Below are positions 1 to 64,000 of a stretch of 64,000 bases of DNA, one piece after another. The DNA lies in contig CAIWHP010000191.1 of NCBI GenBank assembly GCA_903912445.1, positions 262-64,261 of the forward strand, read 5' to 3'. The DNA comes from an uncultured Lentisphaerota bacterium (lineage in GTDB: Bacteria > Verrucomicrobiota > Kiritimatiellia > CAIQIC01). Position numbers and translations under genes: made by a program. The notes under the pieces were generated by a model. It did not search any database. It was not told where the DNA came from and saw only the letters and a program-made list of their open reading frames with translations. Numbering within the stretch: position 1 is the stretch's first letter; the number at the start of each line of letters is the position of its first letter.

Positions 1-654
1 CTCCCGATCCTGCGCGTCCAGTCTGCGGCCATCGCGGACAGCGCAAGGCGCTGGATCTGCGGCGTGCGGGACACTGGGCGGTTTGCCGTCTCGTTCTGCG
101 CTACACACGCCTGCGCCGCCAAAGCGTCCGACACCCGCTTACTCTGCGCGTGGCCTTGCACGCTGTCGTGTAGCGAAGAACTACACCACAGCGCGCACCG
201 CGCAGACGACTCGGGGCTAAACGCTTTCGCGGCGAACGCGACCGCCCCTCGCGCTGCGCGGACGGCCACGCTGGTGCCGCTGCTACGCCGTGGGGCTGGC
301 TGTTTTCCCGTCGAAAACAGAAACGCCCCACGGCTGGGCGCGGCAACGTGCGGGAGTCGGCCGTTTGGCGTCTTGGCTCGCTCCGCGCAGCCCGTTCCGG
401 CGCACCGCCCAGAGACCCTTCCGCCGCATCCGGCCGCCGCCGCAGACCGTGCATCGCGCAACGCTCCAGCACGGACTGCTTTCCCGGCGGCCAAATAGGG
501 GACAACCCCACACCCGTTTTCCCCTCTGCTGCGCATTCACACCTTTCCCCATAGCTGCTTCGCCACGGCTCAGTTCTGCCCGGCAGAACGTCGCCGGGTC
601 ATGGCGGCTGCTGTCGCACCCGCCCCGCCAGCCCCTATTTCAGAGCGCGACTCG

Positions 655-940
655 GTACGTTTGGGACGGGTAAAAGTCACTCGATCCAAAACCGCTCTCG
701 GCCTACCGTTTTCTTGGCTGAGTCAGTTTTAGGCGTCCCAACCGTCCCAAGATTTACGGCGGAGTAAAAGTTGGGACGCTTGGGACGGGTGTTTTCTTCC
801 CTTACGTATGGTCATGAAATCATCACTAATATAAAAGAGTTTGTTTCCCCCGTCCCAAGCGTCCCACGGAGGAAACTGACCACCACTTTCCAACCGACTT
901 GGTTTTAGGCGTCCCAAGCGTCCCGCGGAATTTTCCGAAC
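655..940. repeat. Cluster of iteron-like direct and inverted repeats (core CGTCCCAAGCGTCCCA / TTGGGACGCTTGGGACG, plus TTTTAGGCGTCCCAA and TTGGGACGGGT copies) in a locally AT-rich non-coding segment
   Basis: Read directly: the forward copy 'gcgtcccaaccgtcccaag' (~750) faces the inverted copy 'ttgggacgcttgggacgg' (~772). Further forward copies lie at ~850 ('cgtcccaagcgtcccac') and ~905 ('ttttaggcgtcccaagcgtcccg'). 'ttgggacgggt' occurs at ~660 and ~779, and 'ttttaggcgtcccaa' at ~757 and ~905. A run 'ttacgtatggtcatgaaatcatcactaatataaaagag' is locally AT-rich. No ORF with coding character covers the segment. Confidence 0.6.
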
Positions 941-1247
941 GATCTGGAATGTCGCCACGACCTTGCCGTAGGGCTGTCAGCATTCCTTAAAAAATCAGCC
1001 CCGATTTTCCTAAGGAACTGAGCACCTTTTCGACCCCTGACGCAAAATCCATATCATGGTAGCCATCCGCATGGCTCTTTTGCTGGCGAGCCGGCCAGAG
1101 GCCTTGCCGGGGCTTTTAGCGATGAACTTCTGTCTGGATCATCCGGTTGCCAACCACGGCGAGAAGGCCGAACATTTGAATGGCATCGTCGCCCATTCCG
1201 AGCCCACGGGGAGACGTTCACGCCCCCCTGTGAGAGTCACACCGGGA

Positions 1248-1349
1248 GAGACACACACTCACACGCCTATCTATATATAGGCGGTGTGAGGGTGTCTCGT
1301 GTCGGGACTTTCATGACATTCACGGCAGACTTTCACGGCCGTGAAAGTC
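1248..1349. promoter_or_regulatory. Two long palindromes: a ~51-bp imperfect palindrome centred on CTATATATAG (1248-1298) and a perfect 22-bp palindrome GACTTTCACGGCCGTGAAAGTC (1328-1349), about 120 bp upstream of the DUF5681-like gene. Candidate operator or origin-like site.
   Basis: Read directly: 'gagacacacactcacacgcctatctatatataggcggtgtgagggtgtctc' and 'gactttcacggccgtgaaagtc'. 'gactttca' and 'ttcacgg' also recur as direct repeats at 1306-1338. Confidence 0.55.
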
Positions 1350-1465
1350 TCGGACCGTTCTCGTGCTTGCCGTCTAAATCAGTGAAGGCGCTCCGTGATC
1401 GATGCGAACACAGCATTCAAGCAGCCTGCAGGTTGCTTTCTCCTGAGCTGTGTCATAATCAGGGC

Positions 1466-1870
1466 ATGAATGATTCTGCTAACAACTGCACACCGCAGAC
1501 GCGACCGTGGTTGTTCAAGCCTGGCGAGTCGGGCAATCCGGCCGGTGGCCGTAAGGGTCCGCTCGGCCGTGGCCGCGCCTTGATGGTTCTGGATACGATG
1601 CTGGCCGACGAAACAAATCTCGCCAAACTGCGCGAGGCACTCCAGGTCTATTTCGACAAGAGCCCCGTTCGCTTTTTCCGCCAGATCATCATGCCTCTGA
1701 TGCCGCGCGATTTGACGCTCAAATTCGGCGAAGAGGGTGTTGTCCAATGGACTTCGATCCTGCAAGCCTTCCCTGTGGCGCCCCAAGGCGACGCGAGTCG
1801 GCCGTCGACCGCGCTGACGAAGCCGGCGGAGAAAACGCTACATTTGGACGGAGGATCAAAAGTCCTTTGA
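1466..1870 (+). CDS. Small phage/plasmid-associated protein with a DUF5681-like motif (WLFKPGESGNPAGGRKG)
   Basis: ORF-track frame 1286..1870; the internal Met at 1466 (MNDSANN...) sits just before the conserved 'F-K-P-G-x-S-G-N-P-x-G-R-x-K-G' motif that I recall from phage-related DUF5681 proteins. It lies next to palindromes and a tRNA fragment. The true start is uncertain. Confidence 0.45.
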   Translation: MNDSANNCTPQTRPWLFKPGESGNPAGGRKGPLGRGRALMVLDTMLADETNLAKLREALQVYFDKSPVRFFRQIIMPLMPRDLTLKFGEEGVVQWTSILQAFPVAPQGDASRPSTALTKPAEKTLHLDGGSKVL

Positions 1871-2020
1871 GGCGTCCTTTTGGGCGGCTTTGGAGCAACT
1901 ATTTTAGACCCGAAATTGGTGGTCAAAAACATGCTACATGCTTTGCTACCATCCTGAGCGTTTCTTGCGGTTTACACGTGTTGCAACCCCTTGAAAATAC
2001 AGTGTTTTTGCATATCTTGA

Positions 2021-2064
2021 GCGATTATGAGTCCTCCGCTCTGACCAACTGAGCTACAGGCCCC
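2021..2064 (-). tRNA. Truncated tRNA: 5' half only (acceptor stem, D-arm, anticodon stem-loop with CAU), lacking T-arm and 3' acceptor. Likely an attachment-site remnant.
   Basis: The reverse complement reads GGGGCCTGTAGCTCAGTTGGTCAGAGCGGAGGACTCATAATC, a canonical tRNA 5' end with a 'TAGCTCAGTTGGTCAGAGC' D-arm and a CTCATAA anticodon loop. The downstream sequence has no pairing 3' anticodon-stem strand and no T-Psi-C arm. The surrounding ~200 bp is AT-rich. Confidence 0.55.
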
Positions 2065-2167
2065 TTGTTGTGGGCGGTCCACCGCGCAACGCGCCGAATT
2101 ATGGCAGCACGGGCGAGGCGTGGCAAGGGCGGGCGTGGCTGCGGCTGCGCGGGGTGCGTTGGGGAGC

Positions 2168-3946
2168 TCACTCGGCGACGGCCGGCGCGGCCTCGGGCGT
2201 GTCGCGGAACTGGAGGTCGTAGAGGCGCTTGTAGGTGCCGCCGAGGGCGAGCAGCTCGGCGTGCGTGCCGGTCTCGACGATGCGGCCGGCGTCGAGCACG
2301 ATGATCCGGTCGGCGTGCATGATCGTCGAGAGGCGGTGCGCGATGGCAAGGACGGTGCGGTGCGCCATGAGCTCGTCGAGCGCGGCCTGCACGGCGCGCT
2401 CGCTCTCGGTGTCGAGCGCGCTGGTGGCCTCGTCGAGCACGAGGATCGGCGGGTTGCGCAGGATCGCGCGGGCGATGGCGAGGCGCTGGCGCTGGCCGCC
2501 GGAGAGGCGCACGCCGCGCTCGCCGATGACCGTGTCGTAGCCCTCGGGCATCTCGCCGATGAAGTCGTGGGCGTGCGCGCGCCGGGCGGCCGCGATGATC
2601 GCGGCGCGGTCGGTGTCCGCGGTGCCGTAGGCGATGTTGTTGGCCACGGTGTCGTTGAAGAGGATCGTCTCCTGCGTCACCATGCCGATCTGCTGGCGGA
2701 GCGAGGACTGCGAGAGGTCGCGCAGGTCCAGGTCGTTGAGCAGGATCCGGCCGGCGGTCACGTCGTAGAAGCGCGGGACGAGGCTGACGAGCGTGGACTT
2801 GCCCGCGCCGCTGCTGCCGACGAAGGCGTAGCACTGGCCGGCCTTGACCTCGAAGCTGACGTCCTGCAGCACCGGCTCGTTGGGGTCGTAGGCGAAGCCG
2901 ACCTGCTCGAACGCGATGCGCTGCACCGGCCCGCTGAAGGCGATCGCGTTGGCGCGGTCGGTGACGCCGATGGGCGTATCGAGGAGCTCGAAGATGCGGT
3001 CGGCCGCGGCGGAGCTTTGCTGGATGGCGAGGTGCAACTTGCTGAGCTTCTTGACCGGCTGGTACATGATCAGCATCGCCAGCACGAACGTCAGAAAGTC
3101 GGCGCCGGGCATGTGCGTCCACTGCTTATAGAAGAGGACGAACGCGATGCCGATGGTCGAGAGGAAGACGATGATCGGCTCGATGGAGGCGTTGGCGCGC
3201 GTGACCTTCATGGCGCGCGAGAAGGTGGCTTTGGCCTCTTCGTTGAAGCGCTGGCGCTCATAGTTCTCCATGCCGAACGCCTTGACGATGCGCATGCCGG
3301 ACAGCGCCTCCTGCAGGACGGCGGCGAGATTGGCGAGGCGCGCCTGGCCGTCGCGGGCGGCGCGGCGGACCTTGCGGCCGAAATAGGCCACCGGCAGGAT
3401 GCAGATGGGGAACACCACGAGGGAAAACAGCGCCAGCTGCCAGTTCAGCCAGAGGATGTAGCCGACGCCGCCGATCAGCACGAACGGCTCGCGGATCAGG
3501 TCGCCGATGAACGTGCTGACCGCGTTCTCGATCATCATCGTGTCGTTGGTGATGCGGCTCATCAACTCGCCGCTGCGGCTGCGGCTGAAGTAGCCCATCG
3601 AGAGCTTGAGCGTGTGGTCGAAAAGCTTCTCGCGCATGTCGCGGACGACGCGCTTGCCGACCCACTCGATCATGTAGCGGCTGGCGAAGTCGCCGAGGCC
3701 GCGCAGCGCCGCGAGCACGGGCAGCAGCAGCGCGATCCAGAGGAGGTATTTCCACGGCAGGTCGGCCTGCTCGAAGAAGTTGCTGAAATTCTTCTGGATC
3801 GCCGGCAGCAGGCCGGTGGTCGAGCCGCCGAAGAGGATGCCGAAAAACGTGCCGAGCGCCAGCCGCGACTTGTAAGGCTTCGCATAGCTGAACAGCCGCA
3901 GCCAGACGGCGCGCTTGACGGGAGCGGGTGGAAGGGTGGGCTTCAT
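2168..3946 (-). CDS. msbA: ABC transporter, fused permease/ATP-binding protein (MsbA-like lipid exporter family)
   Basis: 592-aa ORF with six N-terminal TM segments followed by Walker A (GSSGAGKST), ABC signature (LSGGQRQRLAIARA), Walker B (ILVLDEATSALD) and an H-loop (AHRLST). This architecture is typical of MsbA-type exporters. Confidence 0.88.
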   Translation of the reverse strand: MKPTLPPAPVKRAVWLRLFSYAKPYKSRLALGTFFGILFGGSTTGLLPAIQKNFSNFFEQADLPWKYLLWIALLLPVLAALRGLGDFASRYMIEWVGKRVVRDMREKLFDHTLKLSMGYFSRSRSGELMSRITNDTMMIENAVSTFIGDLIREPFVLIGGVGYILWLNWQLALFSLVVFPICILPVAYFGRKVRRAARDGQARLANLAAVLQEALSGMRIVKAFGMENYERQRFNEEAKATFSRAMKVTRANASIEPIIVFLSTIGIAFVLFYKQWTHMPGADFLTFVLAMLIMYQPVKKLSKLHLAIQQSSAAADRIFELLDTPIGVTDRANAIAFSGPVQRIAFEQVGFAYDPNEPVLQDVSFEVKAGQCYAFVGSSGAGKSTLVSLVPRFYDVTAGRILLNDLDLRDLSQSSLRQQIGMVTQETILFNDTVANNIAYGTADTDRAAIIAAARRAHAHDFIGEMPEGYDTVIGERGVRLSGGQRQRLAIARAILRNPPILVLDEATSALDTESERAVQAALDELMAHRTVLAIAHRLSTIMHADRIIVLDAGRIVETGTHAELLALGGTYKRLYDLQFRDTPEAAPAVAE

Positions 3947-4413
3947 GCCGGGTCCGGCTTTCCGCCCTGTGCAGCCTGCGGGGGGAGGCGCTTCAGGTAT
4001 GCCACATCCTGTAAATCTTGCGGCCGGCCGGCGCGTTGCTTGGACGCGATCAGGTCGTCCAGGCCCAAGCAGCGCGTCGGAGTACCGTTTTCCGTGGCGT
4101 ACTCTTGCGCATGTTGCTCCGCGAGGTCAAAAGGCGGCAGCCCCGGGCCACCCAGATGAAATTGGATGACGCCCCATTGGGTCTGATAAGTTTGGATGGA
4201 GTTCTCGCCGCGCGGCCCTAACGGATCAAGCGGGCAGTCGAGTTCGTCGCCCAGCGCGGCTTCGATACGGCGTAGATTATCCACATCGCGGGGCGGAATA
4301 TAAAAATCCCAATCCATGGAAAAACGCGGCAACCCCGCGAGCCGGACAGCCTGTCCGCCAATCAAGAGGTAGCGCACGTGCCGGGTGGCAAAGCGCTGGA
4401 TCACTTCGTCCAT
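3943..4413 (-). CDS. Minimal nucleotidyltransferase (Pol-beta superfamily)-like protein. Its stop overlaps the msbA start.
   Basis: Internal Met (MDEVIQRF...) of ORF 3943..4461. It carries 'YLLIGGQAVRLAGLPRFSMDWDFYI', which matches the hG[GS]-x(9-13)-DhD nucleotidyltransferase pattern. The C-terminal 'LGLDDLIASKQRAGRPQDLQDVAYL' recurs in small NTase proteins. There is a 4-nt overlap with msbA and a 13-nt overlap with the upstream small ORF. Confidence 0.45.
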   Translation of the reverse strand: MDEVIQRFATRHVRYLLIGGQAVRLAGLPRFSMDWDFYIPPRDVDNLRRIEAALGDELDCPLDPLGPRGENSIQTYQTQWGVIQFHLGGPGLPPFDLAEQHAQEYATENGTPTRCLGLDDLIASKQRAGRPQDLQDVAYLKRLPPQAAQGGKPDPA

Positions 4414-4595
4414 TGCGCGCCTCCCCTGGCCACCAGTTCGGCCAGCAAGGCTTGCTTCCACGTGTTCAGTTCCTCGTAGGAGCTGAATTTACGGTGTCCG
4501 AAACGCGGCAGATTGGCCAGCCGGGGCAAAGCCGTGGCCCGGGGCTTGGCCGCCCAAAAATCCAGCTTGGCGTTTATGTCATCCGTGCGTTTCAT
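4401..4595 (-). CDS. Small hypothetical protein (64 aa), translationally coupled to the downstream nucleotidyltransferase-like gene
   Basis: ORF 4401..4595 (MKRTDDINAKLDFWAAKP...) overlaps the NTase start by 13 nt and lies in the same orientation. I recognise no domain, so support is weak. Confidence 0.3.
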   Translation of the reverse strand: MKRTDDINAKLDFWAAKPRATALPRLANLPRFGHRKFSSYEELNTWKQALLAELVARGGAQWTK

Positions 4596-4722
4596 GGGAC
4601 GAAATTCCGTGGCCGGAGATTAGCACACTGGCTTCTCACGTAAAGCGCGACATTCGCGTCGCGCAGCCGTGCATTTTGCTGCGCCCGCCCTCTTGCCCTT
4701 CAGGGGAGCGGGGCGGGGTGCG

Positions 4723-6133
<1,411 letters not shown>

Positions 6134-6192
6134 GGCGCCCGGGGTGGGCCCGGCAGCGGGGTGCGGTCCCCGCCACGCTCAAGGGAACAGCC

Positions 6193-7176
6193 ATGAAGCC
6201 TCTCTGTATCGCGTTGGCCATGGCTCTGTCGGCCGGCGTCATGCTGCGTGCTGCCGAAACGGGCGCCGAGCTGATGACCGTCACCAACGAGAAGGGCGCC
6301 GTGCAGATTCTGGCGCCCACCTTCAAAGACGTCGCGTATGGCAAGCATCCGAAACAGGTGCTCCATCTCTGGCAGGCCCGCTCCGACAAGCCGGCGCCGC
6401 TGTTGGTCTTCATCCACGGCGGCAGCTGGACCGGCGGCAGCCGCACCGACCAGCGCTTCTGCGCCCTGTTGCCGGACCTGCTGAAGGCCGGGATCGCGGT
6501 GGCGTCGGTCGAATACCGCTTCCTTCAGGAGGCGGCCGCCGAGCAGGTGGCGCCGCCGGTGAAGGGATGCCTTCACGATGCCGCCCGCGCGGTGCAGTTC
6601 CTCCGCAGCCAGGCGGGCACCTGGAAGATCGACAAGACGCGCGTCGCGCTGGCGGGCGGCTCGGCGGGGGCGTGTTCGAGCCTCTGGCTGGCCTTCCACG
6701 ACGATCTGGCCGACCCGCAGAGCGCCGAGCCGGTCGCCCGCGAATCAACGCGCGTGTTGGGCGCGGCGGTTGCGATTGCGCAGACCACGCTCGACCCGCG
6801 GCAGATGCGGGAGTGGACGCCGAACAGCATCTATGGGGCGCACGCCTTCGGGCTCACCGGGAAGCGGAACCGGGAGGGCTTCGATGCGTTTCTGGCGCAG
6901 CGCGAACGGCTCCTGCCGTGGATCGCCGAGTTCTCGCCCTATGCGCTGGTGACGAAAGACGATCCCCCGGTCTATCTCTGGTATGGCTCGCCACCCGCGC
7001 TGGGCCAGGACGCGAAGGATCCGACGCACACGGCGAATTTCGGCGTGAAGCTGCAGGAGCATTGCAAGGCAATCGGTGTCGCCTGCGAGTTGAATTATCC
7101 GGGGGCGCCGGGGGTGAAGCATGCGGATGTGCCGGCGTATCTCATCGACCTGCTGAAGGCGGGACCCCGGCCCTGA
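6193..7176 (+). CDS. Secreted alpha/beta-hydrolase (esterase/lipase, carbohydrate-esterase-like)
   Basis: Signal peptide MKPLCIALAMALSAGVMLRAA; HGGSWTGGS oxyanion-hole-like motif; GGSAGA nucleophile elbow (GxSxG). This is the real 3' part of the composite ORF-track entry 4669..7176. Confidence 0.8.
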   Translation: MKPLCIALAMALSAGVMLRAAETGAELMTVTNEKGAVQILAPTFKDVAYGKHPKQVLHLWQARSDKPAPLLVFIHGGSWTGGSRTDQRFCALLPDLLKAGIAVASVEYRFLQEAAAEQVAPPVKGCLHDAARAVQFLRSQAGTWKIDKTRVALAGGSAGACSSLWLAFHDDLADPQSAEPVARESTRVLGAAVAIAQTTLDPRQMREWTPNSIYGAHAFGLTGKRNREGFDAFLAQRERLLPWIAEFSPYALVTKDDPPVYLWYGSPPALGQDAKDPTHTANFGVKLQEHCKAIGVACELNYPGAPGVKHADVPAYLIDLLKAGPRP

Positions 7177-7227
7177 GGGCGTGGGCCGCGTCGTGCTGTT
7201 TCCCGGCCCAGAAATTCTGCGTTACAC

Positions 7228-7275
7228 TTTCCAACCCTTGGAAAAAGCTTGTCGCGCGTTTCCAAGCCTTGGAAA
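7228..7275. promoter_or_regulatory. Two copies of the palindrome TTTCCAA-N3-TTGGAAA (7228-7244 TTTCCAACCCTTGGAAA; 7259-7275 TTTCCAAGCCTTGGAAA), with centres 31 bp apart, ending 10 nt before the ATG at 7285
   Basis: Read directly. Both copies are perfect 7-3-7 palindromes. Confidence 0.7.
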
Positions 7276-7284
7276 CTGTCCCCA

Positions 7285-8922
7285 ATGAACACGCACCTGA
7301 ATCGTCGTCAATTTCTCAGCACCGCGGCGGGCGCGCTCGGCGCGGCCGGCTGCGCGCGGCTGGACCTGGCGCGGCCGGCGCAGCCGCCGTTCCGCGTCCT
7401 CTATTCCAACGACACGACGAACATCCTCACCTGCAACAGCCCGTGGCACAAGAAGGGCGAATCCTTCCGGCCGGAGATGCTCGAGGCGAGCGTGGACGAG
7501 GTGGCCGGCCGGGGCGTGGAGGCGCAGCTGCTGCAGCCGGGCGTCGGCTGGGTGCCGTGGTGGCAGAGCAAGGTCTATCCGCCCGCGGAGCATTATCGCT
7601 GGCTGAAGCAGACCTATGGGGTGGAGCCGGACAGCTTCGGCCGCTATGTCCTCGGCGGCGGCGACCTCGTGCAGCTGTTCATCGCCCGCTGCCGCCGGCG
7701 CGGGCAGGCCGCGTTCATATCGCTCCGCCTCAACGACGGGCACCACAAGGAGTGGGCGCCAGCCAAGCTGGGCGACAAGATCTCGAGCGGCGCCGGGCAG
7801 GGCCTATGCAAATTTTACTGCGCGCATCTGGATTATCGGATCGGGCCGGACTGGAACGACTGGGCGCAGCGCGTGCAGAACTGGGCGATCCCCGAGGTCC
7901 GCGCCTACAAATTCGCCCTGATCCAGGAACTGTGCGAGAACTACGACCTCGACGGCTTCGAGCTGGATTTCATGCGTTTCTACAGCCTCTTCCAGCTCGA
8001 CAAGACCACGCGCGAGCAGCGGTGTGCGATCGTCACCGGCTTCGTGCGGCAGGTGCGCGCGCTGCTCGACCGCACGGCGCGCGGCGGCCGGCGGCGCTGG
8101 CTGTGCGCCCGCGTGCCCTGCTACCTCAGCGCGCTCGATCCGCTGGGCCTCGACCTGCCGGCGCTCGTCGCGGTGGGGCTCGACATGGTCAACGTGTCGG
8201 CCAGCTACTTCACCATCCAGCAGTGCGATTTCGCGGCGATCCGCCGCCAGGTGCCCCAGGCGGCGGTCTATCTGGAGCTGTGCCACTCCATCTGGAACGG
8301 GCAGCGGGTCCGCGCCGGCTACGATGGTTTCCTCTTCCGGCGCGCGACGCCCGCGCAGATGTATACCGCGGCGCACCTGGCCTATGCGCGCGGGGCCGCT
8401 GGCGTGAGCGCCTTCAACTTCGTCTATTACCGCGAGTACGGCGGCCCCGAGCGCGGCCCGTTCGGCGAGCCGCCGTTCGAGGTCTTCGAGCACCTCGGCG
8501 ACCGCGCGTGGCTGGCCCGGCAGCCGCAGCACTATTTTCTGGCGTCGGGGTGGGGTAATCCGTTTGCGAAGCCCAATGTACTGCCGCGCAAATTGAAGGC
8601 GGACCAGCAGACCCTCTTCCCGCTCGACCTCGCGCCGCCGGCGGGCGGCTGGCAACGGGACGGGCGGCTGCGTATCCAGTGCAAGGCCGACCTCGATACG
8701 CAGCGTTTCACGGCGCGGCTCAATGGCATGGAACTCGTGGCGACTGCCGACCTGGCCGAGCATGGCCTGGTGTTTAACCCTGTCCTGCTCGGTACGCCCG
8801 CGACCCTGCGCGGCTGGACCGTGCCGGCGCACCTGCTGCGCGACGGCGTTAACCAGCTCGAAGTGAAGCTGAACGCCGGCACGCCCATCGAAATCGCCTA
8901 CCTCGACGTCGAGTTGGCCTGA
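7285..8922 (+). CDS. Tat-secreted glycoside-hydrolase-like TIM-barrel protein (family unassigned)
   Basis: MNTHLNRRQFLSTAAGALGAAGCA is a twin-arginine signal. The 545-aa body carries 'LDGFELDFMR' and other hydrolase-barrel-like segments. The ORF-track start at 7249 is a TTG inside the palindrome, so the ATG at 7285 is preferred. Confidence 0.55.
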   Translation: MNTHLNRRQFLSTAAGALGAAGCARLDLARPAQPPFRVLYSNDTTNILTCNSPWHKKGESFRPEMLEASVDEVAGRGVEAQLLQPGVGWVPWWQSKVYPPAEHYRWLKQTYGVEPDSFGRYVLGGGDLVQLFIARCRRRGQAAFISLRLNDGHHKEWAPAKLGDKISSGAGQGLCKFYCAHLDYRIGPDWNDWAQRVQNWAIPEVRAYKFALIQELCENYDLDGFELDFMRFYSLFQLDKTTREQRCAIVTGFVRQVRALLDRTARGGRRRWLCARVPCYLSALDPLGLDLPALVAVGLDMVNVSASYFTIQQCDFAAIRRQVPQAAVYLELCHSIWNGQRVRAGYDGFLFRRATPAQMYTAAHLAYARGAAGVSAFNFVYYREYGGPERGPFGEPPFEVFEHLGDRAWLARQPQHYFLASGWGNPFAKPNVLPRKLKADQQTLFPLDLAPPAGGWQRDGRLRIQCKADLDTQRFTARLNGMELVATADLAEHGLVFNPVLLGTPATLRGWTVPAHLLRDGVNQLEVKLNAGTPIEIAYLDVELA

Positions 8923-8963
8923 ACCCCACGCCGACGGGATGCGCTATCCCACCGGCGCCAAGG

Positions 8964-9647
8964 TCATCGACCTAGCAGGCGGTGCAGCACCTTACGCCAT
9001 AACGTGGGCCGCTCGCTCTTAACATAGGGCACCAGATCAGCCCTAAGTGATTTCTGCTTCACCGGCACACAGGTATAGGTTTTTAGATCGGGATGCTGCG
9101 GGGGTCCAGCATAAGGTTTTTTCGCAATCAACATGGAGTCCGCGCAGGTTTCGCTATACCAGCCGGCAGGGTTGCCGCCCGGCGCGCAATTCGTATGTGC
9201 GTGCAAGGTTTCGAAGCTGACGTATCGGGCCAACGCCACCATCCCATCGGAAAAAAACCGATAACAATCCACCGGATAGCGGTGCTCCCCAAACCCCTGG
9301 GGCGCGATCAAGCATAACAGCCCGTCCTTTTTCAGGACCCGCGCCATGTGCGTCATGGTAATCCAAAAAAACTCGATATGCTCAAAGGCTTGTCCTGATA
9401 TTACGATGTCAAATTGATCGGTCGCAATGTTGTCCCAGTCGTAAGGCTTCTCCAAAACTAGGTCAACATTGGGGCCTTTCTCCATGTCCAACCCTGTGTA
9501 TATGTATTTATTCCCAACAAACAGATGTTTGTATGAACCGTTCACGTCGTAACTGCCCACATCGAGCACCGTTACCGCGTCCTTGGCGATTTTGGAGGCG
9601 TATTGATCTATAAACCATTTCATTCTCAGGATGGAACTCTCATGCAT
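8964..9647 (-). CDS. Class I SAM-dependent methyltransferase. Its composition is atypical (AT-richer than the flanks).
   Basis: 'VLDVGSYDVNG' (motif I, GxGxG-like), 'FDIVISGQAFEHI' and 'LKKDGLLCLIAP' are typical Methyltransf_11/23 blocks. The gene is visibly lower in GC than its neighbours. Confidence 0.7.
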   Translation of the reverse strand: MHESSILRMKWFIDQYASKIAKDAVTVLDVGSYDVNGSYKHLFVGNKYIYTGLDMEKGPNVDLVLEKPYDWDNIATDQFDIVISGQAFEHIEFFWITMTHMARVLKKDGLLCLIAPQGFGEHRYPVDCYRFFSDGMVALARYVSFETLHAHTNCAPGGNPAGWYSETCADSMLIAKKPYAGPPQHPDLKTYTCVPVKQKSLRADLVPYVKSERPTLWRKVLHRLLGR

Positions 9648-9929
9648 GGTGATGTTTCCTTTTCAAAGCAGTGAGCTTGGTGCGCATTCAAGTATCCTCG
9701 AATGAGCGTCAGACCCAAATTATGCAGTTCCTGTTTTCTCGTAACACCGGGAGAGTAGAATTTGGGCTCCCGCTTGGGCAAGTGAAAAGCGCCTTGGCCT
9801 GTGTTCGCAGAAGAACCGCCGTCGCGCCCACTGCGGGCTGCTCCCCTCCGGGCCTGGCGTACTTGCGTCCCGCAAGACCCTTGCACGCGTGCTTGATTGC
9901 GGCGGGAGCGGCGGGCTATCATCCGGCGC

Positions 9930-12410
9930 ATGGCAGTCAAGGTCACACGTTCGTCGGGCTGGCGCTGGAGCTGGGGCATCATGGTGCTCGCGCTCGCGGC
10001 TCTGGTGTTGCTCAGCCTCGTCTCGTTCCGCCCCGACGATATCGCGGCGAACAAGGAGCCGCCGAACTCGCCGGCGCTCAATTTCATCGGGCCGGTGGGC
10101 GCGTGGACGGCCTACCTGCTGCTGATGGGCCTCGGCGTGGGTGCCTACGTTTTCGCGGTCGCGCTGTTCGTGCTCGGGCTGTTCATGGTCTTCCAGCACG
10201 AGGGCCGGGTCTGGCCGAAGGCGATCTGGCTGCTGGTGATGACGCTGGGCATTGCCGCGCTGATCGAGATCGGGTCGGACCCGTGGATCGGGGTGAAACT
10301 GCGGCTGAACATCGGCACGGCGGGCGGCGCGCTCGGCCGGCTGCTGACCTATGACTGGCTGGTGCTGTGGATGGGCACGGTGGGCACGGTCATCCTGATG
10401 CTCGCGCTGCTGCTCGTCGGTCTGTTCCTGGTGTTCGAGTGGCATCCGCTGCTTCTCGCGCGGGCCGGCAAGGATATCGGCGGGAAACTGCTGGAAAAAT
10501 GGCAGACGTCGCGCAAGGCGCACGCCGAGGACCAGACCCGCGTCGAGGGCGAGCAGCGCGATGTGGCCAAGCGCCGCCGCCGGCTCGAAGAGGCCATGAA
10601 GGACAACGAGAAGGCCGCCACCCAGCCGGCGCTGCCGCTCACGTCCGAGCTTGCTCCGCCGCCCGCCGCTGCCAAAGAAAAAGAAGAAGTGGCGGCCAAG
10701 GCTGTCGCGGAACCGCTCGCGGAAGCCGCCGTGGACCTGGCCCCCGCCGACGAGGACGAGCTCGACGTGCCGGTGCCCGCGCCGAAGCGCAAGCCCGCGC
10801 CGCGCAAGAAGCCGGAGCCGCCGCCGCCGCCCGCACCGCTGGCGCATCCCGGCAACTATGTGCTGCCGCCCGTCGAGATGCTCGATCCCGTGCCGCCGGA
10901 AAAAGACCGTACGCTCGACAGCGACTTCACGGGCGGGGCGCAGCTGCTCAAGGAGACGCTCGCGGAATTCGGCATCGACGTGGATGTGACCAATGTCGAG
11001 CAGGGGCCGGTGGTCACGCGCTACGAGCTGCTGCCGGCGCCGGGCGTCAAGGTGGAGAAGATCACCGCGCTCAGCAACAACCTGGCGCTGAACATGAAGG
11101 CGGAGAGCATCCGCGTGCAGGCGCCGATCCCCGGCAAGGGCGTCGTGGGCATCGAGGTGCCGAACGGTTTGCGGGTCGCCGTCTATTTGCGCGAGGTGCT
11201 GGAGAGCGACGCGTGGAAGAACACCACCGCCGCGCTGCCGCTGGCGCTGGGCAAGGATGTCGGCGGGCGGGTGATCGTGGCCGACCTGGCCGATATGCCG
11301 CATCTGCTGATCGCCGGCGCGACGGGCTCGGGCAAAACGGTCTGCATGAATTCCGTCCTCGCGGGGCTGCTGATGAGCCGCACGCCGGACCAGATGAAGC
11401 TGATCCTCGTGGACCCGAAGATCGTCGAGTTCGCCGCCTACAAGGATCTGCCGCACCTCGCCTGCCCGGTGATCACCGAGGCCAAGAAGGTCGCCTTCGG
11501 CCTGCGCTGGGCGATCCAAGAGATGGAAAACCGCTACAAGCTGTTTGCCAAGGTCCGCGTCCGCAACATCAAGGACTTCAACAAGCGCGTGATCGTCAAG
11601 CAGCAGGAGCTCTTCACCGATCTCGCCCCGGCCGTCCCGCCGGCCACCCCGCCGGTCGAGGGCGCCGAGGTCGAACCGGTGGCCCCGCCGCCGCCCCCGC
11701 CGAAGCCGGAGGAGGTCATCCCCGACCGGCTGCCCTACATCGTCATCGTCGTGGACGAGCTGGCCGACCTGATGCTGGTGGCGCAGGCGGAGATCGAGAA
11801 CCAGATCGCGCGCCTCGCGCAGATGAGCCGCGCGACGGGCATCCACCTCGTGCTCGCCACGCAGCGGCCCTCGGTCAACGTCATCACCGGCACGATCAAG
11901 GCCAACTTCCCCTCGCGCATCGCCTTCCAGGTGGCGCAGAAGGTGGACAGCCGCACGATCATCGACGCGATGGGCGCGGACAAGCTGCTGGGCAAGGGCG
12001 ACATGCTTTTCCTGCCGCCGGGCGTCGGCCGCTTGATGCGCGCGCAGGGTACGTTGACGACCGATGCCGAAATCCACAGCATCGTCGATTTCCTCAAGCA
12101 ACAGGGCCAGCCGCAGTACGTCTCGGCGCTCAAGGAGAAGGTCGAGGAGCGTCCCGGCGGCGACCTGCCGGACATGGACGAGGACGACGAATTGATCGAG
12201 CAGGCGATCGAAGTCATCCGCCAGACGAAGCGCGCCTCGACCAGCGGCGTGCAGCGCCGGCTGAAGATCGGCTACACGCGCGCGGCCCGGATCATGGACA
12301 TCCTGGAGGAGCGCGGGCTCGTCGGCCCGGCCCAGGGCTCCGACCCGCGGGAGATTCTGATAGATTTGGACGGCGATATTCCGCATACTCGCGACGGCGA
12401 AGTGGCCTGA
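9930..12410 (+). CDS. ftsK: DNA translocase FtsK
   Basis: N-terminal TM segments and a Pro/Ala/Glu-rich linker. The motor domain carries Walker A (GATGSGKT), Walker B (IVIVVDELADLM), 'ATQRPSV' and a C-terminal gamma/winged-helix domain (RRLKIGYTRAARIMDILEERGLV). The start is chosen at MAVKVTRSS; 9897 is possible. Confidence 0.9.
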   Translation: MAVKVTRSSGWRWSWGIMVLALAALVLLSLVSFRPDDIAANKEPPNSPALNFIGPVGAWTAYLLLMGLGVGAYVFAVALFVLGLFMVFQHEGRVWPKAIWLLVMTLGIAALIEIGSDPWIGVKLRLNIGTAGGALGRLLTYDWLVLWMGTVGTVILMLALLLVGLFLVFEWHPLLLARAGKDIGGKLLEKWQTSRKAHAEDQTRVEGEQRDVAKRRRRLEEAMKDNEKAATQPALPLTSELAPPPAAAKEKEEVAAKAVAEPLAEAAVDLAPADEDELDVPVPAPKRKPAPRKKPEPPPPPAPLAHPGNYVLPPVEMLDPVPPEKDRTLDSDFTGGAQLLKETLAEFGIDVDVTNVEQGPVVTRYELLPAPGVKVEKITALSNNLALNMKAESIRVQAPIPGKGVVGIEVPNGLRVAVYLREVLESDAWKNTTAALPLALGKDVGGRVIVADLADMPHLLIAGATGSGKTVCMNSVLAGLLMSRTPDQMKLILVDPKIVEFAAYKDLPHLACPVITEAKKVAFGLRWAIQEMENRYKLFAKVRVRNIKDFNKRVIVKQQELFTDLAPAVPPATPPVEGAEVEPVAPPPPPPKPEEVIPDRLPYIVIVVDELADLMLVAQAEIENQIARLAQMSRATGIHLVLATQRPSVNVITGTIKANFPSRIAFQVAQKVDSRTIIDAMGADKLLGKGDMLFLPPGVGRLMRAQGTLTTDAEIHSIVDFLKQQGQPQYVSALKEKVEERPGGDLPDMDEDDELIEQAIEVIRQTKRASTSGVQRRLKIGYTRAARIMDILEERGLVGPAQGSDPREILIDLDGDIPHTRDGEVA

Positions 12411-12414
12411 ACTT

Positions 12415-13020
12415 ATGGACACCATCGGTCAACAACTCAAGGCGGCGCGTGAGCTCAAGGGCGTGACGGCGTCGCAGGCCGCCGCGGCAACGCACCTGAA
12501 GGTGCAGCACGTCGAGGCGCTCGAGCGCGACGACTACAGCCGTCTGGCCGTGCCGACCTATGCCAAGGGCTTCCTCAGGATTTACGCGGAATACCTCGGC
12601 CTGGATCCCGCGCCGCTGCTGCGCGAATACACCGCGCGTTTCGTCGGGCAGCCGGTCGCCGCGCCCGCGGCCACGCCCGCGGCGCCGGCGGACGGCTCGG
12701 TCTTCAAGTCGCCGCGCCGCCCGCTGGCGCTGGCGCCGCCGCGCCTCGCGTTGCCGCCGGAACTGGTGACGCGCCTGCTGCAGGGCCTCGCGGCCGTCGT
12801 GGTGGTGGTGCTGCTGGTCTGGGTGGTGCGCTCCGGCTGCCAGCGTGCGCCGCGCCCGCCGGCCGAGGCGCCGCCGCCGTCCGTCGTCACCAATCAGATC
12901 CACGCCGAGGTGCCGCCGCCGCTCGTCGCGCCGGCGAAGCGCGAGCCGGCGGCGCCGTGGGTCCTCGTCAACGAACCGCCGCCGCCCTACCTCAAGCGGA
13001 GCGCCGCGAGTACGCCATGA
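12415..13020 (+). CDS. RodZ-like helix-turn-helix cytoskeletal protein (XRE HTH plus TM segment)
   Basis: The N-terminus 'LKAARELKGVTASQAAAATHLKVQHVEALERDDYSRLAVPTYAKGFLRIYAEYLGLD' matches the RodZ N-terminal HTH region. It is followed by a Pro/Ala linker and a TM helix (AAVVVVVLLVWVV). Confidence 0.6.
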   Translation: MDTIGQQLKAARELKGVTASQAAAATHLKVQHVEALERDDYSRLAVPTYAKGFLRIYAEYLGLDPAPLLREYTARFVGQPVAAPAATPAAPADGSVFKSPRRPLALAPPRLALPPELVTRLLQGLAAVVVVVLLVWVVRSGCQRAPRPPAEAPPPSVVTNQIHAEVPPPLVAPAKREPAAPWVLVNEPPPPYLKRSAASTP

Positions 13021-13610
13021 AGGTGCCCGACATACTGACCCTGAGCCGCCTGGGGCTGGCTGCGATCCTGATCACCCTGCTGACGCTGGAATTCCCTTAT
13101 TCCAAAACGCTGGCCCTGCTCACCTTCCTGATCGCCAGCCTGACGGACTATCTCGATGGCGAGCTGGCGCGGCGCGTGTATGGGGTCAGCTCGTTCGGCA
13201 AGCTGATGGATCCGCTGACCGACAAGGTGCTCGTCTGCGCGGCCTTCGTGGCCTTCGTCGAGCTCAAGCTGGTGCCCGCGTGGCTCGTCGTGCTGATCAT
13301 CTCGCGCGAGTTTCTCGTCACCGGGCTGCGGCTGCTCGCGGCCAGCCGCGGGGAGATTGTCGGGGCGGGCTTCTGGGGCAAGCACAAGACCGTCACGCAG
13401 CTGCTGACGATCATCGTCCTGCTGGGCGGCCTGAGCTTCCGGGAGGACTTCAGCCCGCGCTTCACCGTCGAGCAGCTGGCCGCCTACAACAAGGTCCTGT
13501 CCATCACGTCCCTGTCGCTGATTTCCATCGTCGCCTTTATCACCGTGCTGTCCGGCGCGATCTATTTCTATCAGCATCGCAAGCTGCTGCTTTCCGAGGA
13601 CAAGGCGTGA
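13017..13610 (+). CDS. pgsA: CDP-diacylglycerol--glycerol-3-phosphate 3-phosphatidyltransferase
   Basis: CDP-alcohol phosphatidyltransferase motif 'DYLDGELARRV...GKLMDPLTDKV' (D-G-x2-A-R-x8-G-x3-D-x3-D). It has multiple TM helices and overlaps the upstream stop (ATGA). Confidence 0.85.
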   Translation: MKVPDILTLSRLGLAAILITLLTLEFPYSKTLALLTFLIASLTDYLDGELARRVYGVSSFGKLMDPLTDKVLVCAAFVAFVELKLVPAWLVVLIISREFLVTGLRLLAASRGEIVGAGFWGKHKTVTQLLTIIVLLGGLSFREDFSPRFTVEQLAAYNKVLSITSLSLISIVAFITVLSGAIYFYQHRKLLLSEDKA

Positions 13611-13662
13611 GGCCCGCCGTCCGCCGCTGCACCATGCACCATCTCCCCTCAACCATTTTTCT

Positions 13663-14232
13663 ATGAGCATCGAATGGAACATCCAAGCGCCCGCCTGCAC
13701 CTGCACGGCGTGCCAGAAAACGTTCAACGACGGCGATCAGCTGTGCTCGCTCCTGCAGTTCGGCGCCGAGGGCTACGCGCGCCACGACTATTGCACCGCC
13801 TGCTGGGCCGAGAAAGAGCGCGCCGGCGCCACCGGCGTCTGGCAGGGCGTCTTCCGTGCGCCGGCCCCGCCGCCGGATGAACCGCTGAAGAAGGAGACGG
13901 CCGAGTCGCTCCTGCGCCACATGATGGAGACCGAGGACGAAAAGCATGGCAACGCCATCTTCATCCTCGCCGTCATGCTCGAGCGCCGCCGCATCCTCGT
14001 CGAGCGCGACGTGCAGACGCGCGAGGACGGCGTAAAAATCCGTATCTACGAGCACAAGAAGACCAACGAAACCTTCATCATCCCGGACCCGGAGCTCAAG
14101 CTTGCCGAGTTGACGCACGTGCAGGAGGAGGTCGTCCTGCTCCTCGGCGGCACACCGCCGAAGAAAGCGGAAGCAAAAACAGAAGAGAAAACAGCCACGG
14201 ATGAACACGGATCAAACACGGATGGTGCTTGA
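13663..14232 (+). CDS. Hypothetical protein with an N-terminal Cys4 zinc-ribbon-like motif
   Basis: CTCTAC...CSLL...CTAC pattern near the N-terminus. The C-terminal end overlaps the left inverted repeat of the downstream GxxExxY element. Confidence 0.45.
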   Translation: MSIEWNIQAPACTCTACQKTFNDGDQLCSLLQFGAEGYARHDYCTACWAEKERAGATGVWQGVFRAPAPPPDEPLKKETAESLLRHMMETEDEKHGNAIFILAVMLERRRILVERDVQTREDGVKIRIYEHKKTNETFIIPDPELKLAELTHVQEEVVLLLGGTPPKKAEAKTEEKTATDEHGSNTDGA

Positions 14233-14622
14233 ACACTCCGCGATCACGGAGCAGATCATTGGCGCAGCGTTCGAGGTGTACCGTGTCCTCGGTTATGGAT
14301 TTCTTGAAAAGGTATATCAGCGTGCCATGCAGGTTGAGCTGCAACTGCGAGGGATGAAGGCCGAATTGGAACCGAAGCTGAAGGTGCAGTTCAAGGGCGT
14401 TGTTGTCGGCGATTATGCCGCCGACTTATTGGTGGAAGATGTCGTGATCGTCGAATTGAAAACAGTCCCTTCCTACAATCCTGCCGACGAAGCCCAATTG
14501 ATCAACGAGCTCAAAGGGACGGGTATTCGGGTCGGATTGCTTATCAATTTCGGCCGGCAAAAAGTTGAATTTGAACGGCGGGTTTTCTGATTCATCTTCT
14601 CCGTGTTTAATCCGTGTTCATC
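14201..14622. mobile_element. Small insertion: a GxxExxY-family gene bounded by 22-bp inverted repeats (GATGAACACGGATCAAACACGG ... CCGTGTTTAATCCGTGTTCATC), locally AT-rich
   Basis: Read directly: 14202-14223 and 14601-14622 are reverse complements of each other with one mismatch. The enclosed segment is AT-richer than the flanks. Confidence 0.55.
14222..14590 (+). CDS. GxxExxY family protein (PD-(D/E)xK-like)
   Basis: 'EHSAITEQIIGAAFEVYRVLGYGFLEKVYQRAMQVELQLRG' carries the eponymous G-x2-E-x2-Y signature, and the ~120-aa length is typical of the family. Confidence 0.7.
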   Translation: MVLEHSAITEQIIGAAFEVYRVLGYGFLEKVYQRAMQVELQLRGMKAELEPKLKVQFKGVVVGDYAADLLVEDVVIVELKTVPSYNPADEAQLINELKGTGIRVGLLINFGRQKVEFERRVF

Positions 14623-14632
14623 CGTGGCTAAA

Positions 14633-16186
14633 ATGTTCGATCTGATAATTACAAATGGTGAGGTTCATGACGGCAACGGCGGGCCGGCGCGGCGCGTCGA
14701 TGTGGCCGTGAACGGGGACCGCATCGCCGCGGTCGGCGAGCTCGCCGGCGCCGAGGCGCGCACGAGCATAGATGCCACCGGACGCATCGTCTGCCCCGGC
14801 TTCATCGATGTCCATTCGCACTCCGACACCTTCATCCTGATCGAGCCGACCGCGCCGAGCAAAATTTTCCAGGGCGTGACCACCGAGGTCGTCGGCAACT
14901 GCGGCGCCTCGACCGCGCCGCGGCAGGGCGCCTACAAGATGCCCACCGACTGGCGCGAGAAAAAGTATCCCGGCACGTGGAGCAGCGTGGCCGAGTACCG
15001 TGCGCTGCTGGCGCAGGTGCAGCCGGCGCTGAACATCGCCCTGCTGATCGGCCACAACAGCCTGCGCGCCGGCATCATCGGCTACGACGCCCGCGCGGCG
15101 ACCGCCGACGAAATCCGGGCGATGGCGGCGCTGCTCGCGCGCGCGCTCGACGAGGGCGGGGCGGGACTGAGCACCGGCCTGATCTATACGCCGGGCCTCT
15201 ACTCGACGCCGGAGGAAGTCCAGGCGCTGGCGGCCGTGGCGGCCCGGCACGGAAAAATTTATACGAGCCACATGCGCAGCGAGGGCGACCAGCTGCTCGA
15301 GGCGCTTGACGAGACGCTCGCCATCGGCCGCGCCACGGGCATCCGCGTGCAGGTGTCGCACCTGAAGACCGCCGGCCGCCGCAACTGGAAGAAAATTGAC
15401 GCCGCGCTGGAGAAGCTCCGTGCCGCGCAGGCCGCCGGCGTCCGCGTCGCCGCCGACCGCTATCCCTACACCGCGAGCTGCACCGACCTCGACGTCATCC
15501 TGCCCGACTGGGCCGCCGGCGGCGGGCGCGAGGCGGTGCTCGCGCGGCTGCGCGATCCCGCGACGCGGAAAAAGCTGCGCGACGAGCTGGTCAACGACAC
15601 CGACTGGGCCACGATCATGGTCGGCTCGATCTCGCGGCCGGAGCTGGCGCAGTTCCGCGGGCAGCGGCTGCCGGAGCTCGCCGCCGCGCTCGGCCTGGAG
15701 CCGGTGGACGCCGCGCTGCACCTGCTCGACGTGGATGAGCTCCGGCCGAGCGCGATCTTCTTCGGCATGTGCGAGGAAAACCTGTGGCGCATCTTCGCCG
15801 AGCCGTGGGTGATGGTCGGCTCCGACGCCTCGATCCGCGCGCTGACCGGCCCGCTCGCCGTCGATTTCCCGCATCCGCGCGCCTTCGGCACGTTCCCCCG
15901 GCTGCTGCGCGCCGCGCTCGACGGCCGGACCGTGCCGCTGCCGGAGATGATCCGCAAGATGACCAGCCTGGCGGCCGACCAGTTCCAGCTCAAGGACCGC
16001 GGCCGGCTCGCGCCCGGCGCCTTCGCCGATGTCGTCGTCTTCGACCCGCAGGCCATCCGCGACCTGGCGACCTTCGCCGAGCCGCGCCAGTATGCCGAGG
16101 GCATCGCGCACGTCATCGTCAACGGCCGCCCGGTCCTGCGCGACGGCGCCTTCACCGACATCCGCAGCGGCTGCTTCCTCGGCTGA
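14633..16186 (+). CDS. N-acyl-D-amino-acid deacylase (D-aminoacylase) family amidohydrolase
   Basis: Starts at MFDLIITNGEVHDG. 'PGFIDVHSHSD' metal-binding motif and 'TEVVGNCG' are typical of D-aminoacylase/amidohydrolase-3 proteins. Length 517 aa. Confidence 0.8.
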   Translation: MFDLIITNGEVHDGNGGPARRVDVAVNGDRIAAVGELAGAEARTSIDATGRIVCPGFIDVHSHSDTFILIEPTAPSKIFQGVTTEVVGNCGASTAPRQGAYKMPTDWREKKYPGTWSSVAEYRALLAQVQPALNIALLIGHNSLRAGIIGYDARAATADEIRAMAALLARALDEGGAGLSTGLIYTPGLYSTPEEVQALAAVAARHGKIYTSHMRSEGDQLLEALDETLAIGRATGIRVQVSHLKTAGRRNWKKIDAALEKLRAAQAAGVRVAADRYPYTASCTDLDVILPDWAAGGGREAVLARLRDPATRKKLRDELVNDTDWATIMVGSISRPELAQFRGQRLPELAAALGLEPVDAALHLLDVDELRPSAIFFGMCEENLWRIFAEPWVMVGSDASIRALTGPLAVDFPHPRAFGTFPRLLRAALDGRTVPLPEMIRKMTSLAADQFQLKDRGRLAPGAFADVVVFDPQAIRDLATFAEPRQYAEGIAHVIVNGRPVLRDGAFTDIRSGCFLG

Positions 16187-16266
16187 TTTCGAGACCTTGG
16201 AAAGTCCCGCCGCCGTTTTTCCAAGGCTTGGACGGAAGCAGCTCCCTGGTTTCCAAGCCTTGGAAA
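16187..16266. promoter_or_regulatory. Array of three TTTCCAA-N3-TTGGAAA-type palindromes (16187-16203 TTTCGAGACCTTGGAAA; 16218-16234 TTTCCAAGGCTTGGACG; 16250-16266 TTTCCAAGCCTTGGAAA), with centres ~31-32 bp apart, filling the 87-bp gap between two convergent genes
   Basis: Read directly. Positions were checked against ORF-track frames, which read the motifs as FFQGLD and SKPWKN in a spurious frame. Confidence 0.7.
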
Positions 16267-16273
16267 AATCCGC

Positions 16274-17689
16274 TCACTTGCCTTCGTCGCGCGCGTACCA
16301 GTCGAACTTCCGCGTGACGAACATCACGATGCCCAGCGCGAGGAACAGGCCGGCGGTCCCGAAGAGCAGGGCGTAGTCCTGCAGCTGCAGGATGACGTAC
16401 AGGCAGCCGTAGATCGCGGCCAGCTCGCCGCCGATCAGCAGCGCGCGGGCGCGGCTGCCGAGCGCATACGCGCTGTAGCCGACGATGAGCCCCGTGGCGG
16501 CCGTGGCGCCGGCGAGATAGGCCAGCGAAAAGCTGGTGACCTCGGACAGCGCGAGCACAGCGAGGTAGAAGAGGCAGAGCGCCGCGCCGACCAGGGTGTA
16601 CTGGAACGGATGCACCCGCACCCGCGCCAGCATCTCGAACAGGAAGAACGCGGTGAACACCAGCGCGATGAAGAGCACGCCATACTTGATGGCGCGCTCC
16701 ACGTGGCGGTAGCCATCCACCGGGGTCAGCAGCTCGACGCCGAACAGCGAGGCCTCGACCACCGCGGCCTTGAAGGGCTGCGCGGCTTCCTGCGAGGACC
16801 ACTGCTGGGGGTAGGGCCGGCCGTAATAGGAAACCTCCCAGTCCGCCGTGAACCCGGCCGGGCCGACGGTGCGCTGCGAGGGCAGGAACGCGCCGGCGAA
16901 TTTGGGGTCGGGCCAGGGCGAGGTCAGCTGCACGCGGGTCTGCCGCCCCACCGGCGCGAAGCGGAGCGCGCCGCTGCCGTTGAGGGGCAGCTGCAATTCG
17001 AAGACCAACTCCTTGTCCCGCGCCAGCCCGGGGATGCGCACGTGCACGCCGGACGGGAAATCCGCCAGTTTGGAGCCGGGCTCCAGCGGACAGGCCTGGC
17101 CGTCCAGCGTCAGGTTCAGCGCGCCCTTGGCGCCGCGCAGGTCGGTGATCGCCAGGGTGACGAGCGCCTCGTCCCACAGGATGTCCTCCGGCGCCACCTT
17201 CCATTCGTCGAAGCTGGGTTTGGCGAACGCGCCGGCCAGCTGGAGGTCGCCGCGATAGACCACGGCCTGATAGATGCCGCGGTGCAGCGCCTCTGCCGCC
17301 AGGGCGCCGGTCACCTGCAGGCGCTCCGGCAGGAAGCAGGCCTGCGCCGTGCGCGTTTCGGTGGCCTCCGCGCGCTCCACCCGCCCGTTGACCACCTGCT
17401 CCTTCCAGGCCTTGGTGCGGTACTTGTAGGGGATGATCAGCACGGGGCCGCTGACGAGCTGGGCGCCGCCCCACGTGGCGGTGATGTTGGCCAGCGCCTC
17501 CTGGCGCCGTTCCAGCCGCTCGCTCAGCACCGACCGGATCATGGTCAGCGGCACCAGCAGCAGCAGGGTCAGGGCGGCGATCATCCCCAGCTTGAGCATC
17601 GTGCCCAGGCCCCGGCCCCGGCGGGGCGGCGGGGGTGCGGGCGGCAGCGGCGGGACGGGTTCCCGGCGGTCGGCTTGGACTTCGTTCAT
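16274..17689 (-). CDS. creD: Cell-envelope integrity inner-membrane protein CreD
   Basis: Start at MNEVQ. One N-terminal TM helix, a large periplasmic domain and a C-terminal cluster of TM helices (KYGVLFIALVFTAFFLFE...), ~470 aa. This matches the CreD family by architecture and by the conserved 'ITATWGGAQ' region. Confidence 0.75.
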   Translation of the reverse strand: MNEVQADRREPVPPLPPAPPPPRRGRGLGTMLKLGMIAALTLLLLVPLTMIRSVLSERLERRQEALANITATWGGAQLVSGPVLIIPYKYRTKAWKEQVVNGRVERAEATETRTAQACFLPERLQVTGALAAEALHRGIYQAVVYRGDLQLAGAFAKPSFDEWKVAPEDILWDEALVTLAITDLRGAKGALNLTLDGQACPLEPGSKLADFPSGVHVRIPGLARDKELVFELQLPLNGSGALRFAPVGRQTRVQLTSPWPDPKFAGAFLPSQRTVGPAGFTADWEVSYYGRPYPQQWSSQEAAQPFKAAVVEASLFGVELLTPVDGYRHVERAIKYGVLFIALVFTAFFLFEMLARVRVHPFQYTLVGAALCLFYLAVLALSEVTSFSLAYLAGATAATGLIVGYSAYALGSRARALLIGGELAAIYGCLYVILQLQDYALLFGTAGLFLALGIVMFVTRKFDWYARDEGK

Positions 17690-17866
17690 GGTTTTTCTCC
17701 TATAACGGCAAAGCACTTTGCAATGCCAAGTATAACATGAGACCACGCGCGCCGCCAGAGCGTTCAAAATAAGGTGGGCCGCGGCCGGCCCTGCGCCGCC
17801 GTTGACCAAGGGGGCTTGTTTTTGCTATGCGGCGTGCTGCTTTTTTCAAAACCAAGGTTTCCGCTG

Positions 17867-19087
17867 ATGAAAATGAACTGGCACCGCATCCGGGTGGGCG
17901 TGCTCGCGCTGGGCGCGGCTGTCGGGCTGGCGCCCGGGGCGGAGGCGCAGGCAGCGCCGGTGGAAACCAGGGATTGTTCGCGCGCGGAGTTGCGCGACCG
18001 CCTGTACGGCGGCTGGGTCGGCATGTTGATCGGCGGACTCGAAGGCCTGCCGCACGAGTTCAAATACAAGGAGCAGCCGCGCGCCACGCTGCCGGACTTC
18101 ACGTTCCTGAAGGACGGCGCGCGGTCCGATGACGACAACGACTTCGAATGGCCGCACCTGTTCTTCATGGACCAGGAAGGCGCGCTCAAGCTGCCGTATC
18201 CGCGCCTTGTCGAAATCTGGAAGGCCAACATGAACAGCGGCATCTGGGTTGCGAACAAAAAAGCGCGCGAGCTGATGGACCAAGGCGTGGTGCCGCCCGC
18301 GATCGGCAGCGTAGCCCGCAACCCGCACGCTTGGTACAACCTCTCCGGCCAGTTTTGCGTCGAGGCCTACGGCTTGATCGCGCCCGGCATGCCCCAGACG
18401 GCGGCCGGCATCGGCCTGCACTATGCGCGCATCGCCGTGTCCGAGGAACCGCTGCAGGCCACGCAGTTCTGGACCAGCCTGATCGCCCTGCGCGCGTTTC
18501 ACGACGGCGCCCTTGAGGACGCGCTGCAGCAGGCCCGCGCCGCCGTGGACCCGAAGAGCGCGATGGCCGAGGTCGTGACGGACGCGTGTCAGGCGTTTCA
18601 CGCCCATCCCGGCGACTGGAAAGCGGCGCGGCAGGTCATGGACGACAAATGGCGCGTGCAGCGCAAGTGGAACGGCAACTCCACGCCGGTCAACGGGGCC
18701 CTCGTCTGCCTGGCGCTGCTTTATGGTCATGACGATTTCTATCGCACCTTGCAACTGGCGCTGGCGCTGGGGCACGATGCCGACTGCAACGCCGCCACGG
18801 CGGGCGCGATCGCCGGTGTGCGCCTCGGCTTCCAGCGCTTGGCCGCGCTGCCGCAGTTCAAGATGCCCGACCGCTACGTGAATAAAACGCGCCCGCAGCT
18901 GCCGGTCGAAGGCAAGGTGAGCGAACAGGCGGCGACGCTGCTGCGCCTCGCCGAGCGCGTCATCCTCGCCAACGGCGGCACGCCACTCGCCGTGGCCGGC
19001 CAGCCCGGCTACCGCATCAGGCTGCAAGCGCCGCAGGTGCTGGAACGGTTGCCCGCCAATCCCCACGGACCGGAAAACAAACCATGA
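17867..19087 (+). CDS. ADP-ribosylglycohydrolase-family protein with an N-terminal signal peptide
   Basis: [27 protein letters not shown] signal. '[14 protein letters not shown]' and '[20 protein letters not shown]' are typical ADP-ribosylglycohydrolase-fold motifs. Confidence 0.7.
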
Positions 19088-20427
19088 ACATTAATCATGC
19101 CCGCCTCCTGGCGAGCGCGCTCGCGCTGCTGGCGACCGCCGCGCCGGGCGCGCCGGCGCCGCTGCCGCCGGCGGCGGCGCCCTATGCCCGGGTACGCTAT
19201 GCGCCATCGACCACAGCCGGTGAACTCGTCTATGGCGTCAGCTACACGGCTTGGCTGCCGCCGGGCGTGACGACGCTGCGCGGCGTGATCGTGCACCAGC
19301 ACGGCTGCGGCGAGGGCGCGTGCAAGGCGGGGCAGACGGCGGCCTTTGACCTGCACTGGCAGGCGCTGGCGCGCAAGCACGCCTGTGCGCTGCTGGGCCC
19401 CTCCTATGAGCAGCCGGAGAAGGCCGACTGCGGGCTATGGTGCGATCCGCGCAACGGCTCGGAGCAGAAATTCCTGCAGGCGCTCGACGAGCTGGCGGCC
19501 AAGAGCGGCCACCCGGAACTGGCGCGCGTGCCGTGGGCGCTGTGGGGCCACTCCGGCGGCGCGTGCTGGGTGGGCACCATGCTGATGCTGCAGCCCGACC
19601 GCGTGGTGGCCGCCTGGCTGCGCTCGGGCCTGCCGCGGTTCGTGCCGCGCGACGGTTCCAACCAGCCGCCGCTCGCGATCCCCGCCGCGGCCTACGCCGT
19701 GCCGGTGATGTGCAACCTCGGCGCCTTGGAAGGGGTGACGGTGACGACCGGTCGCTTTGCGCGCCTGTGGCAAGCCATTGAGCCGTTCTGCAAGGAGTTT
19801 CGCGCCACGGGCGGGCTCATCGGCGTGGCCATCGATCCCAACAGCAGCCACGACTGCGGCAACTCCCGCTACCTCGCCATCCCATGGCTCGATGCCTGCC
19901 TGGCCGCGCGCCTGCCGGACAAGGCCGGCGACGCGGCGCTGAAGCCGATGCCCACGGCCGGCGCGTGGCTCGCGCCTTTCCCCGGCGGCGTCGTGCAGCC
20001 TGCGGCGCAGTTCGCCGGCGATGCCAAGACGGCCGTGTGGCTGCCGAACGAGCGCGTGGCCAAAGCCTGGTACGAGTATATGAAGAACGGCAACGTGAGC
20101 GACCCCACCCCGCCGCCCGCGCCGACGCGGGTGCAGCTGGCCGGCAACGAGCTGACGTGGGACGCCGAGGCCGATCTCGAAAGCGGCCTCGCCGGCTTCA
20201 TCATCGCGCGTGACGGTGCGGAGCTCGCCCGCGTCCCGGCGAAGCCCGCCGGTTCCATCGGGCGGCGGATTTTCCAGCACAACGGCTACAGCGACACGCC
20301 CACGCCGCCGTTGGCCGCCATGCGCTTCACCGACGCTACCGCAACGCACAGTGCGAAACACCGCTACGAGGTGTTCGCGGTCAACAGCGCGGGCCTGAAA
20401 TCCAAGCCGGCCCAGGCGGCGCCATGA
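19084..20427 (+). CDS. Secreted alpha/beta-hydrolase (PHB-depolymerase/esterase-like) with a C-terminal Fn3-like domain
   Basis: Signal peptide. Nucleophile elbow 'WGHSGGA', after '[12 protein letters not shown]', resembles LpqC/PHB-depolymerase-type esterases. The C-terminal ~100 aa look like a beta-sandwich (Fn3-like). Confidence 0.55.
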
Positions 20428-20519
20428 ACCCGGTCCGTCGCCGCGTCCGCATGGTCAAAAAACTGGGCAGGCGGCCAGGGACAGAATATGATGCCGCGGT
20501 TCAAGCATAGGAGCCACAT

Positions 20520-21875
20520 ATGTACACGAGGCGGATGGGTCGGGTGCTGATCTTGGCGGCGGCGGTGTGGGCGGCGACGGAGGCCGGGGCCTCGCAGAAG
20601 CGCGTGGCGACCGGCGAGGTCTTCCAGCTCGACACCGTCCTGGCGCGCGCGGATCTCTGGGCGGCGCCGCTGGAGGTGATCGGCCGTGACTTGAACGAGG
20701 GCGGCTTCTACTGGCTGGATGCCCAGAAGAACGCGCTGCGCGGCGGTGAGCGGGTCAAGCTCAGCTTCCTGAAGCAGGAGGTCTGGGAGGCGCAGCTCCA
20801 GCTGGCAAGCAACCGCGCCGCCCGCATGGACCTCTCGCTTTATAATCGCGGCGACGCGGGCGATCTGACCCCGGCCGCCTTCAACAGCCTGCTGGGCAGG
20901 ACGCAGGCCGCGCTCTCGAACTGGACCGGCGTCGCCGGCGCCATGCTGCCGGACCAGCCGGGCGCGATGCGCTCCAAGGTCCAGCGCATGGCGTGGCAGA
21001 AACCGCCGTCGCGCCTGGAACTGGAGTGGAGCTTCACCAAGCAGCAGATCGTCAAAGGCAAGCAGGTGGATTATCGCGCGGAGTTCATCCGGCTCAAGCT
21101 GCTGCCGGCCGCCGGCAGCAACGCGGCGCCGCCACGCGTTGGCGCGCCCGCCGCCGCCAAGGCCGGCCGCACCGCCGCCGAGCTCAAGACGCACGTGCGC
21201 ACCGAGGAGGGCGGCGATGTCTTCGTCGCCAACGTGCCGATGGTGGACCAGGGCGACAAGGGCTATTGCGCGGCCGCCGTCACGGCGCGCGTCATGCGCT
21301 ACTACGGCCTCGACTTCGACGAGCACCAGGCCGCGCAGGCCGCCGGCACCAAGAGCAAGGGCGGCACCAATTCCGGCAGCCTGATTGACGGGCTCAAGCA
21401 GATCGCCATCAAAAATTCCCTGCGCGTCGTCGTGCTGGACCAGGTGGAGATTCCGCGGCTGGTCACGGACTACAACCGCGTCGCTGCCACGGCCAAGAAG
21501 GGCAAGGTCAGCATGGGCACCGGGCATGTGATCGATGTGGACAAAATCTACGGCGATATGGAGGGCGAGCTGCTGCGCACCGTCCGCACCAAGCGCAAGG
21601 ACGAGGTCAACCGCTTCCGGACCGACATTCTCAAGAACATCGAGACCGGTATCCCGGTGATCTGGGGCGTCTATCTCGGCCTCGTACCGGAGAAGTTCCT
21701 GACGCCGCAGACCAAGGGCGGCCATATGCGGATGATCATCGGCCTCAACAAGAAGACCGACGAGGTACTTTTCTCCGACACGTGGGGCGCGGGCCATGAG
21801 CTCAAACGCATGAGTCTTTCGGACGCGGTGACGATCACGCGCGGCCTCTACGTCGTCAAGCCCAACAGCCTGTGA
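20520..21875 (+). CDS. Secreted papain-like (C39-like) cysteine peptidase domain protein
   Basis: Signal peptide MYTRRMGRVLILAAAVWAATEA. A candidate catalytic Cys in 'DKGYCAAAVTARVMRYYG' and His in 'GGHMRMIIGLN' fit a C39/papain-like arrangement. The amino-acid composition is realistic, unlike the overlapping antisense ORF 20364..21797. Confidence 0.5.
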   Translation: MYTRRMGRVLILAAAVWAATEAGASQKRVATGEVFQLDTVLARADLWAAPLEVIGRDLNEGGFYWLDAQKNALRGGERVKLSFLKQEVWEAQLQLASNRAARMDLSLYNRGDAGDLTPAAFNSLLGRTQAALSNWTGVAGAMLPDQPGAMRSKVQRMAWQKPPSRLELEWSFTKQQIVKGKQVDYRAEFIRLKLLPAAGSNAAPPRVGAPAAAKAGRTAAELKTHVRTEEGGDVFVANVPMVDQGDKGYCAAAVTARVMRYYGLDFDEHQAAQAAGTKSKGGTNSGSLIDGLKQIAIKNSLRVVVLDQVEIPRLVTDYNRVAATAKKGKVSMGTGHVIDVDKIYGDMEGELLRTVRTKRKDEVNRFRTDILKNIETGIPVIWGVYLGLVPEKFLTPQTKGGHMRMIIGLNKKTDEVLFSDTWGAGHELKRMSLSDAVTITRGLYVVKPNSL

Positions 21876-21904
21876 GGTCGTGCACGCAAGGAAAGGAACA
21901 CGCG

Positions 21905-22372
21905 ATGAAAACGATGAGCAAAATCAGTATCGGCTTGCTGGCTGTGATGCTGGCCGCGGTCGGCCTGCAGGCCGCAGAAAAAGTCGCCCCCGCGTCCAAG
22001 GAAAAAGCCGCGCCGATGCCGGGTGAATGGAAAATCACCTGCGTCGGTAAACAGGGCAACATGGGCCAGAAGGCCGAGGCCATGAACCAGAGCTTCATGC
22101 TGACCTTCCTCGCAAAGCCGGTCAAGGGCAAGGGGATCGAAGGCAAGCCGTTCGGCTTCGCCATCCTCAACTCGCACTATTCCGAAACCAAGCCCGGCGG
22201 CAACATCAGCTTCACGACCACCTATAAAATGATGAGCAACGTGCCCATCAGCTGGCGCGGCAAGCTCAGCGAGGACGGCACGCAGATCACCGACGGAAAA
22301 TATTCCTTCATGCTCGGCTCTGGCACCTTCACCGCCGAGAAAGTGGTCGCCGCCGCCAAGAAGGCCGAGTGA
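21905..22372 (+). CDS. Small secreted hypothetical protein
   Basis: Start at MKTMSKISIGLLAVMLAAVGLQA (signal peptide). The body is Lys-rich with coding-like composition, 155 aa. Confidence 0.5.
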   Translation: MKTMSKISIGLLAVMLAAVGLQAAEKVAPASKEKAAPMPGEWKITCVGKQGNMGQKAEAMNQSFMLTFLAKPVKGKGIEGKPFGFAILNSHYSETKPGGNISFTTTYKMMSNVPISWRGKLSEDGTQITDGKYSFMLGSGTFTAEKVVAAAKKAE

Positions 22373-22383
22373 CCGGAGTGGAC

Positions 22384-22400
22384 TTTCCAGGCATTGAAAA
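22384..22400. promoter_or_regulatory. Degenerate copy of the palindrome (TTTCCAGGCATTGAAAA) between convergent genes, next to the 3' end of the LacI-family gene
   Basis: Read directly. It has 2 mismatches to the 7-3-7 consensus. Confidence 0.4.
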
Positions 22401-22433
22401 AAACGGCGTGTATCCGCTCCACTCCTTTGAAAT

Positions 22434-23462
22434 CTAGCGCGTGGTTTCGCCCTGGTGCCAGATGCCGGGGATCAAAATCTGGCGGGGAATGGCGGGCAGG
22501 CCGAAGCGGCCGAGCTCGAGGGAGTTGATCACGGTTTCGATCGCCAGCGCCGCTAGCTGATTCTCGCGTTGAAAGATGCCTGAAAACTTGCTCGTTGGGC
22601 CCACGCCGTGAAACGCTAGGCTGATGTCTTGCGGCACGCGATAACCGAGCGACTCGACCAATTCCTTGACGACTGCCACCTGCGAGACGATGCAGTCCAC
22701 GCGGTACTTCTTGATCCAGCGCGCGAGTCGTCCTTTATCGGCCGGGCTTCCGCCTTCCAGCCAACACACAGGGAAAGCAGGATATTCGGGGTATAGGCTC
22801 GCGAACCGTTGCCGTGCTGTGGTCAGCGAATAGCCCACCTCGCTGTCTATCTTCCGCAGTGTCGCCACGCCGATATGACGATGACCACGCGTCATCAACG
22901 TTTCGAGCAACTTGACATTGTTGAGGTTGTCATCGGCATCCACGATATCCAGTTTCGAATCCGCGGGCAGCGAGCCGCTGTGTACGACCGCATAATGGTT
23001 CCAGTTCCAAGGCCAGTCGGCGACGTTGAACGGTCCGAAAATCTGCAGGATCACACCCTGGATGCCACGCGCGCGGAGCGTGCGGGCCAGTCGGGGCGCG
23101 TCCGCGGCCTTGACGCTTGTGAAGATATCCAGCTTGAACCCCAGTGCTGCGGCGCTTGCCGTAGCGTGCCGCCTATAATAGTCATGCACCATCTTGTCTT
23201 CGGGGTTGGCGAGGTTGTGGTCGGTAAGCCACGCCAGCGTGCCCCGATGCGTGCGGTGTTGCACGCCGCGCAGGTGCGTCATCAGTGCGGAGAGTTTCGC
23301 GTCGCGGCGATAACCTAGTTTTTGCGCCGTCCGGCGCACGCACTGGCGGACGGCGGCGCTGATGCGTACGTCGTTGCGCAAGGCGCGCGACACCGTGGCG
23401 TGGGAAACGCCCGCCTGCCGGGCGAGCTCCCGCATCGTGCATCTGGGGGGTGGTTTTTTCAT
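22434..23462 (-). CDS. LacI-family transcriptional regulator
   Basis: N-terminal HTH 'MRELARQAGVSHATVSRALRN' followed by a periplasmic-binding-protein-like sugar-binding fold. The start is either 23462 (MKKPPP...) or 23435 (MRELARQ). Confidence 0.85.
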   Translation of the reverse strand: MKKPPPRCTMRELARQAGVSHATVSRALRNDVRISAAVRQCVRRTAQKLGYRRDAKLSALMTHLRGVQHRTHRGTLAWLTDHNLANPEDKMVHDYYRRHATASAAALGFKLDIFTSVKAADAPRLARTLRARGIQGVILQIFGPFNVADWPWNWNHYAVVHSGSLPADSKLDIVDADDNLNNVKLLETLMTRGHRHIGVATLRKIDSEVGYSLTTARQRFASLYPEYPAFPVCWLEGGSPADKGRLARWIKKYRVDCIVSQVAVVKELVESLGYRVPQDISLAFHGVGPTSKFSGIFQRENQLAALAIETVINSLELGRFGLPAIPRQILIPGIWHQGETTR

Positions 23463-23553
23463 GCAACGGGTGCACAGCATAGCTCTTGACGGTGGCCGGG
23501 CAAGCCCATTTAATCGCGGGCGCGGAAGCTTTGCCACCCGCTGAAAGGACCAC

Positions 23554-24417
23554 ATGCACACGAACCTGTGGGTGATGGGCGCGATCAGCCTCTGGCTGAC
23601 GGGCTGCGTGCCCTCGTTGCAGCCGCTCTACACGGACAAGGACGTGGTCTTCGACCGCACGTTGCTTGGCACGTGGAGCCAGACCAACCGGGAGGACCGC
23701 TGGGTGTTCGTCGCCGAGGGAAAGAACGCCTACAAGCTGGTTCACACCGACAAGCAGGGCACGGCCGAGTTCACCGCGCATCTGGTGAACGTGCAGGGCC
23801 AGCGCTATCTCGACCTTTTCCCCAAGGATGTGGGTGCAAAATTGAATGAGCTGGCGATCTGTACCTTGATCCCTGGCCACCTGTTCCTGTGGGTCAAGGA
23901 TGTTGGCGCCGAGCTGCAACTGGCGCTGATCAGCGGCCAGAAGCTGGACAAGTTGCTCAACGCACAGCCGAAGCTGGTGCTGCACAACCGGCTTAACGAT
24001 GGACTGGTCCTGACCGCCCCGACGGCCGACCTGCAGCAGCTCTTCGCCCGCCTTGGGCCCGACGCCCTGTTCAACCCGCCCACCCGGCTGCTAAAGGAGC
24101 AATACGTAGTTCTCCAGCAATGGCTGGCTGCCTTGGACAAGGAAGATTATGCGAACTATACGAACTGCTTGCACTCGAACGCTCGAAAAATTCCTGAACA
24201 CGGCACCCGGGAGGCCATGCACTTCTGGGCGCGACAAATCAGCAGGCTGAAAAAGGATGGTTTTGAAGGTGTCTTCAAACTGGTGCCGTTCACTGGTCAA
24301 TCCCGTTTTCCGCCAGGCTCTATGCTGGCTTATCCGGTTGTCAAAGGCGCGGCCCTGAAAGAGCATCTGGTGCTGATGCAGGAGCAGGACGAATGGAAGA
24401 TCGTCCAGATATTCTAA
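23554..24417 (+). CDS. Hypothetical lipoprotein
   Basis: 'LWLTGC' lipobox after a hydrophobic N-terminus; 287 aa; no recognisable domain. Confidence 0.5.
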   Translation: MHTNLWVMGAISLWLTGCVPSLQPLYTDKDVVFDRTLLGTWSQTNREDRWVFVAEGKNAYKLVHTDKQGTAEFTAHLVNVQGQRYLDLFPKDVGAKLNELAICTLIPGHLFLWVKDVGAELQLALISGQKLDKLLNAQPKLVLHNRLNDGLVLTAPTADLQQLFARLGPDALFNPPTRLLKEQYVVLQQWLAALDKEDYANYTNCLHSNARKIPEHGTREAMHFWARQISRLKKDGFEGVFKLVPFTGQSRFPPGSMLAYPVVKGAALKEHLVLMQEQDEWKIVQIF

Positions 24418-24425
24418 AATCAACC

Positions 24426-25748
24426 ATGAACATGTTTGGTGAACGGGTTGTGGTCTGGTCGATGGTGCTGCTGATGACTAGCGGCAGCGTGGGCGCGGAC
24501 GTGCTGGAGTTTCGCGATGGCGAGGTCTGGCGCGGTACCCTGCTGGGCATGGAGGCTGGCGGCGTGCGCTGGCAGCACAAGGCCAGCCGCGAGCCGATCG
24601 CGGTGATCCCGCAGCAGGTCGGCGTCATCCGCCTGCAACGCGCCGCCGCCGCGACGTTGCCGAGGAGCAACTGCCGGCTCATTCTCGCGAACGGCGACGA
24701 AATCGCGGGTACGTTCGCCGGTCTCGATGAGCGGGAAGCGAAGGTGCTTTCCAATTTCGCCGGCAGCTTGACCGTTCCACGTACGGCCCTGCGCGCGCTG
24801 GTGTTGAGCGGGGAGCGCAAAATGCTGTTCGAAAATCCGCCGGGGCTGGAGGGTTGGACTATCACCGATCAGCAGGGCAAGCCTTCGCGCACGGTGTGGG
24901 TCTTTCGGGACGGCGCCTTCGTTGCGCGGAGCTGCGGTTTTCTTGGGCGCGAGGTGCAACTGCCGCCGGTGGCGTGCATCGAGTTCGACCTGGAGCTGAC
25001 CGAGCGTTCGGTGTTAATCGTGCAGTTCTACGCGGACGATCTGCACCGTTTTTATGGTAGCCACAGCCTGGGTTTGGAATTCAACATGCCGGCCAAGATC
25101 GTCTTGTTGCGACAGACCGATGGCCCCAACAGCGCCATGGCGGATTTGATGCAGGAATTGACGCCGTGGCTGTTCGCGGCCTCCAAGGGAAACCCCGTCC
25201 ATGTCGCCATCCGCACGGACCGGGTCAACAAAACCGTGGCCCTCCATGGCAACGGTCGGTTGATCAAGAAATGGAAAGTGACCCGCGGCAGTTTTGCTGG
25301 AGGCTCCGGGCTGGTTTTTGGGCAGCAGCAGGATTACATCGGCATCAGCCGGCTCCAGCTTTTCGAGCAGGCGGGACCGGAGGAGCCGACGGTAGCCGAG
25401 CTGAACGCCACTGCCACCAGCGATGGCGCCGTCTTGCAGAATGGCGATCGCCTCTCCGGGCGTGTGGGAGCTGTGCGCGCTGGCGTGTTGAACTTCCAGA
25501 TGGCGGAGCGCGAGCTACAGCTCCCCGTGGAACGCCTCCACTGGCTGCACTATGCCGCGCCCCCGCCGCCGGCCGCGCCGACCAACGCCGTGCAGCTCGT
25601 CTCGCACCGCTACGGCCGGCTCACGCTGGAGGTGGAGCGCTGGAGCGCGCAGCAGATTCGCGGACGCCATCCCTTGCTCGGCGCGCTGCAGCTCGACGCG
25701 TCCGCTTTCGATGCTGTGGAGTTTCCCCATGCCACAACCCGCCCATGA
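24426..25748 (+). CDS. Hypothetical secreted protein
   Basis: Start at MNMFGERVVVWSMVLLMTSGSVGA (signal peptide); 440 aa; no recognisable domain. Confidence 0.5.
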   Translation: MNMFGERVVVWSMVLLMTSGSVGADVLEFRDGEVWRGTLLGMEAGGVRWQHKASREPIAVIPQQVGVIRLQRAAAATLPRSNCRLILANGDEIAGTFAGLDEREAKVLSNFAGSLTVPRTALRALVLSGERKMLFENPPGLEGWTITDQQGKPSRTVWVFRDGAFVARSCGFLGREVQLPPVACIEFDLELTERSVLIVQFYADDLHRFYGSHSLGLEFNMPAKIVLLRQTDGPNSAMADLMQELTPWLFAASKGNPVHVAIRTDRVNKTVALHGNGRLIKKWKVTRGSFAGGSGLVFGQQQDYIGISRLQLFEQAGPEEPTVAELNATATSDGAVLQNGDRLSGRVGAVRAGVLNFQMAERELQLPVERLHWLHYAAPPPPAAPTNAVQLVSHRYGRLTLEVERWSAQQIRGRHPLLGALQLDASAFDAVEFPHATTRP

Positions 25749-25765
25749 TGTCCAAGCCTTGGAAA
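25749..25765. promoter_or_regulatory. Single near-consensus palindrome TGTCCAAGCCTTGGAAA, ending ~15 nt before the start codon at 25780 and directly 5' of an AAGGA Shine-Dalgarno-like sequence
   Basis: Read directly. It has one mismatch in the left half-site. Confidence 0.55.
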
Positions 25766-25779
25766 AGGATGAGAGCGCT

Positions 25780-26571
25780 ATGAAAAAATTCATCGTCAGC
25801 ATCGCCGGTTGCCTCGTGTTGGCCGTCGGCAGCGCCGCGGGCGCGGGGTCGCTCGCGGTGGATATGGTCATCCGGCTGGAAGGCGCGCCGGCTGATGGCC
25901 TCTGGGAGCAGCGCGACGCGCGGCTCGCGATCAAGGTGCGGCAGGTGACGCCGGGCGTCTTTGACGCGCAGGTGGAGAGCGTCGGCGGCGAGGCGCGGCA
26001 GTCGCTGCATACGCGGGTGAAAGTGGCGCCCGGGGGCAAGGCGTTGCTGGGCGGGCTGCTGAACCGGAAAATATTTTTGGAGACGCCACCCGTTGCGGGC
26101 GCGGCGCAAGCTGCGACCGGGGCGGATATGGAACGGATGCTCCAGGCCTTTGGCATGGCCAAACCCGGCAACGCGAAGCAGGCGGAACTGCAAGCCGCCA
26201 TCCAAGCGCGCGACGCCGCGAAGGTCACGGACCTGGTCATCACGCAAGGCGTCAATCCCAACATCGCGCTGCCCGACGGCAGCCGGCTGGCGCATCGGCT
26301 GGTCACGGAGAACTCCGCCGATCTGCGCATGCTGGAAATCGTCCTGCGCGAGGCCAACCCGAATCTCGGCGACCAACACGAGCGTACGATCACCGAACTC
26401 GCCATCGTGCAGGGCAATTTGCCCGCGCTGAAAATCATCCTCGCGCGCCGGCCGAATCTGCGCCTGAAAAGCAGCGCCGGCCTCCCGCTGGAAATGCTCG
26501 GCGTAAACTCCACCAACGCCGCCATCGCCGCGCTGTTCAAGACCATCATGACCGGGGGCAAGGCGCCGTGA
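25780..26571 (+). CDS. Lipoprotein with ankyrin-like repeats, ending in the conserved tail ...AIAALFKTIMTGGKAP
   Basis: Signal/lipobox 'SIAGC'. Repeated helical units (LVTENSADLRMLEIVLREANPNLGD..ELAIVQGNLPALKIILARRPNL) are ankyrin-like. The last 51 nt form conserved element copy 1. Confidence 0.55.
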   Translation: MKKFIVSIAGCLVLAVGSAAGAGSLAVDMVIRLEGAPADGLWEQRDARLAIKVRQVTPGVFDAQVESVGGEARQSLHTRVKVAPGGKALLGGLLNRKIFLETPPVAGAAQAATGADMERMLQAFGMAKPGNAKQAELQAAIQARDAAKVTDLVITQGVNPNIALPDGSRLAHRLVTENSADLRMLEIVLREANPNLGDQHERTITELAIVQGNLPALKIILARRPNLRLKSSAGLPLEMLGVNSTNAAIAALFKTIMTGGKAP

Positions 26572-26601
26572 CGATTCAATCAAGAAAGGAAGGATAGCAA
26601 C

Positions 26602-27015
26602 ATGCAGTCGATGCTTATGATAATGCTGGTGGTGGTCCTGAATCTGATCCCCAAGGAGGTCTCGATGTTTACCATGGAGATGAACAAGGGAGATGTTATG
26701 CGGTATGCAAAACAAGAGGATGGTGGTTGGAGCCTCGTGCAGCCGCAGTCCAAATCGAATCCAACTTTCCATGTGGCCGGAACAAAGCTGACCGTCAAAG
26801 CCGATGACAGAGCGCAAACATTGGATCTGGCCAAGATACTTGGGGTTGGCGAAAATGCGGACTGGCACAAATTGAAACAGACCCAAACGGGAACACTCCC
26901 GCTGCAGATTGAAGGAAAGACGAACGGGGTTGACTTCATTCTGCAAGCGAAGAAGGGGGCAGAAAGCGTTTCCCAAGTCATCAATGTACGTTGGCAGGGG
27001 AAAGAGACTAAATGA
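26602..27015 (+). CDS. Small AT-rich hypothetical protein (137 aa). The conserved 3' tail follows in the -1 frame (27012..27089, MSLPHAFKVAIAALFKDIMPGGKVP).
   Basis: ORF 26602..27015 with a hydrophobic N-terminus and clearly lower GC than the flanks. The conserved ~50-nt element lies immediately after its stop and is out of frame. Confidence 0.4.
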   Translation: MQSMLMIMLVVVLNLIPKEVSMFTMEMNKGDVMRYAKQEDGGWSLVQPQSKSNPTFHVAGTKLTVKADDRAQTLDLAKILGVGENADWHKLKQTQTGTLPLQIEGKTNGVDFILQAKKGAESVSQVINVRWQGKETK

Positions 27016-27090
27016 GTTTGCCGCACGCATTCAAAGTCGCCATAGCCGCGTTGTTCAAGGACATCATGCCCGGAGGCAAGGTGCCGTGAA

Positions 27091-27549
27091 ATGCCGGAGA
27101 AGATGGGGAGGCGGCCTGTGGTGCTGATGAGAGTGGAAGGCATCCTGCGTATCTGCCTGGGTGTGTTGCTTGGCATGGTGGGCGGAGGTATCTGGGCCTA
27201 TCAAGGCGGCACGGGTCCCGCGCTCTGCGCCAGCGGCGGCGCGCTCTGTTTCGCAACCGGCGTGACGGTGTTGCTGGTGCAAACACGCAGCGCCGGCCTG
27301 CTCTGCGCCGGGGTGGCGGCCGTCGGCTACGGACTGCTGTGGGCTGCCGCAGTCCTGCTTTGGAGGGAGCTGGCCTATGACAAAGCCGGCCACTACCTCG
27401 CCTATATCACCATGACCATCGCCAGAATGGTTTCGCTGGTCATGATGGTTGTGCTGATGTGCGCCTCGGCGCTCTGGCTGGCCACCACGTTGCGCCTCTC
27501 CGCTCAACGGAGGCCGCAGGCCCTGACGGACTTTTCAAGGCGCTCATGA
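27091..27549 (+). CDS. Small integral membrane protein (4 predicted TM helices). The conserved 3' tail (..LFKALMTGGQAP*) is encoded in the -1 frame, ending at 27569.
   Basis: ORF 27091..27549. The hydrophobic segments LRICLGVLLGMVGGGIWAY, ALCFATGVTVLLV, GLLCAGVAAVGYGLLWAAAVLLW and MVSLVMMVVLMCASALWLA are read as TM helices. The ATG comes one nt after the stop of the preceding tail ORF. Confidence 0.45.
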   Translation: MPEKMGRRPVVLMRVEGILRICLGVLLGMVGGGIWAYQGGTGPALCASGGALCFATGVTVLLVQTRSAGLLCAGVAAVGYGLLWAAAVLLWRELAYDKAGHYLAYITMTIARMVSLVMMVVLMCASALWLATTLRLSAQRRPQALTDFSRRS

Positions 27550-27624
27550 CCGGAGGGCAAGCGCCGTGACGAACGATGCGGAGATCACTATCATGTGCCG
27601 GGAAAACTGATCAGAAAGGATCCT

Positions 27625-28959
27625 ATGAACAAGCAGCATTCAGCGCAGAGGGAAGTTTCGCGGCGGATATTTCTCAAGCACACCGCGGCGGCGGCCGCCT
27701 CGCTCGGCTCGCTGACGGCCGGTATCCAGCCGGTCATGGCTGCCGGGAGCGATCGCATCCGCGTCGGGTTGATCGGCTGCGGCAATCGTGGCACCGGCGC
27801 GGCGATGAATTGCGTGCTCTCCTCGCCCGGCGTGGAACTCGTCGCGCTCGGCGATATGTTCCAGGACAAAATCGACAAGGCCCTCGTGGCGCTCAAGGAC
27901 ACCAGCGGCAAAAAGGAATGGAGCTGTTCGACGCCGTGGACCCGCGCCGACGCCATCAAGGTGACGCCGGACACGTGCTTCACCGGCTTCGATGCCTACC
28001 AGAAGGTCATCGCCAGCGGCGTGGACCTGGTCATTCTGGCGACGCCGCCGGCGTTCCGTCCGCTCCACCTCAAGGCGGCGGTGGCGGCTGGCAAACACGC
28101 GTTCATCGAAAAGCCCGTGGCGGTGGACCCGGCAGGCGCACGCTCCATCATGGCCTCCGCGGATGTGGCCAAGGAAAAAGGGCTGGCCATCGTGGCCGGC
28201 ACACAGCGCCGCCATCAGGCGCGCTACATCGAGATGATGAAGCGCGTGCAGCAGGGCGACATCGGCACGCTGCAGGGCGGCGAGTGTTATTGGGTCGGTT
28301 GCTGCGTGCGCCGGTGGGGCTTCTTCGCGCCGCGCCAGCCGCAGTGGAGCGACCTCGAATGGCAACTGCGCAACTGGTACTTCTTCACCTGGCTCTCCGG
28401 CGATCATGTCGTGGAGCAGCACGTGCACAACATCGATGTCCTCAACTGGGCCTTGGGGGCGCACCCGACCGATGCGTTGGGCATGGGTGGCCGGCAGTGG
28501 CGGACGCAACCGGAGTTCGGAAACATCTGGGACCACTTCGCGGTGCGCTATCGCTATCCGAACGGCGCGACGGTTTTGAGCATGTGCCGCCAGAACGACA
28601 ATTGCTACGAGACCGTCACCGAGACCATCACCGGCACCAAGGGCAAGGCGTTTGCCGGGCGGATTGAGGGCGCGCAGCCGTGGAAGTTCGCCGGCGACGA
28701 GCGCAGCGCTTACGAGCAGGAGCACGCGGATCTCATCGCCAGCATCCGCGCAGGCCGGCCGCTCAACGAGGGCCGGCAGGTGGCGGAGAGTACGCTCGCG
28801 GCGATCATGGGCCGCATGAGCGCCTACACCGGTCAGATCGTCCAGTGGGATTGGGTCCTGAACAAATCGCAGCTCGACCTCTGGCCGAAGGAAGACCTCA
28901 AGCTCGGCCCCTATCCCGTGCCGCCCGTGGCCGTGCCCGGCGTGACGCAACTTCTCTGA
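27625..28959 (+). CDS. Gfo/Idh/MocA-family NAD(P)-dependent oxidoreductase with a Tat signal
   Basis: 'RRIFLKHTAAAAASLG' twin-arginine signal; 'RVGLIGCGNRGTGA' Rossmann GxGxxG; 'EKP' motif (AFIEKPVAV) typical of the family. Confidence 0.85.
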   Translation: MNKQHSAQREVSRRIFLKHTAAAAASLGSLTAGIQPVMAAGSDRIRVGLIGCGNRGTGAAMNCVLSSPGVELVALGDMFQDKIDKALVALKDTSGKKEWSCSTPWTRADAIKVTPDTCFTGFDAYQKVIASGVDLVILATPPAFRPLHLKAAVAAGKHAFIEKPVAVDPAGARSIMASADVAKEKGLAIVAGTQRRHQARYIEMMKRVQQGDIGTLQGGECYWVGCCVRRWGFFAPRQPQWSDLEWQLRNWYFFTWLSGDHVVEQHVHNIDVLNWALGAHPTDALGMGGRQWRTQPEFGNIWDHFAVRYRYPNGATVLSMCRQNDNCYETVTETITGTKGKAFAGRIEGAQPWKFAGDERSAYEQEHADLIASIRAGRPLNEGRQVAESTLAAIMGRMSAYTGQIVQWDWVLNKSQLDLWPKEDLKLGPYPVPPVAVPGVTQLL

Positions 28960-28977
28960 CAAACCCGGAGCGCCAAC

Positions 28978-31134
28978 ATGCCACCAGCCATGCTCAATCG
29001 TCGCGGTTTTTTGAAATGCTCCGCCGCACTGGCCGTGGCGGCGGAATGTGCGGTCGCCAAAACGCCAACGTCACCGGGGTTGGTTGCGAAGGTGGTGCGG
29101 GTGGGCGGTGTGTTGAAGATCGCGATCAACGGCCAGGTCTTCGATCCGCTGGCGTACCGCTCCTATCGGCCCACGCCCGAACTGGTGCGGGGCTTTCACG
29201 GCACCGGGCTGAAGCTGGCCAATGTCACCCATACCGGCATGCTCTGCACGCTCGATGTGCCGTACTCGCTCTTCGGCGAGGTCTGGACCGGCCCGGAGCT
29301 GTTCGACTGGAAAGCGTTCGACGCACAGATGGAGATGTTCGAAGCGAACGCGCCGGGCGCCTACTACAACATCGCGCTGCAGCTCGACACGCGCGACTGG
29401 GCGCTGCAGGCGCATCCGGATTGGTCGAACTGCTATTGGAACCTCGTCGAAATGGCGGGGCATGAGCCGTGGCGAACCGAAACTGCGAAGTCGCTACAGG
29501 AGTTCCTGCGACAGGTCGAGGCGCGCTATGGCGACCGCGTCTTCGCCTACAGCCTGCTGTGCGGCAGCTCGACCGAGTGGTACACCAACTCGCAAGGCCG
29601 TGGCCGGCCGGAGGCGGCGATCCGGGAACATCCGATCAAGACGGCGTGTTTCCGCCAGTTCACCGGCGACCCGACGGCGACGATGCCGCCGCTGGAGGAA
29701 CTGCAGCGCACATCGCACGGCGTGTTGCGCGATCCCGTTGCCGACGCGGCGGCGCTGCGCTACTGGCGCTTCCACCACGAGGTCATCGGCGACGCGATCG
29801 TGTACTTCTGCCGCAAGGCGCAGGAGGTCCTGGAGCACCGCAAACTGCTCGGCCTCTTCTACGGATATCTGACGCAGCTCAACAGCTCGCGGCTGCTGCA
29901 GGAGGGGCATCTGGGCTACGAGCGGGTCTGGCGCTGCCCCGACCTGGACATGATCTACGCACCGGCCAAATACGGCGCGCCGCGCAGTTTCGCGGGCGCC
30001 AGCGGCTACCTGCTGACGGTTGACTCACTCGATCTGCGCGACAAGCTGGTCTTCCATGAGGTGGACCACACCACCCACATCGCGCGCGGCACGGTGGAAA
30101 ACGGGCGGGAGATTCCGGGCTCGGGCACGAAGCTCCGGAACGCCTTCGAGACCCGGCAGGTGCTGCGCCGTGAATTCGCCCTGACGCGCACCAAGCGCAC
30201 CGCGCTGTGGTGGTTCGACTTCCTCGGCGGCAATTACGCCAGCGCGGAGACGATGGCCATGGTCGCCGAGTCGGCCCGCGCGCAGCGGCGCCTGGCCGAT
30301 GTCGAGATGCGCTCGGTGGCGCAGATCGCCGTGTTCGGCGACGTCCAGTCCATGTACCATGTGAACGCGCGCTCCAGTCTCGCCGACGATCTGCTGGTGC
30401 AACCGCCCGACGCGCTCGCCCGCATCGGCGCCCCGCACGACATCTACAACTTCTCCGACCTCGACCATCCCCAGCTTCCGTTCGCGCAATACAAACTGCT
30501 CATCTTCCTCAACGCCTTTTGCATCCCGCACCACAAACGCGAGTTCATCCGCGCGGAACTGCAAACCGGCAACCGGACCCTGCTCTGGCTGTACGCACCG
30601 GACTACATCCGGAAGGACGGCTTCTCGGTCGAAGGTATCTCCGGGATCACCGGCATCACCGTGGTCGCTCGCAAGGGCGACGACAGCCTGGTGCAATCCG
30701 GCAACGAGCGTTTCGGTTTCAGCAAAAAGGTTATGCCGCTGTTCGAGGTTCGCGACAAAGACGCACAAATCCTCGGCACCTACGTTTCCAACGCCGCCCC
30801 CGCGCTCGCCCGCAAGAAATTCGCCCAGCACACCGCCGTGTACAGCGCCGTCGGCAACCTGCCCTCCGCGATCTACCGCGAGATCGCGCGCGCCGCCGGG
30901 GTTCACATCTACTACGAGGGGCCCGATCCGACCTACATCAACAGCCGCCTGTTCGGCATCCACATGCAGGGCGACACAGCGCCGACGCTCACGCTTCCGC
31001 ACAACACCGCCGCGCGACTGGAAGAACTCTTCGACGGCGGCGAAGTCCGCGCCGAGCAAGGCCGCGTGCAACTCCCGAGTGCCCCCGGCGCGACCAAGCT
31101 CTATCTCCTCACCAAGGGAGACATGGAACCATGA
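28978..31134 (+). CDS. Tat-secreted putative glycoside hydrolase (GH42-like/beta-galactosidase-like; assignment tentative)
   Basis: 'MLNRRGFLKCSAALAVAA' Tat signal; 718 aa with TIM-barrel-like and trimerisation-like regions. The family call is weak. Confidence 0.45.
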   Translation: MPPAMLNRRGFLKCSAALAVAAECAVAKTPTSPGLVAKVVRVGGVLKIAINGQVFDPLAYRSYRPTPELVRGFHGTGLKLANVTHTGMLCTLDVPYSLFGEVWTGPELFDWKAFDAQMEMFEANAPGAYYNIALQLDTRDWALQAHPDWSNCYWNLVEMAGHEPWRTETAKSLQEFLRQVEARYGDRVFAYSLLCGSSTEWYTNSQGRGRPEAAIREHPIKTACFRQFTGDPTATMPPLEELQRTSHGVLRDPVADAAALRYWRFHHEVIGDAIVYFCRKAQEVLEHRKLLGLFYGYLTQLNSSRLLQEGHLGYERVWRCPDLDMIYAPAKYGAPRSFAGASGYLLTVDSLDLRDKLVFHEVDHTTHIARGTVENGREIPGSGTKLRNAFETRQVLRREFALTRTKRTALWWFDFLGGNYASAETMAMVAESARAQRRLADVEMRSVAQIAVFGDVQSMYHVNARSSLADDLLVQPPDALARIGAPHDIYNFSDLDHPQLPFAQYKLLIFLNAFCIPHHKREFIRAELQTGNRTLLWLYAPDYIRKDGFSVEGISGITGITVVARKGDDSLVQSGNERFGFSKKVMPLFEVRDKDAQILGTYVSNAAPALARKKFAQHTAVYSAVGNLPSAIYREIARAAGVHIYYEGPDPTYINSRLFGIHMQGDTAPTLTLPHNTAARLEELFDGGEVRAEQGRVQLPSAPGATKLYLLTKGDMEP

Positions 31135-32591
31135 ACACCACCATTGCCCGCAGCCTCGTGAGTGCGCTGGCGCTCGGCGCTTTGGGGACTGTTTCCAGCG
31201 AGGCGGCGCTGGCGATTCCTGCGGCGCCCGAGGGGGCGCCGGTTTCGAGTGCGCGGTATGGCGTGCGCTTGCGTGAACCCGGCGGAGCGTGGAAAGCGGC
31301 TCCTGTCTACGCGTTCTTCCAACAACATGAGTACAACAGGGCGCTGACGACGGAGTCCCAGTTCGTCACCTTTGAAGCGAGCGGCACGGTCGAGGTCGAG
31401 GTGCAGGTGACCGGCGCGGCCAAGACGCCCGTGTTGCGTCCGCTCCGCCACGGTCTCGCTCTCAAGCAGGACGGGGCGACGCTGCACTTCACGATGAGCG
31501 ACGCGACGCGCCAGCTTTGTCTCGAACTCAACGACGATCCGCGTCATCCGCTGCTGCTCTTCTCCAATCCACCCGAGACCGATGTGCCGAAGGCGGGCGA
31601 CAAACGCGTTACCTATTTCGGTCCCGGCTATCACAAGGTCAAACCGATCGAGCGGCCCGGTTATTTCGCGTGGGCCAAAGGCATGACGATCTATCTCGCG
31701 CCGGGTGCGGTGGTGGAAAGTTCGCTGTCGGTGATGCAAAACGAAGGTGTGACGATTCGCGGGCGCGGCATTTTATTCACGCCGCACGGCGAGGGTAAGA
31801 AGGCCGGCAACGTTCCGCTGACGATCAAGGAATCGAAAAATGTCCGCGTCGAGGGCATCGTGGTGGTCAGTCGCGCCGACCAATGGAGCGTTCACACCGT
31901 CACCAGCCGGGGCGTCACGTTTGAGAACTTTCATCTCCTCTCCGAGATTCGCGACGGCCTCGACATCATCAACTCGCAGGACGTGATTGTGCGCGACAGC
32001 TTCATCATGGCGCATGACGACGCGCTCTGCCTTAAAGGCATGTGGTTTGGCAAGAACCAGCCGGTGGAGCACGTGCTCGCCGAGCGTTGCATCGTGGCGA
32101 ACATGGGCGGCGGCAACGGCATCGAACTCGGTTTCGAGGCCAACGCACCGGTTTTCCAGCACAGCGTGTTTCGCGACATCGATCTGCTCTACAGCCTGCC
32201 GAATGGCGAGAAGCCCGATCCCGCGTGGCCCGAAGGCGCGTTGACCTGCCACATCCACCACACCCAAGGCGGCGTCGCGGCCAGCGTGCGCGATGTGCTC
32301 TTTGATGACATCCGGGTTGAGGAATTGCAGGACGATTTTCTGATCGATCTCCAGCCCCTCGGCGGCGCCACGAACGCGGTTGTTGACGGTGTGACGTTTC
32401 GCAACATCCGCCAACTCGGCGGCGCGCGCCGCCCCTCGCGGGTCGCAGGCCGCAAGGATTTCCCCGTGAAGAATGTCACCATCGAGAACTTGCACATCCT
32501 CGGGCAGACGGTGAGCAACGCAGCCGCCGGTAACGTTTCCACCAACGAGTTTGTCGCCGGCGTTGAATTCAAAAGCACGCGCGAAAAATAA
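31131..32591 (+). CDS. Secreted right-handed beta-helix glycoside hydrolase (GH28/pectin-lyase-fold-like)
   Basis: Signal 'MNTTIARSLVSALALGALG'. 'IVRDSFIMAHDDALCLKG' is a beta-helix motif (DD..C..K) like the GH28 catalytic region, with repetitive beta-strand periodicity. It overlaps the upstream stop (ATGA). Confidence 0.55.
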   Translation: MNTTIARSLVSALALGALGTVSSEAALAIPAAPEGAPVSSARYGVRLREPGGAWKAAPVYAFFQQHEYNRALTTESQFVTFEASGTVEVEVQVTGAAKTPVLRPLRHGLALKQDGATLHFTMSDATRQLCLELNDDPRHPLLLFSNPPETDVPKAGDKRVTYFGPGYHKVKPIERPGYFAWAKGMTIYLAPGAVVESSLSVMQNEGVTIRGRGILFTPHGEGKKAGNVPLTIKESKNVRVEGIVVVSRADQWSVHTVTSRGVTFENFHLLSEIRDGLDIINSQDVIVRDSFIMAHDDALCLKGMWFGKNQPVEHVLAERCIVANMGGGNGIELGFEANAPVFQHSVFRDIDLLYSLPNGEKPDPAWPEGALTCHIHHTQGGVAASVRDVLFDDIRVEELQDDFLIDLQPLGGATNAVVDGVTFRNIRQLGGARRPSRVAGRKDFPVKNVTIENLHILGQTVSNAAAGNVSTNEFVAGVEFKSTREK

Positions 32592-32592
32592 T

Positions 32593-34167
32593 ATGAGCAA
32601 CGGCAACCACACTCTGAACGCCAGTATCACCCGTAGCATCGTGAGCGCGCTGGCGCTCGGTGCTTTCACGACGCTGGCGCAACAGACTAATTCGTCGCCC
32701 GGCGCGATCCACATCACCGAGCGCGTGCTCACCGAGTTCAAAGGCTGGGGTATTGTGCCTGCGTGGTATGACCGCGCGCCAGCATTGTATGGCACCGGCA
32801 AACCGGCCGCGGGCGAAGGTTCATGGCTGCCGAAGGCTGGCGCGGAACCTCTGCTGGTGCATCGCATGCTCGGTGGCATCGGGTTCGACTATTTCCGCCT
32901 GCCGGTCTCGCCGCTGACCAGTGTGCGCGAGGGCGCGCTCGATGAGGCGCGCCTCCAGGATTTGCGCGACAACCTCACCATCCTGCAAAAAGTTTCACTG
33001 CAAGCGCGCTATATCCTGACGGTGTGGTCGCCGCCGGCCTACATGAAACTGCCTGACCATGTCCGCTGGGGCAAACAGGAAGACCGTCTGCAGTATCTCG
33101 ATCCGACCTTCGCCGACGGGCACGGTTGGGACTTCGCTGACTTCTTCGTGGACATTGCAAAACATCTCCGCGCACACGGCTTTCCCGCGCCGGCGGCGAT
33201 CGTTCCGCAAAACGAGCCCGGCACCGCGCGCACCTACGATTCCTGCTTGTGGACCAAGACCGCAGAACAGCAGCAGGCCTGGCGCAACACCGCAAAGTTG
33301 CTGCGCACCAAACTCGATGCCGCTGGTTTCAAGGACACGCTCGTGCTCGGACCCGATACCGAAGGCTCGCACACACAGGCCATCACGACGCTGCTCGGCG
33401 ACTTCTCCAACGGCAAGTTCTCGGTGCTCGAACAGGATTCCGCGCTACGCGAGGCACTCGGCGGTTTCAGCTTCCATCAATACAGCACCAGCGAACGCAT
33501 CGACTCGTTCCGCACGGCGCTGCACGCCTATCCGGGCAAGGACGTGTGGATGACCGAATACTCCAAGTGGCTCGGCATCCGTGGCGAACTGCGCGAGAAA
33601 AGCAGCAACTTCGAACTCGATAGCGCGCTCGACACCGTGCGACGCATGGGCAGCGACTTCGTCGATTTCCGCGTCACTCGCTGGTTCTTCTGGCGCGGCT
33701 GGCACGTCAGCAGCGCCGCCGACGATGAGCACCTGCTCTACGGCCCGAAGGAGCGCCCGCAAATGACCAAACTCGGCCGGTTCTTCGGACAACTCTGCCA
33801 CGCTGTGCGCCCCGGCTGGCGCGTCAAGGCGACGACCAGCACCGTGCCGGACCTGCGTGCCGATAACGAGCCAATCATCGCCAAACACAAATCGAGCGGC
33901 AACATGATGAGCGTGCCGGTGGATGTGATTGCCTTTGAAAACGCCGACGGCACAGCAAGCTGCGTTGTGCTCGCAAACTGGAAATCCATGCCGCGCACGG
34001 TCTCCTTGCTGACGGGACTCAAAGGCGCGCGCGCCACACCCTTCGTTACCGACAAAACTCGCGACATGACCGCAGGGTCTGCATGCACCATCACCAACGG
34101 CAAACTCGATGGTGACGACCTGATGTTGCCACCGCACAGTATCACCCTGCTCGTCGCTTCGCCGTAA
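32593..34167 (+). CDS. Glycoside hydrolase family 30-like protein
   Basis: Signal 'SITRSIVSALALGAF'. 'TVWSPPAYMK' matches the GH30 hallmark (SPWSPPAWMK). The TIM barrel is followed by a beta-sandwich C-terminal region. Confidence 0.65.
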   Translation: MSNGNHTLNASITRSIVSALALGAFTTLAQQTNSSPGAIHITERVLTEFKGWGIVPAWYDRAPALYGTGKPAAGEGSWLPKAGAEPLLVHRMLGGIGFDYFRLPVSPLTSVREGALDEARLQDLRDNLTILQKVSLQARYILTVWSPPAYMKLPDHVRWGKQEDRLQYLDPTFADGHGWDFADFFVDIAKHLRAHGFPAPAAIVPQNEPGTARTYDSCLWTKTAEQQQAWRNTAKLLRTKLDAAGFKDTLVLGPDTEGSHTQAITTLLGDFSNGKFSVLEQDSALREALGGFSFHQYSTSERIDSFRTALHAYPGKDVWMTEYSKWLGIRGELREKSSNFELDSALDTVRRMGSDFVDFRVTRWFFWRGWHVSSAADDEHLLYGPKERPQMTKLGRFFGQLCHAVRPGWRVKATTSTVPDLRADNEPIIAKHKSSGNMMSVPVDVIAFENADGTASCVVLANWKSMPRTVSLLTGLKGARATPFVTDKTRDMTAGSACTITNGKLDGDDLMLPPHSITLLVASP

Positions 34168-34247
34168 ACGCACCAATAAGCGCAATACCAATTCTAGTGA
34201 TTGAAAATAGCGACACCATGAAGATGACCCAAAAAGAAAATTAAAAG

Positions 34248-36770
34248 ATGCACTCAACCATCACCCGCAGCCTCCTAAGCGCGTTGGCGCTCGGCTATGC
34301 CACCAAGTTGCCGGTGCGGGCGCAGGATACAACTCAACCCATCCAAGTCTCCGGCATCTACCCGCACCTCACGGTCTTCAACTCCGATCCGAAGCGCGAA
34401 AAGCCGGAGCCGGAGTGCGGGCTCGGCGCGGTGGTGCCATGGGCGGGGAAGCTGTGGAGCACGACGTACACGTCTCATGCGCTCGGTCGCGGCAACGACA
34501 AGCTCTTCGCCATCCTGCCGGACCTGTCGCTGGAGATTCGCCCGGAGAGTGTGGGCGGGACGAGCGCCTGCCGGATGCTTCATCGCGAGTCGAAGCAGTT
34601 GTTCATCGCTTCGTATGCGATTGATGAGGCGGGCAAGGTGCGCGTCATCCCGCGCGACAAGTTGCCCGGACGTCTCACCGCTTTGGCGCGGCATCTCACC
34701 GATCCGGCGAACAAGGTGCTCTACCTGACGCAGGAGGGCGCGGTGTATGAGGTGGACGTGCATTCGCTCGCGGTGACGGAGCTTTTCAAGAAGCCGCTGC
34801 CCGGCTGGCACTACAAAGGCGCGTGGACCGCACAGGGCCGTTTTATTGTCGCGGCGAATGGCGAGGAACCGGCCCCCTCGCCGTTTTGGAAAGTGGACTA
34901 CACCAGCGCGGCAACGAGGTTCGAGACGGAGAAGCTGACTTGGCAGTATCTGCAAACGCCGTATCAGCCGCTCGCGAAGCCGCGCAGCACCGGGCAGACG
35001 ATGTGGAAGGGCATCAGCGAAGACATCGGCAATCTCGGCGAATGGGACGGCACAACATGGCGCATTCTCTCGCGGCGACAACATCTCGACATCACCGGTC
35101 CCGGTGGACTCACCGGCGCGACCAGCGCTGACGAACCGGTCTGGGCGCTCGGTTGGGACTTGCGCTCTGCCTTCGTCAAAGTGCGCGAGAAGTCCGGTAC
35201 GTGGACGACCTATCGCCTGCCCAAAGCGAGTTACAGCGCCGATGGCGTGCATGGCTCGAATACCGAATGGCCGCGCATTTGCGAGGTCGGCGACGGTCCG
35301 CGACTCATGTTCTTACACAACGGTCTCTACGAATTCCCAGCCGACTTTCGCAATGGTCACAGCGCCGGGTTGCGACACCTTGCTTCCACACTCGTCACCG
35401 TCACTGACATGACAAAATGGAAGGGCAAACTCGTCTTTAGCCAGCAGGCAACTTCGGTTCACGGCATTCCCGCGCTGGTTCCCGGTCAGCCGCATTCGAA
35501 TATCCAGTTTTTGCAACGCGAAGAGCTTCCGACCTGGGGGCCTGCCGAAGCTCGCGGCGGCGTGTGGGTGGAAGATGTGGTGCAAGCCAACACGCCCAGC
35601 GATGCCATCCTCATCGGTGGCTATGAGCAGCGCTGCCTGCATCTCGCGAACAGCAGCGACAGCGCCGTGACCTTCGCCCTCGAAGTTGACGCGGACGGCA
35701 GCGGCCTGTGGAAGGCGATAATGACCCGCAAGTTATCGGCGAAGGGCTACGCACCGGTCATCGTGCCCGCGGATCTCAAGGCCCAGTGGCTGCGCGTGAA
35801 GACCGATGCCGGCTGCATCGCCACCGCTTTTCTGCACGTCTCATCGCCACGCCAATCATCGCCCGACGAAGCCTGCATCTTCAACGGCCTCGCCACCACC
35901 TCGGAATCCGCGACGAGCATCAGCGGCATCGTGCGCGCCGGTTTCCCCACCACGAACCTGCAATTTCTGACCCGCGATGGCCGCTACTTCGAGGTCGACG
36001 AAAAGCTCAACTTCCACGCCACCGCCGCACCGGACGCAGTCGCTAAGCTGCAAGACACGCACGCGCTGAAGAACGGGTTCACCGAAGACGCCGCATCGAT
36101 CATCGTTACGCGCTACGATGGGCAGCGTTTCCGTTTGCCGAAAGGCGATGCCGCATTGAGTAGCGCCCCTGCCTCGCGCGGCGTGCGCGAATGCATCCAA
36201 GAGCGTTACCTCGCCAACTTCCACGGCACCTTCTACGAAGTCCCACGAGGTGGCACCTCTCCGAGCGGCCAGCGGAACATGCCCGACTACCAGCGCATGA
36301 AGCCCGTCGCCACGCACAACAAACCTATCGCCGACTTTTGCACCTGGCGCGGAATGCTCGTGTTGAGTGGTGTGAAACCTAACGCCAGCACCGACGGCCA
36401 CATCTTCGGCAGCGCCGACGCCAAGCTCTGGTTCGGCGCCATTGATGACCTCTGGAAACTCGGCAAGCCCCGCGGCCACGGCGGTCCGTGGAAGGACACC
36501 GCCGTGAAAGCCGGCACGCCCAGCGACGCCTACCTCATGACCGGCTACGACAAGAAGACGCTCACCCTTTCGCATGATGCCAAACAACCCGTCGAGTTCA
36601 CCGTCATGGTGGACTTCTACGCCGACGGCCAGTGGCACGACTACCAGCGCCTCACCATCGAACCCGGCAAGCCGCTCACGCACGAGTTCCCCGCCGGCTT
36701 CACCGCGCACTGGGTGCGCGTGAAACTGAGCGCTGCTTGTCGGGCTAGCGCGCAACTGGATTACCGATAA
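34248..36770 (+). CDS. Large secreted hypothetical protein (840 aa), same signal-peptide family as the two preceding genes
   Basis: Signal 'MHSTITRSLLSALALGYA'. The long ORF has coding-like composition; no recognisable catalytic motif. Confidence 0.5.
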   Translation: MHSTITRSLLSALALGYATKLPVRAQDTTQPIQVSGIYPHLTVFNSDPKREKPEPECGLGAVVPWAGKLWSTTYTSHALGRGNDKLFAILPDLSLEIRPESVGGTSACRMLHRESKQLFIASYAIDEAGKVRVIPRDKLPGRLTALARHLTDPANKVLYLTQEGAVYEVDVHSLAVTELFKKPLPGWHYKGAWTAQGRFIVAANGEEPAPSPFWKVDYTSAATRFETEKLTWQYLQTPYQPLAKPRSTGQTMWKGISEDIGNLGEWDGTTWRILSRRQHLDITGPGGLTGATSADEPVWALGWDLRSAFVKVREKSGTWTTYRLPKASYSADGVHGSNTEWPRICEVGDGPRLMFLHNGLYEFPADFRNGHSAGLRHLASTLVTVTDMTKWKGKLVFSQQATSVHGIPALVPGQPHSNIQFLQREELPTWGPAEARGGVWVEDVVQANTPSDAILIGGYEQRCLHLANSSDSAVTFALEVDADGSGLWKAIMTRKLSAKGYAPVIVPADLKAQWLRVKTDAGCIATAFLHVSSPRQSSPDEACIFNGLATTSESATSISGIVRAGFPTTNLQFLTRDGRYFEVDEKLNFHATAAPDAVAKLQDTHALKNGFTEDAASIIVTRYDGQRFRLPKGDAALSSAPASRGVRECIQERYLANFHGTFYEVPRGGTSPSGQRNMPDYQRMKPVATHNKPIADFCTWRGMLVLSGVKPNASTDGHIFGSADAKLWFGAIDDLWKLGKPRGHGGPWKDTAVKAGTPSDAYLMTGYDKKTLTLSHDAKQPVEFTVMVDFYADGQWHDYQRLTIEPGKPLTHEFPAGFTAHWVRVKLSAACRASAQLDYR

Positions 36771-36803
36771 AAATGCCCAGCGCAAAACAACCGGAGAAAC
36801 AAC

Positions 36804-36930
36804 ATGCTGAGAATTGAAAGCCTGACCAAGGTGTTTCTCACCGACGCGGTGGAAACGACGGCGTTGGACCGCGTGGATTTCGCGGTGAAGCAGGGCGGGT
36901 TCATCGCCAGCATAGAGCCGTCAGGTTGCA
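36804..36930 (+). pseudogene. 5' fragment of an ABC-transporter ATP-binding gene (LolD/MacB-like N-terminus), truncated within the Walker A motif
   Basis: 'MLRIESLTKVFLTDAVETTALDRVDFAVKQGGFIASIEPSGC' matches the first ~42 residues of ABC ATPases up to 'PSGCGKST'. Similarity then stops abruptly (..PSGCRTWLRRM) and the sequence turns AT-rich. Confidence 0.55.
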
Positions 36931-36968
36931 GGACATGGCTTCGCCGGATGGTGCGGAAAATATTACAT

Positions 36969-37418
36969 ATGAATATTCAACGTCAACCGCTGGTGGAACA
37001 ACAGCGCCCCCTTGGCGGCTCCGCCCGAGCGGTTTCTCCTGCCGTAGGCTGTCTCGTGGCCGTCATCGTGGCGATGAGCGCTAACACGTTCGCCGGTCAA
37101 GGCGCTCCCGTGTTGGCAAAGGCTGAAAAATCTGCCGACGAGGGCAAGGTCGGCGGTCCACGCAACTCGACGATCACTGGCGAGATAATCGCTGTGGACA
37201 CGAAAGGGAAGACCCTGACAGTCAAGCGAGGAAATAAGGACACCAAGATCTTCAAGGCGGCAGCCGCCCGGATCAAAACCCATGACAAACTGGAGGCAAC
37301 CCTCGCTGCCGTGCAAGCGGGTGATAAGGTGCTCGTCGCATGCGACGAGAAGAGCGGCGCGACGTTGATCAAATGTATTGGCCCGGCTGGGACCCGGGCA
37401 CCGGAGAAGAACAAATAG
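36969..37418 (+). CDS. Small secreted hypothetical protein
   Basis: MNIQRQ... with hydrophobic segment AVGCLVAVIVAMSANTFA; Lys-rich body; 149 aa; lower GC than the window average. Confidence 0.4.
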   Translation: MNIQRQPLVEQQRPLGGSARAVSPAVGCLVAVIVAMSANTFAGQGAPVLAKAEKSADEGKVGGPRNSTITGEIIAVDTKGKTLTVKRGNKDTKIFKAAAARIKTHDKLEATLAAVQAGDKVLVACDEKSGATLIKCIGPAGTRAPEKNK

Positions 37419-37707
37419 GCGGAGATGATGCTCCGCTGCACCGAAGCAACAACAATGAAAATTCACGACAGCATTGCCGTTCAACCCCGGTGATTCACAC
37501 CAATGTACCCAGCCCTCATCCCCATCATTTTGAGCGCACTGGCGCTCGCCGCCGCGGGCGCACGGCCTCGCTTTTTCATGGCGCAATGAGCCGGAGCGCG
37601 TCCTTCCGTTCGTTGCCTGCCGGGCGACCGCCGTATCCGCGCGCGCGCTGGAAGCCTTGTCTCGAAACAGGGTTTGCCTTGGCGAGGTGGCGCGTTAAAA
37701 TGCGCGC

Positions 37708-38742
37708 GTGAAATTTCTGTGTCACGGCGCTGCTGAAAGGCGGCGCTTCCCCGGCAGGCGCGCCCAAGTCACGGCCTGTCTGGGAGCTGTTTCCGTCATC
37801 TTGAGCGTGTGGTGCTGGGGGGCAACCCCGCCGGGCCGTCCGCAGGCGGACGGGCTCCTGTATCACACGGACTTCGAGCCCGGCACACGGATCGCGCCCG
37901 TCAATCCCTCGAACAAAGCCAGCAACGACGAGCTGCTTGACCCTAAGAAGCCTCCTCAAAATGCCACCGTGACGGGGCTCAGGTTCAATTACGAGGGCGG
38001 GGATGCGACCATGCGCTATGCGCGCATCGAGGAGGAGAGCGGCAACCGCAAGAACAGGGTCCTGCATTTCTGGGCGAACACCGTCAACGCGCACAATTAT
38101 TCCAAGACACGCATCCAGGCGGACGTCCGGGGCGTGAAGGCGGGGCTCAAGGAGTTCTATCAGTCGGTCCGTTTCTATTTGCCCAAAGACATGGCGCTGC
38201 TGAACGAATACCCGCCCGCCATAACCTGGCTCACCATCATGGAAGTCTGGAACAACTCGCCGAACCATCCGTTTCCCTTTCGCGTCACCGTGGGCTTGCG
38301 CAAGCCGGCCGGCAAAGGCCAGCTCCGGTTTCACGCCGAAGCTCAGAATATCGACCAGACCAATCCGGACAAGGCCAAGTTTATCGTCATTTGGTCGCAG
38401 CTCAACGAACAGCTGGAAGTGCCCTTCGGGAAATGGATGACGCTCGAGTATTACCTCGCCGAAGGGGATGCCAAGACAGGGCGGTTTTTCATGGCGGTAA
38501 CGCCGCAGGGTGGCGAACGGAAGGTGCTGTTCGACATCACCCATTACACACACCATACGAAGGATCCGGCCCCCGACGGGTTCACCGCCTGGAACCCGAT
38601 GAAACTCTACACCTCGCGGCCGCTGACGGACTATATGCGGGGGCAGGGCAAGGCCTTGGAGCTCCTGTGGGACGATCTGTATATCTGGAAAGACCGCAAA
38701 CCCTCCACCGCTGGCGCCGGCGCCGTGCCGGCGAAAAAATAG
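37708..38742 (+). CDS. Secreted hypothetical protein (possibly a beta-jelly-roll polysaccharide-lyase-like fold; unassigned)
   Basis: 344 aa; hydrophobic N-region; Trp/Tyr-rich beta-strand-like body; reduced GC. No firm family call. Confidence 0.45.
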   Translation: MKFLCHGAAERRRFPGRRAQVTACLGAVSVILSVWCWGATPPGRPQADGLLYHTDFEPGTRIAPVNPSNKASNDELLDPKKPPQNATVTGLRFNYEGGDATMRYARIEEESGNRKNRVLHFWANTVNAHNYSKTRIQADVRGVKAGLKEFYQSVRFYLPKDMALLNEYPPAITWLTIMEVWNNSPNHPFPFRVTVGLRKPAGKGQLRFHAEAQNIDQTNPDKAKFIVIWSQLNEQLEVPFGKWMTLEYYLAEGDAKTGRFFMAVTPQGGERKVLFDITHYTHHTKDPAPDGFTAWNPMKLYTSRPLTDYMRGQGKALELLWDDLYIWKDRKPSTAGAGAVPAKK

Positions 38743-38802
38743 ACTTTCCCCCTCTCTTTGGGCAACGATGCGGCCGACCTCGGCCAGCGCATCGGCGGAG
38801 CC

Positions 38803-39942
38803 TCAGACGATGCGACTATCGGCCCGGTGTTCGGAGGGCCAGCGGCCGGAGTGCTGGCGGAAGGCGCGGCTGAAGGAGGCCGCGGTGCCGTAGCCGCAGC
38901 CGCGCGCAACCTCGGCGATGGCGTGCGCGTTATCGGCCAACAAGGAACGTGCCAGATGCATGCGCACGCGCATCAACTCCTCACGGGCGGTGCGGCCGAG
39001 GGCGTCCGCAAACCGCCGGTCCAGCGTGCGGCGCGAAACGTTCAACGCTTGCGCCACCTGCTTCACTCCGATCAAATTGCCGGCCTGTTTACGAATGAAT
39101 TGGACAGCATCCTTCACCAACGCATCCTCGACTGCGACGAGATCCGTCGAGCCGCGCGCCACGACGCCGGTCGGCTGGATCTTGCGGTGCGGGTCCTTGA
39201 GCTTCGTTCCCGCCAGCGCCTGCGCGAGCAGGTGCGCCGCCTCGTAGCCGAGGCGCGGGGTGGGGAAGCCGACGCTGGAGAGGGTCGGCCAGCTCACGTC
39301 GCACATGAGCTCGTCGTTGCCGATGCCGAGTACCGCGATCTGGTGTGGAATCGCGAGCTGGGCGGCGTGGCAGGCGGCGAGTACGCGCTCGCCCAGCTTG
39401 TCGTCGAAGACCAGCACGCCCGCCGGCTTGGGCAGTTGCTGCAGCCAGCGCATCAGGGGTTCGAGGTTCGATTCGCCTTCGCTGACCGGCTCGGCGAAGC
39501 TGGCCAGTTTTCTTCCGCCGAGAATGTCGGCAAAGCTCGTGCGGCGCTGCTCCGAGGCGATCCGCCCCTTCACCCCGCAATAGGCGAAGTGCTTGAGCCC
39601 GGCCTGCTCAAAGTGTTCCGCCGCCAACCGCGCGACGGCGTCGTTGTCCAGGCTGACGGTCATGGGGACTTCCAGTTCTCCGAAGGCGGTGTCCACCAAC
39701 GGGATCTTCAGCGTGCGGGCGGCGGCCAGCAGCCAGCGGTCGGCGATATAGGCGATGATGCCGTCGGGCGCGAGGCGGGTGACTTCGGCTGCGGCCGCCC
39801 GACCGGCGTGGCGCACCAGCAGCATCCGCCAGCCGAGGCGGCGCAGATATTGCGCGACGCCGTGCAGGCGGCTGCGGCCGGCGCCGTCGCGCGTATCGAT
39901 GCAGACGGCGACGGCGGGTGGTTGGGCGGACGGTTTCGTCAT
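38803..39942 (-). CDS. XylR-like AraC-family transcriptional regulator (periplasmic-binding-like sensor domain plus C-terminal AraC HTH)
   Basis: The N-terminal sugar-binding-like domain starts MTKPSAQPPAVAVCIDTRDGAGR. The C-terminal 'VKQVAQALNVSRRTLDRRFADALGRT...IAEVARGCGYGTAASFSRAFRQHSG' is an AraC-type HTH. It is divergent from the SDR/MFS/lactonase/dehydratase operon. Confidence 0.8.
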   Translation of the reverse strand: MTKPSAQPPAVAVCIDTRDGAGRSRLHGVAQYLRRLGWRMLLVRHAGRAAAAEVTRLAPDGIIAYIADRWLLAAARTLKIPLVDTAFGELEVPMTVSLDNDAVARLAAEHFEQAGLKHFAYCGVKGRIASEQRRTSFADILGGRKLASFAEPVSEGESNLEPLMRWLQQLPKPAGVLVFDDKLGERVLAACHAAQLAIPHQIAVLGIGNDELMCDVSWPTLSSVGFPTPRLGYEAAHLLAQALAGTKLKDPHRKIQPTGVVARGSTDLVAVEDALVKDAVQFIRKQAGNLIGVKQVAQALNVSRRTLDRRFADALGRTAREELMRVRMHLARSLLADNAHAIAEVARGCGYGTAASFSRAFRQHSGRWPSEHRADSRIV

Positions 39943-40060
39943 GCCGCCAGCGTAATCACCGGTGTCCAAAATTGCAATGCCCATGACGCAATAAGGCAAT
40001 TGACGCGCTGGCGCCTTGCCCGTAGCCTCGCGGGCGTTGCGGAAAACCAACGGGTGAGCC

Positions 40061-40834
40061 ATGCGCTTCAAAAACAAAGCGGTCTTGGTGACGGGAGCGG
40101 GACAGAATACGGGGTTGGGCATCGCGGCGGCCTTCGCCGCGGAAGGCGCCACGCTCTTCCTCAACGACAAATCCGCCCCGGCGGTCGCCGCCGCGGTGGC
40201 GCAGCTGCAGCGCCGCGGCTGGAAGAAGGTCTTCGGCGTGCCCGGCGATATCGGCGTCGCGGCCGAAGTTGAGGCGATGTTTCGTGTGATTGCGGCCAAG
40301 GCGAAGCGGCTGGATGTGCTGGTGAACAACGCGGCGCACCTCGGGGTCGGCCCCGATTTCCTCGATACCAAGCTGGAATTCTTCGAAGCCGTGGTGCGGG
40401 TGAACCTGATCGGCACCTTCCACGTCTCGCAGCAGGCCGCGCGCCTGATGCAGCGCAGCGGCGGCGGCGCGATCGTCAACCTCGGCTCGAACGTCTCCAC
40501 GCGCGCCATCCACAAGCGGACGGCCTACGAGGCGAGCAAGGGCGGCATCGATGCGCTGACGCTCTCGATGGCGGTGGACCTCGCGCCGCACGGCATCCGC
40601 GTGAACACCGTCGCCCCCGGCTACATCCACACCGACCGCTGGGCGCAACTGGCGCCGGCGCACGCGCAGCGGCGACGGGCCAATATCCCGCTGGGCCGCG
40701 AGGCCACGGCGGAAGACATCGCCAAGGCCGTGCTGTTCCTGGCCTCCGGCGAGTCGGCGAACATCACGGGCGTGCGGCTGGTCGTGGATGGCGGCTGCTC
40801 CGCCCAGCACATGCCCCCGGACATTGACGTGTGA
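40061..40834 (+). CDS. SDR-family oxidoreductase (short-chain dehydrogenase; candidate sugar 1-dehydrogenase)
   Basis: 'VTGAGQNTGLG' Rossmann motif, 'NNAA' motif and catalytic 'YEASKGG' (YxxxK). Confidence 0.85.
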   Translation: MRFKNKAVLVTGAGQNTGLGIAAAFAAEGATLFLNDKSAPAVAAAVAQLQRRGWKKVFGVPGDIGVAAEVEAMFRVIAAKAKRLDVLVNNAAHLGVGPDFLDTKLEFFEAVVRVNLIGTFHVSQQAARLMQRSGGGAIVNLGSNVSTRAIHKRTAYEASKGGIDALTLSMAVDLAPHGIRVNTVAPGYIHTDRWAQLAPAHAQRRRANIPLGREATAEDIAKAVLFLASGESANITGVRLVVDGGCSAQHMPPDIDV

Positions 40835-42129
40835 GCGCATCTTCCAGCCAGCTGCCGGCCGCCGCACCGCGCCCGCGCTACAAGTGGGAGCTGCTCGCGC
40901 TGCTCTTCTGCGCGTTCTTCTTCCATCAGGGCGACCGCGCGATCTACGGCGTCGTGCTCTCGGCGATCAAGGGCGAGCTCGGCCTCTCCGACAGCCAGCT
41001 CGGTCTGGTCGCCACGGTGCTGTTCGCGACGCTCGCGGTGATGATGCCGGTTGCCGGCTACCTCGGCGACCTGTGGAACCGCAAGCGCATCATCATCGGC
41101 AGTCTTATGTTCTGGAGCGCGGCGACGATGTGCACGGGCTTCGCCGGCGGGCTGGCGGCGCTGATCGCGTTTCGCAGCGTGGCGACGGCGGGCGGCGAAG
41201 CGTTCTACGCGCCGGCCGCCTATCCGCTGCTCGCGGCGCACCACATCCGGACGCGCGCCCGCGCACTCGCCATTCATCAATCATCGCTCTATATCGGCGT
41301 GATGGTCAGCGGCTTCCTCGGCGGCTATATCGCGGACCAGTGGGGCTGGCGCTCGGCGTTCTACGTCTTCGGCATCGGCGGCATCGGGCTGGGCTTCGTT
41401 TTGATGTGGCGCATGCTCGACGCGCCCCCGCCCGCCGCGCAGCTCGCGGCCGGGGTGCGCATTCCGATCCGGGAGGCGCTGGGCGCGGTGTTCCGCTCGC
41501 CCACCGCGCTGCTGCTGACCGCGGGCTTCACCGCGATCGTGTTCGTCAACAACGCCTACGTGGTCTGGGCGCCGGTGTTTTTGCAGGAGCGTTTCCAGCT
41601 CACGCTGGCGCAGGCCGGCGGCTACGCGATGTTCTACCACCATCTCGCTGCGCTGGCGGGCATCCTCTGCGGCGGCTGGCTTTCCGACCGCCTCGCGCTG
41701 CTGCGGCCCGTGTTCCGCCTGCAGCTGATGGCGACGGCGATGCTGCTCGGCGCGCCGGTGATCTTCCTGCTCGGCCGCGCCGGTGGGCTCGTGCTGGCGT
41801 GCAGCCTCATGGCCGGGTTCGGCTTGTTCCGCGGTCTCTACGAAGCCAACACCCACGCGGCGCTGTTTCAGGTCATCACGCCGCGCTACCGCGCCTCGGC
41901 GGTCGGCATCATGACGATGCTCGCCTTCCTGGTCGGTTCGCTCTCGCCGCTGCTGTTCGGCCATCTGCGCGAGACCTGTCCCGCCGGTCAGGGTCTGGGT
42001 CTGGGCTTCAACGCGCTCGCCGGCGCGTACCTGCTAGGCGGCCTCGCACTCGTTGTGGCCATCCTGTTCACCTTCCGGCGCGACTACTGCCCTGAAGAAG
42101 CGGCGCCGGCCGAAGCGGGAGGCCATTGA
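40831..42129 (+). CDS. MFS transporter
   Basis: 12 predicted TM helices; MFS signature-like 'GYLGDLWNRKRII' between TM2 and TM3. It overlaps the SDR stop. Confidence 0.85.
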   Translation: MSASSSQLPAAAPRPRYKWELLALLFCAFFFHQGDRAIYGVVLSAIKGELGLSDSQLGLVATVLFATLAVMMPVAGYLGDLWNRKRIIIGSLMFWSAATMCTGFAGGLAALIAFRSVATAGGEAFYAPAAYPLLAAHHIRTRARALAIHQSSLYIGVMVSGFLGGYIADQWGWRSAFYVFGIGGIGLGFVLMWRMLDAPPPAAQLAAGVRIPIREALGAVFRSPTALLLTAGFTAIVFVNNAYVVWAPVFLQERFQLTLAQAGGYAMFYHHLAALAGILCGGWLSDRLALLRPVFRLQLMATAMLLGAPVIFLLGRAGGLVLACSLMAGFGLFRGLYEANTHAALFQVITPRYRASAVGIMTMLAFLVGSLSPLLFGHLRETCPAGQGLGLGFNALAGAYLLGGLALVVAILFTFRRDYCPEEAAPAEAGGH

Positions 42130-42130
42130 G

Positions 42131-42898
42131 GTGAGCCTGCACATCACCTGGCTGGGCCAATCGGGCTACCTGCTGGAAGGCGCGGGCCAGCGCCTTGTGC
42201 TCGATCCCTATTTCAGCGACGCCGTCGAGCGCCTGCAGGGCCTGCGCCGGCTGCTGCCGCCGCCGTGCCCGGTCGCAGAGCTGCAGCCGGACGCGCTGCT
42301 CATCACCCACGATCATCTCGACCACTTCGACGCAGAAACCGTCGCCGCCATCATGCAGAGCGCGCCGTCGTGCAAGCTGATCGGCCCGTCGAGTGTGATG
42401 AAGCACGCCGGCCAGCTGGGGCTGGCCGCCGCGCGCCTGACGCCACTCGCCAGTGGCGAGCCGGTCCGGCTCGGCAGCATCACGATCACCGCGACGCCCG
42501 CGCGCCACAGCGACCCTTCGTCCGTGGGGCTGCTGGTTCAGGTCGAAAATATTTGGCTCTGGTTCAGCGGCGACACGTTGTACTTCCCGGAACTGGCGCC
42601 GCAGGTGCTCCACCTCGCCGGCCGGCCGCCGGACATCGCCTGCGTGTGCATCAACGGCAAGCTCAACAATATGAGCGCCGCCGAGGCCGTGCAGCTCATG
42701 GCCAGGCTGCAGCCGCGGCTCGCGGTGCCCGCCCACTACGGCATGTTCGCGGAGAACACCGCCGATCCCGGCGAGTTCGTCGCCGCCTGTGCCCGGCTCG
42801 GCCTGCCGGCCGTCGCGTTGCCCTGCGGCCGCGCCGTGAACTGCGCCACGCTTTTGGAAAAGTCCGTCCGCTCCCAACCCCACGAGGTTGCCCCATGA
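42131..42898 (+). CDS. MBL-fold metallo-hydrolase (candidate sugar-acid lactonase)
   Basis: GTG start just after the MFS stop. 'HDHLDH' metallo-beta-lactamase zinc motif. Its operon context with a dehydrogenase and a dehydratase suggests a lactonase. Confidence 0.6.
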   Translation: MSLHITWLGQSGYLLEGAGQRLVLDPYFSDAVERLQGLRRLLPPPCPVAELQPDALLITHDHLDHFDAETVAAIMQSAPSCKLIGPSSVMKHAGQLGLAAARLTPLASGEPVRLGSITITATPARHSDPSSVGLLVQVENIWLWFSGDTLYFPELAPQVLHLAGRPPDIACVCINGKLNNMSAAEAVQLMARLQPRLAVPAHYGMFAENTADPGEFVAACARLGLPAVALPCGRAVNCATLLEKSVRSQPHEVAP

Positions 42899-44082
42899 AA
42901 ATAACCAGCATCCGCCCCTTGATCTGCCACGCCTACCGGACGAACTGGGTGTTTGTCAAAGTCCAGACCGACTCCGGCCTGCACGGCGTCGGCGAGGCCA
43001 CGCTCGAGCACCGCGAGCTGACCGTCGCGCAGGCGGTGCGCGAGCTCGAGCGCTCGCTCGTCGGGAAGGACCCGCACAACATCGAGGCGCTCTGGCACCA
43101 GGTCTATCGCGACGCCTACTGGCGCGGCGGCGCGGTGCTGATGAGCGCGCTCTCCGGCGTCGAGATGGCGCTGTGGGACATCAAGGGCAAGGCGCTCGGC
43201 GTGCCGGTCTACCAGCTGCTTGGCGGCAAGGTGCGCGACTCCGTCCCCTGCTACGCCAACGGCTGGTTCGCGCCGGCGAAGACGCCTGACGAGTTTGCGG
43301 CGAAGGCGCGGCGCGCGGTGCAGGCCGGCTTCCGCGGGCTCAAATGGGACCCGTTCGGCGCGTCCTACCTGGAGATTGACAAGCGCGGGCTGCGCGAGGC
43401 GCTCACGTGCATCGCAGCCGTCGTCAGCGCGGTGGGGCCGGAGGTAGACATCCTGATCGAGGGCCACGGCCGGTTCAATGTGCCCACGGCGATCCGCATC
43501 GCGCACGCCCTCGAAGATTTCGACATCCACTGGTTCGAGGAGCCGATCCCGCCGGACAACCTCGAGGCGCTCGCCGAGGTCAAGCTGCGCACGCGCGTGC
43601 CCATCGCCGCCGGCGAACGGCTCTACAGCCGCTGGGATTACCAGCGTTTCTTCACGCTCCGCTGCGCCGACTACGCCCAGCCGGATGTCAGCCACACCGG
43701 CGGCATCATGGAGGTGAAAAAAATCGCGGCGCAGGCCGAGGCCAACCACATCGCCATCTGCCCGCACAACCCGAGCGGCCCGGTCGCCAACGCCGCCAGC
43801 CTGCAGCTCGCCGCCTGCGTGCCGAACTTCAGCGTGCTGGAAACCATGAGCGCCGATGTGCCGCACCGCCGCGAGATCAGCACCGAAAGCGTCGGGTTCG
43901 AAAACGGCGCGATGAAAATTCCCGACGCCCCCGGCCTCGGCATCGACCTCAACGAGGAAGCCATCGCCGCGCATCCCTACGAAGCGCGCGATCTGCGCCA
44001 CTACAACGGCCAACTCACCAACATCCGGCCCCCGGACGCGGTCGATTATTTTCAACGCGAGGCAACAGCAGGCTCAAAATAA
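42895..44082 (+). CDS. Enolase-superfamily sugar-acid dehydratase (ManD/RspA-like D-mannonate/D-gluconate dehydratase family)
   Basis: 'VKVQTDSGLHGVGEATLEHRELTVAQAV...AYWRGGAVLMSALSGVEMALWDIKGKALGVPVYQLLGG' closely follows the RspA/ManD N-terminal capping and barrel start. The metal ligands lie in 'ILIEGHGRF', 'WFEEP' and 'AGERLY'. Confidence 0.75.
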   Translation: MKITSIRPLICHAYRTNWVFVKVQTDSGLHGVGEATLEHRELTVAQAVRELERSLVGKDPHNIEALWHQVYRDAYWRGGAVLMSALSGVEMALWDIKGKALGVPVYQLLGGKVRDSVPCYANGWFAPAKTPDEFAAKARRAVQAGFRGLKWDPFGASYLEIDKRGLREALTCIAAVVSAVGPEVDILIEGHGRFNVPTAIRIAHALEDFDIHWFEEPIPPDNLEALAEVKLRTRVPIAAGERLYSRWDYQRFFTLRCADYAQPDVSHTGGIMEVKKIAAQAEANHIAICPHNPSGPVANAASLQLAACVPNFSVLETMSADVPHRREISTESVGFENGAMKIPDAPGLGIDLNEEAIAAHPYEARDLRHYNGQLTNIRPPDAVDYFQREATAGSK

Positions 44083-44101
44083 ATAAGGGCGAAAACAGTT
44101 G

Positions 44102-44149
44102 TTTCCAAGGCTTGGGACTTTTCCGCTCACTGTTTCCAAGGCTTGGAAG
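44102..44149. promoter_or_regulatory. Two palindrome copies (44102-44118 TTTCCAAGGCTTGGGAC; 44133-44149 TTTCCAAGGCTTGGAAG), with centres 31 bp apart. The second ends 12 nt before the ATG at 44162 and directly 5' of AGGAG.
   Basis: Read directly and checked against the ORF-track frame 44099. Confidence 0.7.
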
Positions 44150-44161
44150 GCAGGAGATAAC

Positions 44162-45625
44162 ATGAACATGAAGACGATGCTGGTGGCGGTGCTGGCGCTG
44201 GCGGGGCTGGCCGCGGCGCAGGTGATCGATACCTCGGAGACGCGGGTGCAGACGACGCTCGATCCGCAGCTGAAGCGGATCGGGACGATCACGCCGCGCA
44301 GCGTCGGCCAGATCGCGGGCCAGAACTGGTCCATCGGCTGCGAGACGCTCGACCGCGACTTCACGAAGTACGACTCCTACAAGGACTACCTCGTGCCGCT
44401 CGGCATCAAGCTCATCCGGCTGCAGGGTGGCTGGGCGACGACGGAGCGCGAGCCGGGCAAGTACGACTGGCGCTGGCTCGACCGCGTGATTGACGACGCG
44501 CGCAGCCGCGGGCTGGAAATATTTCTGCAAACCAATTACGGCAACCCGGTCTATCAGGGCGGCGGCAACCGCGGACTGGGCGGCGGCTTCCCGACTTCGC
44601 CGGAGGCGTGGGCTGCGTGGGACAAGTGGGTCGAGGCGATGGCCACGCGCTACAAGGACAAGGTGCGCGACTGGGAAATGTGGAACGAGCCGGACGGCAA
44701 CAAGAACCACACGCCGGAGATGGTCGCCGACCTCAACATCCGCACGGCGGAGATCATCAAGCGCGTGATCCCCAACGCGCGGATAGCCGGCGGTATTTTG
44801 AGCAGTGCCAAGGTGAAATTCGCCGAAGGCTGGCTCAAGCGCGTCACCGAGCAGAAGAAGGAAGGACTGTTCACGTGGTTCATCTACCACGGCTACACGC
44901 GCAATCCCGACGAGAAGCACTATGAGGAGGTCGCGAAGCTCAAGGCGCTGTTCAAGCAGTACGCGCCGGAGATCAAGCTGTGGCAGGGCGAGGCCGGCAC
45001 GCAGTCGGAATTCTGCCTCGGCGGCGCGCTGTGCAAATATCCGTGGACGGAACTGACGCAGGCCAAGTGGATGACGCGCCGCATGCTCGGCGATCTTGGC
45101 CACGATGTGCCGTCGCTCGTTTTCTCCATCGCCGATCTCGATTACAACCGCTGGGACGGCTACCAGCTCGGCGACATGGATCGCTACGGACTCGTGAAGA
45201 CCGACAAGCAGTATCGCCTGCTCAAGGTGAAGACGTCCTACTACGCCGTGCAGAACGTCGTCGCGGTGTTCGACAACACGCTCGAGCGGCTCGCGGATGA
45301 TGCGTGTGCCGTCGAGTGCGCCAAGGCGACGGCGTGCTACGCCTTCAAGCACACGCCCAGCGGCGGATCGCTGCTCGTGTTCTGGGACAAGAGCGCCGTG
45401 CCCTCGAACGGCAACGACACGGTGAGCGCGACGTTGACGCTGGCGAAGGGCAGCTTCAAGGAGCCGGTCTGGGTGGACACGATCACCGGCGGCATCTTCG
45501 AGCTGCCGAAAGAAAAGATGAGCTGCGAGGGCGAAAAGGTGACGTTCAAGGACATTCCCGTCTACGATGCACCGGCGTTCATTGCCGAGAAGAGCCTGGT
45601 ATTGCCGTCGAACAGCCCGCGCTAA
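44162..45625 (+). CDS. Secreted clan GH-A glycoside hydrolase (GH39/GH5-like; family not assigned)
   Basis: Signal MNMKTMLVAVLALAGLAAAQ. 'WEMWNEPD' is a clan GH-A acid/base NEP motif; 'LWQGEAG' is a candidate nucleophile region. A paralogous domain sits in the 55300 gene. Confidence 0.6.
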   Translation: MNMKTMLVAVLALAGLAAAQVIDTSETRVQTTLDPQLKRIGTITPRSVGQIAGQNWSIGCETLDRDFTKYDSYKDYLVPLGIKLIRLQGGWATTEREPGKYDWRWLDRVIDDARSRGLEIFLQTNYGNPVYQGGGNRGLGGGFPTSPEAWAAWDKWVEAMATRYKDKVRDWEMWNEPDGNKNHTPEMVADLNIRTAEIIKRVIPNARIAGGILSSAKVKFAEGWLKRVTEQKKEGLFTWFIYHGYTRNPDEKHYEEVAKLKALFKQYAPEIKLWQGEAGTQSEFCLGGALCKYPWTELTQAKWMTRRMLGDLGHDVPSLVFSIADLDYNRWDGYQLGDMDRYGLVKTDKQYRLLKVKTSYYAVQNVVAVFDNTLERLADDACAVECAKATACYAFKHTPSGGSLLVFWDKSAVPSNGNDTVSATLTLAKGSFKEPVWVDTITGGIFELPKEKMSCEGEKVTFKDIPVYDAPAFIAEKSLVLPSNSPR

Positions 45626-45637
45626 AGGATACGGAAG

Positions 45638-47560
45638 ATGAAAGCCGCACTGCTCGGTTGGGTTGCGCTGCTGCTGCTGTCCGGCAGCGGGCCGCAACCG
45701 GTCCACGCGGAACCGGCGCTGGAGGCCGATCTCTGTATCTATGGGGGCACGGCCGGCGGCGTGGCCGCCGGGCTGGCCGCGGCGCGGCGCGGCGCGAGCG
45801 TGATCATCGTCGAACCCATGCGGCACCTGGGCGGGATGCATGGCGGCGGGATTCGGATCCAGCAGGACTGCATGTACCGCAAGGATATCGGCGGCATCGC
45901 GAAGGAATTGCATGAGGCCGACTACGCGCTCCCGGGCGGCGGCAGCGCGAACCAGTGGCAGGCCCGCCTCATGCTCCGGAAGAAAGTCGAAGAGGCCGGT
46001 ATCCGGTGCTTCACCGAGCACCGTCTCGACAGCCGCGAGGATGTCGTGAAGGACGGCGCGCTGATCAAAATGATCCGGCTCAACCATGCGCCGATCATGG
46101 ACGAGGGCGTGCCGCCGCCCCAGCCGGCCAAGCGCCAGGCCCTGACGGTCAAAGCCCGAATGTTCATCGATGCCAGCTATGAAGGCGACCTGCTGGCCTT
46201 TGCCGGCTGTGCTTTCGTGACCGGGCGGGAAGCGCGGGACCAGTATGGCGAGTCGCTGGCCGGGCAAGGCCCTCTCCGGCATTTCGATGTCGATCCCTAT
46301 GTGATCCCCGGCCAGCCGGCGAGCGGCCTGCTGCCCATGATCAGCCCCGAGCCTTACGAGCCCGGCAAGGCGTCCCGCTATATGCTCGCCTATAACTTCC
46401 GCATGAACGGCCTGCGGGATGCGGAAAGCCAGGACGGCCAAGGGACGCCGCTCAGGCCGCTGGGGAAAGAGATCGACCGGCAGCGCTTCGAGCTGGTGCT
46501 GCGCGGGCTGGAAAAAAATGTCGGTCGGAAAATAATCGGCTGGCCCTCCTCGAACTATGCGCGCACTGCCATGGTGTCTTCGGGTCCGCCGGGCCGGCAG
46601 GCCGATTATCCCGACGGCACGTGGGCGGTGCGCAGTGCCATCTGGCGCGAATGGATCGACTTCGTCAAAACGATGAACATGCTTTGCGGGTTGAAACACC
46701 CGGTGCTGCTCAAGGGGGATTATCCGGACAACAACGATTTCCCCGACCAGCTGTATGTGCGCATGGGGCGCCGCCTGGTCGGCGCGTATGTCGTCACGCA
46801 GCACGACCTGATGCACCAGACGGTCATCAACGACTCCATCGGCCTGGCCTACTACAAGGTCGATATCTATCCGACGCGTCTGGTCGCGGATGATGGCAAG
46901 GTGGCGTCGGAGGGCGAGATGTTCATCCGCGTGTGCCCGGGACCTTATCAGCTTCCCTACCGGTCTTTGGTCCCGCAAAAGGGCCAGTGCGATAACCTCC
47001 TCGTACCGGTCTGCATGTCGGCGTCACACGTGGCCATGGCGTCCATCCGCATGGAGTCGTCCTACGTGGTCATGGGCGAAGCCGCCGGCATTGCGGCCAA
47101 CCATGCGCTCAAGGCTGGCCGGACGGTGCACGCCGTTGATTTCGAGGCGGTGCGCGCCGACCTGCAGCGCGCCGGCGTCGTGACGGCATGGGATGGGACG
47201 GGCTACGGGCCGCAGGGCAGGGGACCGCATGACGCCTATTGGACGACCCACCCGGAAGAGTACAAGAAGATCCCGCTCCGCCTGGATCCCAGTTGGGCGG
47301 GGTATGTCGCCAGCACCAATGCGCCGGGCTTCCGGGTCGAGGGCTTTGCCTCCCTTGAGGAGTGGAAACAGGAAAAGCCCAGCTTCGCGTGGCTCTTCCC
47401 CTTCATCGACGCCAACTCCGATGGAAAGATCTCGCGGGAGGAGCATCAGGCGTTTCAAGACTACAAGCGCCAGCATCCGGACTGGGCGGCGGCGCTCAAG
47501 AAAAAGCTTTCCGACAAGCAGGCGGACGGCGGGGGAATGAAAACCGGGGGCAGCCCTTGA
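45638..47560 (+). CDS. Secreted FAD-dependent oxidoreductase with a C-terminal EF-hand
   Basis: Signal peptide; 'DLCIYGGTAGGVAAGLAAARRGASVIIVE' FAD-binding GxGxxG; C-terminal 'DANSDGKISREE' is a canonical 12-residue EF-hand loop. Confidence 0.65.
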   Translation: MKAALLGWVALLLLSGSGPQPVHAEPALEADLCIYGGTAGGVAAGLAAARRGASVIIVEPMRHLGGMHGGGIRIQQDCMYRKDIGGIAKELHEADYALPGGGSANQWQARLMLRKKVEEAGIRCFTEHRLDSREDVVKDGALIKMIRLNHAPIMDEGVPPPQPAKRQALTVKARMFIDASYEGDLLAFAGCAFVTGREARDQYGESLAGQGPLRHFDVDPYVIPGQPASGLLPMISPEPYEPGKASRYMLAYNFRMNGLRDAESQDGQGTPLRPLGKEIDRQRFELVLRGLEKNVGRKIIGWPSSNYARTAMVSSGPPGRQADYPDGTWAVRSAIWREWIDFVKTMNMLCGLKHPVLLKGDYPDNNDFPDQLYVRMGRRLVGAYVVTQHDLMHQTVINDSIGLAYYKVDIYPTRLVADDGKVASEGEMFIRVCPGPYQLPYRSLVPQKGQCDNLLVPVCMSASHVAMASIRMESSYVVMGEAAGIAANHALKAGRTVHAVDFEAVRADLQRAGVVTAWDGTGYGPQGRGPHDAYWTTHPEEYKKIPLRLDPSWAGYVASTNAPGFRVEGFASLEEWKQEKPSFAWLFPFIDANSDGKISREEHQAFQDYKRQHPDWAAALKKKLSDKQADGGGMKTGGSP

Positions 47561-47684
47561 GGCTGGGCATGCGATGCCCGCGCACATGGGTTCGAACAGA
47601 AGGCGAAGGCCAAGGTTCTTCGATCGGCTCCCGCTGGCCGGGCGCTGGTTTCGGTTTGAATGCAGAAAAGCGAAAAGGGAAACC

Positions 47685-49550
47685 ATGAAAATGAAATGGC
47701 TGGTGGCGGCGCTGGTGTTGCTGGGCTGCGTGCGCACGCAGGCCGCGGATTTTTACCAGGTGCGCGGCGGCATCCCGAACAGCCAGTACTTCTTCAAGAA
47801 CGACAAGGTGGGAAACCAGTACCTGTTCTTCATCGGCGACTCCGTGCTCGCCGGCACGGGGCTGAAGGATGCGAACCTGCGCTACTCGGCCCAGACGGTG
47901 CAGGGCTTCAAAAAGTATTTCCCGCAGGCGGGGATGCGCGAGACGCGGCACATGCAGCCGGGCGGTAGCTGGTTCGGCCTCTATCGGGTCAGCCGCGGGC
48001 AACCGGTCTTCGGCGAGGTGATCGCGAGCGGCCACCTGGCGATCCTCGACTTCGCGGCGGATGATCGGAACATGCCGCTGGAGCAGGCGCAGCTGGCGCT
48101 CGAAGGGCTGGTGCGGCAGGTCACGCACTACCGCCCGACGCACAGCCGCCTCCTCGTCTACACGCTGACGCCGGAGATGCTGCAGGACTACAAGGCGGGC
48201 CGGACGCCGGAGTACATCAAGGTGAGCGAGCAGATCGCGGAGCACTACGGCATCCCGAGCGTGAACCTGGCGCAGTACGCGGCGCAGAAGATCAATGCCG
48301 GCGAAATTTCGTTTGAGAAGTTCTCCGCCGACGGCATCAACCCGACCGACGCGGGCGCGAAGATCTACGCCGTAGCCATCGCGCAGTTCGTGGACGCGCT
48401 GCTGACCGCCTTTCCCGTGCCGGACAAGCCCAGGCAGTACACGCTCCCCGCGCCGCTGTTCCCGGGAACGGACGACAACGGCCGCATCGTCGCCTACGAG
48501 GATCAGCAGGTGCAGCGTTCCGCGCAGTGGAAGCCGGGCCAGCGCAGCCCGATCGGCCCGTTCCGCCACATCCTGGTCACCGACCAGGCCGGCGCGGAGC
48601 TGAAGCTGAAATTCAAGGGTTCGGAGATCGGCCTCGTCGACGTGGTGGACAAGGACAGCGCGGATTATGAGTATGCCGTGGATGGCGCCGCCTTCCGCAA
48701 GCTCGCCGCCCCGAAGGATGTGACCGCCCCGGCGATGCGTCCGGTCTCGCTGGCGAAAAATCTGGACCGGAAGGCCGAGCACGAACTGGTGCTGAAGGTC
48801 GCGTCGTCCGGCACGGCGCGGATGGGCGGTTTCCTGCTCAACGGCAGCGTCGCCGACGCGTTCGCCAAGCTGAGCACGCTGGAGAAAATTGACGCGATTT
48901 ATGCGGGGATGGACCCGCTCAAATACCAGCCGCCGGCGGGCCGCTTCGCAAACATCCCGAAGACGATGAGCAAGCTGCGCGACGGCGGCGAGCTGCGCAT
49001 GGTGCTGCTGGGCGACAGCATCATGGGGAACACCTCGGGCTCCTCCTTCGAACTGCTGCTGATGCGCGACTATCCCAAGTGCAAGCTCATCAAGATCGCC
49101 TCGCTGCGCAGCTCCACCGGCTGCAAATACTACCAGGCCGAGAACCGTGTCCAGGACTATGTGCTCAAGCACAACCCGGATCTGCTCGTCATCGGCGGCA
49201 TCTCCAACGGCGGCGACGCCGAGGCCGTGCGCTCGGTCATCAAACAGGTGCGCGCGCAGCAGCCGGGCGTCGAGGTGTTGTTGCTCACGCCCGTCTTCGG
49301 CTCGATCAACGACGCACACATCAAAACCTTCACGCGCGAGATCGATACGACGACGAGCAACTTCCGCTTCAATATGCAGAAGGTGGCGGCGGAAGAGAAA
49401 TGCGCCTTCTTCGACATGACCGGCCCCTGGTGGGCGTACGTCCAGGCCAGCGGCAAGACCTACGGCTGGTTCATGGGCGACGCCGTCCACGCCAACGCCC
49501 GCGGCTGCCAGATCATCGGCCGCCTGTTGGAAATCTGGTTCAAGGATTAA
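47685..49550 (+). CDS. Secreted tandem SGNH/GDSL hydrolase (two esterase domains; candidate carbohydrate acetyl-esterase)
   Basis: Signal MKMKWLVAALVLLGCVRTQA. Two GDS blocks ('FFIGDSVLAG', 'VLLGDSIMGN') and a C-terminal 'DAVHANARG' (DxxH) block. Confidence 0.7.
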   Translation: MKMKWLVAALVLLGCVRTQAADFYQVRGGIPNSQYFFKNDKVGNQYLFFIGDSVLAGTGLKDANLRYSAQTVQGFKKYFPQAGMRETRHMQPGGSWFGLYRVSRGQPVFGEVIASGHLAILDFAADDRNMPLEQAQLALEGLVRQVTHYRPTHSRLLVYTLTPEMLQDYKAGRTPEYIKVSEQIAEHYGIPSVNLAQYAAQKINAGEISFEKFSADGINPTDAGAKIYAVAIAQFVDALLTAFPVPDKPRQYTLPAPLFPGTDDNGRIVAYEDQQVQRSAQWKPGQRSPIGPFRHILVTDQAGAELKLKFKGSEIGLVDVVDKDSADYEYAVDGAAFRKLAAPKDVTAPAMRPVSLAKNLDRKAEHELVLKVASSGTARMGGFLLNGSVADAFAKLSTLEKIDAIYAGMDPLKYQPPAGRFANIPKTMSKLRDGGELRMVLLGDSIMGNTSGSSFELLLMRDYPKCKLIKIASLRSSTGCKYYQAENRVQDYVLKHNPDLLVIGGISNGGDAEAVRSVIKQVRAQQPGVEVLLLTPVFGSINDAHIKTFTREIDTTTSNFRFNMQKVAAEEKCAFFDMTGPWWAYVQASGKTYGWFMGDAVHANARGCQIIGRLLEIWFKD

Positions 49551-49557
49551 GGATGAG

Positions 49558-51360
49558 ATGAAATACACGCATCGCGTTTTTCCAATCATGGGAAGCCTGG
49601 GCCTGTTGTTTTTCCAAACATTGGAATCTGCAGCGCGGGCAGGCGCGGATGTGGAGGTGACCTGCATCTATACCAACGGGCGCGTCGAGAAGGCGCTGCT
49701 GCCGCTGGTGCAGGCCGGGACCGTGCAGCGGTTCCGCTGGGCGGCGGACAAGATCCCGGCCGGCGTCAGCCAAGTGGAAGTGCGGGCGGAGTTCGCGACC
49801 GCGAAAACCGGCGAAGACGGCTATTTCGTCATGCCGAACGGGTTCCTCGGCAGCTTCCGCGAGCGCGACGGCGAGCAGAAGCTGACGGCGAGTTATATGC
49901 CGATCTTCGGCATGAAGACGCCGCGGGCCGCCTTTGTCGCCATCGTCACCGGCCTGCCGCACGAATACACGCTGATCGCGCGCGCCAAGGCCGGCGCCTA
50001 CGCGTTCTATCCGCGTTTCGAACTGGGCGGGCGCAAGGCGAACGGCGACATTGCCATCGAGTATCATTTCCTGACGGGTGACGAGGCCGACTACTCGGGC
50101 ATGGCCAGGGCCTACCGCAAATTCCAGCTGGACCGCCAAGCCTGTGTACCCCTGAAGGAACGGATCAAGAGCCGTCCCGAGCTGGCCTATGCGCTGCAGT
50201 GCCCGGAGGTCCGCATCCGCATGGGCTGGAAGCCCGCGCCCAGCCCCGTGGAGGAGCAGACGCCCGCGACGGAGCCGCCAATGAAGGTGGCGGTCACGTT
50301 CGAGCGTGCCGGCGAGATTCTCGATGAGTGCAAGCGGCAGGGCATCGCGCGCGCGGAGTTCTGCCTCGTGGGCTGGAACCAGAAGGGACACGACGGCCGC
50401 TATCCACAACTGTTCCCGGTCGAGGAAGCGCTCGGCGGCGAAGCGCAGCTGCGCGCGTTGACTGCCAAGGCGCAGCAACTGGGCTACCAGCTCGTCTGCC
50501 ACAACAACCATTCCGACGCCTACCGTGTCGCCGACAGCTGGAACGAGGAGTTCGTCATCAAGAATCCGGCCGGCTCGCTCTCGACGAATGCGAGCTGGAG
50601 CGGCGGGCGGATGTATAACCTCTGTCCGCAGCGCGCCTACGAATGTTTCGCCCCGCAGGATCTGCGCGCCATCGCCGCGCTGGGCTTCCGCGGCGTGCAC
50701 TACATTGACGTGCTCTCCATCGTGCGGCCGCGCGCCTGCTACGATCCGCGCCATCCGCTTTCGCCCGACCAGTCGGCGGTGTGGATCAACAAAATCCTGC
50801 ACGAGGCCCGCGAGGTGTTCGGCGGCGTCTCCTCCGAGGGTGGGTTCGATTTCTGCTGCGGCAACCTGGACTACGCGCTCTACGTCTCCTTCGGGCACAT
50901 GACGAGCGTGCCCAAGCTGGTGGACCGCGTCGTGCCGCTCTGGCAGCTCGTCTATCACGGCATCATCATGAGCAACCCGTTCACCGACACGGCGAACTAC
51001 ACGCTCAAGGGCCCTGTCGCCCGGCTCAAGCTCGTCGAGTTCGGCGGCCGCCCGATGTTCTACTTCTATTCAAAATTCAAAGAGGACAACAAGCATTGGA
51101 TGGGCGCCGAGGACCTGACGTGCGCCGACCAGCCCGCGCTCGCCGCGAGCGTCGCGCAGATCAAGGCGGGTTACGACGAGTATGCCGCGCTGTGCCGCCT
51201 GCAGACCGAGTTCATGGACCGGCACGAGCTGCTCGCGCCCGAGGTCTCCCGCACCGCTTATTCCAGCGGGACGGCCATCATCTGCAACTACCGCGACAGC
51301 GACTTTGCTTATCGCGGCCAGCGGGTGCAGCCCCATGGGTACATCGTGGTGGAGCACTAG
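49558..51360 (+). CDS. Hypothetical secreted protein (600 aa) with the LFFQ-type leader. The palindrome pair (49579-49595, 49611-49627) lies inside codons 8-24.
   Basis: ATG with an upstream AAGGA. N-terminus MKYTHRVFPIMGSLGLLFFQTLESAARAGA. No recognisable catalytic motif. Confidence 0.5.
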   Translation: MKYTHRVFPIMGSLGLLFFQTLESAARAGADVEVTCIYTNGRVEKALLPLVQAGTVQRFRWAADKIPAGVSQVEVRAEFATAKTGEDGYFVMPNGFLGSFRERDGEQKLTASYMPIFGMKTPRAAFVAIVTGLPHEYTLIARAKAGAYAFYPRFELGGRKANGDIAIEYHFLTGDEADYSGMARAYRKFQLDRQACVPLKERIKSRPELAYALQCPEVRIRMGWKPAPSPVEEQTPATEPPMKVAVTFERAGEILDECKRQGIARAEFCLVGWNQKGHDGRYPQLFPVEEALGGEAQLRALTAKAQQLGYQLVCHNNHSDAYRVADSWNEEFVIKNPAGSLSTNASWSGGRMYNLCPQRAYECFAPQDLRAIAALGFRGVHYIDVLSIVRPRACYDPRHPLSPDQSAVWINKILHEAREVFGGVSSEGGFDFCCGNLDYALYVSFGHMTSVPKLVDRVVPLWQLVYHGIIMSNPFTDTANYTLKGPVARLKLVEFGGRPMFYFYSKFKEDNKHWMGAEDLTCADQPALAASVAQIKAGYDEYAALCRLQTEFMDRHELLAPEVSRTAYSSGTAIICNYRDSDFAYRGQRVQPHGYIVVEH

Positions 51361-51369
51361 GACCAGCTT

Positions 51370-53847
51370 GTGATGAAACGCAAACAGATGTTGAGCTGCC
51401 TCTGCGTGATGCTCGGAACGGGCCTGCTCGCGCTTTGTGCGGGAGAGAAACCCGGCCCGGGCTGCCCGCTGATCCCGATGGGGGCGATCACAGGGAAGCC
51501 GACTGAACAGACGGTGCAGGAAACGCTGGAGGCCTACAAGGCCGTCGGCATCGACCAGTATCTGATTTATGCGCGGAGCGGATTGGAGCTGGAGTACATG
51601 GGCGAAGCGTGGCTCCAGATGTGCGAGTGGTTCTGCAAACACGCCCAGCGGCTGGATATGAAGATCTGGTTGTACGACGAATACAACTGGCCGAGCGGCT
51701 CGTGCAAAGGCCGGGTGCCGGCGGAGAATCCGGATTTCGAGTCGCGCCAGTACGCGGTCTACAAGAAGGCCGACGGCACGTTCGACTGGAAAGTCTTGCA
51801 CTCGCCCGGCTGGGTGGACAACTACAGCTTCAAGGCCATGGAGCGCTTCATCGAACTGACCCACAAGCAATATGAGCAGCGGCTCGGCCCGTATTTGGGC
51901 ACGACCGTCCGGGGCATCTTCACGGACGAGCCGGCGCACCCCGTGCCGGTGCGGCCGGAGGGCAAGCCGGCGCTGCTCTTCCGCTATTTCGATGGCGCCG
52001 AAACGGAATACCTGGCCGCGACCGGACGGGAATTGCGCGCGGATGTGCAAGCGTACCTAGCCGACAAAAAGCAGGACGAGGTTTGGGCCGTCTATTACGG
52101 GTTGCTCGGCGAACGGTTTCGCAAAGCCTACTTCGATCCGCTCCGCGCCTGGTGCGACCGCGTGGGCGTGCTATCGGCCGGGCACCTGATCGCCGAGAAC
52201 AACACCTGCGATTCCGCGCTCTACAACGGCAGGCCGTTGCATGCCTTGAAAGGGCTGACGTTGCCGGGCATGGACGAGATCGGAACGCGCTGCGATCCCG
52301 GGAACATCGAATGGCTCACGCTGGCCGTGGCGCAGCACGCGATTGGCCGCCGGGGCAACGGCGGGCTGGTCGAGCTGTTCGCGCTTGGCCCCAGCGACAT
52401 GCTGCACGCGACGCAGCGCCAGATGCTCTGGCTTTGCGCCCTGCACAAGATGGATCGCTACGTGCTGGCGATTGCGCCGCTCGACGCGCGCGGGAATGTG
52501 GAGAAATCCGGCTATTTCAATCCCCTGACCCGCATGCAGCCGTGGTTCCCCGCCTTCCGTCTGCTGGGTGACGAAGCGCGCGTGGCTGCCCGCTATGCGG
52601 CCAAACCCGTGTGCTGCGACATCGCCATCCGCTATCCGCAGCGCGAGACCGCGCGGCTGGCGGCCCAGCGCAAGCAACATCCCGCCTTGCTTGCCACGCT
52701 GCGCCGCTTCGCTGCGCACCAACTCACCTACGACCTCTACGAAGAAGACGAGCCTTGCGACAAGCCGCTCGTGTTCGCCTGCGACGGCACGGCGCTGAAG
52801 GAGGAGCATTCGGGGCGCTCGTTTGCTTCGGCCGACGAGGCCGCCGCCTTTGCCAAGACGGTCTGTCCACCGCCGGTCTGGGTCGAGACGGCGGAAGGCC
52901 GGCCGGCCGAGAACCTGCTGCTGCGACACTATCAGGACGGCAGCGTCGTGGTACTGGGTCTCACGGCCAAAGAACACGGACTACTGCGGCTAATGCGTCG
53001 CGACCACCAACCGGTGCCGTTCGAGCTGCCGGCCCGCGGGGTGTATCGATTCGAAGGAAACGCTTCCCTGGCGCAGGCACCAGCCTCTGTACAAGGGCTT
53101 CCGATAGGGACTTCCTTTGGCTTGGCGCTCAGCACAGGCAACACGCTGCGCCTGGCCTTCGACGCAAACGGCAGGGCGCGCGTTCAGGTCAAGGATCCGG
53201 TTGCGGCTGCGCGCATGGTGCTGCGCCGGCACCCTGCGTCGAGCGCGGTGACCATGGATGGCAAGCCCGTGAACGCGGAGCAGCCTTGCCGCATCTTGCG
53301 GCCGGGACTCGACGAATTGTACCGGCAGACAGAGCCGTTTCGGTTGGAAGCAGGTGAACACGTCTTCGTCATCACGGCAGGCGGGAGTGACACGAATTAC
53401 TTCCTGCCGGTCGCGTGGGTGGCGGGCGACTTCACCGTTATGGACGGGGTCATCAAGGCCTTGCCGCAGACCGTTGGCGTGGGGGCGCTGTGGCAACAAG
53501 GCCTGGCCGGTTTTGCGGGCAGTATCACCTACACCGCGACGGTCGCGGTGCCGCAGCATGCCGGTCCGATGCGCCTGCGGCTCAACACGGGCGGGCTCTA
53601 CTCCGCGGCGTCGCTAAATGGACAGGCATTGGGCGAACGTGCGTGGGCACCCTTCGAGTGGGTCGTGCCCGCGGAGGCAAAAGGCAGGACGGCAGAGCTG
53701 AAGGTCACCGTTTGGACCTCGGTAGCTCCGCTGTTCGGTGATTGGAAGAATGGCGCGGGTGCTTGGAGCAAGCGGTTCTGGGTGCCGCCGCCGAATCCGC
53801 ATGCCGAGGTCGGTCTTCTTTCCAATCCAGAATGGATGCTGTTCTAA
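51370..53847 (+). CDS. Large secreted hypothetical protein (825 aa; possibly glycoside-hydrolase-like)
   Basis: Signal MMKRKQMLSCLCVMLGTGLLALCAG. Long ORF with coding-like composition. No firm family call. Confidence 0.5.
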   Translation: MMKRKQMLSCLCVMLGTGLLALCAGEKPGPGCPLIPMGAITGKPTEQTVQETLEAYKAVGIDQYLIYARSGLELEYMGEAWLQMCEWFCKHAQRLDMKIWLYDEYNWPSGSCKGRVPAENPDFESRQYAVYKKADGTFDWKVLHSPGWVDNYSFKAMERFIELTHKQYEQRLGPYLGTTVRGIFTDEPAHPVPVRPEGKPALLFRYFDGAETEYLAATGRELRADVQAYLADKKQDEVWAVYYGLLGERFRKAYFDPLRAWCDRVGVLSAGHLIAENNTCDSALYNGRPLHALKGLTLPGMDEIGTRCDPGNIEWLTLAVAQHAIGRRGNGGLVELFALGPSDMLHATQRQMLWLCALHKMDRYVLAIAPLDARGNVEKSGYFNPLTRMQPWFPAFRLLGDEARVAARYAAKPVCCDIAIRYPQRETARLAAQRKQHPALLATLRRFAAHQLTYDLYEEDEPCDKPLVFACDGTALKEEHSGRSFASADEAAAFAKTVCPPPVWVETAEGRPAENLLLRHYQDGSVVVLGLTAKEHGLLRLMRRDHQPVPFELPARGVYRFEGNASLAQAPASVQGLPIGTSFGLALSTGNTLRLAFDANGRARVQVKDPVAAARMVLRRHPASSAVTMDGKPVNAEQPCRILRPGLDELYRQTEPFRLEAGEHVFVITAGGSDTNYFLPVAWVAGDFTVMDGVIKALPQTVGVGALWQQGLAGFAGSITYTATVAVPQHAGPMRLRLNTGGLYSAASLNGQALGERAWAPFEWVVPAEAKGRTAELKVTVWTSVAPLFGDWKNGAGAWSKRFWVPPPNPHAEVGLLSNPEWMLF

Positions 53848-53944
53848 ACCCATGAACCCGATTGGAAATCGCCGTGCTCGCGTGCGCCATCCAGCAGAGG
53901 GTGGTCATGAAGACAGATGCTGGGAAAAGCGTGGGAGTGTAATA

Positions 53945-55288
53945 ATGAGAAATATCTGGTTGGTCGCCTGGTGTGTGGCCGCCGTGCAGCTGGCGGGTGC
54001 GGTTGTCGATGACGGTTTCCAAAGCACCGCGCGCAGTGACTCGGGGAAGCTGCCGCACGGATACGTGCCGCCGCTGGTCAGCGTTCCCGGCGAGCACCTC
54101 TTGCGCGCGAAGGCGGAGGACGCCTGGCGGGCCGCGTGGGAGCGTTTCTACGACGACCGCACGCATCTGTTCTACGACTATGTTTGCAGCTATGACCCGG
54201 CGAAGCGTCTGGCCAATCTGCCGACGCCGGCGGAGACCGCACAGCAGAAGCCCAATCCCAACGGGTGGGGGACCGGGATGGAAGATTGCGCGATCAGCGG
54301 CGGGCTGATGCTCGCGATGGTCTGCGACCGGTTCACCGCGACGGGCGATGCCGCGCTGCGTCCGTACGCGCAAAAAGTTTTTGCCGGGTTGAAGACGCTG
54401 GTCGAGAGCAGCGCGACAGAAGGTTTCGTCTGCCGCGGCCTCTGTCCCGCCGACGGGAAGGCGCACTACCCGGAAAGTTCCCGCGACCAATACACGTGGT
54501 ATGTCTACGGTCTCTGGCGTTACTACCATTCCCCGCTCGCGCAAGCGGAAGAGAAGGCCGCTGTTCGAAAACTCGTCACCGCCGTCTGTGCACGAATGGA
54601 GCGCAACATTATCCCTGAACGAAATTATTCCATCGGGAAGGACACCGGCGCCTTCGATGGCATCGTGGACAAGATGTGGGAGAACATGGCGCACGAGGTC
54701 GCGCGGTTGCCGATGATCTACGCCATCGGTGCGGATGTGACCGGCGACCAACATTGGAAAGAGCTCGCGCGTCGCTACAGCCCCGAGGCTGCGGCGAAAT
54801 CGAAAGAAGCGTCCACGAAGATTCCCTACGCGCTGCTGCAGCAGCAGACCTCCCTGGAAGTGCTCTATCAGCTGGAGGATGCTCCCGTCCTGAAAAAGCA
54901 GTGGCTGGAGGCGATGGTGCTGGTGGCCGACCGCGCCAAGGGGTTCTTCGGCAAATGCCTCAAATATCAGGCCCCGACCGCCGATCAGGTGCATTTCGAT
55001 TGGCGGGACTGGCCGCTGAAGAAATCGGGGCCCTACAGTGTGCCCACGCGGCCCGAGGCCTTCCTCTCCGAAGACCGCACGATCCGCGAGCCGGCCGAGG
55101 CTGCGCTGGTGCAGCTGCTGATGCCCCAGCCAACGCTGACCGCGGAACAACTCGCGTTGATGAAGCAGGCCATCGCGCAGGTGGATTACGCCAAGGTGGT
55201 TTACTACGGGCACTACTACACGCAGGCTGTTTATTGGCGGGCTGTGCGCTGCGGTCTGCTCAAGCTGCCGGCCGCACCACGAAACTGA
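53945..55288 (+). CDS. Secreted hypothetical protein, possibly an (alpha/alpha)6-toroid glycoside-hydrolase-like fold
   Basis: Signal MRNIWLVAWCVAAVQLAGA. A helix-rich body with 'GWGTGMEDCAISGG' is reminiscent of alpha-toroid hydrolases. The assignment is weak. Confidence 0.45.
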   Translation: MRNIWLVAWCVAAVQLAGAVVDDGFQSTARSDSGKLPHGYVPPLVSVPGEHLLRAKAEDAWRAAWERFYDDRTHLFYDYVCSYDPAKRLANLPTPAETAQQKPNPNGWGTGMEDCAISGGLMLAMVCDRFTATGDAALRPYAQKVFAGLKTLVESSATEGFVCRGLCPADGKAHYPESSRDQYTWYVYGLWRYYHSPLAQAEEKAAVRKLVTAVCARMERNIIPERNYSIGKDTGAFDGIVDKMWENMAHEVARLPMIYAIGADVTGDQHWKELARRYSPEAAAKSKEASTKIPYALLQQQTSLEVLYQLEDAPVLKKQWLEAMVLVADRAKGFFGKCLKYQAPTADQVHFDWRDWPLKKSGPYSVPTRPEAFLSEDRTIREPAEAALVQLLMPQPTLTAEQLALMKQAIAQVDYAKVVYYGHYYTQAVYWRAVRCGLLKLPAAPRN

Positions 55289-55299
55289 AGGAGAAACCT

Positions 55300-57975
55300 A
55301 TGAAGCAGAACATGATGATCCTGGCGGGGCTGACCCTGGCGGCAGGTCTGGCTCACGGCGCACCGATGGCCTGCTGGCATTTCGACGGCGACCTCTCCGG
55401 CGGTGCGGCTCCTGCACTCGCGGGCAAGGCCGGGGTGTTCGAAAAAGGCACGCCGCCGGTGTTCGCTGGGGATGTGCCGGCCACGAACATTTGGGATGGC
55501 GCGACGTTCTCATCGGCCAACCCGGCGAACAAGAGTGGGCTACGCTTTGCCAATGACGGCGTGACCGGGGTGGGCAGTCCCCTGGGTGGCGAGGTGGTGG
55601 TTTCCGGGGCGGAGGCACAGACGCAGCCGGCGGAGTTCACGGTCGAGGCGTTCGTCAAGATGGGCAAGCAGATGGCGCGGCACGCGCTGCTCGCGAGCAA
55701 GCGGCGCAACGGGCAGACGGGCGCGAGCTGGTCGCTCTCGATTGACCCGCAGGGCTGCATCCGCGCGCGGTTCGATACGCAGCCCGGCGCGGATTCGAAG
55801 AGCGGCGAGGGCTTCAATCAAACCATGGGCTCCAGCGGGAGTGTGACCGATGGCGCGTGGCACCATGTGGCGCTGACGTTCGACCGCGCGACGCTGGCAG
55901 CGGCCATCTATGTGGACCACGTCCGGTGTGGCGGCGGCACGACCAAGGGGCCGCTGGTCTATGACGGCGGCCCGCTGGTGCTCGGGCGCGGGCTGGATGG
56001 CTGGCTGGATGAGGTGCGCTTGACCGGCGCTGTCTTGCACCCGGAGCAATTCCTCCGCACCACCCGCTTCTTCTCCGAACTGAAGCCGCGCGCGCCGGTG
56101 GTGACGATGCTGGACCAAACGCCGACGCGTGTGCAGTCCGCGCTGAAACTCGACTGGAAAAAGCTGGGCACCTTGACGCCGAAGAGCGTGGAAGAAATCG
56201 GCACCTCGATGTGGTCGCTGGGCTGCGAGACGCTCGACCGCGACCTCGCGGATTGGGACGTCTACAAAACCTATCTCCAGCCGCTGGGCATCAAGCGGAT
56301 CCGCCTGCAGGGCGGCTGGAACCGGACCGAAAAGCAGAAGGGCGTCTATGACTTCGCCTGGCTGGACCACATCGTGGACGATGCGCACGCGCGCGGGCTG
56401 CAGGTCTGCCTGGAGACCTCCTACAACAACCACCTGTACGAGCCGAAGGGCGCGACGGGGCCGGGCGGGCAATTGCCGGCGGGCGAGGAGACGCTGGCGG
56501 CTTGGGACAAGTGGGTCGAGGCGATGGCGCGCCACTATGCACCCATGGGCGTGCAGGAATGGATGATGTATAACGAGCCCAACCTGAACAAGAGCAACAC
56601 GCTGGAGAAGATCGTCGCGAACAACATCCGCACGGCGGAGATCATCAAGCGCGTGGACCCGCAGGCGAAGATCGGCGCGTTCGTGCTGGCGGGCTTGTCT
56701 GTCGACAGGATCGAGAAGATGCTGGAAATGATCAAGGCGCAGGGCAAACTCGACCTTTTCCACTGGGCCATCTATCACGGCTACAGCGGCAATCCCGACC
56801 GGCTGAACGAGGCGATGAAGGAATTCACGGCGATGCTGGCGAAAGTCGCGCCGCAAATCAAACCGTGGCAGGGCGAGGCCGGCTGCGCCTCCGAGGAGGT
56901 GCAGTACGCGCTCTCCGGGATCGACTGGACCGAGTATTCCCACGCCAAGTGGAACGCGCGGCGGATGCTGTGCGACCTCGGCCACGGCATCGAGTCTTCC
57001 GTGTTCACCATCACGGATTTGAGCTATCACCGCGACTTCATCTCGCGGTACGGGCTGCTGAAGACCAGTCCGGACAATGCGATCATCAGGGTGAAGACCG
57101 CCTACTACGTCGTGCAAAATGTCGTGGCGGTGTTCAACGACGCGCTGGAACGCGTGCCGGACTATGCGCTGACGGTCACCGGGACGGAGAAGGCGCTGAC
57201 CTGGTTCGCGTTCCGCGACAAGAAGAGCAAGCTGGAGGTGGTGACGCTGTGGGACGGCACGGAGATTCCGTCCAACACGTCGGATGTCGAGACGGTGGAG
57301 GTCACGATCAAGCACGGGCAGTTCCGCCAGCCGGTGTGGGTGGACCTGGTCACCGGCAACGTGTACGAAATCCCGGCGGAGCAGGTGAAGATTGCCGGCG
57401 ACACGGTGACGTTCAAGGACCTGCCGGTCTACGACGGACCGGCGGCCATCACCGACCGGAGCCTGCTGTCGTTTGTGCCGGCGCGGGAGAGCAAGAAAGC
57501 GAAAGCGGCGTCGGCCGCCAAAACGAAGCGCACGGCCAAAGCCGACACGCTCCTGATGACCAAGCATCTGTTGCCCGGGACCCAGCAACCTGCGCCCGCC
57601 GTGGTGCTGTGCGCTGCCAAGGGCGAAGAGGTCGGCGGTCTCGTGAAATGGCTGAACGCGCAGGACGTCCATGTGTTCGTCGTGGAAAGCGCTGCCGTCA
57701 TGAAGCGCGCCTTGCAGACGATCCGCAGCCACGCCGCAGAGTGGCAGGTGAAACCGGGTTCCATCGGTGTGTTGGGCAGCGGCAAGCATGGCGTGGAAAG
57801 CGTGAAGGGCGTGATCGGTGATGCCGATTTCGCGGTTGTGCTGGACGCCGATGGCGCGGACATCGCCAAGGCTCTTCCTGAGGCGAAGCGCAAGGCTGTG
57901 TTCACCGGCAAGCAGGGCGAGTTTGAGAAGCCGCTCGCGACCTGGCTGGAGAAATACAAAGGAAAAGTGTTTTGA
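55300..57975 (+). CDS. Secreted multidomain protein: LamG/concanavalin-like domain, then clan GH-A glycoside hydrolase domain (paralog of the 44162 gene), then a C-terminal domain of unknown function
   Basis: Signal MKQNMMILAGLTLAAGLAHGA. LamG-like 'DGAWHHVALTFD...LDEVRL'. The GH domain 'MWSLGCETLDRDLADWDVYKTYLQPLGIKRIRLQGGW...WMMYNEPN...PWQGEAG' is collinear with the 44162 protein. Confidence 0.65.
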   Translation: MKQNMMILAGLTLAAGLAHGAPMACWHFDGDLSGGAAPALAGKAGVFEKGTPPVFAGDVPATNIWDGATFSSANPANKSGLRFANDGVTGVGSPLGGEVVVSGAEAQTQPAEFTVEAFVKMGKQMARHALLASKRRNGQTGASWSLSIDPQGCIRARFDTQPGADSKSGEGFNQTMGSSGSVTDGAWHHVALTFDRATLAAAIYVDHVRCGGGTTKGPLVYDGGPLVLGRGLDGWLDEVRLTGAVLHPEQFLRTTRFFSELKPRAPVVTMLDQTPTRVQSALKLDWKKLGTLTPKSVEEIGTSMWSLGCETLDRDLADWDVYKTYLQPLGIKRIRLQGGWNRTEKQKGVYDFAWLDHIVDDAHARGLQVCLETSYNNHLYEPKGATGPGGQLPAGEETLAAWDKWVEAMARHYAPMGVQEWMMYNEPNLNKSNTLEKIVANNIRTAEIIKRVDPQAKIGAFVLAGLSVDRIEKMLEMIKAQGKLDLFHWAIYHGYSGNPDRLNEAMKEFTAMLAKVAPQIKPWQGEAGCASEEVQYALSGIDWTEYSHAKWNARRMLCDLGHGIESSVFTITDLSYHRDFISRYGLLKTSPDNAIIRVKTAYYVVQNVVAVFNDALERVPDYALTVTGTEKALTWFAFRDKKSKLEVVTLWDGTEIPSNTSDVETVEVTIKHGQFRQPVWVDLVTGNVYEIPAEQVKIAGDTVTFKDLPVYDGPAAITDRSLLSFVPARESKKAKAASAAKTKRTAKADTLLMTKHLLPGTQQPAPAVVLCAAKGEEVGGLVKWLNAQDVHVFVVESAAVMKRALQTIRSHAAEWQVKPGSIGVLGSGKHGVESVKGVIGDADFAVVLDADGADIAKALPEAKRKAVFTGKQGEFEKPLATWLEKYKGKVF

Positions 57976-58032
57976 GTCTGCCGGTGGCCGCGCGAAGAAA
58001 TGAACCGAGCTAATGGAGCTGGAGAAGAAACT

Positions 58033-59313
58033 ATGAGACACATGATGCGTTGGAATTTTCCAGTGATGGGAACCTTGGCATTGCTGTTTTTCCAAGCATG
58101 GGGGATCAATGCTGCTGATGCCGTGCCGGCAAAAGCACCGATTCCGGTTTGGGATCTGGCGAAGGATGCCTTCGCCGCCACCACCGGGAAGATCGAGCGC
58201 GTGAACGGGCAGGTTCACATGGATGGCAGAAGCGCGTTCGCGATTCCCAACAGCGCGCTGCCCGATCCCAACTGTTTCACGATCACCATGGACATCCGCT
58301 TCCACAAGATCGAGCAGCGCGGCCATCTGCATCTGCTGGACCAGCGGGTGTCGGACACCGGCTTCAGCGTCGATGCGCTCAACCTTAGCGCGGTCGGCAG
58401 CCCGCTGACGACGACGATCAACGGCATCGCCTATGCCCGCAACAGCTTCCGGGCCACGACGAACCAGGTGTGGCAGTTCGTTTTCGCCGTGCGCGATGGC
58501 GCGGTTGCGGTCTATCAAAACAAGTCGGCCGGGCCGCAGTATCTGCTGCGCATCACGCCGAACCTCGCGCCGATCTGGGTCGGGCGCACGAAGAGCGAGC
58601 CGATCGCCGACTACGATATTCTTAGCCTGAAGGTGTTCGGACCGGACTACAAATATTACCTGCCGGGCGAGTCGGCGGACGCGATGAAGAACGGGTTCAC
58701 CGGCGGGCAGGGCTGGCTGGTCCGGCTGCCGGGCAAGATCGAAAAGCCGCTGCCGCGCATCCTCTATTACGGCGATTCCATTTCCGGGGGCTACGGCGAA
58801 CGCTTCACCGCGCTCATGAAGGACAAGGCCTATTGTTATCACTGGGTCCATTTCGTCGGCAGTGTCGGCGGGTTCCAGACCAATGCGTTTGTGGCGGCGG
58901 CGGGTGTCGCGCCATTCGACGTGATCATCTTCAACAACGGGCTGCACTCGTTGAGCTGGACGCCCGACAAGGCCACCGACGCGCAGATCGAAGCCGTGCT
59001 GCGCAACATGGTCCGCGCCTTCCGCCAGGGCGCGCCAAAGGCGAAACTGATCTGGGCCGCCACGACGCCGCACACCGCCAAGGGCAAACCCGTTACCGGC
59101 CTCGGCGAGAAGAATCCCGTCGTCATCCGGATCAACACCCTCGCGGAAAAAGTCATGAAGGAAGAGGGCGTGGACATGGTTGATCTCTACGCGCTGCTGA
59201 AAGATCATCTCAACCTCGCTGCCGGCGACCAGTATCATTGGTCGGGCGAGGCCTATCAACTGATCGCAGCCGCGCTGCAGAAAAAGTGTGACGCCATCTT
59301 GTCTCATCCTTAA
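58033..59313 (+). CDS. Secreted SGNH/GDSL hydrolase with an N-terminal beta-sandwich domain and the LFFQ-type leader. The palindrome pair (58057-58073, 58089-58105) lies inside codons 9-25.
   Basis: ATG at 58033 with an upstream GGAGAAG. N-terminus MRHMMRWNFPVMGTLALLFFQAWGINAADA. 'ILYYGDSISGGYG' (GDS block) and 'GDQYHWSGEAY' (DxxH block). Confidence 0.65.
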   Translation: MRHMMRWNFPVMGTLALLFFQAWGINAADAVPAKAPIPVWDLAKDAFAATTGKIERVNGQVHMDGRSAFAIPNSALPDPNCFTITMDIRFHKIEQRGHLHLLDQRVSDTGFSVDALNLSAVGSPLTTTINGIAYARNSFRATTNQVWQFVFAVRDGAVAVYQNKSAGPQYLLRITPNLAPIWVGRTKSEPIADYDILSLKVFGPDYKYYLPGESADAMKNGFTGGQGWLVRLPGKIEKPLPRILYYGDSISGGYGERFTALMKDKAYCYHWVHFVGSVGGFQTNAFVAAAGVAPFDVIIFNNGLHSLSWTPDKATDAQIEAVLRNMVRAFRQGAPKAKLIWAATTPHTAKGKPVTGLGEKNPVVIRINTLAEKVMKEEGVDMVDLYALLKDHLNLAAGDQYHWSGEAYQLIAAALQKKCDAILSHP

Positions 59314-59331
59314 AAGGAACAGGAGCTGCTC

Positions 59332-62300
59332 ATGAAAATGCGCGCAAGAAGTGGGATCGCTTTGCTGTTTCTCTGTAGCACAGCCTGGTGCTCGGCGGGC
59401 GTGAAGGTCGAGGAGACCAAGGTCACGGTGCCGACCTATCCGCCGGGGCCGTGCGACAAGACCCCCGTTTTCTATACGGGCCGCGTCTATCAGGGCGCGC
59501 AGGGCCGGGTGTATCCCTATCCGCTGCAGGATGTGCTGCACGACGAGAAGGTGGACAAGACTTACACCGCGCTCCGGCTGGAAAACGAGTACCTGGAGAT
59601 GTCGGTCCTGCCGGAAATCGGCGGCAGGCTATTCAGTTTCACCGACAAGGCTACCGGCTTTGATATCTTTTACCGGCAATCGGTGATCAAGCCGGCCCTG
59701 ATCGGGATGCTGGGCGCGTGGACCTCCGGCGGCGTGGAGTGGAACTTCCCGCATCACCATCGCGCGACGACGTTCATGCCGGTGAATTACACGACGACCG
59801 CCAACGCGGACGGCAGCAAGACGATCTGGGTTGGCGAGACGGAGTTGCGGCACCGGATGAAATGGTCCATTGGGCTGAGCATGAAGCCGGGCCGCTCCTA
59901 CCTGGAGGCCGACTGCCGCTTCATGAACCGGCAACCATATCTCGAATCCATGCTGTACTGGGCGAATGTGTCGGTGCATTGCGGGACGAACTATCAGGTG
60001 CTATTTCCGCCTGCCTGCCGGGTGGGGATGGACCATCACAAGAACTATTTCACGCACTTCCCCCTGGGGCGTCCGAATGTCGCGATCGACGAGCTGGCCG
60101 ACCTGAGCTGGTGGAAGAACTTCACCTCCGACCACCGCTCCATTTTCGCGGTCGACCCGGACAACGACTTTCTTGCGGGCTACGACCACGGGCGCGGGCT
60201 GGGCACGGCGCATGTGGCCAACCACCAGATTGTCTGCGGCAAGAAATTCTTCCTCTGGGGCAACAATCCCGGCGGCTTCGTCTGGGACAAGGTGCTCACC
60301 GATCACGACGGGCCGTATCTGGAGCTGATGGTCGGCGCTTATTCCGACAACCAGCCGGACTACAGCTGGCTTTCGCCGTACGAGACCCGCTCCTGCAAGC
60401 AATACTGGTATCCGATCAAGCAGATCGGCGGCGTGAAGTGCGCGACGCTCGACGCGGCCATCAATCTCGAACGGCGCGCGCCGGACAAGGTCTTCCTCGG
60501 CTTCAACGCGACCGCCAAGCTCAAGCACGCCAAGGTGGTGTTGCACCACGGCGCGGCGACGTTCTCCGAGGTCATCGATATCGATCCGAACACGCCTTAT
60601 GTGAAGGAGGTCCCCGTCGCGCCGGCCGTCAAGGATACCGAGCTCACCGGCATCCTGTTCGATCCCGACGGCCGCGAGCTGGTCCGCTATACGCCGGTGG
60701 TCGTCGAGGACAAGCCGCTGCCGGAGACCGTCGAGAATCCGCAGCCGCCCGCGACCTACAAAACGGTGGAGGAGCTCTATCTCGTCGGCCAGCGGCTGGA
60801 GCAGTTCCACAACGGCATCGTGGACCCCACGCCGTACTACGAGGAAGCCTTGCGGCGCGACCCGCTGGACCTGCGCGTGCATACCGTCGTCGGCATCCGG
60901 CTGGCCCGGCAGGCGAAATTCGCCGACGCCGAGACGCACCTGCGCCGCGCGGTGGAACGCACGACGCGCAACCACACCCGCGCCAAGGACGCCGAGCCGC
61001 ATTACTACCTCGGGATCGTGCTGAAGGAGCAGGGCCGGCTGAAGGAAGCCGAGGATCAATTGTGGAAGGCGGTCTGGCGCGACAGCTTCCAGCGCGCGGC
61101 TTATATCGAGCTGGCGAAGCTCGCCACGTTGAAGCACGACTACCCGCGCGCGCTGGAGCTGATCAACAGCGCCTTGGATGTGGCGGCGCGCTCCAGCAAG
61201 GCGCACACGGTGAAGGCCTATATTCTGCGCCAGCTGGGCCAGAAAAAAGAAGCGGATGCTGCGCTCAATAAAGCCGTCGAACTCGATCCGCTCGATGTCT
61301 GGTCGGTCGCGGAGCGCTGCTTTCTCAAGGGCAAGGGCCAGTCGGCGTTTGCGACAGCGGCGCGGCCGTGCGGCGACAAGTTGCAGGAACTGCTGGAGGT
61401 GGTCACCGACTACGGCAACATCGGCGCGCTGGACGAGGCGCTCGCGCTCCTGTCACAGGCCGAAGCGTTCACCAACCCGCTGGTGAAATATTATGCCGGC
61501 TACTACAACCTCCAGGCCGGCAGGACCAACGAGGCGCGTACGCTGTTCAGTGGGGCCGCGGCGCTGCCGACCGACTACTGTTTCCCGTTCCGGCATGAAG
61601 AGCTGAAGATGCTCGCGGCCGCGACGGAGCTGTGCCCGGCCGACGCCAACACGTGGTATTACCTCGGCAACCTCTGTTACTACCTGGAGCAGCGCGAGCG
61701 CGGCATCGCGGCGTGGGAGCAAGCCGTCGTGCTCAACCCGTCGCACGGCTTGGCCCTGCGCAACCTCGGGTTTGCCTACGGCCGGATGCCGGAGAAGCGC
61801 GCGACCGCCGTGGCCCGTTACAAGGCCGGGCTCAAGGCCGACCCGCAGAACGTCGCGTGCGTGCTGGAACTGGACAAGCTGTTCGAGAAGCTGAACCGCC
61901 CTGCTGCGGCGCGCCTCGCGTTTCTGGAGAGCCATATGGCGACAGCGCAGAAGAGCGACCCGACCATGTTGCGGCTGGCGTATCTGTATAACGAGACCGG
62001 CCAACATGACAAGGCGTTGGCCATTCTGGGCGCCCGTCGCTTCCATGTGTGGGAGGGTGCCGCGGCGTTGCACCAGCCGTTTGTGGATGCGTGCCTGCTG
62101 CGGGGGTTGGCCAAACTGGCTGCCGGAAAGAACCAGTCGGCGCTTCAGGATTTCCAACAGGCCGATACCTATCCCGAAAATCTTCAGGCGGGCCGCCCCG
62201 GCGATGCAGGGCAGGGTCCGAAGATTCATTACTACACGGCGCAGGCGCAACGCGCGCTCGGCGCTGCGGACAAGGCCCAGGCGGAGTTGCGCAAGGCAGT

Positions 62301-62631
62301 TGAAGGGCGTGTCGCCAACGGCGAGATGAACTACTATCGCCTGCTCGCCTGCCGGGAACTGGGCGCGGCCAAGGACGAAGCGGATCAGAAACAAAAGCTC
62401 CAGTCCGCGCTGGCCGCGCTGGAGCAGCCCGAGACCGTGGATGCCTATGCCAAGTTCGGCGGCGAAAACACGCCCAACGAACGGCTGGGTCACCGCTCGG
62501 CCGAGGCCGCCTATCTCAAGGGCTTGCTGGCGCTGGCGGAAAAGAATTCCGGTGAAGCCAAAAACTGTTTCGAGCGCGCGGTCAAAGAGCGTCCGGCCCT
62601 GATCTGGGCGCAGTTCTTTTTGCAAAGGTGA
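59332..62631 (+). CDS. Large secreted DUF5107-like domain protein with C-terminal TPR repeats
   Basis: Signal MKMRARSGIALLFLCSTAWCSA. The N-terminal ~450 aa resemble the DUF5107 family seen in polysaccharide-utilisation loci, as I recall it. The C-terminal half holds many TPR-like helical repeats (YYLGIVLKEQGRLKEAEDQLWKAV, AYILRQLGQKKEADAALNKAVELDP, and so on). Confidence 0.55.
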   Translation: MKMRARSGIALLFLCSTAWCSAGVKVEETKVTVPTYPPGPCDKTPVFYTGRVYQGAQGRVYPYPLQDVLHDEKVDKTYTALRLENEYLEMSVLPEIGGRLFSFTDKATGFDIFYRQSVIKPALIGMLGAWTSGGVEWNFPHHHRATTFMPVNYTTTANADGSKTIWVGETELRHRMKWSIGLSMKPGRSYLEADCRFMNRQPYLESMLYWANVSVHCGTNYQVLFPPACRVGMDHHKNYFTHFPLGRPNVAIDELADLSWWKNFTSDHRSIFAVDPDNDFLAGYDHGRGLGTAHVANHQIVCGKKFFLWGNNPGGFVWDKVLTDHDGPYLELMVGAYSDNQPDYSWLSPYETRSCKQYWYPIKQIGGVKCATLDAAINLERRAPDKVFLGFNATAKLKHAKVVLHHGAATFSEVIDIDPNTPYVKEVPVAPAVKDTELTGILFDPDGRELVRYTPVVVEDKPLPETVENPQPPATYKTVEELYLVGQRLEQFHNGIVDPTPYYEEALRRDPLDLRVHTVVGIRLARQAKFADAETHLRRAVERTTRNHTRAKDAEPHYYLGIVLKEQGRLKEAEDQLWKAVWRDSFQRAAYIELAKLATLKHDYPRALELINSALDVAARSSKAHTVKAYILRQLGQKKEADAALNKAVELDPLDVWSVAERCFLKGKGQSAFATAARPCGDKLQELLEVVTDYGNIGALDEALALLSQAEAFTNPLVKYYAGYYNLQAGRTNEARTLFSGAAALPTDYCFPFRHEELKMLAAATELCPADANTWYYLGNLCYYLEQRERGIAAWEQAVVLNPSHGLALRNLGFAYGRMPEKRATAVARYKAGLKADPQNVACVLELDKLFEKLNRPAAARLAFLESHMATAQKSDPTMLRLAYLYNETGQHDKALAILGARRFHVWEGAAALHQPFVDACLLRGLAKLAAGKNQSALQDFQQADTYPENLQAGRPGDAGQGPKIHYYTAQAQRALGAADKAQAELRKAVEGRVANGEMNYYRLLACRELGAAKDEADQKQKLQSALAALEQPETVDAYAKFGGENTPNERLGHRSAEAAYLKGLLALAEKNSGEAKNCFERAVKERPALIWAQFFLQR

Positions 62632-62634
62632 ACT

Positions 62635-64000
62635 ATGAAACACATTTCGCTTTGGAATATTCCAAGGCTTGGAACTCTCTGCCTGCTGTTTTTCCAAGGG
62701 TTGGAAACGCAGGCGGCAGGCGGGTTGCAAGGTGCACGCGGTGTGCTCACCGTGGACGCGCAGGGCATCAGCCTCGCACCGGCCTCCGCGACTTGCCCGA
62801 CGATCACGGCGCGGGGCGAGCCGATGTGGGCGGTGCTGATGCAGTCGGATACGCCGCCGCCGGTCGCCGGCGCGCCCGTCGTGCTCGGCGACAAGGGCCA
62901 GCAGCCCCAGCGCGAGGTCACCGCCGACGGCATCCGGCTGACCTACGCAAGTCTCACGGACGGCAAGCGCACGTGGCGTGTCGGGGTGACGCTCGATTTC
63001 CACCGCAAGGGCGACGCGTTCGAGGTGACCGGCGAGGTCCGCAACGACGAGCCGGGCTGGCTCATGTGCGGCTTCACCGGCCCGGTATTGCACGGCATCC
63101 GCGCCGATCTCGCGACGCATCCGGCGCTGTTGCCCGATGGTCTGGGCCGCATCATCCACCGGATGCCCGATGACAAGAAAGGCAGCAACGAGGTCGGCGT
63201 TGTATATCCGAGCCGCAAAGGGACGATGCAGTGGTGCACTCTTTCCGGCGCGCAGGGCGGGCTCTACTTCGGTTGCCACGACGCCACGCATGGCGCGAAA
63301 ACGATTTGCGTGCGGCGCGATGCCGCCAGCCAGACCTATGGACTCGCGGTGAAGCATCAGGCGTTTTGCGCGGTGGGTCAGCGCTGGGCGTTGCCGCCGA
63401 CGGTCATCATGCCCTACGCGGGCTCGTGGCACACCGCCGCCCGCTATTACCGGGCGTGGAGCGAAAGCATCGAGCCGCCGCTCGCCGTGCCGGAGTGGGC
63501 GCGCAACGCCTCCGGCTGGCTGCTCTGTATCCTGAAACAGCAGAATGGCGAGGTGCATTGGGATTATTCCTCGCTCGGCAAATTGTGCGACGTGGCCGAT
63601 GCGCGCGGGCTCGACATCCTCGGCCTGTTTGGCTGGGCGCACGGCGGGCACGATCATCTCTATCCTGAATATTTCTCCGACCCTAAGATGGGTGGCGAGG
63701 AGGCGCTGCGCAAGGCGCTGCGTGACATCCGGCAGCGCGGCAAACGCTCCATCCTCTATGCCAACGGCCAGCTCATCGAACAGGGCACGGAATTTTGGAG
63801 CAAGGAAGGCCAGGCGCTGGCGGTGCTGAAAAAGGACGGCACGCCCGTACAGCAGACCTATCACAAGTACCGCACGACCGCGCCGTTTCGCTTCGGCCTC
63901 GGCTGCCTGGTCGCGCCGGCGTGGTTCGACCGCATGCTCGCGCTCGCGGTGCAGGCCCACGCGCTCGGCGCGGACGGCATCCTCTATGACCAGCTTGGCG
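62635..64000 (+). CDS. Secreted hypothetical protein (partial; runs off the window end) with the LFFQ-type leader. The palindrome pair (62659-62675, 62691-62707) lies inside codons 9-25.
   Basis: ATG at 62635, preceded by AAAGG. Translating it by hand gives no stop up to position 64000. The ORF track omits it, presumably because no stop falls inside the window. N-terminus MKHISLWNIPRLGTLCLLFFQGLETQAAGG. The body is TIM-barrel-like (GWAHGGHDHLYPEYF). Confidence 0.55.
   Translation, partial: MKHISLWNIPRLGTLCLLFFQGLETQAAGGLQGARGVLTVDAQGISLAPASATCPTITARGEPMWAVLMQSDTPPPVAGAPVVLGDKGQQPQREVTADGIRLTYASLTDGKRTWRVGVTLDFHRKGDAFEVTGEVRNDEPGWLMCGFTGPVLHGIRADLATHPALLPDGLGRIIHRMPDDKKGSNEVGVVYPSRKGTMQWCTLSGAQGGLYFGCHDATHGAKTICVRRDAASQTYGLAVKHQAFCAVGQRWALPPTVIMPYAGSWHTAARYYRAWSESIEPPLAVPEWARNASGWLLCILKQQNGEVHWDYSSLGKLCDVADARGLDILGLFGWAHGGHDHLYPEYFSDPKMGGEEALRKALRDIRQRGKRSILYANGQLIEQGTEFWSKEGQALAVLKKDGTPVQQTYHKYRTTAPFRFGLGCLVAPAWFDRMLALAVQAHALGADGILYDQLG

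Follow-up and report, generated by a model that had tools for sequence, protein, structure and literature searches.

The 64,000-nt stretch of DNA analysed here (the window) carries three direct copies of a 51–58-nt element, R, in the order A-R-B-R-C-R-D, with B and C being two unrelated genes located in the junction between gene A and gene D. At a probability of about 0.6 we regard R1-B-R2-C-R3 as two single-gene segments lying in the A|D junction, each bracketed by copies of this junction, so that R is present three times because two unrelated genes sit there. R behaves as a duplicated 3' end of A, and the proposal of the initial annotation that the conserved unit is DNA rather than a shared functional peptide holds. 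The locus is a real but modest local hotspot of insertion and deletion; its features are listed in Table 1.

Table 1. Features of the A|D junction, with positions in the window.
Feature	Position	Strand	Description
Gene A	25780..26571	+	ORF; lipoprotein with lipobox IAGC and ankyrin-like C-terminal half
R1	26514..26571	+	Reference copy; native 3' terminus of gene A (...NAAIAALFKTIMTGGKAP-stop)
Spacer 1	26572..26601	+	Carries ribosome-binding site of B (AAGGAAGG)
Gene B	26602..27015	+	Foreign single-gene insert; membrane-anchored all-beta protein, uncharacterised family
Filler	27016..27031	+	16 nt between B stop and start of detectable A 3'-end homology
R2	27032..27089	+	Middle copy; 84% identity to R1 over 58 nt
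Spacer 2	27090..27117	+	Carries ribosome-binding site of C (GGGGAGG)
Gene C	27118..27549	+	143-aa multi-pass membrane protein, about 4 hydrophobic segments
R3	27512..27569	+	Distal copy; 67% identity over 58 nt
Promoter-like site of D	27566..27594	+	-35 GTGACG, 17-nt spacer, -10 TATCAT
Gene D	27625..28959	+	Gfo/Idh/MocA oxidoreductase with TAT signal; conserved right flank of the variable junction

A scan of all 64 kb with a degenerate 28-mer (at most 3 mismatches) returned exactly three sites, which correspond to the R copies, and no fourth copy in the window, as compared to 0.00 matches expected by chance (100 shuffles), bearing out the three ~51-nt copies noted initially. They are spaced by 518 nt and 480 nt. 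Whereas the left part of R3 is degenerate, its right ~37 nt (about 27531–27569) are well conserved, and over the last 11 codons all three copies lie in the same codon register without any indel, the apparent indel among them being confined to the left part of R3. R1 is in frame with A and supplies its last 17 codons and the stop codon. R2 lies in the -1 frame relative to B, outside any conserved protein, and a 25-codon ORF (27012–27089) with an ATG that overlaps the stop codon of B runs through it; inspection of the ORFs confirmed the initial description of both tails. The corresponding description for C is correct in that the stop codon of C (27547–27549) lies inside R3 in a frame other than that of the A tail, with the last ~5 codons and the stop of C being read from R3, but has to be amended as the ends of the copies are free of indels. 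Homology to A is not detectable upstream of 27028–27032 (R2) or of about 27519 (R3), and the bodies of A, B, and C are unrelated, as had been stated (best pairwise BLASTP E value 0.47 in a database of these three proteins only).

The locus was then compared across about five lineages, all of them metagenome assemblies. In contig L001, encoding an A that is 86% identical, the order is A-R-C-R-D, and in L002 as well as in L006/L013-15 (a Lentisphaerae MAG and contigs from several samples) it is A-R-D. Hence, 0, 1, or 2 genes separate the A tail from D, with one R per boundary, in agreement with the cassette-like array originally suggested. In the insert-free relatives R directly adjoins the promoter-like site of D, and the only R copy of L002 and of L006 has the sequence of the A-tail type as far as the stop codon, after which the D spacer follows. 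Clock-like rooting identifies L001 as outgroup, which would make C ancestral and the insert-free state of L002 and L006 a secondary loss, and such a loss would place the crossover in the last 7–12 nt of R.

Between the LacI gene and D the gene content differs in every related contig, and several microhomology deletions, involving 6-nt microhomologies, have occurred. Both features would be expected if the R copies were remnants of tandem A paralogues or alleles that had been overwritten by unrelated genes, or of an older, longer array decaying by deletion, without any insertion tied to R. The ORF through R2, which keeps the A-frame register back to an ATG, may be read in the same way, as may contigs L007 and L008, which begin exactly at 27016, suggesting that different sequences are located left of R2 in the population. 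We nevertheless regard this origin as unlikely, as homology to A is undetectable beyond the boundaries given above, B is clearly a foreign gene that all relatives lack, and a way to place B and C between the remnants would still be required.

Pattern scans of metagenome contigs and GTDB genomes located R in the relatives at this locus only; a related MAG of 191 contigs contains a single copy matching the pattern, and two R patterns gave no match in viral contigs. Two further matches of the scans were rejected as chance hits, the unrelated gene concerned ending with ...KELMAGGGAP-stop. The possibility that R is solely a local triplication, raised initially as an objection, is thus partly borne out, with R being confined to this locus in every collection searched. 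A dispersed repeat of the REP/MITE type was rejected as there are only 3 copies, all at this locus, and a single one in the related MAG. We also rejected a putative fourth copy at the upstream gene of L001 (...LLQTKGQAP-stop), where the DNA similarity covers 16 nt and has p values of 0.03–0.98, depending on the copy compared.

R is native to A, as it is in frame with A also in L001 and in L006/L013, and since the ankyrin-like similarity extends into residues encoded by R. A has only 3 relatives among 5.8e9 proteins. Its designation as 'ankyrin-like' misses the Pfam threshold (Ank_2, E 0.012), but gains support from designed ankyrin-repeat proteins that it matches (PDB, E 1.3e-5), and weaker DARPin alignments (E 0.26–0.48) reach residue 252. 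Thus, R probably encodes the last ankyrin-like helix of A, a short tail, and the stop codon; the structure model of A (pLDDT 39) is unusable, so that the helix assignment is based on sequence matches only.

B, in contrast, is a genuine foreign gene that ends independently of the tail. Its GC content is about 0.50 (0.55/0.34/0.61 at the three codon positions) compared to about 0.65 in the surroundings, corroborating the foreign origin already proposed, and it is absent from L001, L002, L006, and L013-15, its junctions being seen in one assembly only. The 73 remote homologues (identity up to 46%, mostly 125–154 aa) are colinear with B end to end, terminate where B does (...VRWxxxxx-stop), and occur in unrelated genomic contexts without R. 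In the AlphaFold model (pLDDT 92) the last strand comprises residues 121–131, indicating that the predicted fold is complete without the R tail; no significant neighbour of the model was found in the PDB (best TM-score 0.33). Viral contigs and plasmids gave no match to B, and neither B nor C could be assigned to an RM or any other family above threshold (Pfam, NCBIfam, PHROGs). Upstream of B, spacer 1 has ATCA(A)GAAAGGAAG in common with the ribosome-binding region upstream of D, a similarity that is marginal (shuffling p 0.04 for the window and 0.006 for L001).

C is found only in this lineage. The initial annotation let it start at 27091; GTG 27118 is most likely the start codon, being preceded by a ribosome-binding site and called as such in three other assemblies. 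Compared with L001, dN/dS is 0.34 in the frame of C vs 0.74 and 1.74 in the other frames, dS is 0.31, the same as for A, and there is no indel. The C product is identical on L007 and L008, and C ends with ...RRS at the same TGA within R3 in L001 and in the 99.8%-identical L007/L008. C is thus a real gene under purifying selection that is co-inherited with A and, like B, ends independently of the tail. Spacer 2 is orthologous to the spacer following the A tail in L001 (shuffling p 0.001), and its similarity to spacer 3 is not significant.

The ends of B and C bear directly on the idea that R is a C-terminal peptide tag common to A, B, and C that is out of frame due to homopolymer errors, recent frameshifts, or programmed frameshifting. 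One base added to AAA (27010–27012) or TTTT (27531–27534) would indeed put the tails in frame, and several of the differences between the copies are synonymous in the tail frame. However, the B family ends with B, the B model is complete without the tail, and TAA directly precedes the ATG of the R2 ORF. Moreover, the C terminus is retained in L001 despite 14% nucleotide divergence, L001 has neither the T-run nor the LFK motif in the tail frame, and no further protein encoded in the window contains the motif, which in protein collections is restricted to A orthologues. We therefore consider a common tag highly improbable, and the decaying sorting tag and the sequencing frameshifts considered at first are contradicted by the ends of the B homologues and of C in L001. 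Likewise, the suggested recoding found no support as there is no slippery heptamer, L001 has CTTCC in place of TTTT at 27531–27534, the R2 ORF is directly preceded by a stop codon, and no structure is evident. A PEP-CTERM-like sorting signal was also rejected, the motif being in frame only in A orthologues and the tail being devoid of a transmembrane segment.

We also asked if R acts as RNA, as the initial annotation had considered for a terminator or another RNA element, but the structure prediction did not substantiate this, with six fold z-scores ranging from -0.64 to +0.94. The alignment fold of R revealed 0 compensatory pairs and no covariation, Rfam gave no match to R at E values up to 1, and none of the R copies has a terminator-like site.

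At its distal end the junction also serves D as putative promoter region. The site listed in Table 1 is the sole promoter-like match in 25400–27800, and its -35 hexamer shares bases with the R3 stop codon. Both hexamers are invariant in the window, L001, L002, and L006 (four lineages), whereas the spacer between them varies. This arrangement raises the question if R has been kept three times as a regulatory signal for the following gene, either as promoter-upstream element or as mini-ORF for translational coupling. The start of the next gene within 28–55 nt of each R and the stop codons of B and C, both overlapping an ATG of the tail frame (ATGA), are in line with such a function, as are the -35 hexamer at the R3 stop codon and the unusual conservation of the right part of R3, in which the window and L001 differ at only 1 of 42 nt, compared to about 20% expected for 4-fold sites (P about 0.001, post hoc). 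Yet a matching -10 hexamer is present at R3 alone, no promoter-like site was found after R1 or R2, and R has no RNA structure, covariation, or Rfam family. The same R3 segment also varies freely between the insert-free L002 and L006 (6/30 positions differ), so we deem a regulatory role very doubtful. The conservation seen between the window and L001 is unmatched in the insert-free strains, which also counts against insertion as the origin of the array.

If B and C were inserted with duplication of the target, C would have entered the junction earlier, followed recently by the foreign B, and each insertion would have left a junction copy on both sides of the insert. This might be achieved by a circular DNA, carrying an R-like segment and one gene, that recombines with the resident R in a Campbell-type single crossover, or, alternatively, by a widely staggered break that is filled in. 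The enzyme, which might be RecA-type, illegitimate, or site-specific, can only be inferred, as can the position of the crossover. The proximal copy R1 would still serve as the C-terminus of A, while the distal copy R3 would keep the -35 region of D and the sequence upstream of it beside D and incidentally provide C with its last codons and stop; the middle copy R2 would be a relic. B and C, having no promoter of their own in view, are presumably transcribed by read-through from A. The R repeats and other short homologies would permit loss as well, resulting in the 0-, 1-, and 2-insert states among the relatives.

When R1 and R2 are compared with the tail of A in L006, which among the relatives lacking B and C is the closest, the differences fit a crossover inside R. 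The insert-facing halves (right half of R1 and left half of R2) differ from L006 at 9/58 positions and the outer halves at 3/58 (one-sided p 0.06), a mosaic that is suggestive only. Of these, the right half of R2 shows 2/30 differences, and the left half contains 4 changes from G/C to A/T. Several observations argue against duplication by insertion. The direction of the C event, gain or loss, is ambiguous, and the last 7–12 nt of R are not the likeliest resolution site for homologous recombination. Furthermore, 9/58 differences between R1 and R2 are many for a recent in-situ duplication, and the model accounts neither for the 16-nt filler nor for the first R-linked copy of B.

A dedicated enzyme was considered as an alternative. 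R might serve as attachment site for a site-specific recombinase whose gene lies elsewhere in the genome, with B and C being integrase-less cassettes and a fixed crossover near the 3' end of R; the cassettes would either resemble cis-mobilizable elements accreted at a gene 3' end or be integron-like, having their own site. The precision of the 0/1/2 states, in which every boundary has one R, conforms to this, each unit is bounded by direct repeats of the 3' end of the target gene as in 3'-end accretion of integrative elements or CIMEs, and the downstream R copies have diverged along their whole length, as cassette-borne sites do. In addition, a loss of C in L002 and L006 would put the crossover where a fixed core predicts it, although the position of this junction is compatible with a fixed crossover rather than diagnostic of it. 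Tandem islands delimited by gene 3'-end repeats, some of them without integration genes, provide a precedent (PMC3146451).

The initial annotation had seen no recombinase, and this holds for the whole 64 kb, the region examined for an integrase, in which none of about 37 genes belongs to an integrase, transposase, or recombinase family. R has no inverted repeat or dyad architecture, it is single in the related MAG and was found nowhere else in genome, metagenome, or viral collections, and the mosaic points, if only slightly, to a crossover in its middle. Since deletions at 6-nt microhomologies occur at this locus, a 7-nt junction does not need a dedicated enzyme. Taken together, we judge a recombinase acting on R to be rather unlikely. 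The attC sites of integrons are imperfect palindromes with R''/L''-L'/R' boxes and a GTTRRRY core, and they fold as single strands. GTTCAAG in R deviates from this core, and the integron logic put forward initially is not supported either, as the 64 kb contain no IntI, no attC-like palindrome, and no folding signal. It is also unlikely that these Lentisphaerae genomes encode, outside the window, a dedicated recombinase that uses R as site of a minimal integron-like gene-capture platform. Promoterless single genes would then be captured successively where a lipoprotein gene ends, every cassette with a diverged site of its own, and the platform would provide transcription.

The reading of B and C as insertions, which we prefer, is closest to insertion with long target duplication, a class that to our knowledge has been described from genome comparisons only, mostly for RM systems, and for which we know of no established mechanism. 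In this class (Nobusato et al. 2000; Furuta, Abe & Kobayashi, Nucleic Acids Res 2010, PMC2853133) inserts without mobility genes are flanked by direct repeats of >30 bp, an example from H. influenzae being repeats of 46 bp that overlap the 3' end of a gene (PMC2853133). As in these cases, the inserts at the A|D junction are present or absent among close relatives with aligning flanks (B is absent from L001, B and C are absent from L002 and L006/L013-15), and the direct repeats exceed 30 bp (R1/R2 58 nt, 84%; R3 about 37–58 nt) and align to the single R of the insert-free L002 and L006. [quoted passage not shown] In contrast to the known cases, which are single events involving RM systems, a cargo that is typical but not strictly defining, each event here comprises one small non-RM gene, the same target has been used twice, giving rise to a three-copy array, and the target doubles as coding tail and promoter region of the neighbour.

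Tandem integrative or cis-mobilizable elements at a gene 3' end, such as the ssrA islands of Dehalococcoides (PMC3146451; IME/CIME review, PMC5704250), likewise result from successive insertions at one 3' end with a direct repeat each, are variable in number between strains, and partly lack integration genes. These islands, however, span kilobases, at least some have a serine or tyrosine integrase by attL, and their repeat is about 20 bp long, whereas the units described here are single genes of 0.45–0.5 kb without a recombinase within 64 kb, and R measures 37–58 nt. The units have in common with integron cassettes that they are promoterless, consist of a single gene (~0.5 kb), are in one orientation with a site-like repeat at each 3' end, and are presumably expressed from an upstream promoter, but IntI, an attI or Pc platform, an attC-like imperfect palindrome, and a single-strand folding signal are all missing and the repeat stems from the end of the coding sequence that lies upstream. 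In Neisseria, minimal mobile elements are whole-gene cassettes between two conserved genes that are exchanged by homologous recombination after transformation. They also involve strain-variable genes between conserved flanks, here LacI/A and D, and no mobility genes, but use homology in the flanking genes and create no internal direct repeats of gene ends.

The acquisition of single genes without transposase or integrase is poorly understood in bacteria, and at this locus co-occurring strains have 0, 1, or 2 inserts at a single 50-nt target, a compact natural series that includes a recent foreign gene (B) and an older lineage-specific one (C). As the target combines the end of A with the putative promoter region of D, its duplication preserves both functions, which shows why it can be tolerated or may even be needed. 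Practical relevance is limited since the organisms are uncultured, the cargo has no assigned function, and the element is confined to one locus. In a weaker variant of the gene-capture scenario, it is possible that this lineage habitually inserts genes with boundary duplications of ~50 nt. As a separate observation, three adjacent, unrelated genes for secreted enzymes in the window (31131, 32593, 34248) have 5' ends of ~52 nt in common, for which such a habit could also account.

The repeated element R (~51-58 nt) occurs in the window as three copies, all direct, with start-to-start distances of 518 and 480 nt. Searched for as a degenerate 28-mer allowing up to three mismatches, the element turned up at these three sites alone in 64 kb, where shuffles expect 0.00, and a window-wide repeat search revealed no further copy. 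An ORF and frame check bore out the frame relations described in the initial annotation: after gene B, R2 lies in the -1 frame within a 25-codon ORF whose ATG overlaps B's TGA (27012-27015), and the TGA of gene C (27547-27549) is that of a conserved TCATGA within R3. As had been stated there, the bodies of genes A, B and C bear no sequence resemblance to one another. For the 16 nt separating B's stop from recognisable R2 no source was identified; spacer 1 (26572-26601) and the ribosome-binding region of D have ATCA(A)GAAAGGAAG in common (p 0.04 and 0.006).

Features of the A|D junction (window positions) and gene order in related contigs
Feature or contig	Position or gene order	Description
Gene A	25780-26571	lipoprotein, ankyrin-like C-terminal half
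R1	26514-26571	encodes end of gene A: ...AAIAALFKTIMTGGKAP*
Gene B	26602-27015	small gene
R2	27032-27089	84% identity with R1 over 58 nt
Gene C	ends at 27549	membrane protein
R3	27512-27569	67% identity over 58 nt; right ~37 nt far better kept than left part
Promoter-like site	27566-27594	GTGACG, 17-nt spacer, TATCAT; directly downstream of distal R copy
Gene D	27625-28959	Gfo/Idh/MocA oxidoreductase
L001 (Logan SRR24319188)	A-R-C-R-D	A 86% identical; B absent
L002/L005	A-R-D	A with out-of-frame 5' deletion and 1-nt deletion
L006, L013-15 (Lentisphaerae MAG and identical contigs, several samples)	A-R-D	in-frame 363-nt internal deletion in A
L007/L008	R2-C-R3-D	99.83% identity with window from 27016 onward

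Gene A is very rare, with three proteins among 5.8 billion. The contigs of A proteins, scans for the DNA pattern in metagenomes and in GTDB genomes (one per species), and look-ups of C and D together yielded five related lineages or assemblies. Inserts are present in some of them and absent in others, with exactly one R at every boundary across the related contigs, in agreement with the cassette-like arrangement proposed initially. The search for further copies led to this single locus: the pattern is present once in the 191-contig MAG, the metagenome and GTDB-species scans gave nothing beyond this locus save two chance matches in an unrelated gene, and R was not found in viral contigs. R is therefore not a dispersed element, a reading that fails its defining test as copies lie at this junction only, but is specific to the A|D junction.

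Gene B has a GC content of 50% within a 65% GC region, and its codon-position GC is what a genuine gene of a genome lower in GC would typically show. While a word-indexed search gave no matches, HMMER run in full against 1.84 billion representatives returned 73 homologues (identity ≤46%). Most have 125-154 aa and align colinearly with B over residues 1 to ~133, and they end as B does, a few charged residues past a conserved VRW. The contigs of the closest homologue, the only contexts with DNA examined, are marine, unrelated and devoid of R. In a confident AlphaFold model (47 sequences, pLDDT 92) an N-terminal helix is combined with an all-beta domain, the last strand of which stops at residue 131; the predicted fold has no significant neighbour in the PDB. 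As the homologues end alike and the last strand stops at 131, B's stop is native and R2 lies outside B. The foreign origin suggested by its GC content is upheld, and since B is foreign and confined to one lineage it is a recent gain.

Gene C occurs in the window lineage and L001 only. It probably starts at GTG 27118 (143 aa), as in the product recorded in other assemblies, rather than at 27091 as annotated initially. Between window and L001 it shows zero indels, a dN/dS of 0.34 when read as annotated (0.74 and 1.74 in the alternative frames) and a dS of 0.31, equal to that of A, demonstrating that C is a real gene that travelled with A. In L001 C likewise ends ...RRS* at the same TGA within R3; there CTTCC stands in place of the window's T-run, and translation in the tail frame gives ...SSKALM.

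These ends of B and C rule out three readings of the out-of-frame tails: a C-terminal sorting tag decaying in B and C is incompatible with the native stop of B and the ...RRS* end of C, frameshift sequencing errors with that same stop and the conserved TGA, and recoding with the replaced T-run. A regulatory or terminator-like RNA found no support either, as fold z-scores ranged from -0.64 to +0.94, the alignment fold contained no compensatory pair, Rfam gave nothing at E up to 1 and no terminator-like site was present at R. The locus fails the tests that define integrons, sorting tags, frameshift sites, dispersed repeats and known RNA families.

The description of A as ankyrin-like holds in part: the similarity stays below the Pfam threshold, but designed ankyrin-repeat proteins are matched with E 1.3e-5. 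Weaker alignments to such proteins (E 0.26-0.48) extend to residue 252/263, suggesting that the R-encoded residues carry on the ankyrin-like repeats, and the R tail is in A's frame also in L001 and L006/L013. The structure model of A (pLDDT 39) is too poor to inform. Just 5' of A's ribosome-binding site (25752-25770) a palindromic TTCCAAGG..TTGGAAAA-type motif is present in the window, L001, L002 and L006, a candidate operator or promoter element of this gene.

Inserts present in some relatives and absent in others, flanking direct repeats of >30 bp that correspond to one copy where the insert is missing, the lack of a mobility gene and deviant insert GC together characterize the known class 'insertion with long target duplication' (PMC2853133). 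The A|D locus shows this pattern and works like an iterated form of it, differing in that one target received insertions twice; in appearance it is a small-scale version of the tandem accretion at a gene 3' end in Dehalococcoides ssrA islands (PMC3146451). If a small circle carrying an R-like segment recombined with the resident R by one Campbell-type crossover, the product would be exactly R-spacer-gene-R. Relative to L006, the closest relative without B and C, the insert-facing halves (R1 right, R2 left) differ at 9/58 positions and the outer halves at 3/58, a mosaic that is no more than suggestive of a crossover inside R (one-sided p 0.06). Four G/C to A/T changes in the left half of R2 would fit arrival with a low-GC insert, or relaxed selection.

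By A and D distances L001 falls outside the pair of window and L006 type, and dS of C equals that of A, so that C probably predates all strains sampled and disappeared in the L002/L006 lineage. As the single R of L002/L006 is of the A-tail type as far as the stop codon, this loss must have resolved in the last 7-12 nt common to R1 and R3, a length similar to that of the 6-nt microhomologies at the two internal deletions that A underwent independently (GAAAAT in L006, GCATCG in L002). A fixed site-specific crossover would leave the same junction, and for this reason a recombinase acting in trans at R is kept as the main rival. We consider it unlikely: R has no internal dyad, and none of the ~37 genes over 64 kb belongs to an integrase, transposase or other recombinase family, consistent with the initial remark that no integrase was in view. 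Their content is that of an ordinary chromosomal region (FtsK, ABC exporter, sugar-degrading enzymes). A dedicated integrase-distal cassette platform appears improbable.

The promoter-like site is the sole sigma-70-like match in 25400-27800, and its -35 hexamer overlaps R's stop codon. Both hexamers are the same in the window, L001, L002 and L006, whereas the spacer differs at four positions, as would be expected if D had a real promoter here. With a candidate D promoter overlapping R's stop, the junction would have two jobs, as A's end and as the start of D's control region, a double role that we infer from conservation. In the right part of R3 plus 8 nt, window and L001 differ at 1/42 positions, compared to ~20% at four-fold sites (post hoc P ~0.001), but L002 and L006 differ at 6/30 positions in the same segment, so that strong constraint is not established.

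From the divergent LacI-family regulator gene to D (22434-27624) gene content differs in every related contig (L001, L002, L006, L013), making this stretch a local plasticity zone, whose lipoprotein and membrane genes have few known relatives or none. It holds 287-aa and 451-aa genes plus A, B and C in the window, 263-aa and 330-aa genes plus A and C in L001, a truncated 451-aa gene, an insert and deleted A in L002, and deleted A alone in L006. The L002 insert (388-740, ~350 nt), with terminal inverted repeats cctgaaaaccgaagttg ... caacttcggttttcagg, replaces the 451-aa gene's 3' portion together with the 5' portion of A, and resembles a MITE. In L001 the lipoprotein gene of 330 aa that precedes A ends ...FLKRLPRLLQTKGQAP* (L001 1848-1896), recalling the R tail (..LFKALMTGGQAP*); the DNA match covers only 16 nt and its significance is not robust. 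In the L006-type strain, a 38-kb contig carries an IS200/IS605-type Y1 transposase gene (PF01797) some 4.3 kb upstream of A, between a 448-aa gene and a C39-like peptidase gene, where the window has only 92 nt. L007 and L008, ENA assemblies of the 99.83%-identical strain, both begin at 27016, the first base 3' of B's stop; they may share reads, or the leftward DNA may be repeated or polymorphic in those samples, in which case one edge of the B segment would lie exactly at B's stop.

Elsewhere in the window three consecutive genes begin with the same ~52-nt segment (31131-31183, 32593-32666, 34248-34300; DNA 75-83% identical), with weaker copies at 17867, 19084 and 37503. It encodes a signal-peptide-like N-terminus (MNTTIARSLVSALALGA, ..LNASITRSIVSALALGAF, MHSTITRSLLSALALGYA), and the family matches of the three genes are sub-threshold GH28-like, sub-threshold GH30-like and none. 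This segment is a 5'-end counterpart of the shared 3' end R and may have arisen by the same kind of boundary duplication. Two genes separated by 4.6 kb share a 68-nt repeat with 75% identity at their starts (58029-58096 and 62631-62698), and a 34-nt repeat is present in three copies at 720-929, close to the left end.

Follow-up and report, generated by a model that had tools for sequence, protein, structure and literature searches.

The first 27–28 codons of three genes in the analyzed stretch of DNA (64,000 nucleotides; here termed the window) are best explained as a signal peptide that arose from a repeat, spread as a cassette and retains palindrome arms under nucleotide-level constraint, an explanation that we regard as probable. 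Here, the leader would be a Sec-type signal peptide built from, and still holding, a two-unit palindrome array. The predicted n-region is M-K/R-x4-6, and the predicted h-region extends from the right half of unit 1 across the 17-nt spacer to the left half of unit 2 (F-P-x-x-G-[TS]-L-x-L-L-F-F). The remainder of unit 2 followed by x-x-A-A (Q-x-L-E-x-x-A-A) would form the c-region, with cleavage expected after a small-x-Ala motif. Export and cleavage of the leader proteins are predictions from sequence.

Palindromic Units in Three Leader-bearing Genes

The palindrome TTCCAA-N3-TTGGAA is present at 16 sites in the 64,000-nt window, where ∼1 would be expected (TTCCAANNNTTGGAA with at most two mismatches, 16 matches versus 0.98 expected; 0 of 100 shuffles reached 16). 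The longer pattern TTTTCCAANNNTKGRR matched 8 times versus 0.01 expected. Units in the window are almost always paired at a spacing of 31–32 bp; their positions are given below without strand.

The N termini quoted in the original prediction for the genes at 49558, 58033 and 62635 matched exactly on re-reading. Gene 1 (49558..51360, + strand) encodes a DUF5696/DUF6259-domain protein (Pfam) of 600 amino acids. Its leader, MKYTHRVFPIMGSLGLLFFQTLESAARA, comprises codons 1–28 (49558–49641) and is followed by GADVEVTC, with an SD-like AAGGA at 49549–49553. Unit 1 of this leader (TTCCAATCATGGGAA, 49580..49594) has one mismatch and is read (T)TT CCA ATC ATG GGA A (F P I M G); in the ortholog L115, it is perfect (TTCCAATCATTGGAA). 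Unit 2 (TTCCAAACATTGGAA, 49612..49626) is perfect and is read TTC CAA ACA TTG GAA (F Q T L E). Gene 2 (58033..59313, + strand) encodes a GDSL-like hydrolase (Pfam) of 426 amino acids with the leader MRHMMRWNFPVMGTLALLFFQAWGINA (58033–58113). Here, unit 1 (TTCCAGTGATGGGAA, 58058..58072) has two mismatches and unit 2 (TTCCAAGCATGGGGG, 58090..58104) has three, its left arm being intact and its right arm decayed. The leader is common to the gene 2 orthologs L117:19629 and L121:8669, in which unit 2 is retained as TTCCAAGCCCTGGAA and TTCCAAGCATTGGAA, respectively. Gene 3 (62635..64000, + strand), a DUF6259 protein by Pfam, extends past the window end; the public protein P0127 has 726 amino acids, and the public gene call uses the identical start. 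Both units of its leader, MKHISLWNIPRLGTLCLLFFQGLETQA (62635–62715), are perfect: unit 1 (TTCCAAGGCTTGGAA, 62660..62674) encodes I P R L G, and unit 2 (TTCCAAGGGTTGGAA, 62692..62706) encodes F Q G L E.

The two units of each gene are spaced 32 bp and share one reading phase, unit 1 being read as xTT CCA ... GGA and unit 2 as TTC CAA ... TTG GAA. The claim of palindromes within a shared leader was borne out in that the pairs are in frame in all three genes, but those of gene 2 have already decayed; the leader itself is common to all three, but the proposed W-N motif is present in only two. On their Pfam assignments, genes 1–3 are members of three unrelated families (DUF5696, GDSL and DUF6259) of apparently secreted sugar-degrading enzymes, and they are not the paralogs that had been supposed. 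Their ATGs are preceded by an SD-like AAGGA, GGAG or AAGGTG 4–8 nt upstream. Distances to the upstream gene are as short as 7 and 3 nt in two of the three, and no site resembling a promoter was detected, so that a duplicated segment of promoter plus leader is not supported.

Generic Arrays in the Window and in PVC Bacteria

Two-unit intergenic arrays with 31-bp spacing are located at 7229..7274, 10 nt 5′ of the ATG at 7285, and at 44103..44148, 13 nt 5′ of the ATG at 44162. The protein starting at 7285 has a twin-arginine-type signal (RRQFL), and that starting at 44162 is GH42-like with its own signal peptide; the L117 site orthologous to 44103..44148 holds five units versus two in the window. 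These copies had been proposed to be the leader cassette with a shifted translation start, but they are instead generic 31-bp-spaced arrays. A three-unit array (16188..16265) fills the 87-nt gap between convergent genes for an Amidohydro_3 protein (14603–16186, + strand) and CreD (16274–17809, − strand). A single unit, GTCCAAGCCTTGGAA (25750..25764), lies between a stop codon at 25748 and an ATG at 25780. No terminator was detected at the units in a terminator scan: an AU-rich hairpin with a 5′ T-run and a 3′ A-run is the opposite of an intrinsic (Rho-independent) terminator, which would need a GC-rich hairpin followed by a U-run, and this candidate was rejected.

The consensus unit is tttTTCCAA-NSN-TTGGAAaaa, in arrays of 2–6 units. 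Exact pairs were found at >114 loci from at least 36 PVC assemblies, most of which carry the label Kiritimatiellia. Spacing within pairs was 31 bp in 136 cases, 32 bp in 110 and 21/22 bp in 12, other values occurring in isolated cases only; at loci outside the pattern-scan selection, spacings of 31 and 32 were observed in 14 cases each. The spacer sequences between units vary, and the unit itself is conserved in genomes ranging from 49 to 73% GC. Arrays occur at a density of about one site per 8–9 kb and often lie within a few nucleotides of a start codon. The gaps that hold them are tandem, divergent and convergent in 55, 21 and 17 cases, respectively, versus a baseline of 315, 60 and 65, and the adjoining genes include housekeeping genes identified by their N-terminal sequences (purM, cysS, alaS, nadD, yggS and degT-like genes). 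The palindromes are a generic intergenic element of the PVC lineage and not a private operator. Related genomes vary both in whether an array is present and in how many units it holds, which resembles an unstable repeat more than a conserved operator.

This distribution of arrays contradicts a reading in which the pair is the operator of a regulator specific to the glycan-utilization cluster, with signal peptides having evolved around it. In the window cluster, four of the sites do lie at the 5′ ends of genes that encode secreted enzymes on a single strand, most arrays of the syntenic L117 cluster are at such 5′ ends as well, and cooperative operators are typically phased at three helical turns. 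Against these points stand the units in convergent 3′-3′ gaps (amidohydrolase/CreD), those beside the housekeeping genes in other genomes, the density of sites throughout at least 36 assemblies and the lack of units in most orthologs within each enzyme family, and we consider the reading very improbable. An operator pair in the sense of a transcription-factor site specific to these genes is not supported: the units belong to lineage-wide arrays, and they are not confined to the promoters of a functionally coherent regulon.

The Leader as a Probable Signal Peptide

In all three families, the leader fills the slot in which ∼90% of homologues have an ordinary signal peptide, in agreement with the gene models that start at the upstream ATGs, as proposed originally. 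A hydrophobic N-terminal core was observed in 106 of 120 homologues of gene 1, 27 of 29 of gene 2 and 109 of 120 of gene 3, whereas the leader itself is present in just 1 of the 120 gene 1 homologues and leader-like N termini in ∼6 of the gene 3 family. Among the listed N termini of gene 1 homologues, signal peptides stop right before xVEVTC, and the ordinary signal peptides of gene 2 homologues stop right before PVWDLAKD. The c-region motif of the leader aligns with the homologues' xAxA/xVEVTC and ...A/xPVWDL (solidus, predicted cut), and small residues occupy −3/−1 in genes 1–3 (ARA/G, INA/A and TQA/A). A charged n-region directly follows the start (MKYTHR, MRHMMR and MKH in genes 1–3; MKIIRR, MKEMKR and MNTRR in other leader copies). 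The Kyte-Doolittle 11-residue maximum had a median of 2.06 in 14 leaders; the ordinary signal peptides of homologues (n = 241) gave 2.24, and generic pairs read in the leader phase (n = 208) gave 0.31.

Amino acids of the spacer and the A-A region are kept and their codons vary. Among the 14 leaders, Leu at column 16 is invariant and is encoded by five different codons, and Ala at column 28 is invariant with four. In most of the ∼20 leader copies examined, an SD-like sequence and ATG are found at a fixed 21–27 nt 5′ of unit 1.

These data bear on a scarcely credible alternative in which the leader is untranslated: the true starts would be 3′ of the palindromes, and the frame would extend 5′ by chance because the repeat lacks stops. 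Stop codons are indeed absent from all frames of the units, no overall frame bias was seen among long open frames that cross pairs, and long spurious ORFs arise in high-GC genomes. However, all three proteins would then lose a signal peptide at the exact place where their homologues have one, and neither the amino acid invariance with synonymous variation, nor a hydrophobic core far above that of generic pairs, nor the fixed placement of the SD-like sequence and ATG fits such a chance extension. The leader of genes 1–3 is, as judged from these features, translated from the upstream ATGs. In genes 1 and 2, translation could instead begin at an in-frame ATG within unit 1 (49588 and 58066, respectively), which would give a shorter signal lacking the charged n-region. 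In relatives, GC-rich in-frame insertions of 66–147 nt between the ATG and the leader result in unusually long n-regions.

Nucleotide-level Constraint on the Palindrome Arms

The codons of the arms are retained among the 14 leaders (CCA 12/14, GGA 14/14, TTT 11/11, CAA 12/14, TTG 11/13 and GAA 12/12), and their usage in window genes is 4, 5, 16, 17, 11 and 32%, respectively. Orthologs agree at 20 of 22 arm codons. By comparison, the same rare codons in gene bodies were kept in 42 of 153 cases (27%; binomial P ∼7e-10), and adjacent non-arm leader codons in 18 of 34 (53%; Fisher P = 0.003). This comparison is the synonymous-site test on orthologs that had been suggested, and its outcome agrees with the dual constraint originally proposed, the synonymous sites of the arms being abnormally conserved and the spacer being constrained as protein. 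The arms thus appear to be held at the nucleotide level inside the ORF, in addition to the protein code.

An unlikely alternative is that the palindrome is vestigial in the leaders and that its arms are conserved only through recent origin or gene conversion. In its favor, units decay while the signal persists (gene 2 unit 2, P0129 with LLSFPALAA, L119 and L120), each of the BNR orthologs retains a different unit, and two L117 leaders show a synonymous TTG>CTG change toward the preferred codon. By contrast, adjacent spacer and c-region codons of the same ortholog pairs have diverged normally and the arms have not, so a young age alone does not account for the leader. Had the whole module been converted, the spacers would be homogenized as well, and tracts confined to 6-bp arms are implausible. 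Given that units decay while the signal persists, the nucleotide-level role would not be essential everywhere.

Proposed Origin and Spread of the Cassette

At least 20 copies of the leader were found on at least nine unrelated protein families, in addition to the units of the intergenic arrays. The cargo includes DUF5696, DUF6259, two kinds of GDSL protein, BNR, NPCBM/metallopeptidase, DUF3472, GH67N-like and unknown proteins. The spread of a cassette, one of the options originally raised, is upheld by these copies, in which ordinary signal peptides are replaced. Close orthologs are not alike at the N terminus. The leader is present in P0001 (85% identity); in P0002 (87%), the signal peptide is of the ordinary kind and units are lacking; and in P0004 (80%), a three-unit array precedes an ordinary signal peptide. 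For gene 1, L117 reads FQGLES-MQALVW...AVQAP-AANVEVSC and the window FQTLES-AARAGADVEVTC, in support of the deletion proposed below.

In the proposed route, F-P-x-x-G ... F-Q-x-L-E could be encoded in one frame only by a 32-bp pair with unit 1 in codon phase 1. In leader copies, the Lys-encoding A-run would have been replaced and the spacer turned hydrophobic. The finished cassette would then have spread to many unrelated genes for secreted glycan-degrading enzymes in a narrow clade, displacing ordinary signal peptides. In the case of gene 1, the replacement apparently came about when the ancestral signal-peptide core was lost by an in-frame deletion, and both deletion and recombination are presumed steps of this route.

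Recognition of the Units

The reading that we prefer is a two-fold-symmetric DNA-binding protein on helically phased duplex sites. The site is two-fold symmetric and copies are helically phased, as in an operator (31/32 bp in 246 cases). Evidence on recognition is mixed; duplex binding is favored by this phasing and by symmetry that runs through the center of the unit. We tentatively suggest that the units are phased sites for a candidate lineage-wide DNA-binding protein, nucleoid- or Lrp-like, and that the cassette may keep these sites functional inside the leader ORF. Both the identity of the recognizing factor and its mode of recognition are inferred. Given the nucleotide-level constraint on the arms in the ORF, whatever recognizes the units elsewhere probably still acts there.

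It is also possible, and equally tentative, that the units work like REP/BIME elements by forming hairpins, either in RNA or in transiently single-stranded DNA. Such hairpins might stabilize or process polycistronic mRNA or serve as substrates of a hairpin-binding transposase; in leaders, they would form mRNA structure just 3′ of the start codon, with the signal peptide still translated. Consistent with hairpins, clusters of this high-copy, extragenic unit occur whatever the orientation of the flanking genes, even in 3′-3′ gaps filled exactly by arrays, and unit number and presence vary between related genomes. The predicted long hairpins of paired units are stable, beating shuffles at three of six folded sites (z = −3.4, −3.2 and −3.6). 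Compensatory G-C double changes at positions 6/10 (A6>G with T10>C) are enriched, with 5 observed versus ∼1 expected, and perfect self-complementarity is kept in 4 of 10 two-mismatch units. Against hairpins, spacing is quantized at 21/22 and 31/32 bp despite variable spacers, for which RNA hairpins have no need, and the palindromic preference extends to the center (TSA or GSC), which is unpairable in a 3-nt loop. Sense-strand changes compatible with G·U pairing showed no excess over C·A changes (6 versus 8, a small sample). Adjacent units are in the same orientation in 90 cases and inverted in 61, whereas REPIN doublets would be preferentially inverted. In addition, the T-run and A-run flanks are the reverse of those of an intrinsic terminator, the unit is conserved over a range of GC contents unlike species-specific REPs, and no Rfam family matched at gathering score in the window, L117, L038 or L121.

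Discussion

The data outline a route by which a genome-wide repeat becomes a working part of proteins: a palindrome array located between genes and beside start codons would have become a signal peptide and then a cassette on unrelated enzymes, displacing their own signals. Overlapping constraints place two codes side by side in 30 codons, the spacer evolving like protein (amino acids fixed, codons free) and the arms like a nucleic acid site (rare codons frozen). The arrays are abundant and helically phased in a poorly studied PVC group specialized in polysaccharide degradation. Given that no description of these arrays was found, identification of the factor that recognizes the units is a tractable question. 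If the units are phased protein sites, the DNA of the export signal of many secreted glycan-degrading enzymes would also serve as an array that is bound for a regulatory or architectural purpose. Selection would then be maintaining a true dual code, and the arrays would represent a class of genome-wide element that is new and undescribed in bacteria. Because gene callers start ORFs inside or far 5′ of the repeats, N termini and secretome predictions need care in these genomes.

Comparison with Known Systems

The units share with the REP/BIME elements of enterobacteria and pseudomonads their short palindromic form, their extragenic location in all orientations including 3′-3′ gaps, their regular clustered arrays with unit numbers that vary between relatives and their hundreds of copies (here inferred from local density). 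They differ in being shorter (15–21 bp), AT-rich in a GC-rich genome and devoid of any GTAG-type head that we could see, in being conserved throughout a lineage (at least 36 assemblies) and not within one species, and in a spacing quantized at two or three helical turns with adjacent units not obligately inverted. We know of no REPs that serve as signal-peptide coding sequence.

Rickettsia palindromic elements (RPEs) are reportedly inserted in frame in protein-coding genes (Ogata et al. 2000). They are ∼100–150 bp long and are passengers inserted at surface loops. RPEs and the present units are both repeated palindromic elements found between genes and, translated in frame, in unrelated ORFs. 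By contrast, the specialized two-unit derivative described here would be a functional signal-peptide module that replaced the ancestral one and would be subject to separate protein-level and nucleotide-level constraints.

Families of surface or lipoprotein genes may share conserved 5′ cassettes, an example being the upstream homology box plus leader of Borrelia. There, as here, one upstream or leader segment is joined to different mature proteins and spread by recombination. Those cassettes, however, include a promoter and serve paralogous families, whereas the cargo of the present leader consists of unrelated families, the upstream gaps are 3–7 nt for two of the three window genes and the apparent origin is a genome-wide repeat.

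Phased operator arrays of the Lrp/AsnC family are compared here only in how they work. They resemble the present arrays in having ∼15-bp two-fold symmetric sites with 5–6-bp arms and a 3-bp center, repeated at ∼31 bp or three turns with variable linkers. The copy number and 3′-3′ locations of the present arrays exceed those of a usual regulon, and unit turnover between relatives is high.

As in Sec (signal peptidase I) signal peptides, the leader has an n/h/c layout, a length of 27–28 amino acids, small residues before the predicted cut and the position of the homologues' signal peptides. It differs from them in its unusual conservation across unrelated proteins and in rare codons fixed by the embedded palindromes.

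Leader Peptide of Genes 1–3

Re-reading of the window returned the sequences at 49558, 58033 and 62635 as the original prediction had given them. Genes 1, 2 and 3, which start at these positions, each carry two copies of the palindrome TTCCAA-N3-TTGGAA (a unit, with 6-bp arms) within a shared N-terminal leader of 27–28 codons, at 49580/49612, 58058/58090 and 62660/62692, respectively. The two units lie 32 bp apart in the same phase, unit 1 being read as F/I-P-x-x-G and unit 2 as F-Q-x-L-E; those of gene 2 have already decayed to 2 and 3 mismatches. The genes belong to a long plus-strand cluster running from 44162 to the window end (crude GC3-based gene calls). This is a glycan-utilization cluster, with Pfam assignments of GH42-like, FAD_oxidored, GDSL, DUF5696, DUF6259, DUF5107-TPR and Laminin_G_3/GH39-like from 44162 onward. 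Genes 1, 2 and 3 follow the preceding stop codon by 7, 57 and 3 nt, and an SD-like AAGGA, GGAG or AAGGTG lies ahead of each leader ATG. Scans of 44000–63999 for σ70 promoters and terminators gave consensus counts at chance level, with none at any unit. A GC-rich terminator-like hairpin with a T-run (62589–62621), of a kind matched regionally at chance level, was observed within the last codons of the gene at 59332–62631, ending ∼14 nt ahead of the gene 3 ATG.

A hydrophobic N-terminal core is present in 106 of 120 gene 1 homologues, 109 of 120 gene 3 homologues and 27 of 29 near-full-length relatives of gene 2, in which it ends ahead of PVWDLAKD. Signal peptides of gene 1 homologues are mostly ∼20–25 residues long and stop just ahead of (A)xVEVTC, and the window leader stops at exactly this point (...ESAARA, followed by GADVEVTC); within this family, the leader is shared with a single homologous protein, P0001. 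In the gene 3 family, the leader, intact or decayed, was found in P0128, P0129, P0130, P0139 and P0144, and the public gene call for the window's own gene 3 protein (P0127) uses the identical start. As had been argued from the sequence, models that start after the palindromes would cost all three proteins the export signal typical of their families. The in-frame ATG inside unit 1 of genes 1 and 2 (49588 and 58066) could instead be the real start.

Fourteen leader copies were aligned, drawn from the window and from comparison loci L038, L058, L115, L117, L119, L120 and L121. Leu in column 16 and Ala in column 28 are invariant and are specified by five and four codons, respectively, and the third positions of the spacer Thr and Ala codons are free to vary. 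Given that residues are invariant while codons vary, the leader is, as judged from this alignment, a translated peptide under purifying selection. The median of its hydrophobic core (Kyte-Doolittle, 11-residue maximum) is 2.06. The ordinary signal peptides of homologues (n = 241) give 2.24, and generic (intergenic, non-leader) pairs at 32 bp, translated in the leader phase (n = 208), give 0.31. The A-run behind generic units, which would encode Lys, is missing from leader copies. The leader is a predicted export signal. A twin-arginine (Tat) reading, prompted by RR ahead of F-P in some copies, was rejected as a general one because the three window leaders and several others have no RR. A profile search with the leader in a collection of 5.8 billion proteins returned six short fragments and missed P0001, probably through composition filters, and is unusable as a leader count.

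Constraint on the Palindrome Arms

As a share of the codons for each amino acid, the window genes use TTT (Phe) at 16%, CAA (Gln) at 17%, TTG (Leu) at 11%, GAA (Glu) at 32%, CCA (Pro) at 4% and GGA (Gly) at 5%. Across the 14 leaders, the arms use these codons at 11/11, 12/14, 11/13, 12/12, 12/14 and 14/14, in the same order, with CTT at 8/8. Three independent ortholog pairs (gene 1 with L115, genes 2 and 3 with L117; 79–90% amino acid identity) were compared at synonymous sites, as the original prediction had proposed. In these few pairs, for which the comparative gene calls are crude, arm codons were identical in 20 of 22 positions with a conserved amino acid, whereas the same rare codons in gene bodies were kept in 42 of 153 (27%; binomial P about 7e-10) and non-arm codons beside the arms in the same leaders in 18 of 34 (Fisher P = 0.003). 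The arms are thus held while the neighboring spacer drifts, in agreement with the proposal that one stretch is constrained both as peptide and as palindrome. On these codon comparisons, this combination excludes both pure protein constraint of the leader and a merely young leader.

Constraint on the arms is not absolute, and units can decay, as they have in gene 2, P0129 (LLSFPALAA), L119 and L120. Two orthologous BNR genes each have one unit left, unit 2 at L117:15796 (AGTLALLFFQALETQAA) and unit 1 at L121:4759 (MIVPRIGMLGLLLSLPAIGAA), which implies that each unit can decay on its own without loss of the signal peptide.

Proposed Origin and Spread of the Leader Cassette

The gene 1 ortholog of L116 (87% identity) lacks units and carries an ordinary signal peptide, and that of L117 (80%) combines such a peptide with an array of three units immediately ahead of its ATG. 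The two-unit leader, without an ordinary signal peptide, is found in the window, in L115 (85%) and in L038 (93% nucleotide identity). The final unit of the L117 array shares the reading frame of the gene (...FQGLES-MQALVWAGWLWCAAVQAP-AANVEVSC), and the matching stretch of window gene 1 reads ...FQTLES-AARAGADVEVTC. Comparison of the two suggests that the ancestral start and core of gene 1 may have been lost by in-frame deletion, with initiation shifting upstream.

The leaders of genes 2 and 3 also occur in L117 and L121. Extra copies reside in L121 on another GDSL gene and on a DUF6259 paralog, in L117 on a BNR gene and in L058 on a GH67N-like protein. Scanning metagenomes with a DNA pattern specific to the leader added no more than six copies; every one came from a lake metagenome, and no two were on the same protein (two GDSL types, NPCBM/metallopeptidase, DUF3472 and two unknowns). 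The cassette, as we term this two-unit, 32-bp-spaced leader copy, is narrow in taxa and broad in cargo (at least nine families), which favors recombination-driven spread over repeated convergence, and the shared spacer G-T-L-A-L-L-F-F-Q-A-L-E supports common descent of the copies. The breadth of cargo supports the spread of a cassette put forward in the original prediction, but not its spread among paralogs, as the window leaders stand on the unrelated families DUF5696 (gene 1), GDSL-like (gene 2) and DUF6259 (gene 3). Nor do the intergenic copies ahead of 7285 and 44162 represent the same cassette with a shifted start, as had been suggested; the arrays at 7229 and 44103 are 31-bp spaced, have no upstream ATG and are generic.

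In L117, L038 and L130, 66–147 nt of GC-rich hairpin insertion separate the ATG from the leader. At least four insertions of this kind maintain the frame and contain no stop codon, which argues that the upstream ATG is used, though the resulting n-regions are odd and long. A second repeat, of GC-rich hairpins (GCCGGGTCGGWGACCCGGCCTAC...GTAGGCCGCGTGACCTCACGCGGCGG), was observed in six copies within 21.8 kb of L117 (3705, 9849, 11876, 15596, 19651 and 21011, all on the gene strand), each situated at a gene 5′ end and adjoining palindrome arrays. In nearly all copies, the frame RRVGDPAY..CRPRDLTRR is open and continues into the hydrophobic core, that at 3705 being frameshifted. The repeat also occurs in L118, and its 3′ half was seen around positions 150 and 16900 of L121; no copy was found in the window. 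A distinct GC-rich insertion (...TSAPAGQxRRGR...) of ∼125 nt lies between ATG and leader of the gene 1 ortholog in L038 (∼1868–2015, reverse strand, in frame and without stop codons) and in L130.

The commonest unit variant, TTCCAATGATTGGAA, has an ATG at its center (L004, L009, L020, L024, L121:42 and others). ORF lists and gene callers begin proteins at this ATG (MIGK..., and MLGILCLLFFQ... in P0128), such that the N-termini annotated for these genomes cannot be relied on.

Palindrome Arrays in the Window and in Other Genomes

With up to 2 mismatches allowed, 16 units were found in the 64-kb window (64.6% GC) against ∼1 expected, a count reached in 0 of 100 shuffles, and the longer pattern TTTTCCAANNNTKGRR gave 8 matches against 0.01 expected. 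Almost all are grouped as pairs or triples with a spacing of 31–32 bp. Besides the leader pairs, there are pairs at 7229/7260 and 44103/44134, a triple at 16188/16219/16251 and, at 25750, a unit standing alone. Another lone unit, degenerate (TTCCAGGCATTGAAA) and followed by an A-run, occupies 22385–22399, in a convergent gap adjoining a LacI-family regulator gene (22434–23561, minus strand). The protein encoded behind the 7229/7260 array (7285–7360) begins with MNTHLNRRQFLSTAAGALGAAGC, which is a signal of the twin-arginine type and may include a lipobox; the export signals of genes preceded by arrays are thus of several kinds.

The exact paired pattern, run against one genome per species, matched at least 114 stretches. 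Among the 80 matches listed, exact pairs were counted in at least 36 assemblies, nearly all of them PVC-superphylum MAGs labeled Kiritimatiellia/Kiritimatiellae, together with Pontiella and assemblies under older labels such as Lentisphaerae and Verrucomicrobia. The GC content of pair-bearing genomes ranges from 49 to 73%. Exact pairs with the same spacing were also seen in seven IMG/VR viral contigs (L122–L128), which may be prophages or host fragments. Arrays contain 2–6 units of consensus tttTTCCAA-NSN-TTGGAAaaa, each followed by ∼10 variable nt. Spacing is quantized at 31 (136 cases), 32 (110) and 21/22 bp (12), other values being isolated cases, and loci outside the pattern-scan selection gave 31, 32 and 65 only. 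The spacings correspond to two or three B-DNA turns, and linker sequence is variable.

At 87 high-GC loci (crude gene calls), array gaps were tandem in 55 cases, divergent in 21 and convergent in 17, against a baseline of 315, 60 and 65. Convergent gaps are often filled exactly, as in the window, where the three-unit array at 16188–16265 fills the 87-nt gap between Amidohydro_3 (14603–16186, plus strand) and CreD (16274–17809, minus strand). The genes beside large arrays include, on their N-terminal sequences, what we take to be purM-, cysS-, alaS-, nadD-, yggS-, degT- and kpsF-like genes. Given the presence of arrays in all gap types and beside such genes, they are generic intergenic elements and not an operator private to these enzymes. 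No frame bias was detected among all long ORFs through pairs; in-frame reading is thus peculiar to the specialized cassette. Rfam searches of the window and three loci gave no match at gathering score, and literature searches returned no description of the palindromes or of such a leader.

Recognition of the Units

An intrinsic terminator reading of the units was rejected, given that the T-run ahead of each unit and the A-run behind it are in the reverse arrangement. Recognition could instead involve either REP/BIME-like hairpins or the duplex itself, bound in phase by a symmetric oligomerizing protein. The REP-like distribution of the arrays would suit hairpins, as would their turnover among relatives, with two units at 44103 and five at the same site of L117. 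Likewise, five G-C doubles at positions 6/10 were seen where ∼1 is expected from single changes, 4 of 10 two-mismatch units are still perfect palindromes, and long hairpins are predicted between neighboring units at 3 of 6 sites (z = −3.2 to −3.6); that at 16188–16265 has a predicted energy of −38.8 kcal/mol (z = −3.15).

By contrast, helical phasing is quantized while linkers vary, and the unit sequence itself is conserved across very different genomes, as would be expected of a duplex site. The unit center is mostly TGA/TCA or GCC/GGC, with G or C as the middle base in 259 of 263 adjacent pairs, and this palindromic bias extends the two-fold symmetry across positions unable to pair in a hairpin, again favoring the duplex. 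Also in line with a duplex site, G·U-compatible changes are not in excess over C·A changes on the sense strand (6 and 8, a small sample). Neighboring centers are likewise near-random in orientation (90 same and 61 inverted), and inverted neighboring pairs, as in REPIN-like doublets, are not enriched. Of the two, phased binding of the duplex is tentatively favored, with recognition as hairpins a somewhat less likely candidate.

Taken together, the observation behind the original prediction is confirmed, and its interpretation is supported in part. In distribution, the arrays are comparable to REP/BIME elements, and in geometry to Lrp-type operator arrays; the in-frame use is reminiscent of Rickettsia palindromic elements, and the shared leader of the 5′ cassettes of surface-protein families. 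To our knowledge, none of these four systems joins a genome-wide repeat to a signal-peptide module swapped between unrelated enzymes and to frozen synonymous sites.
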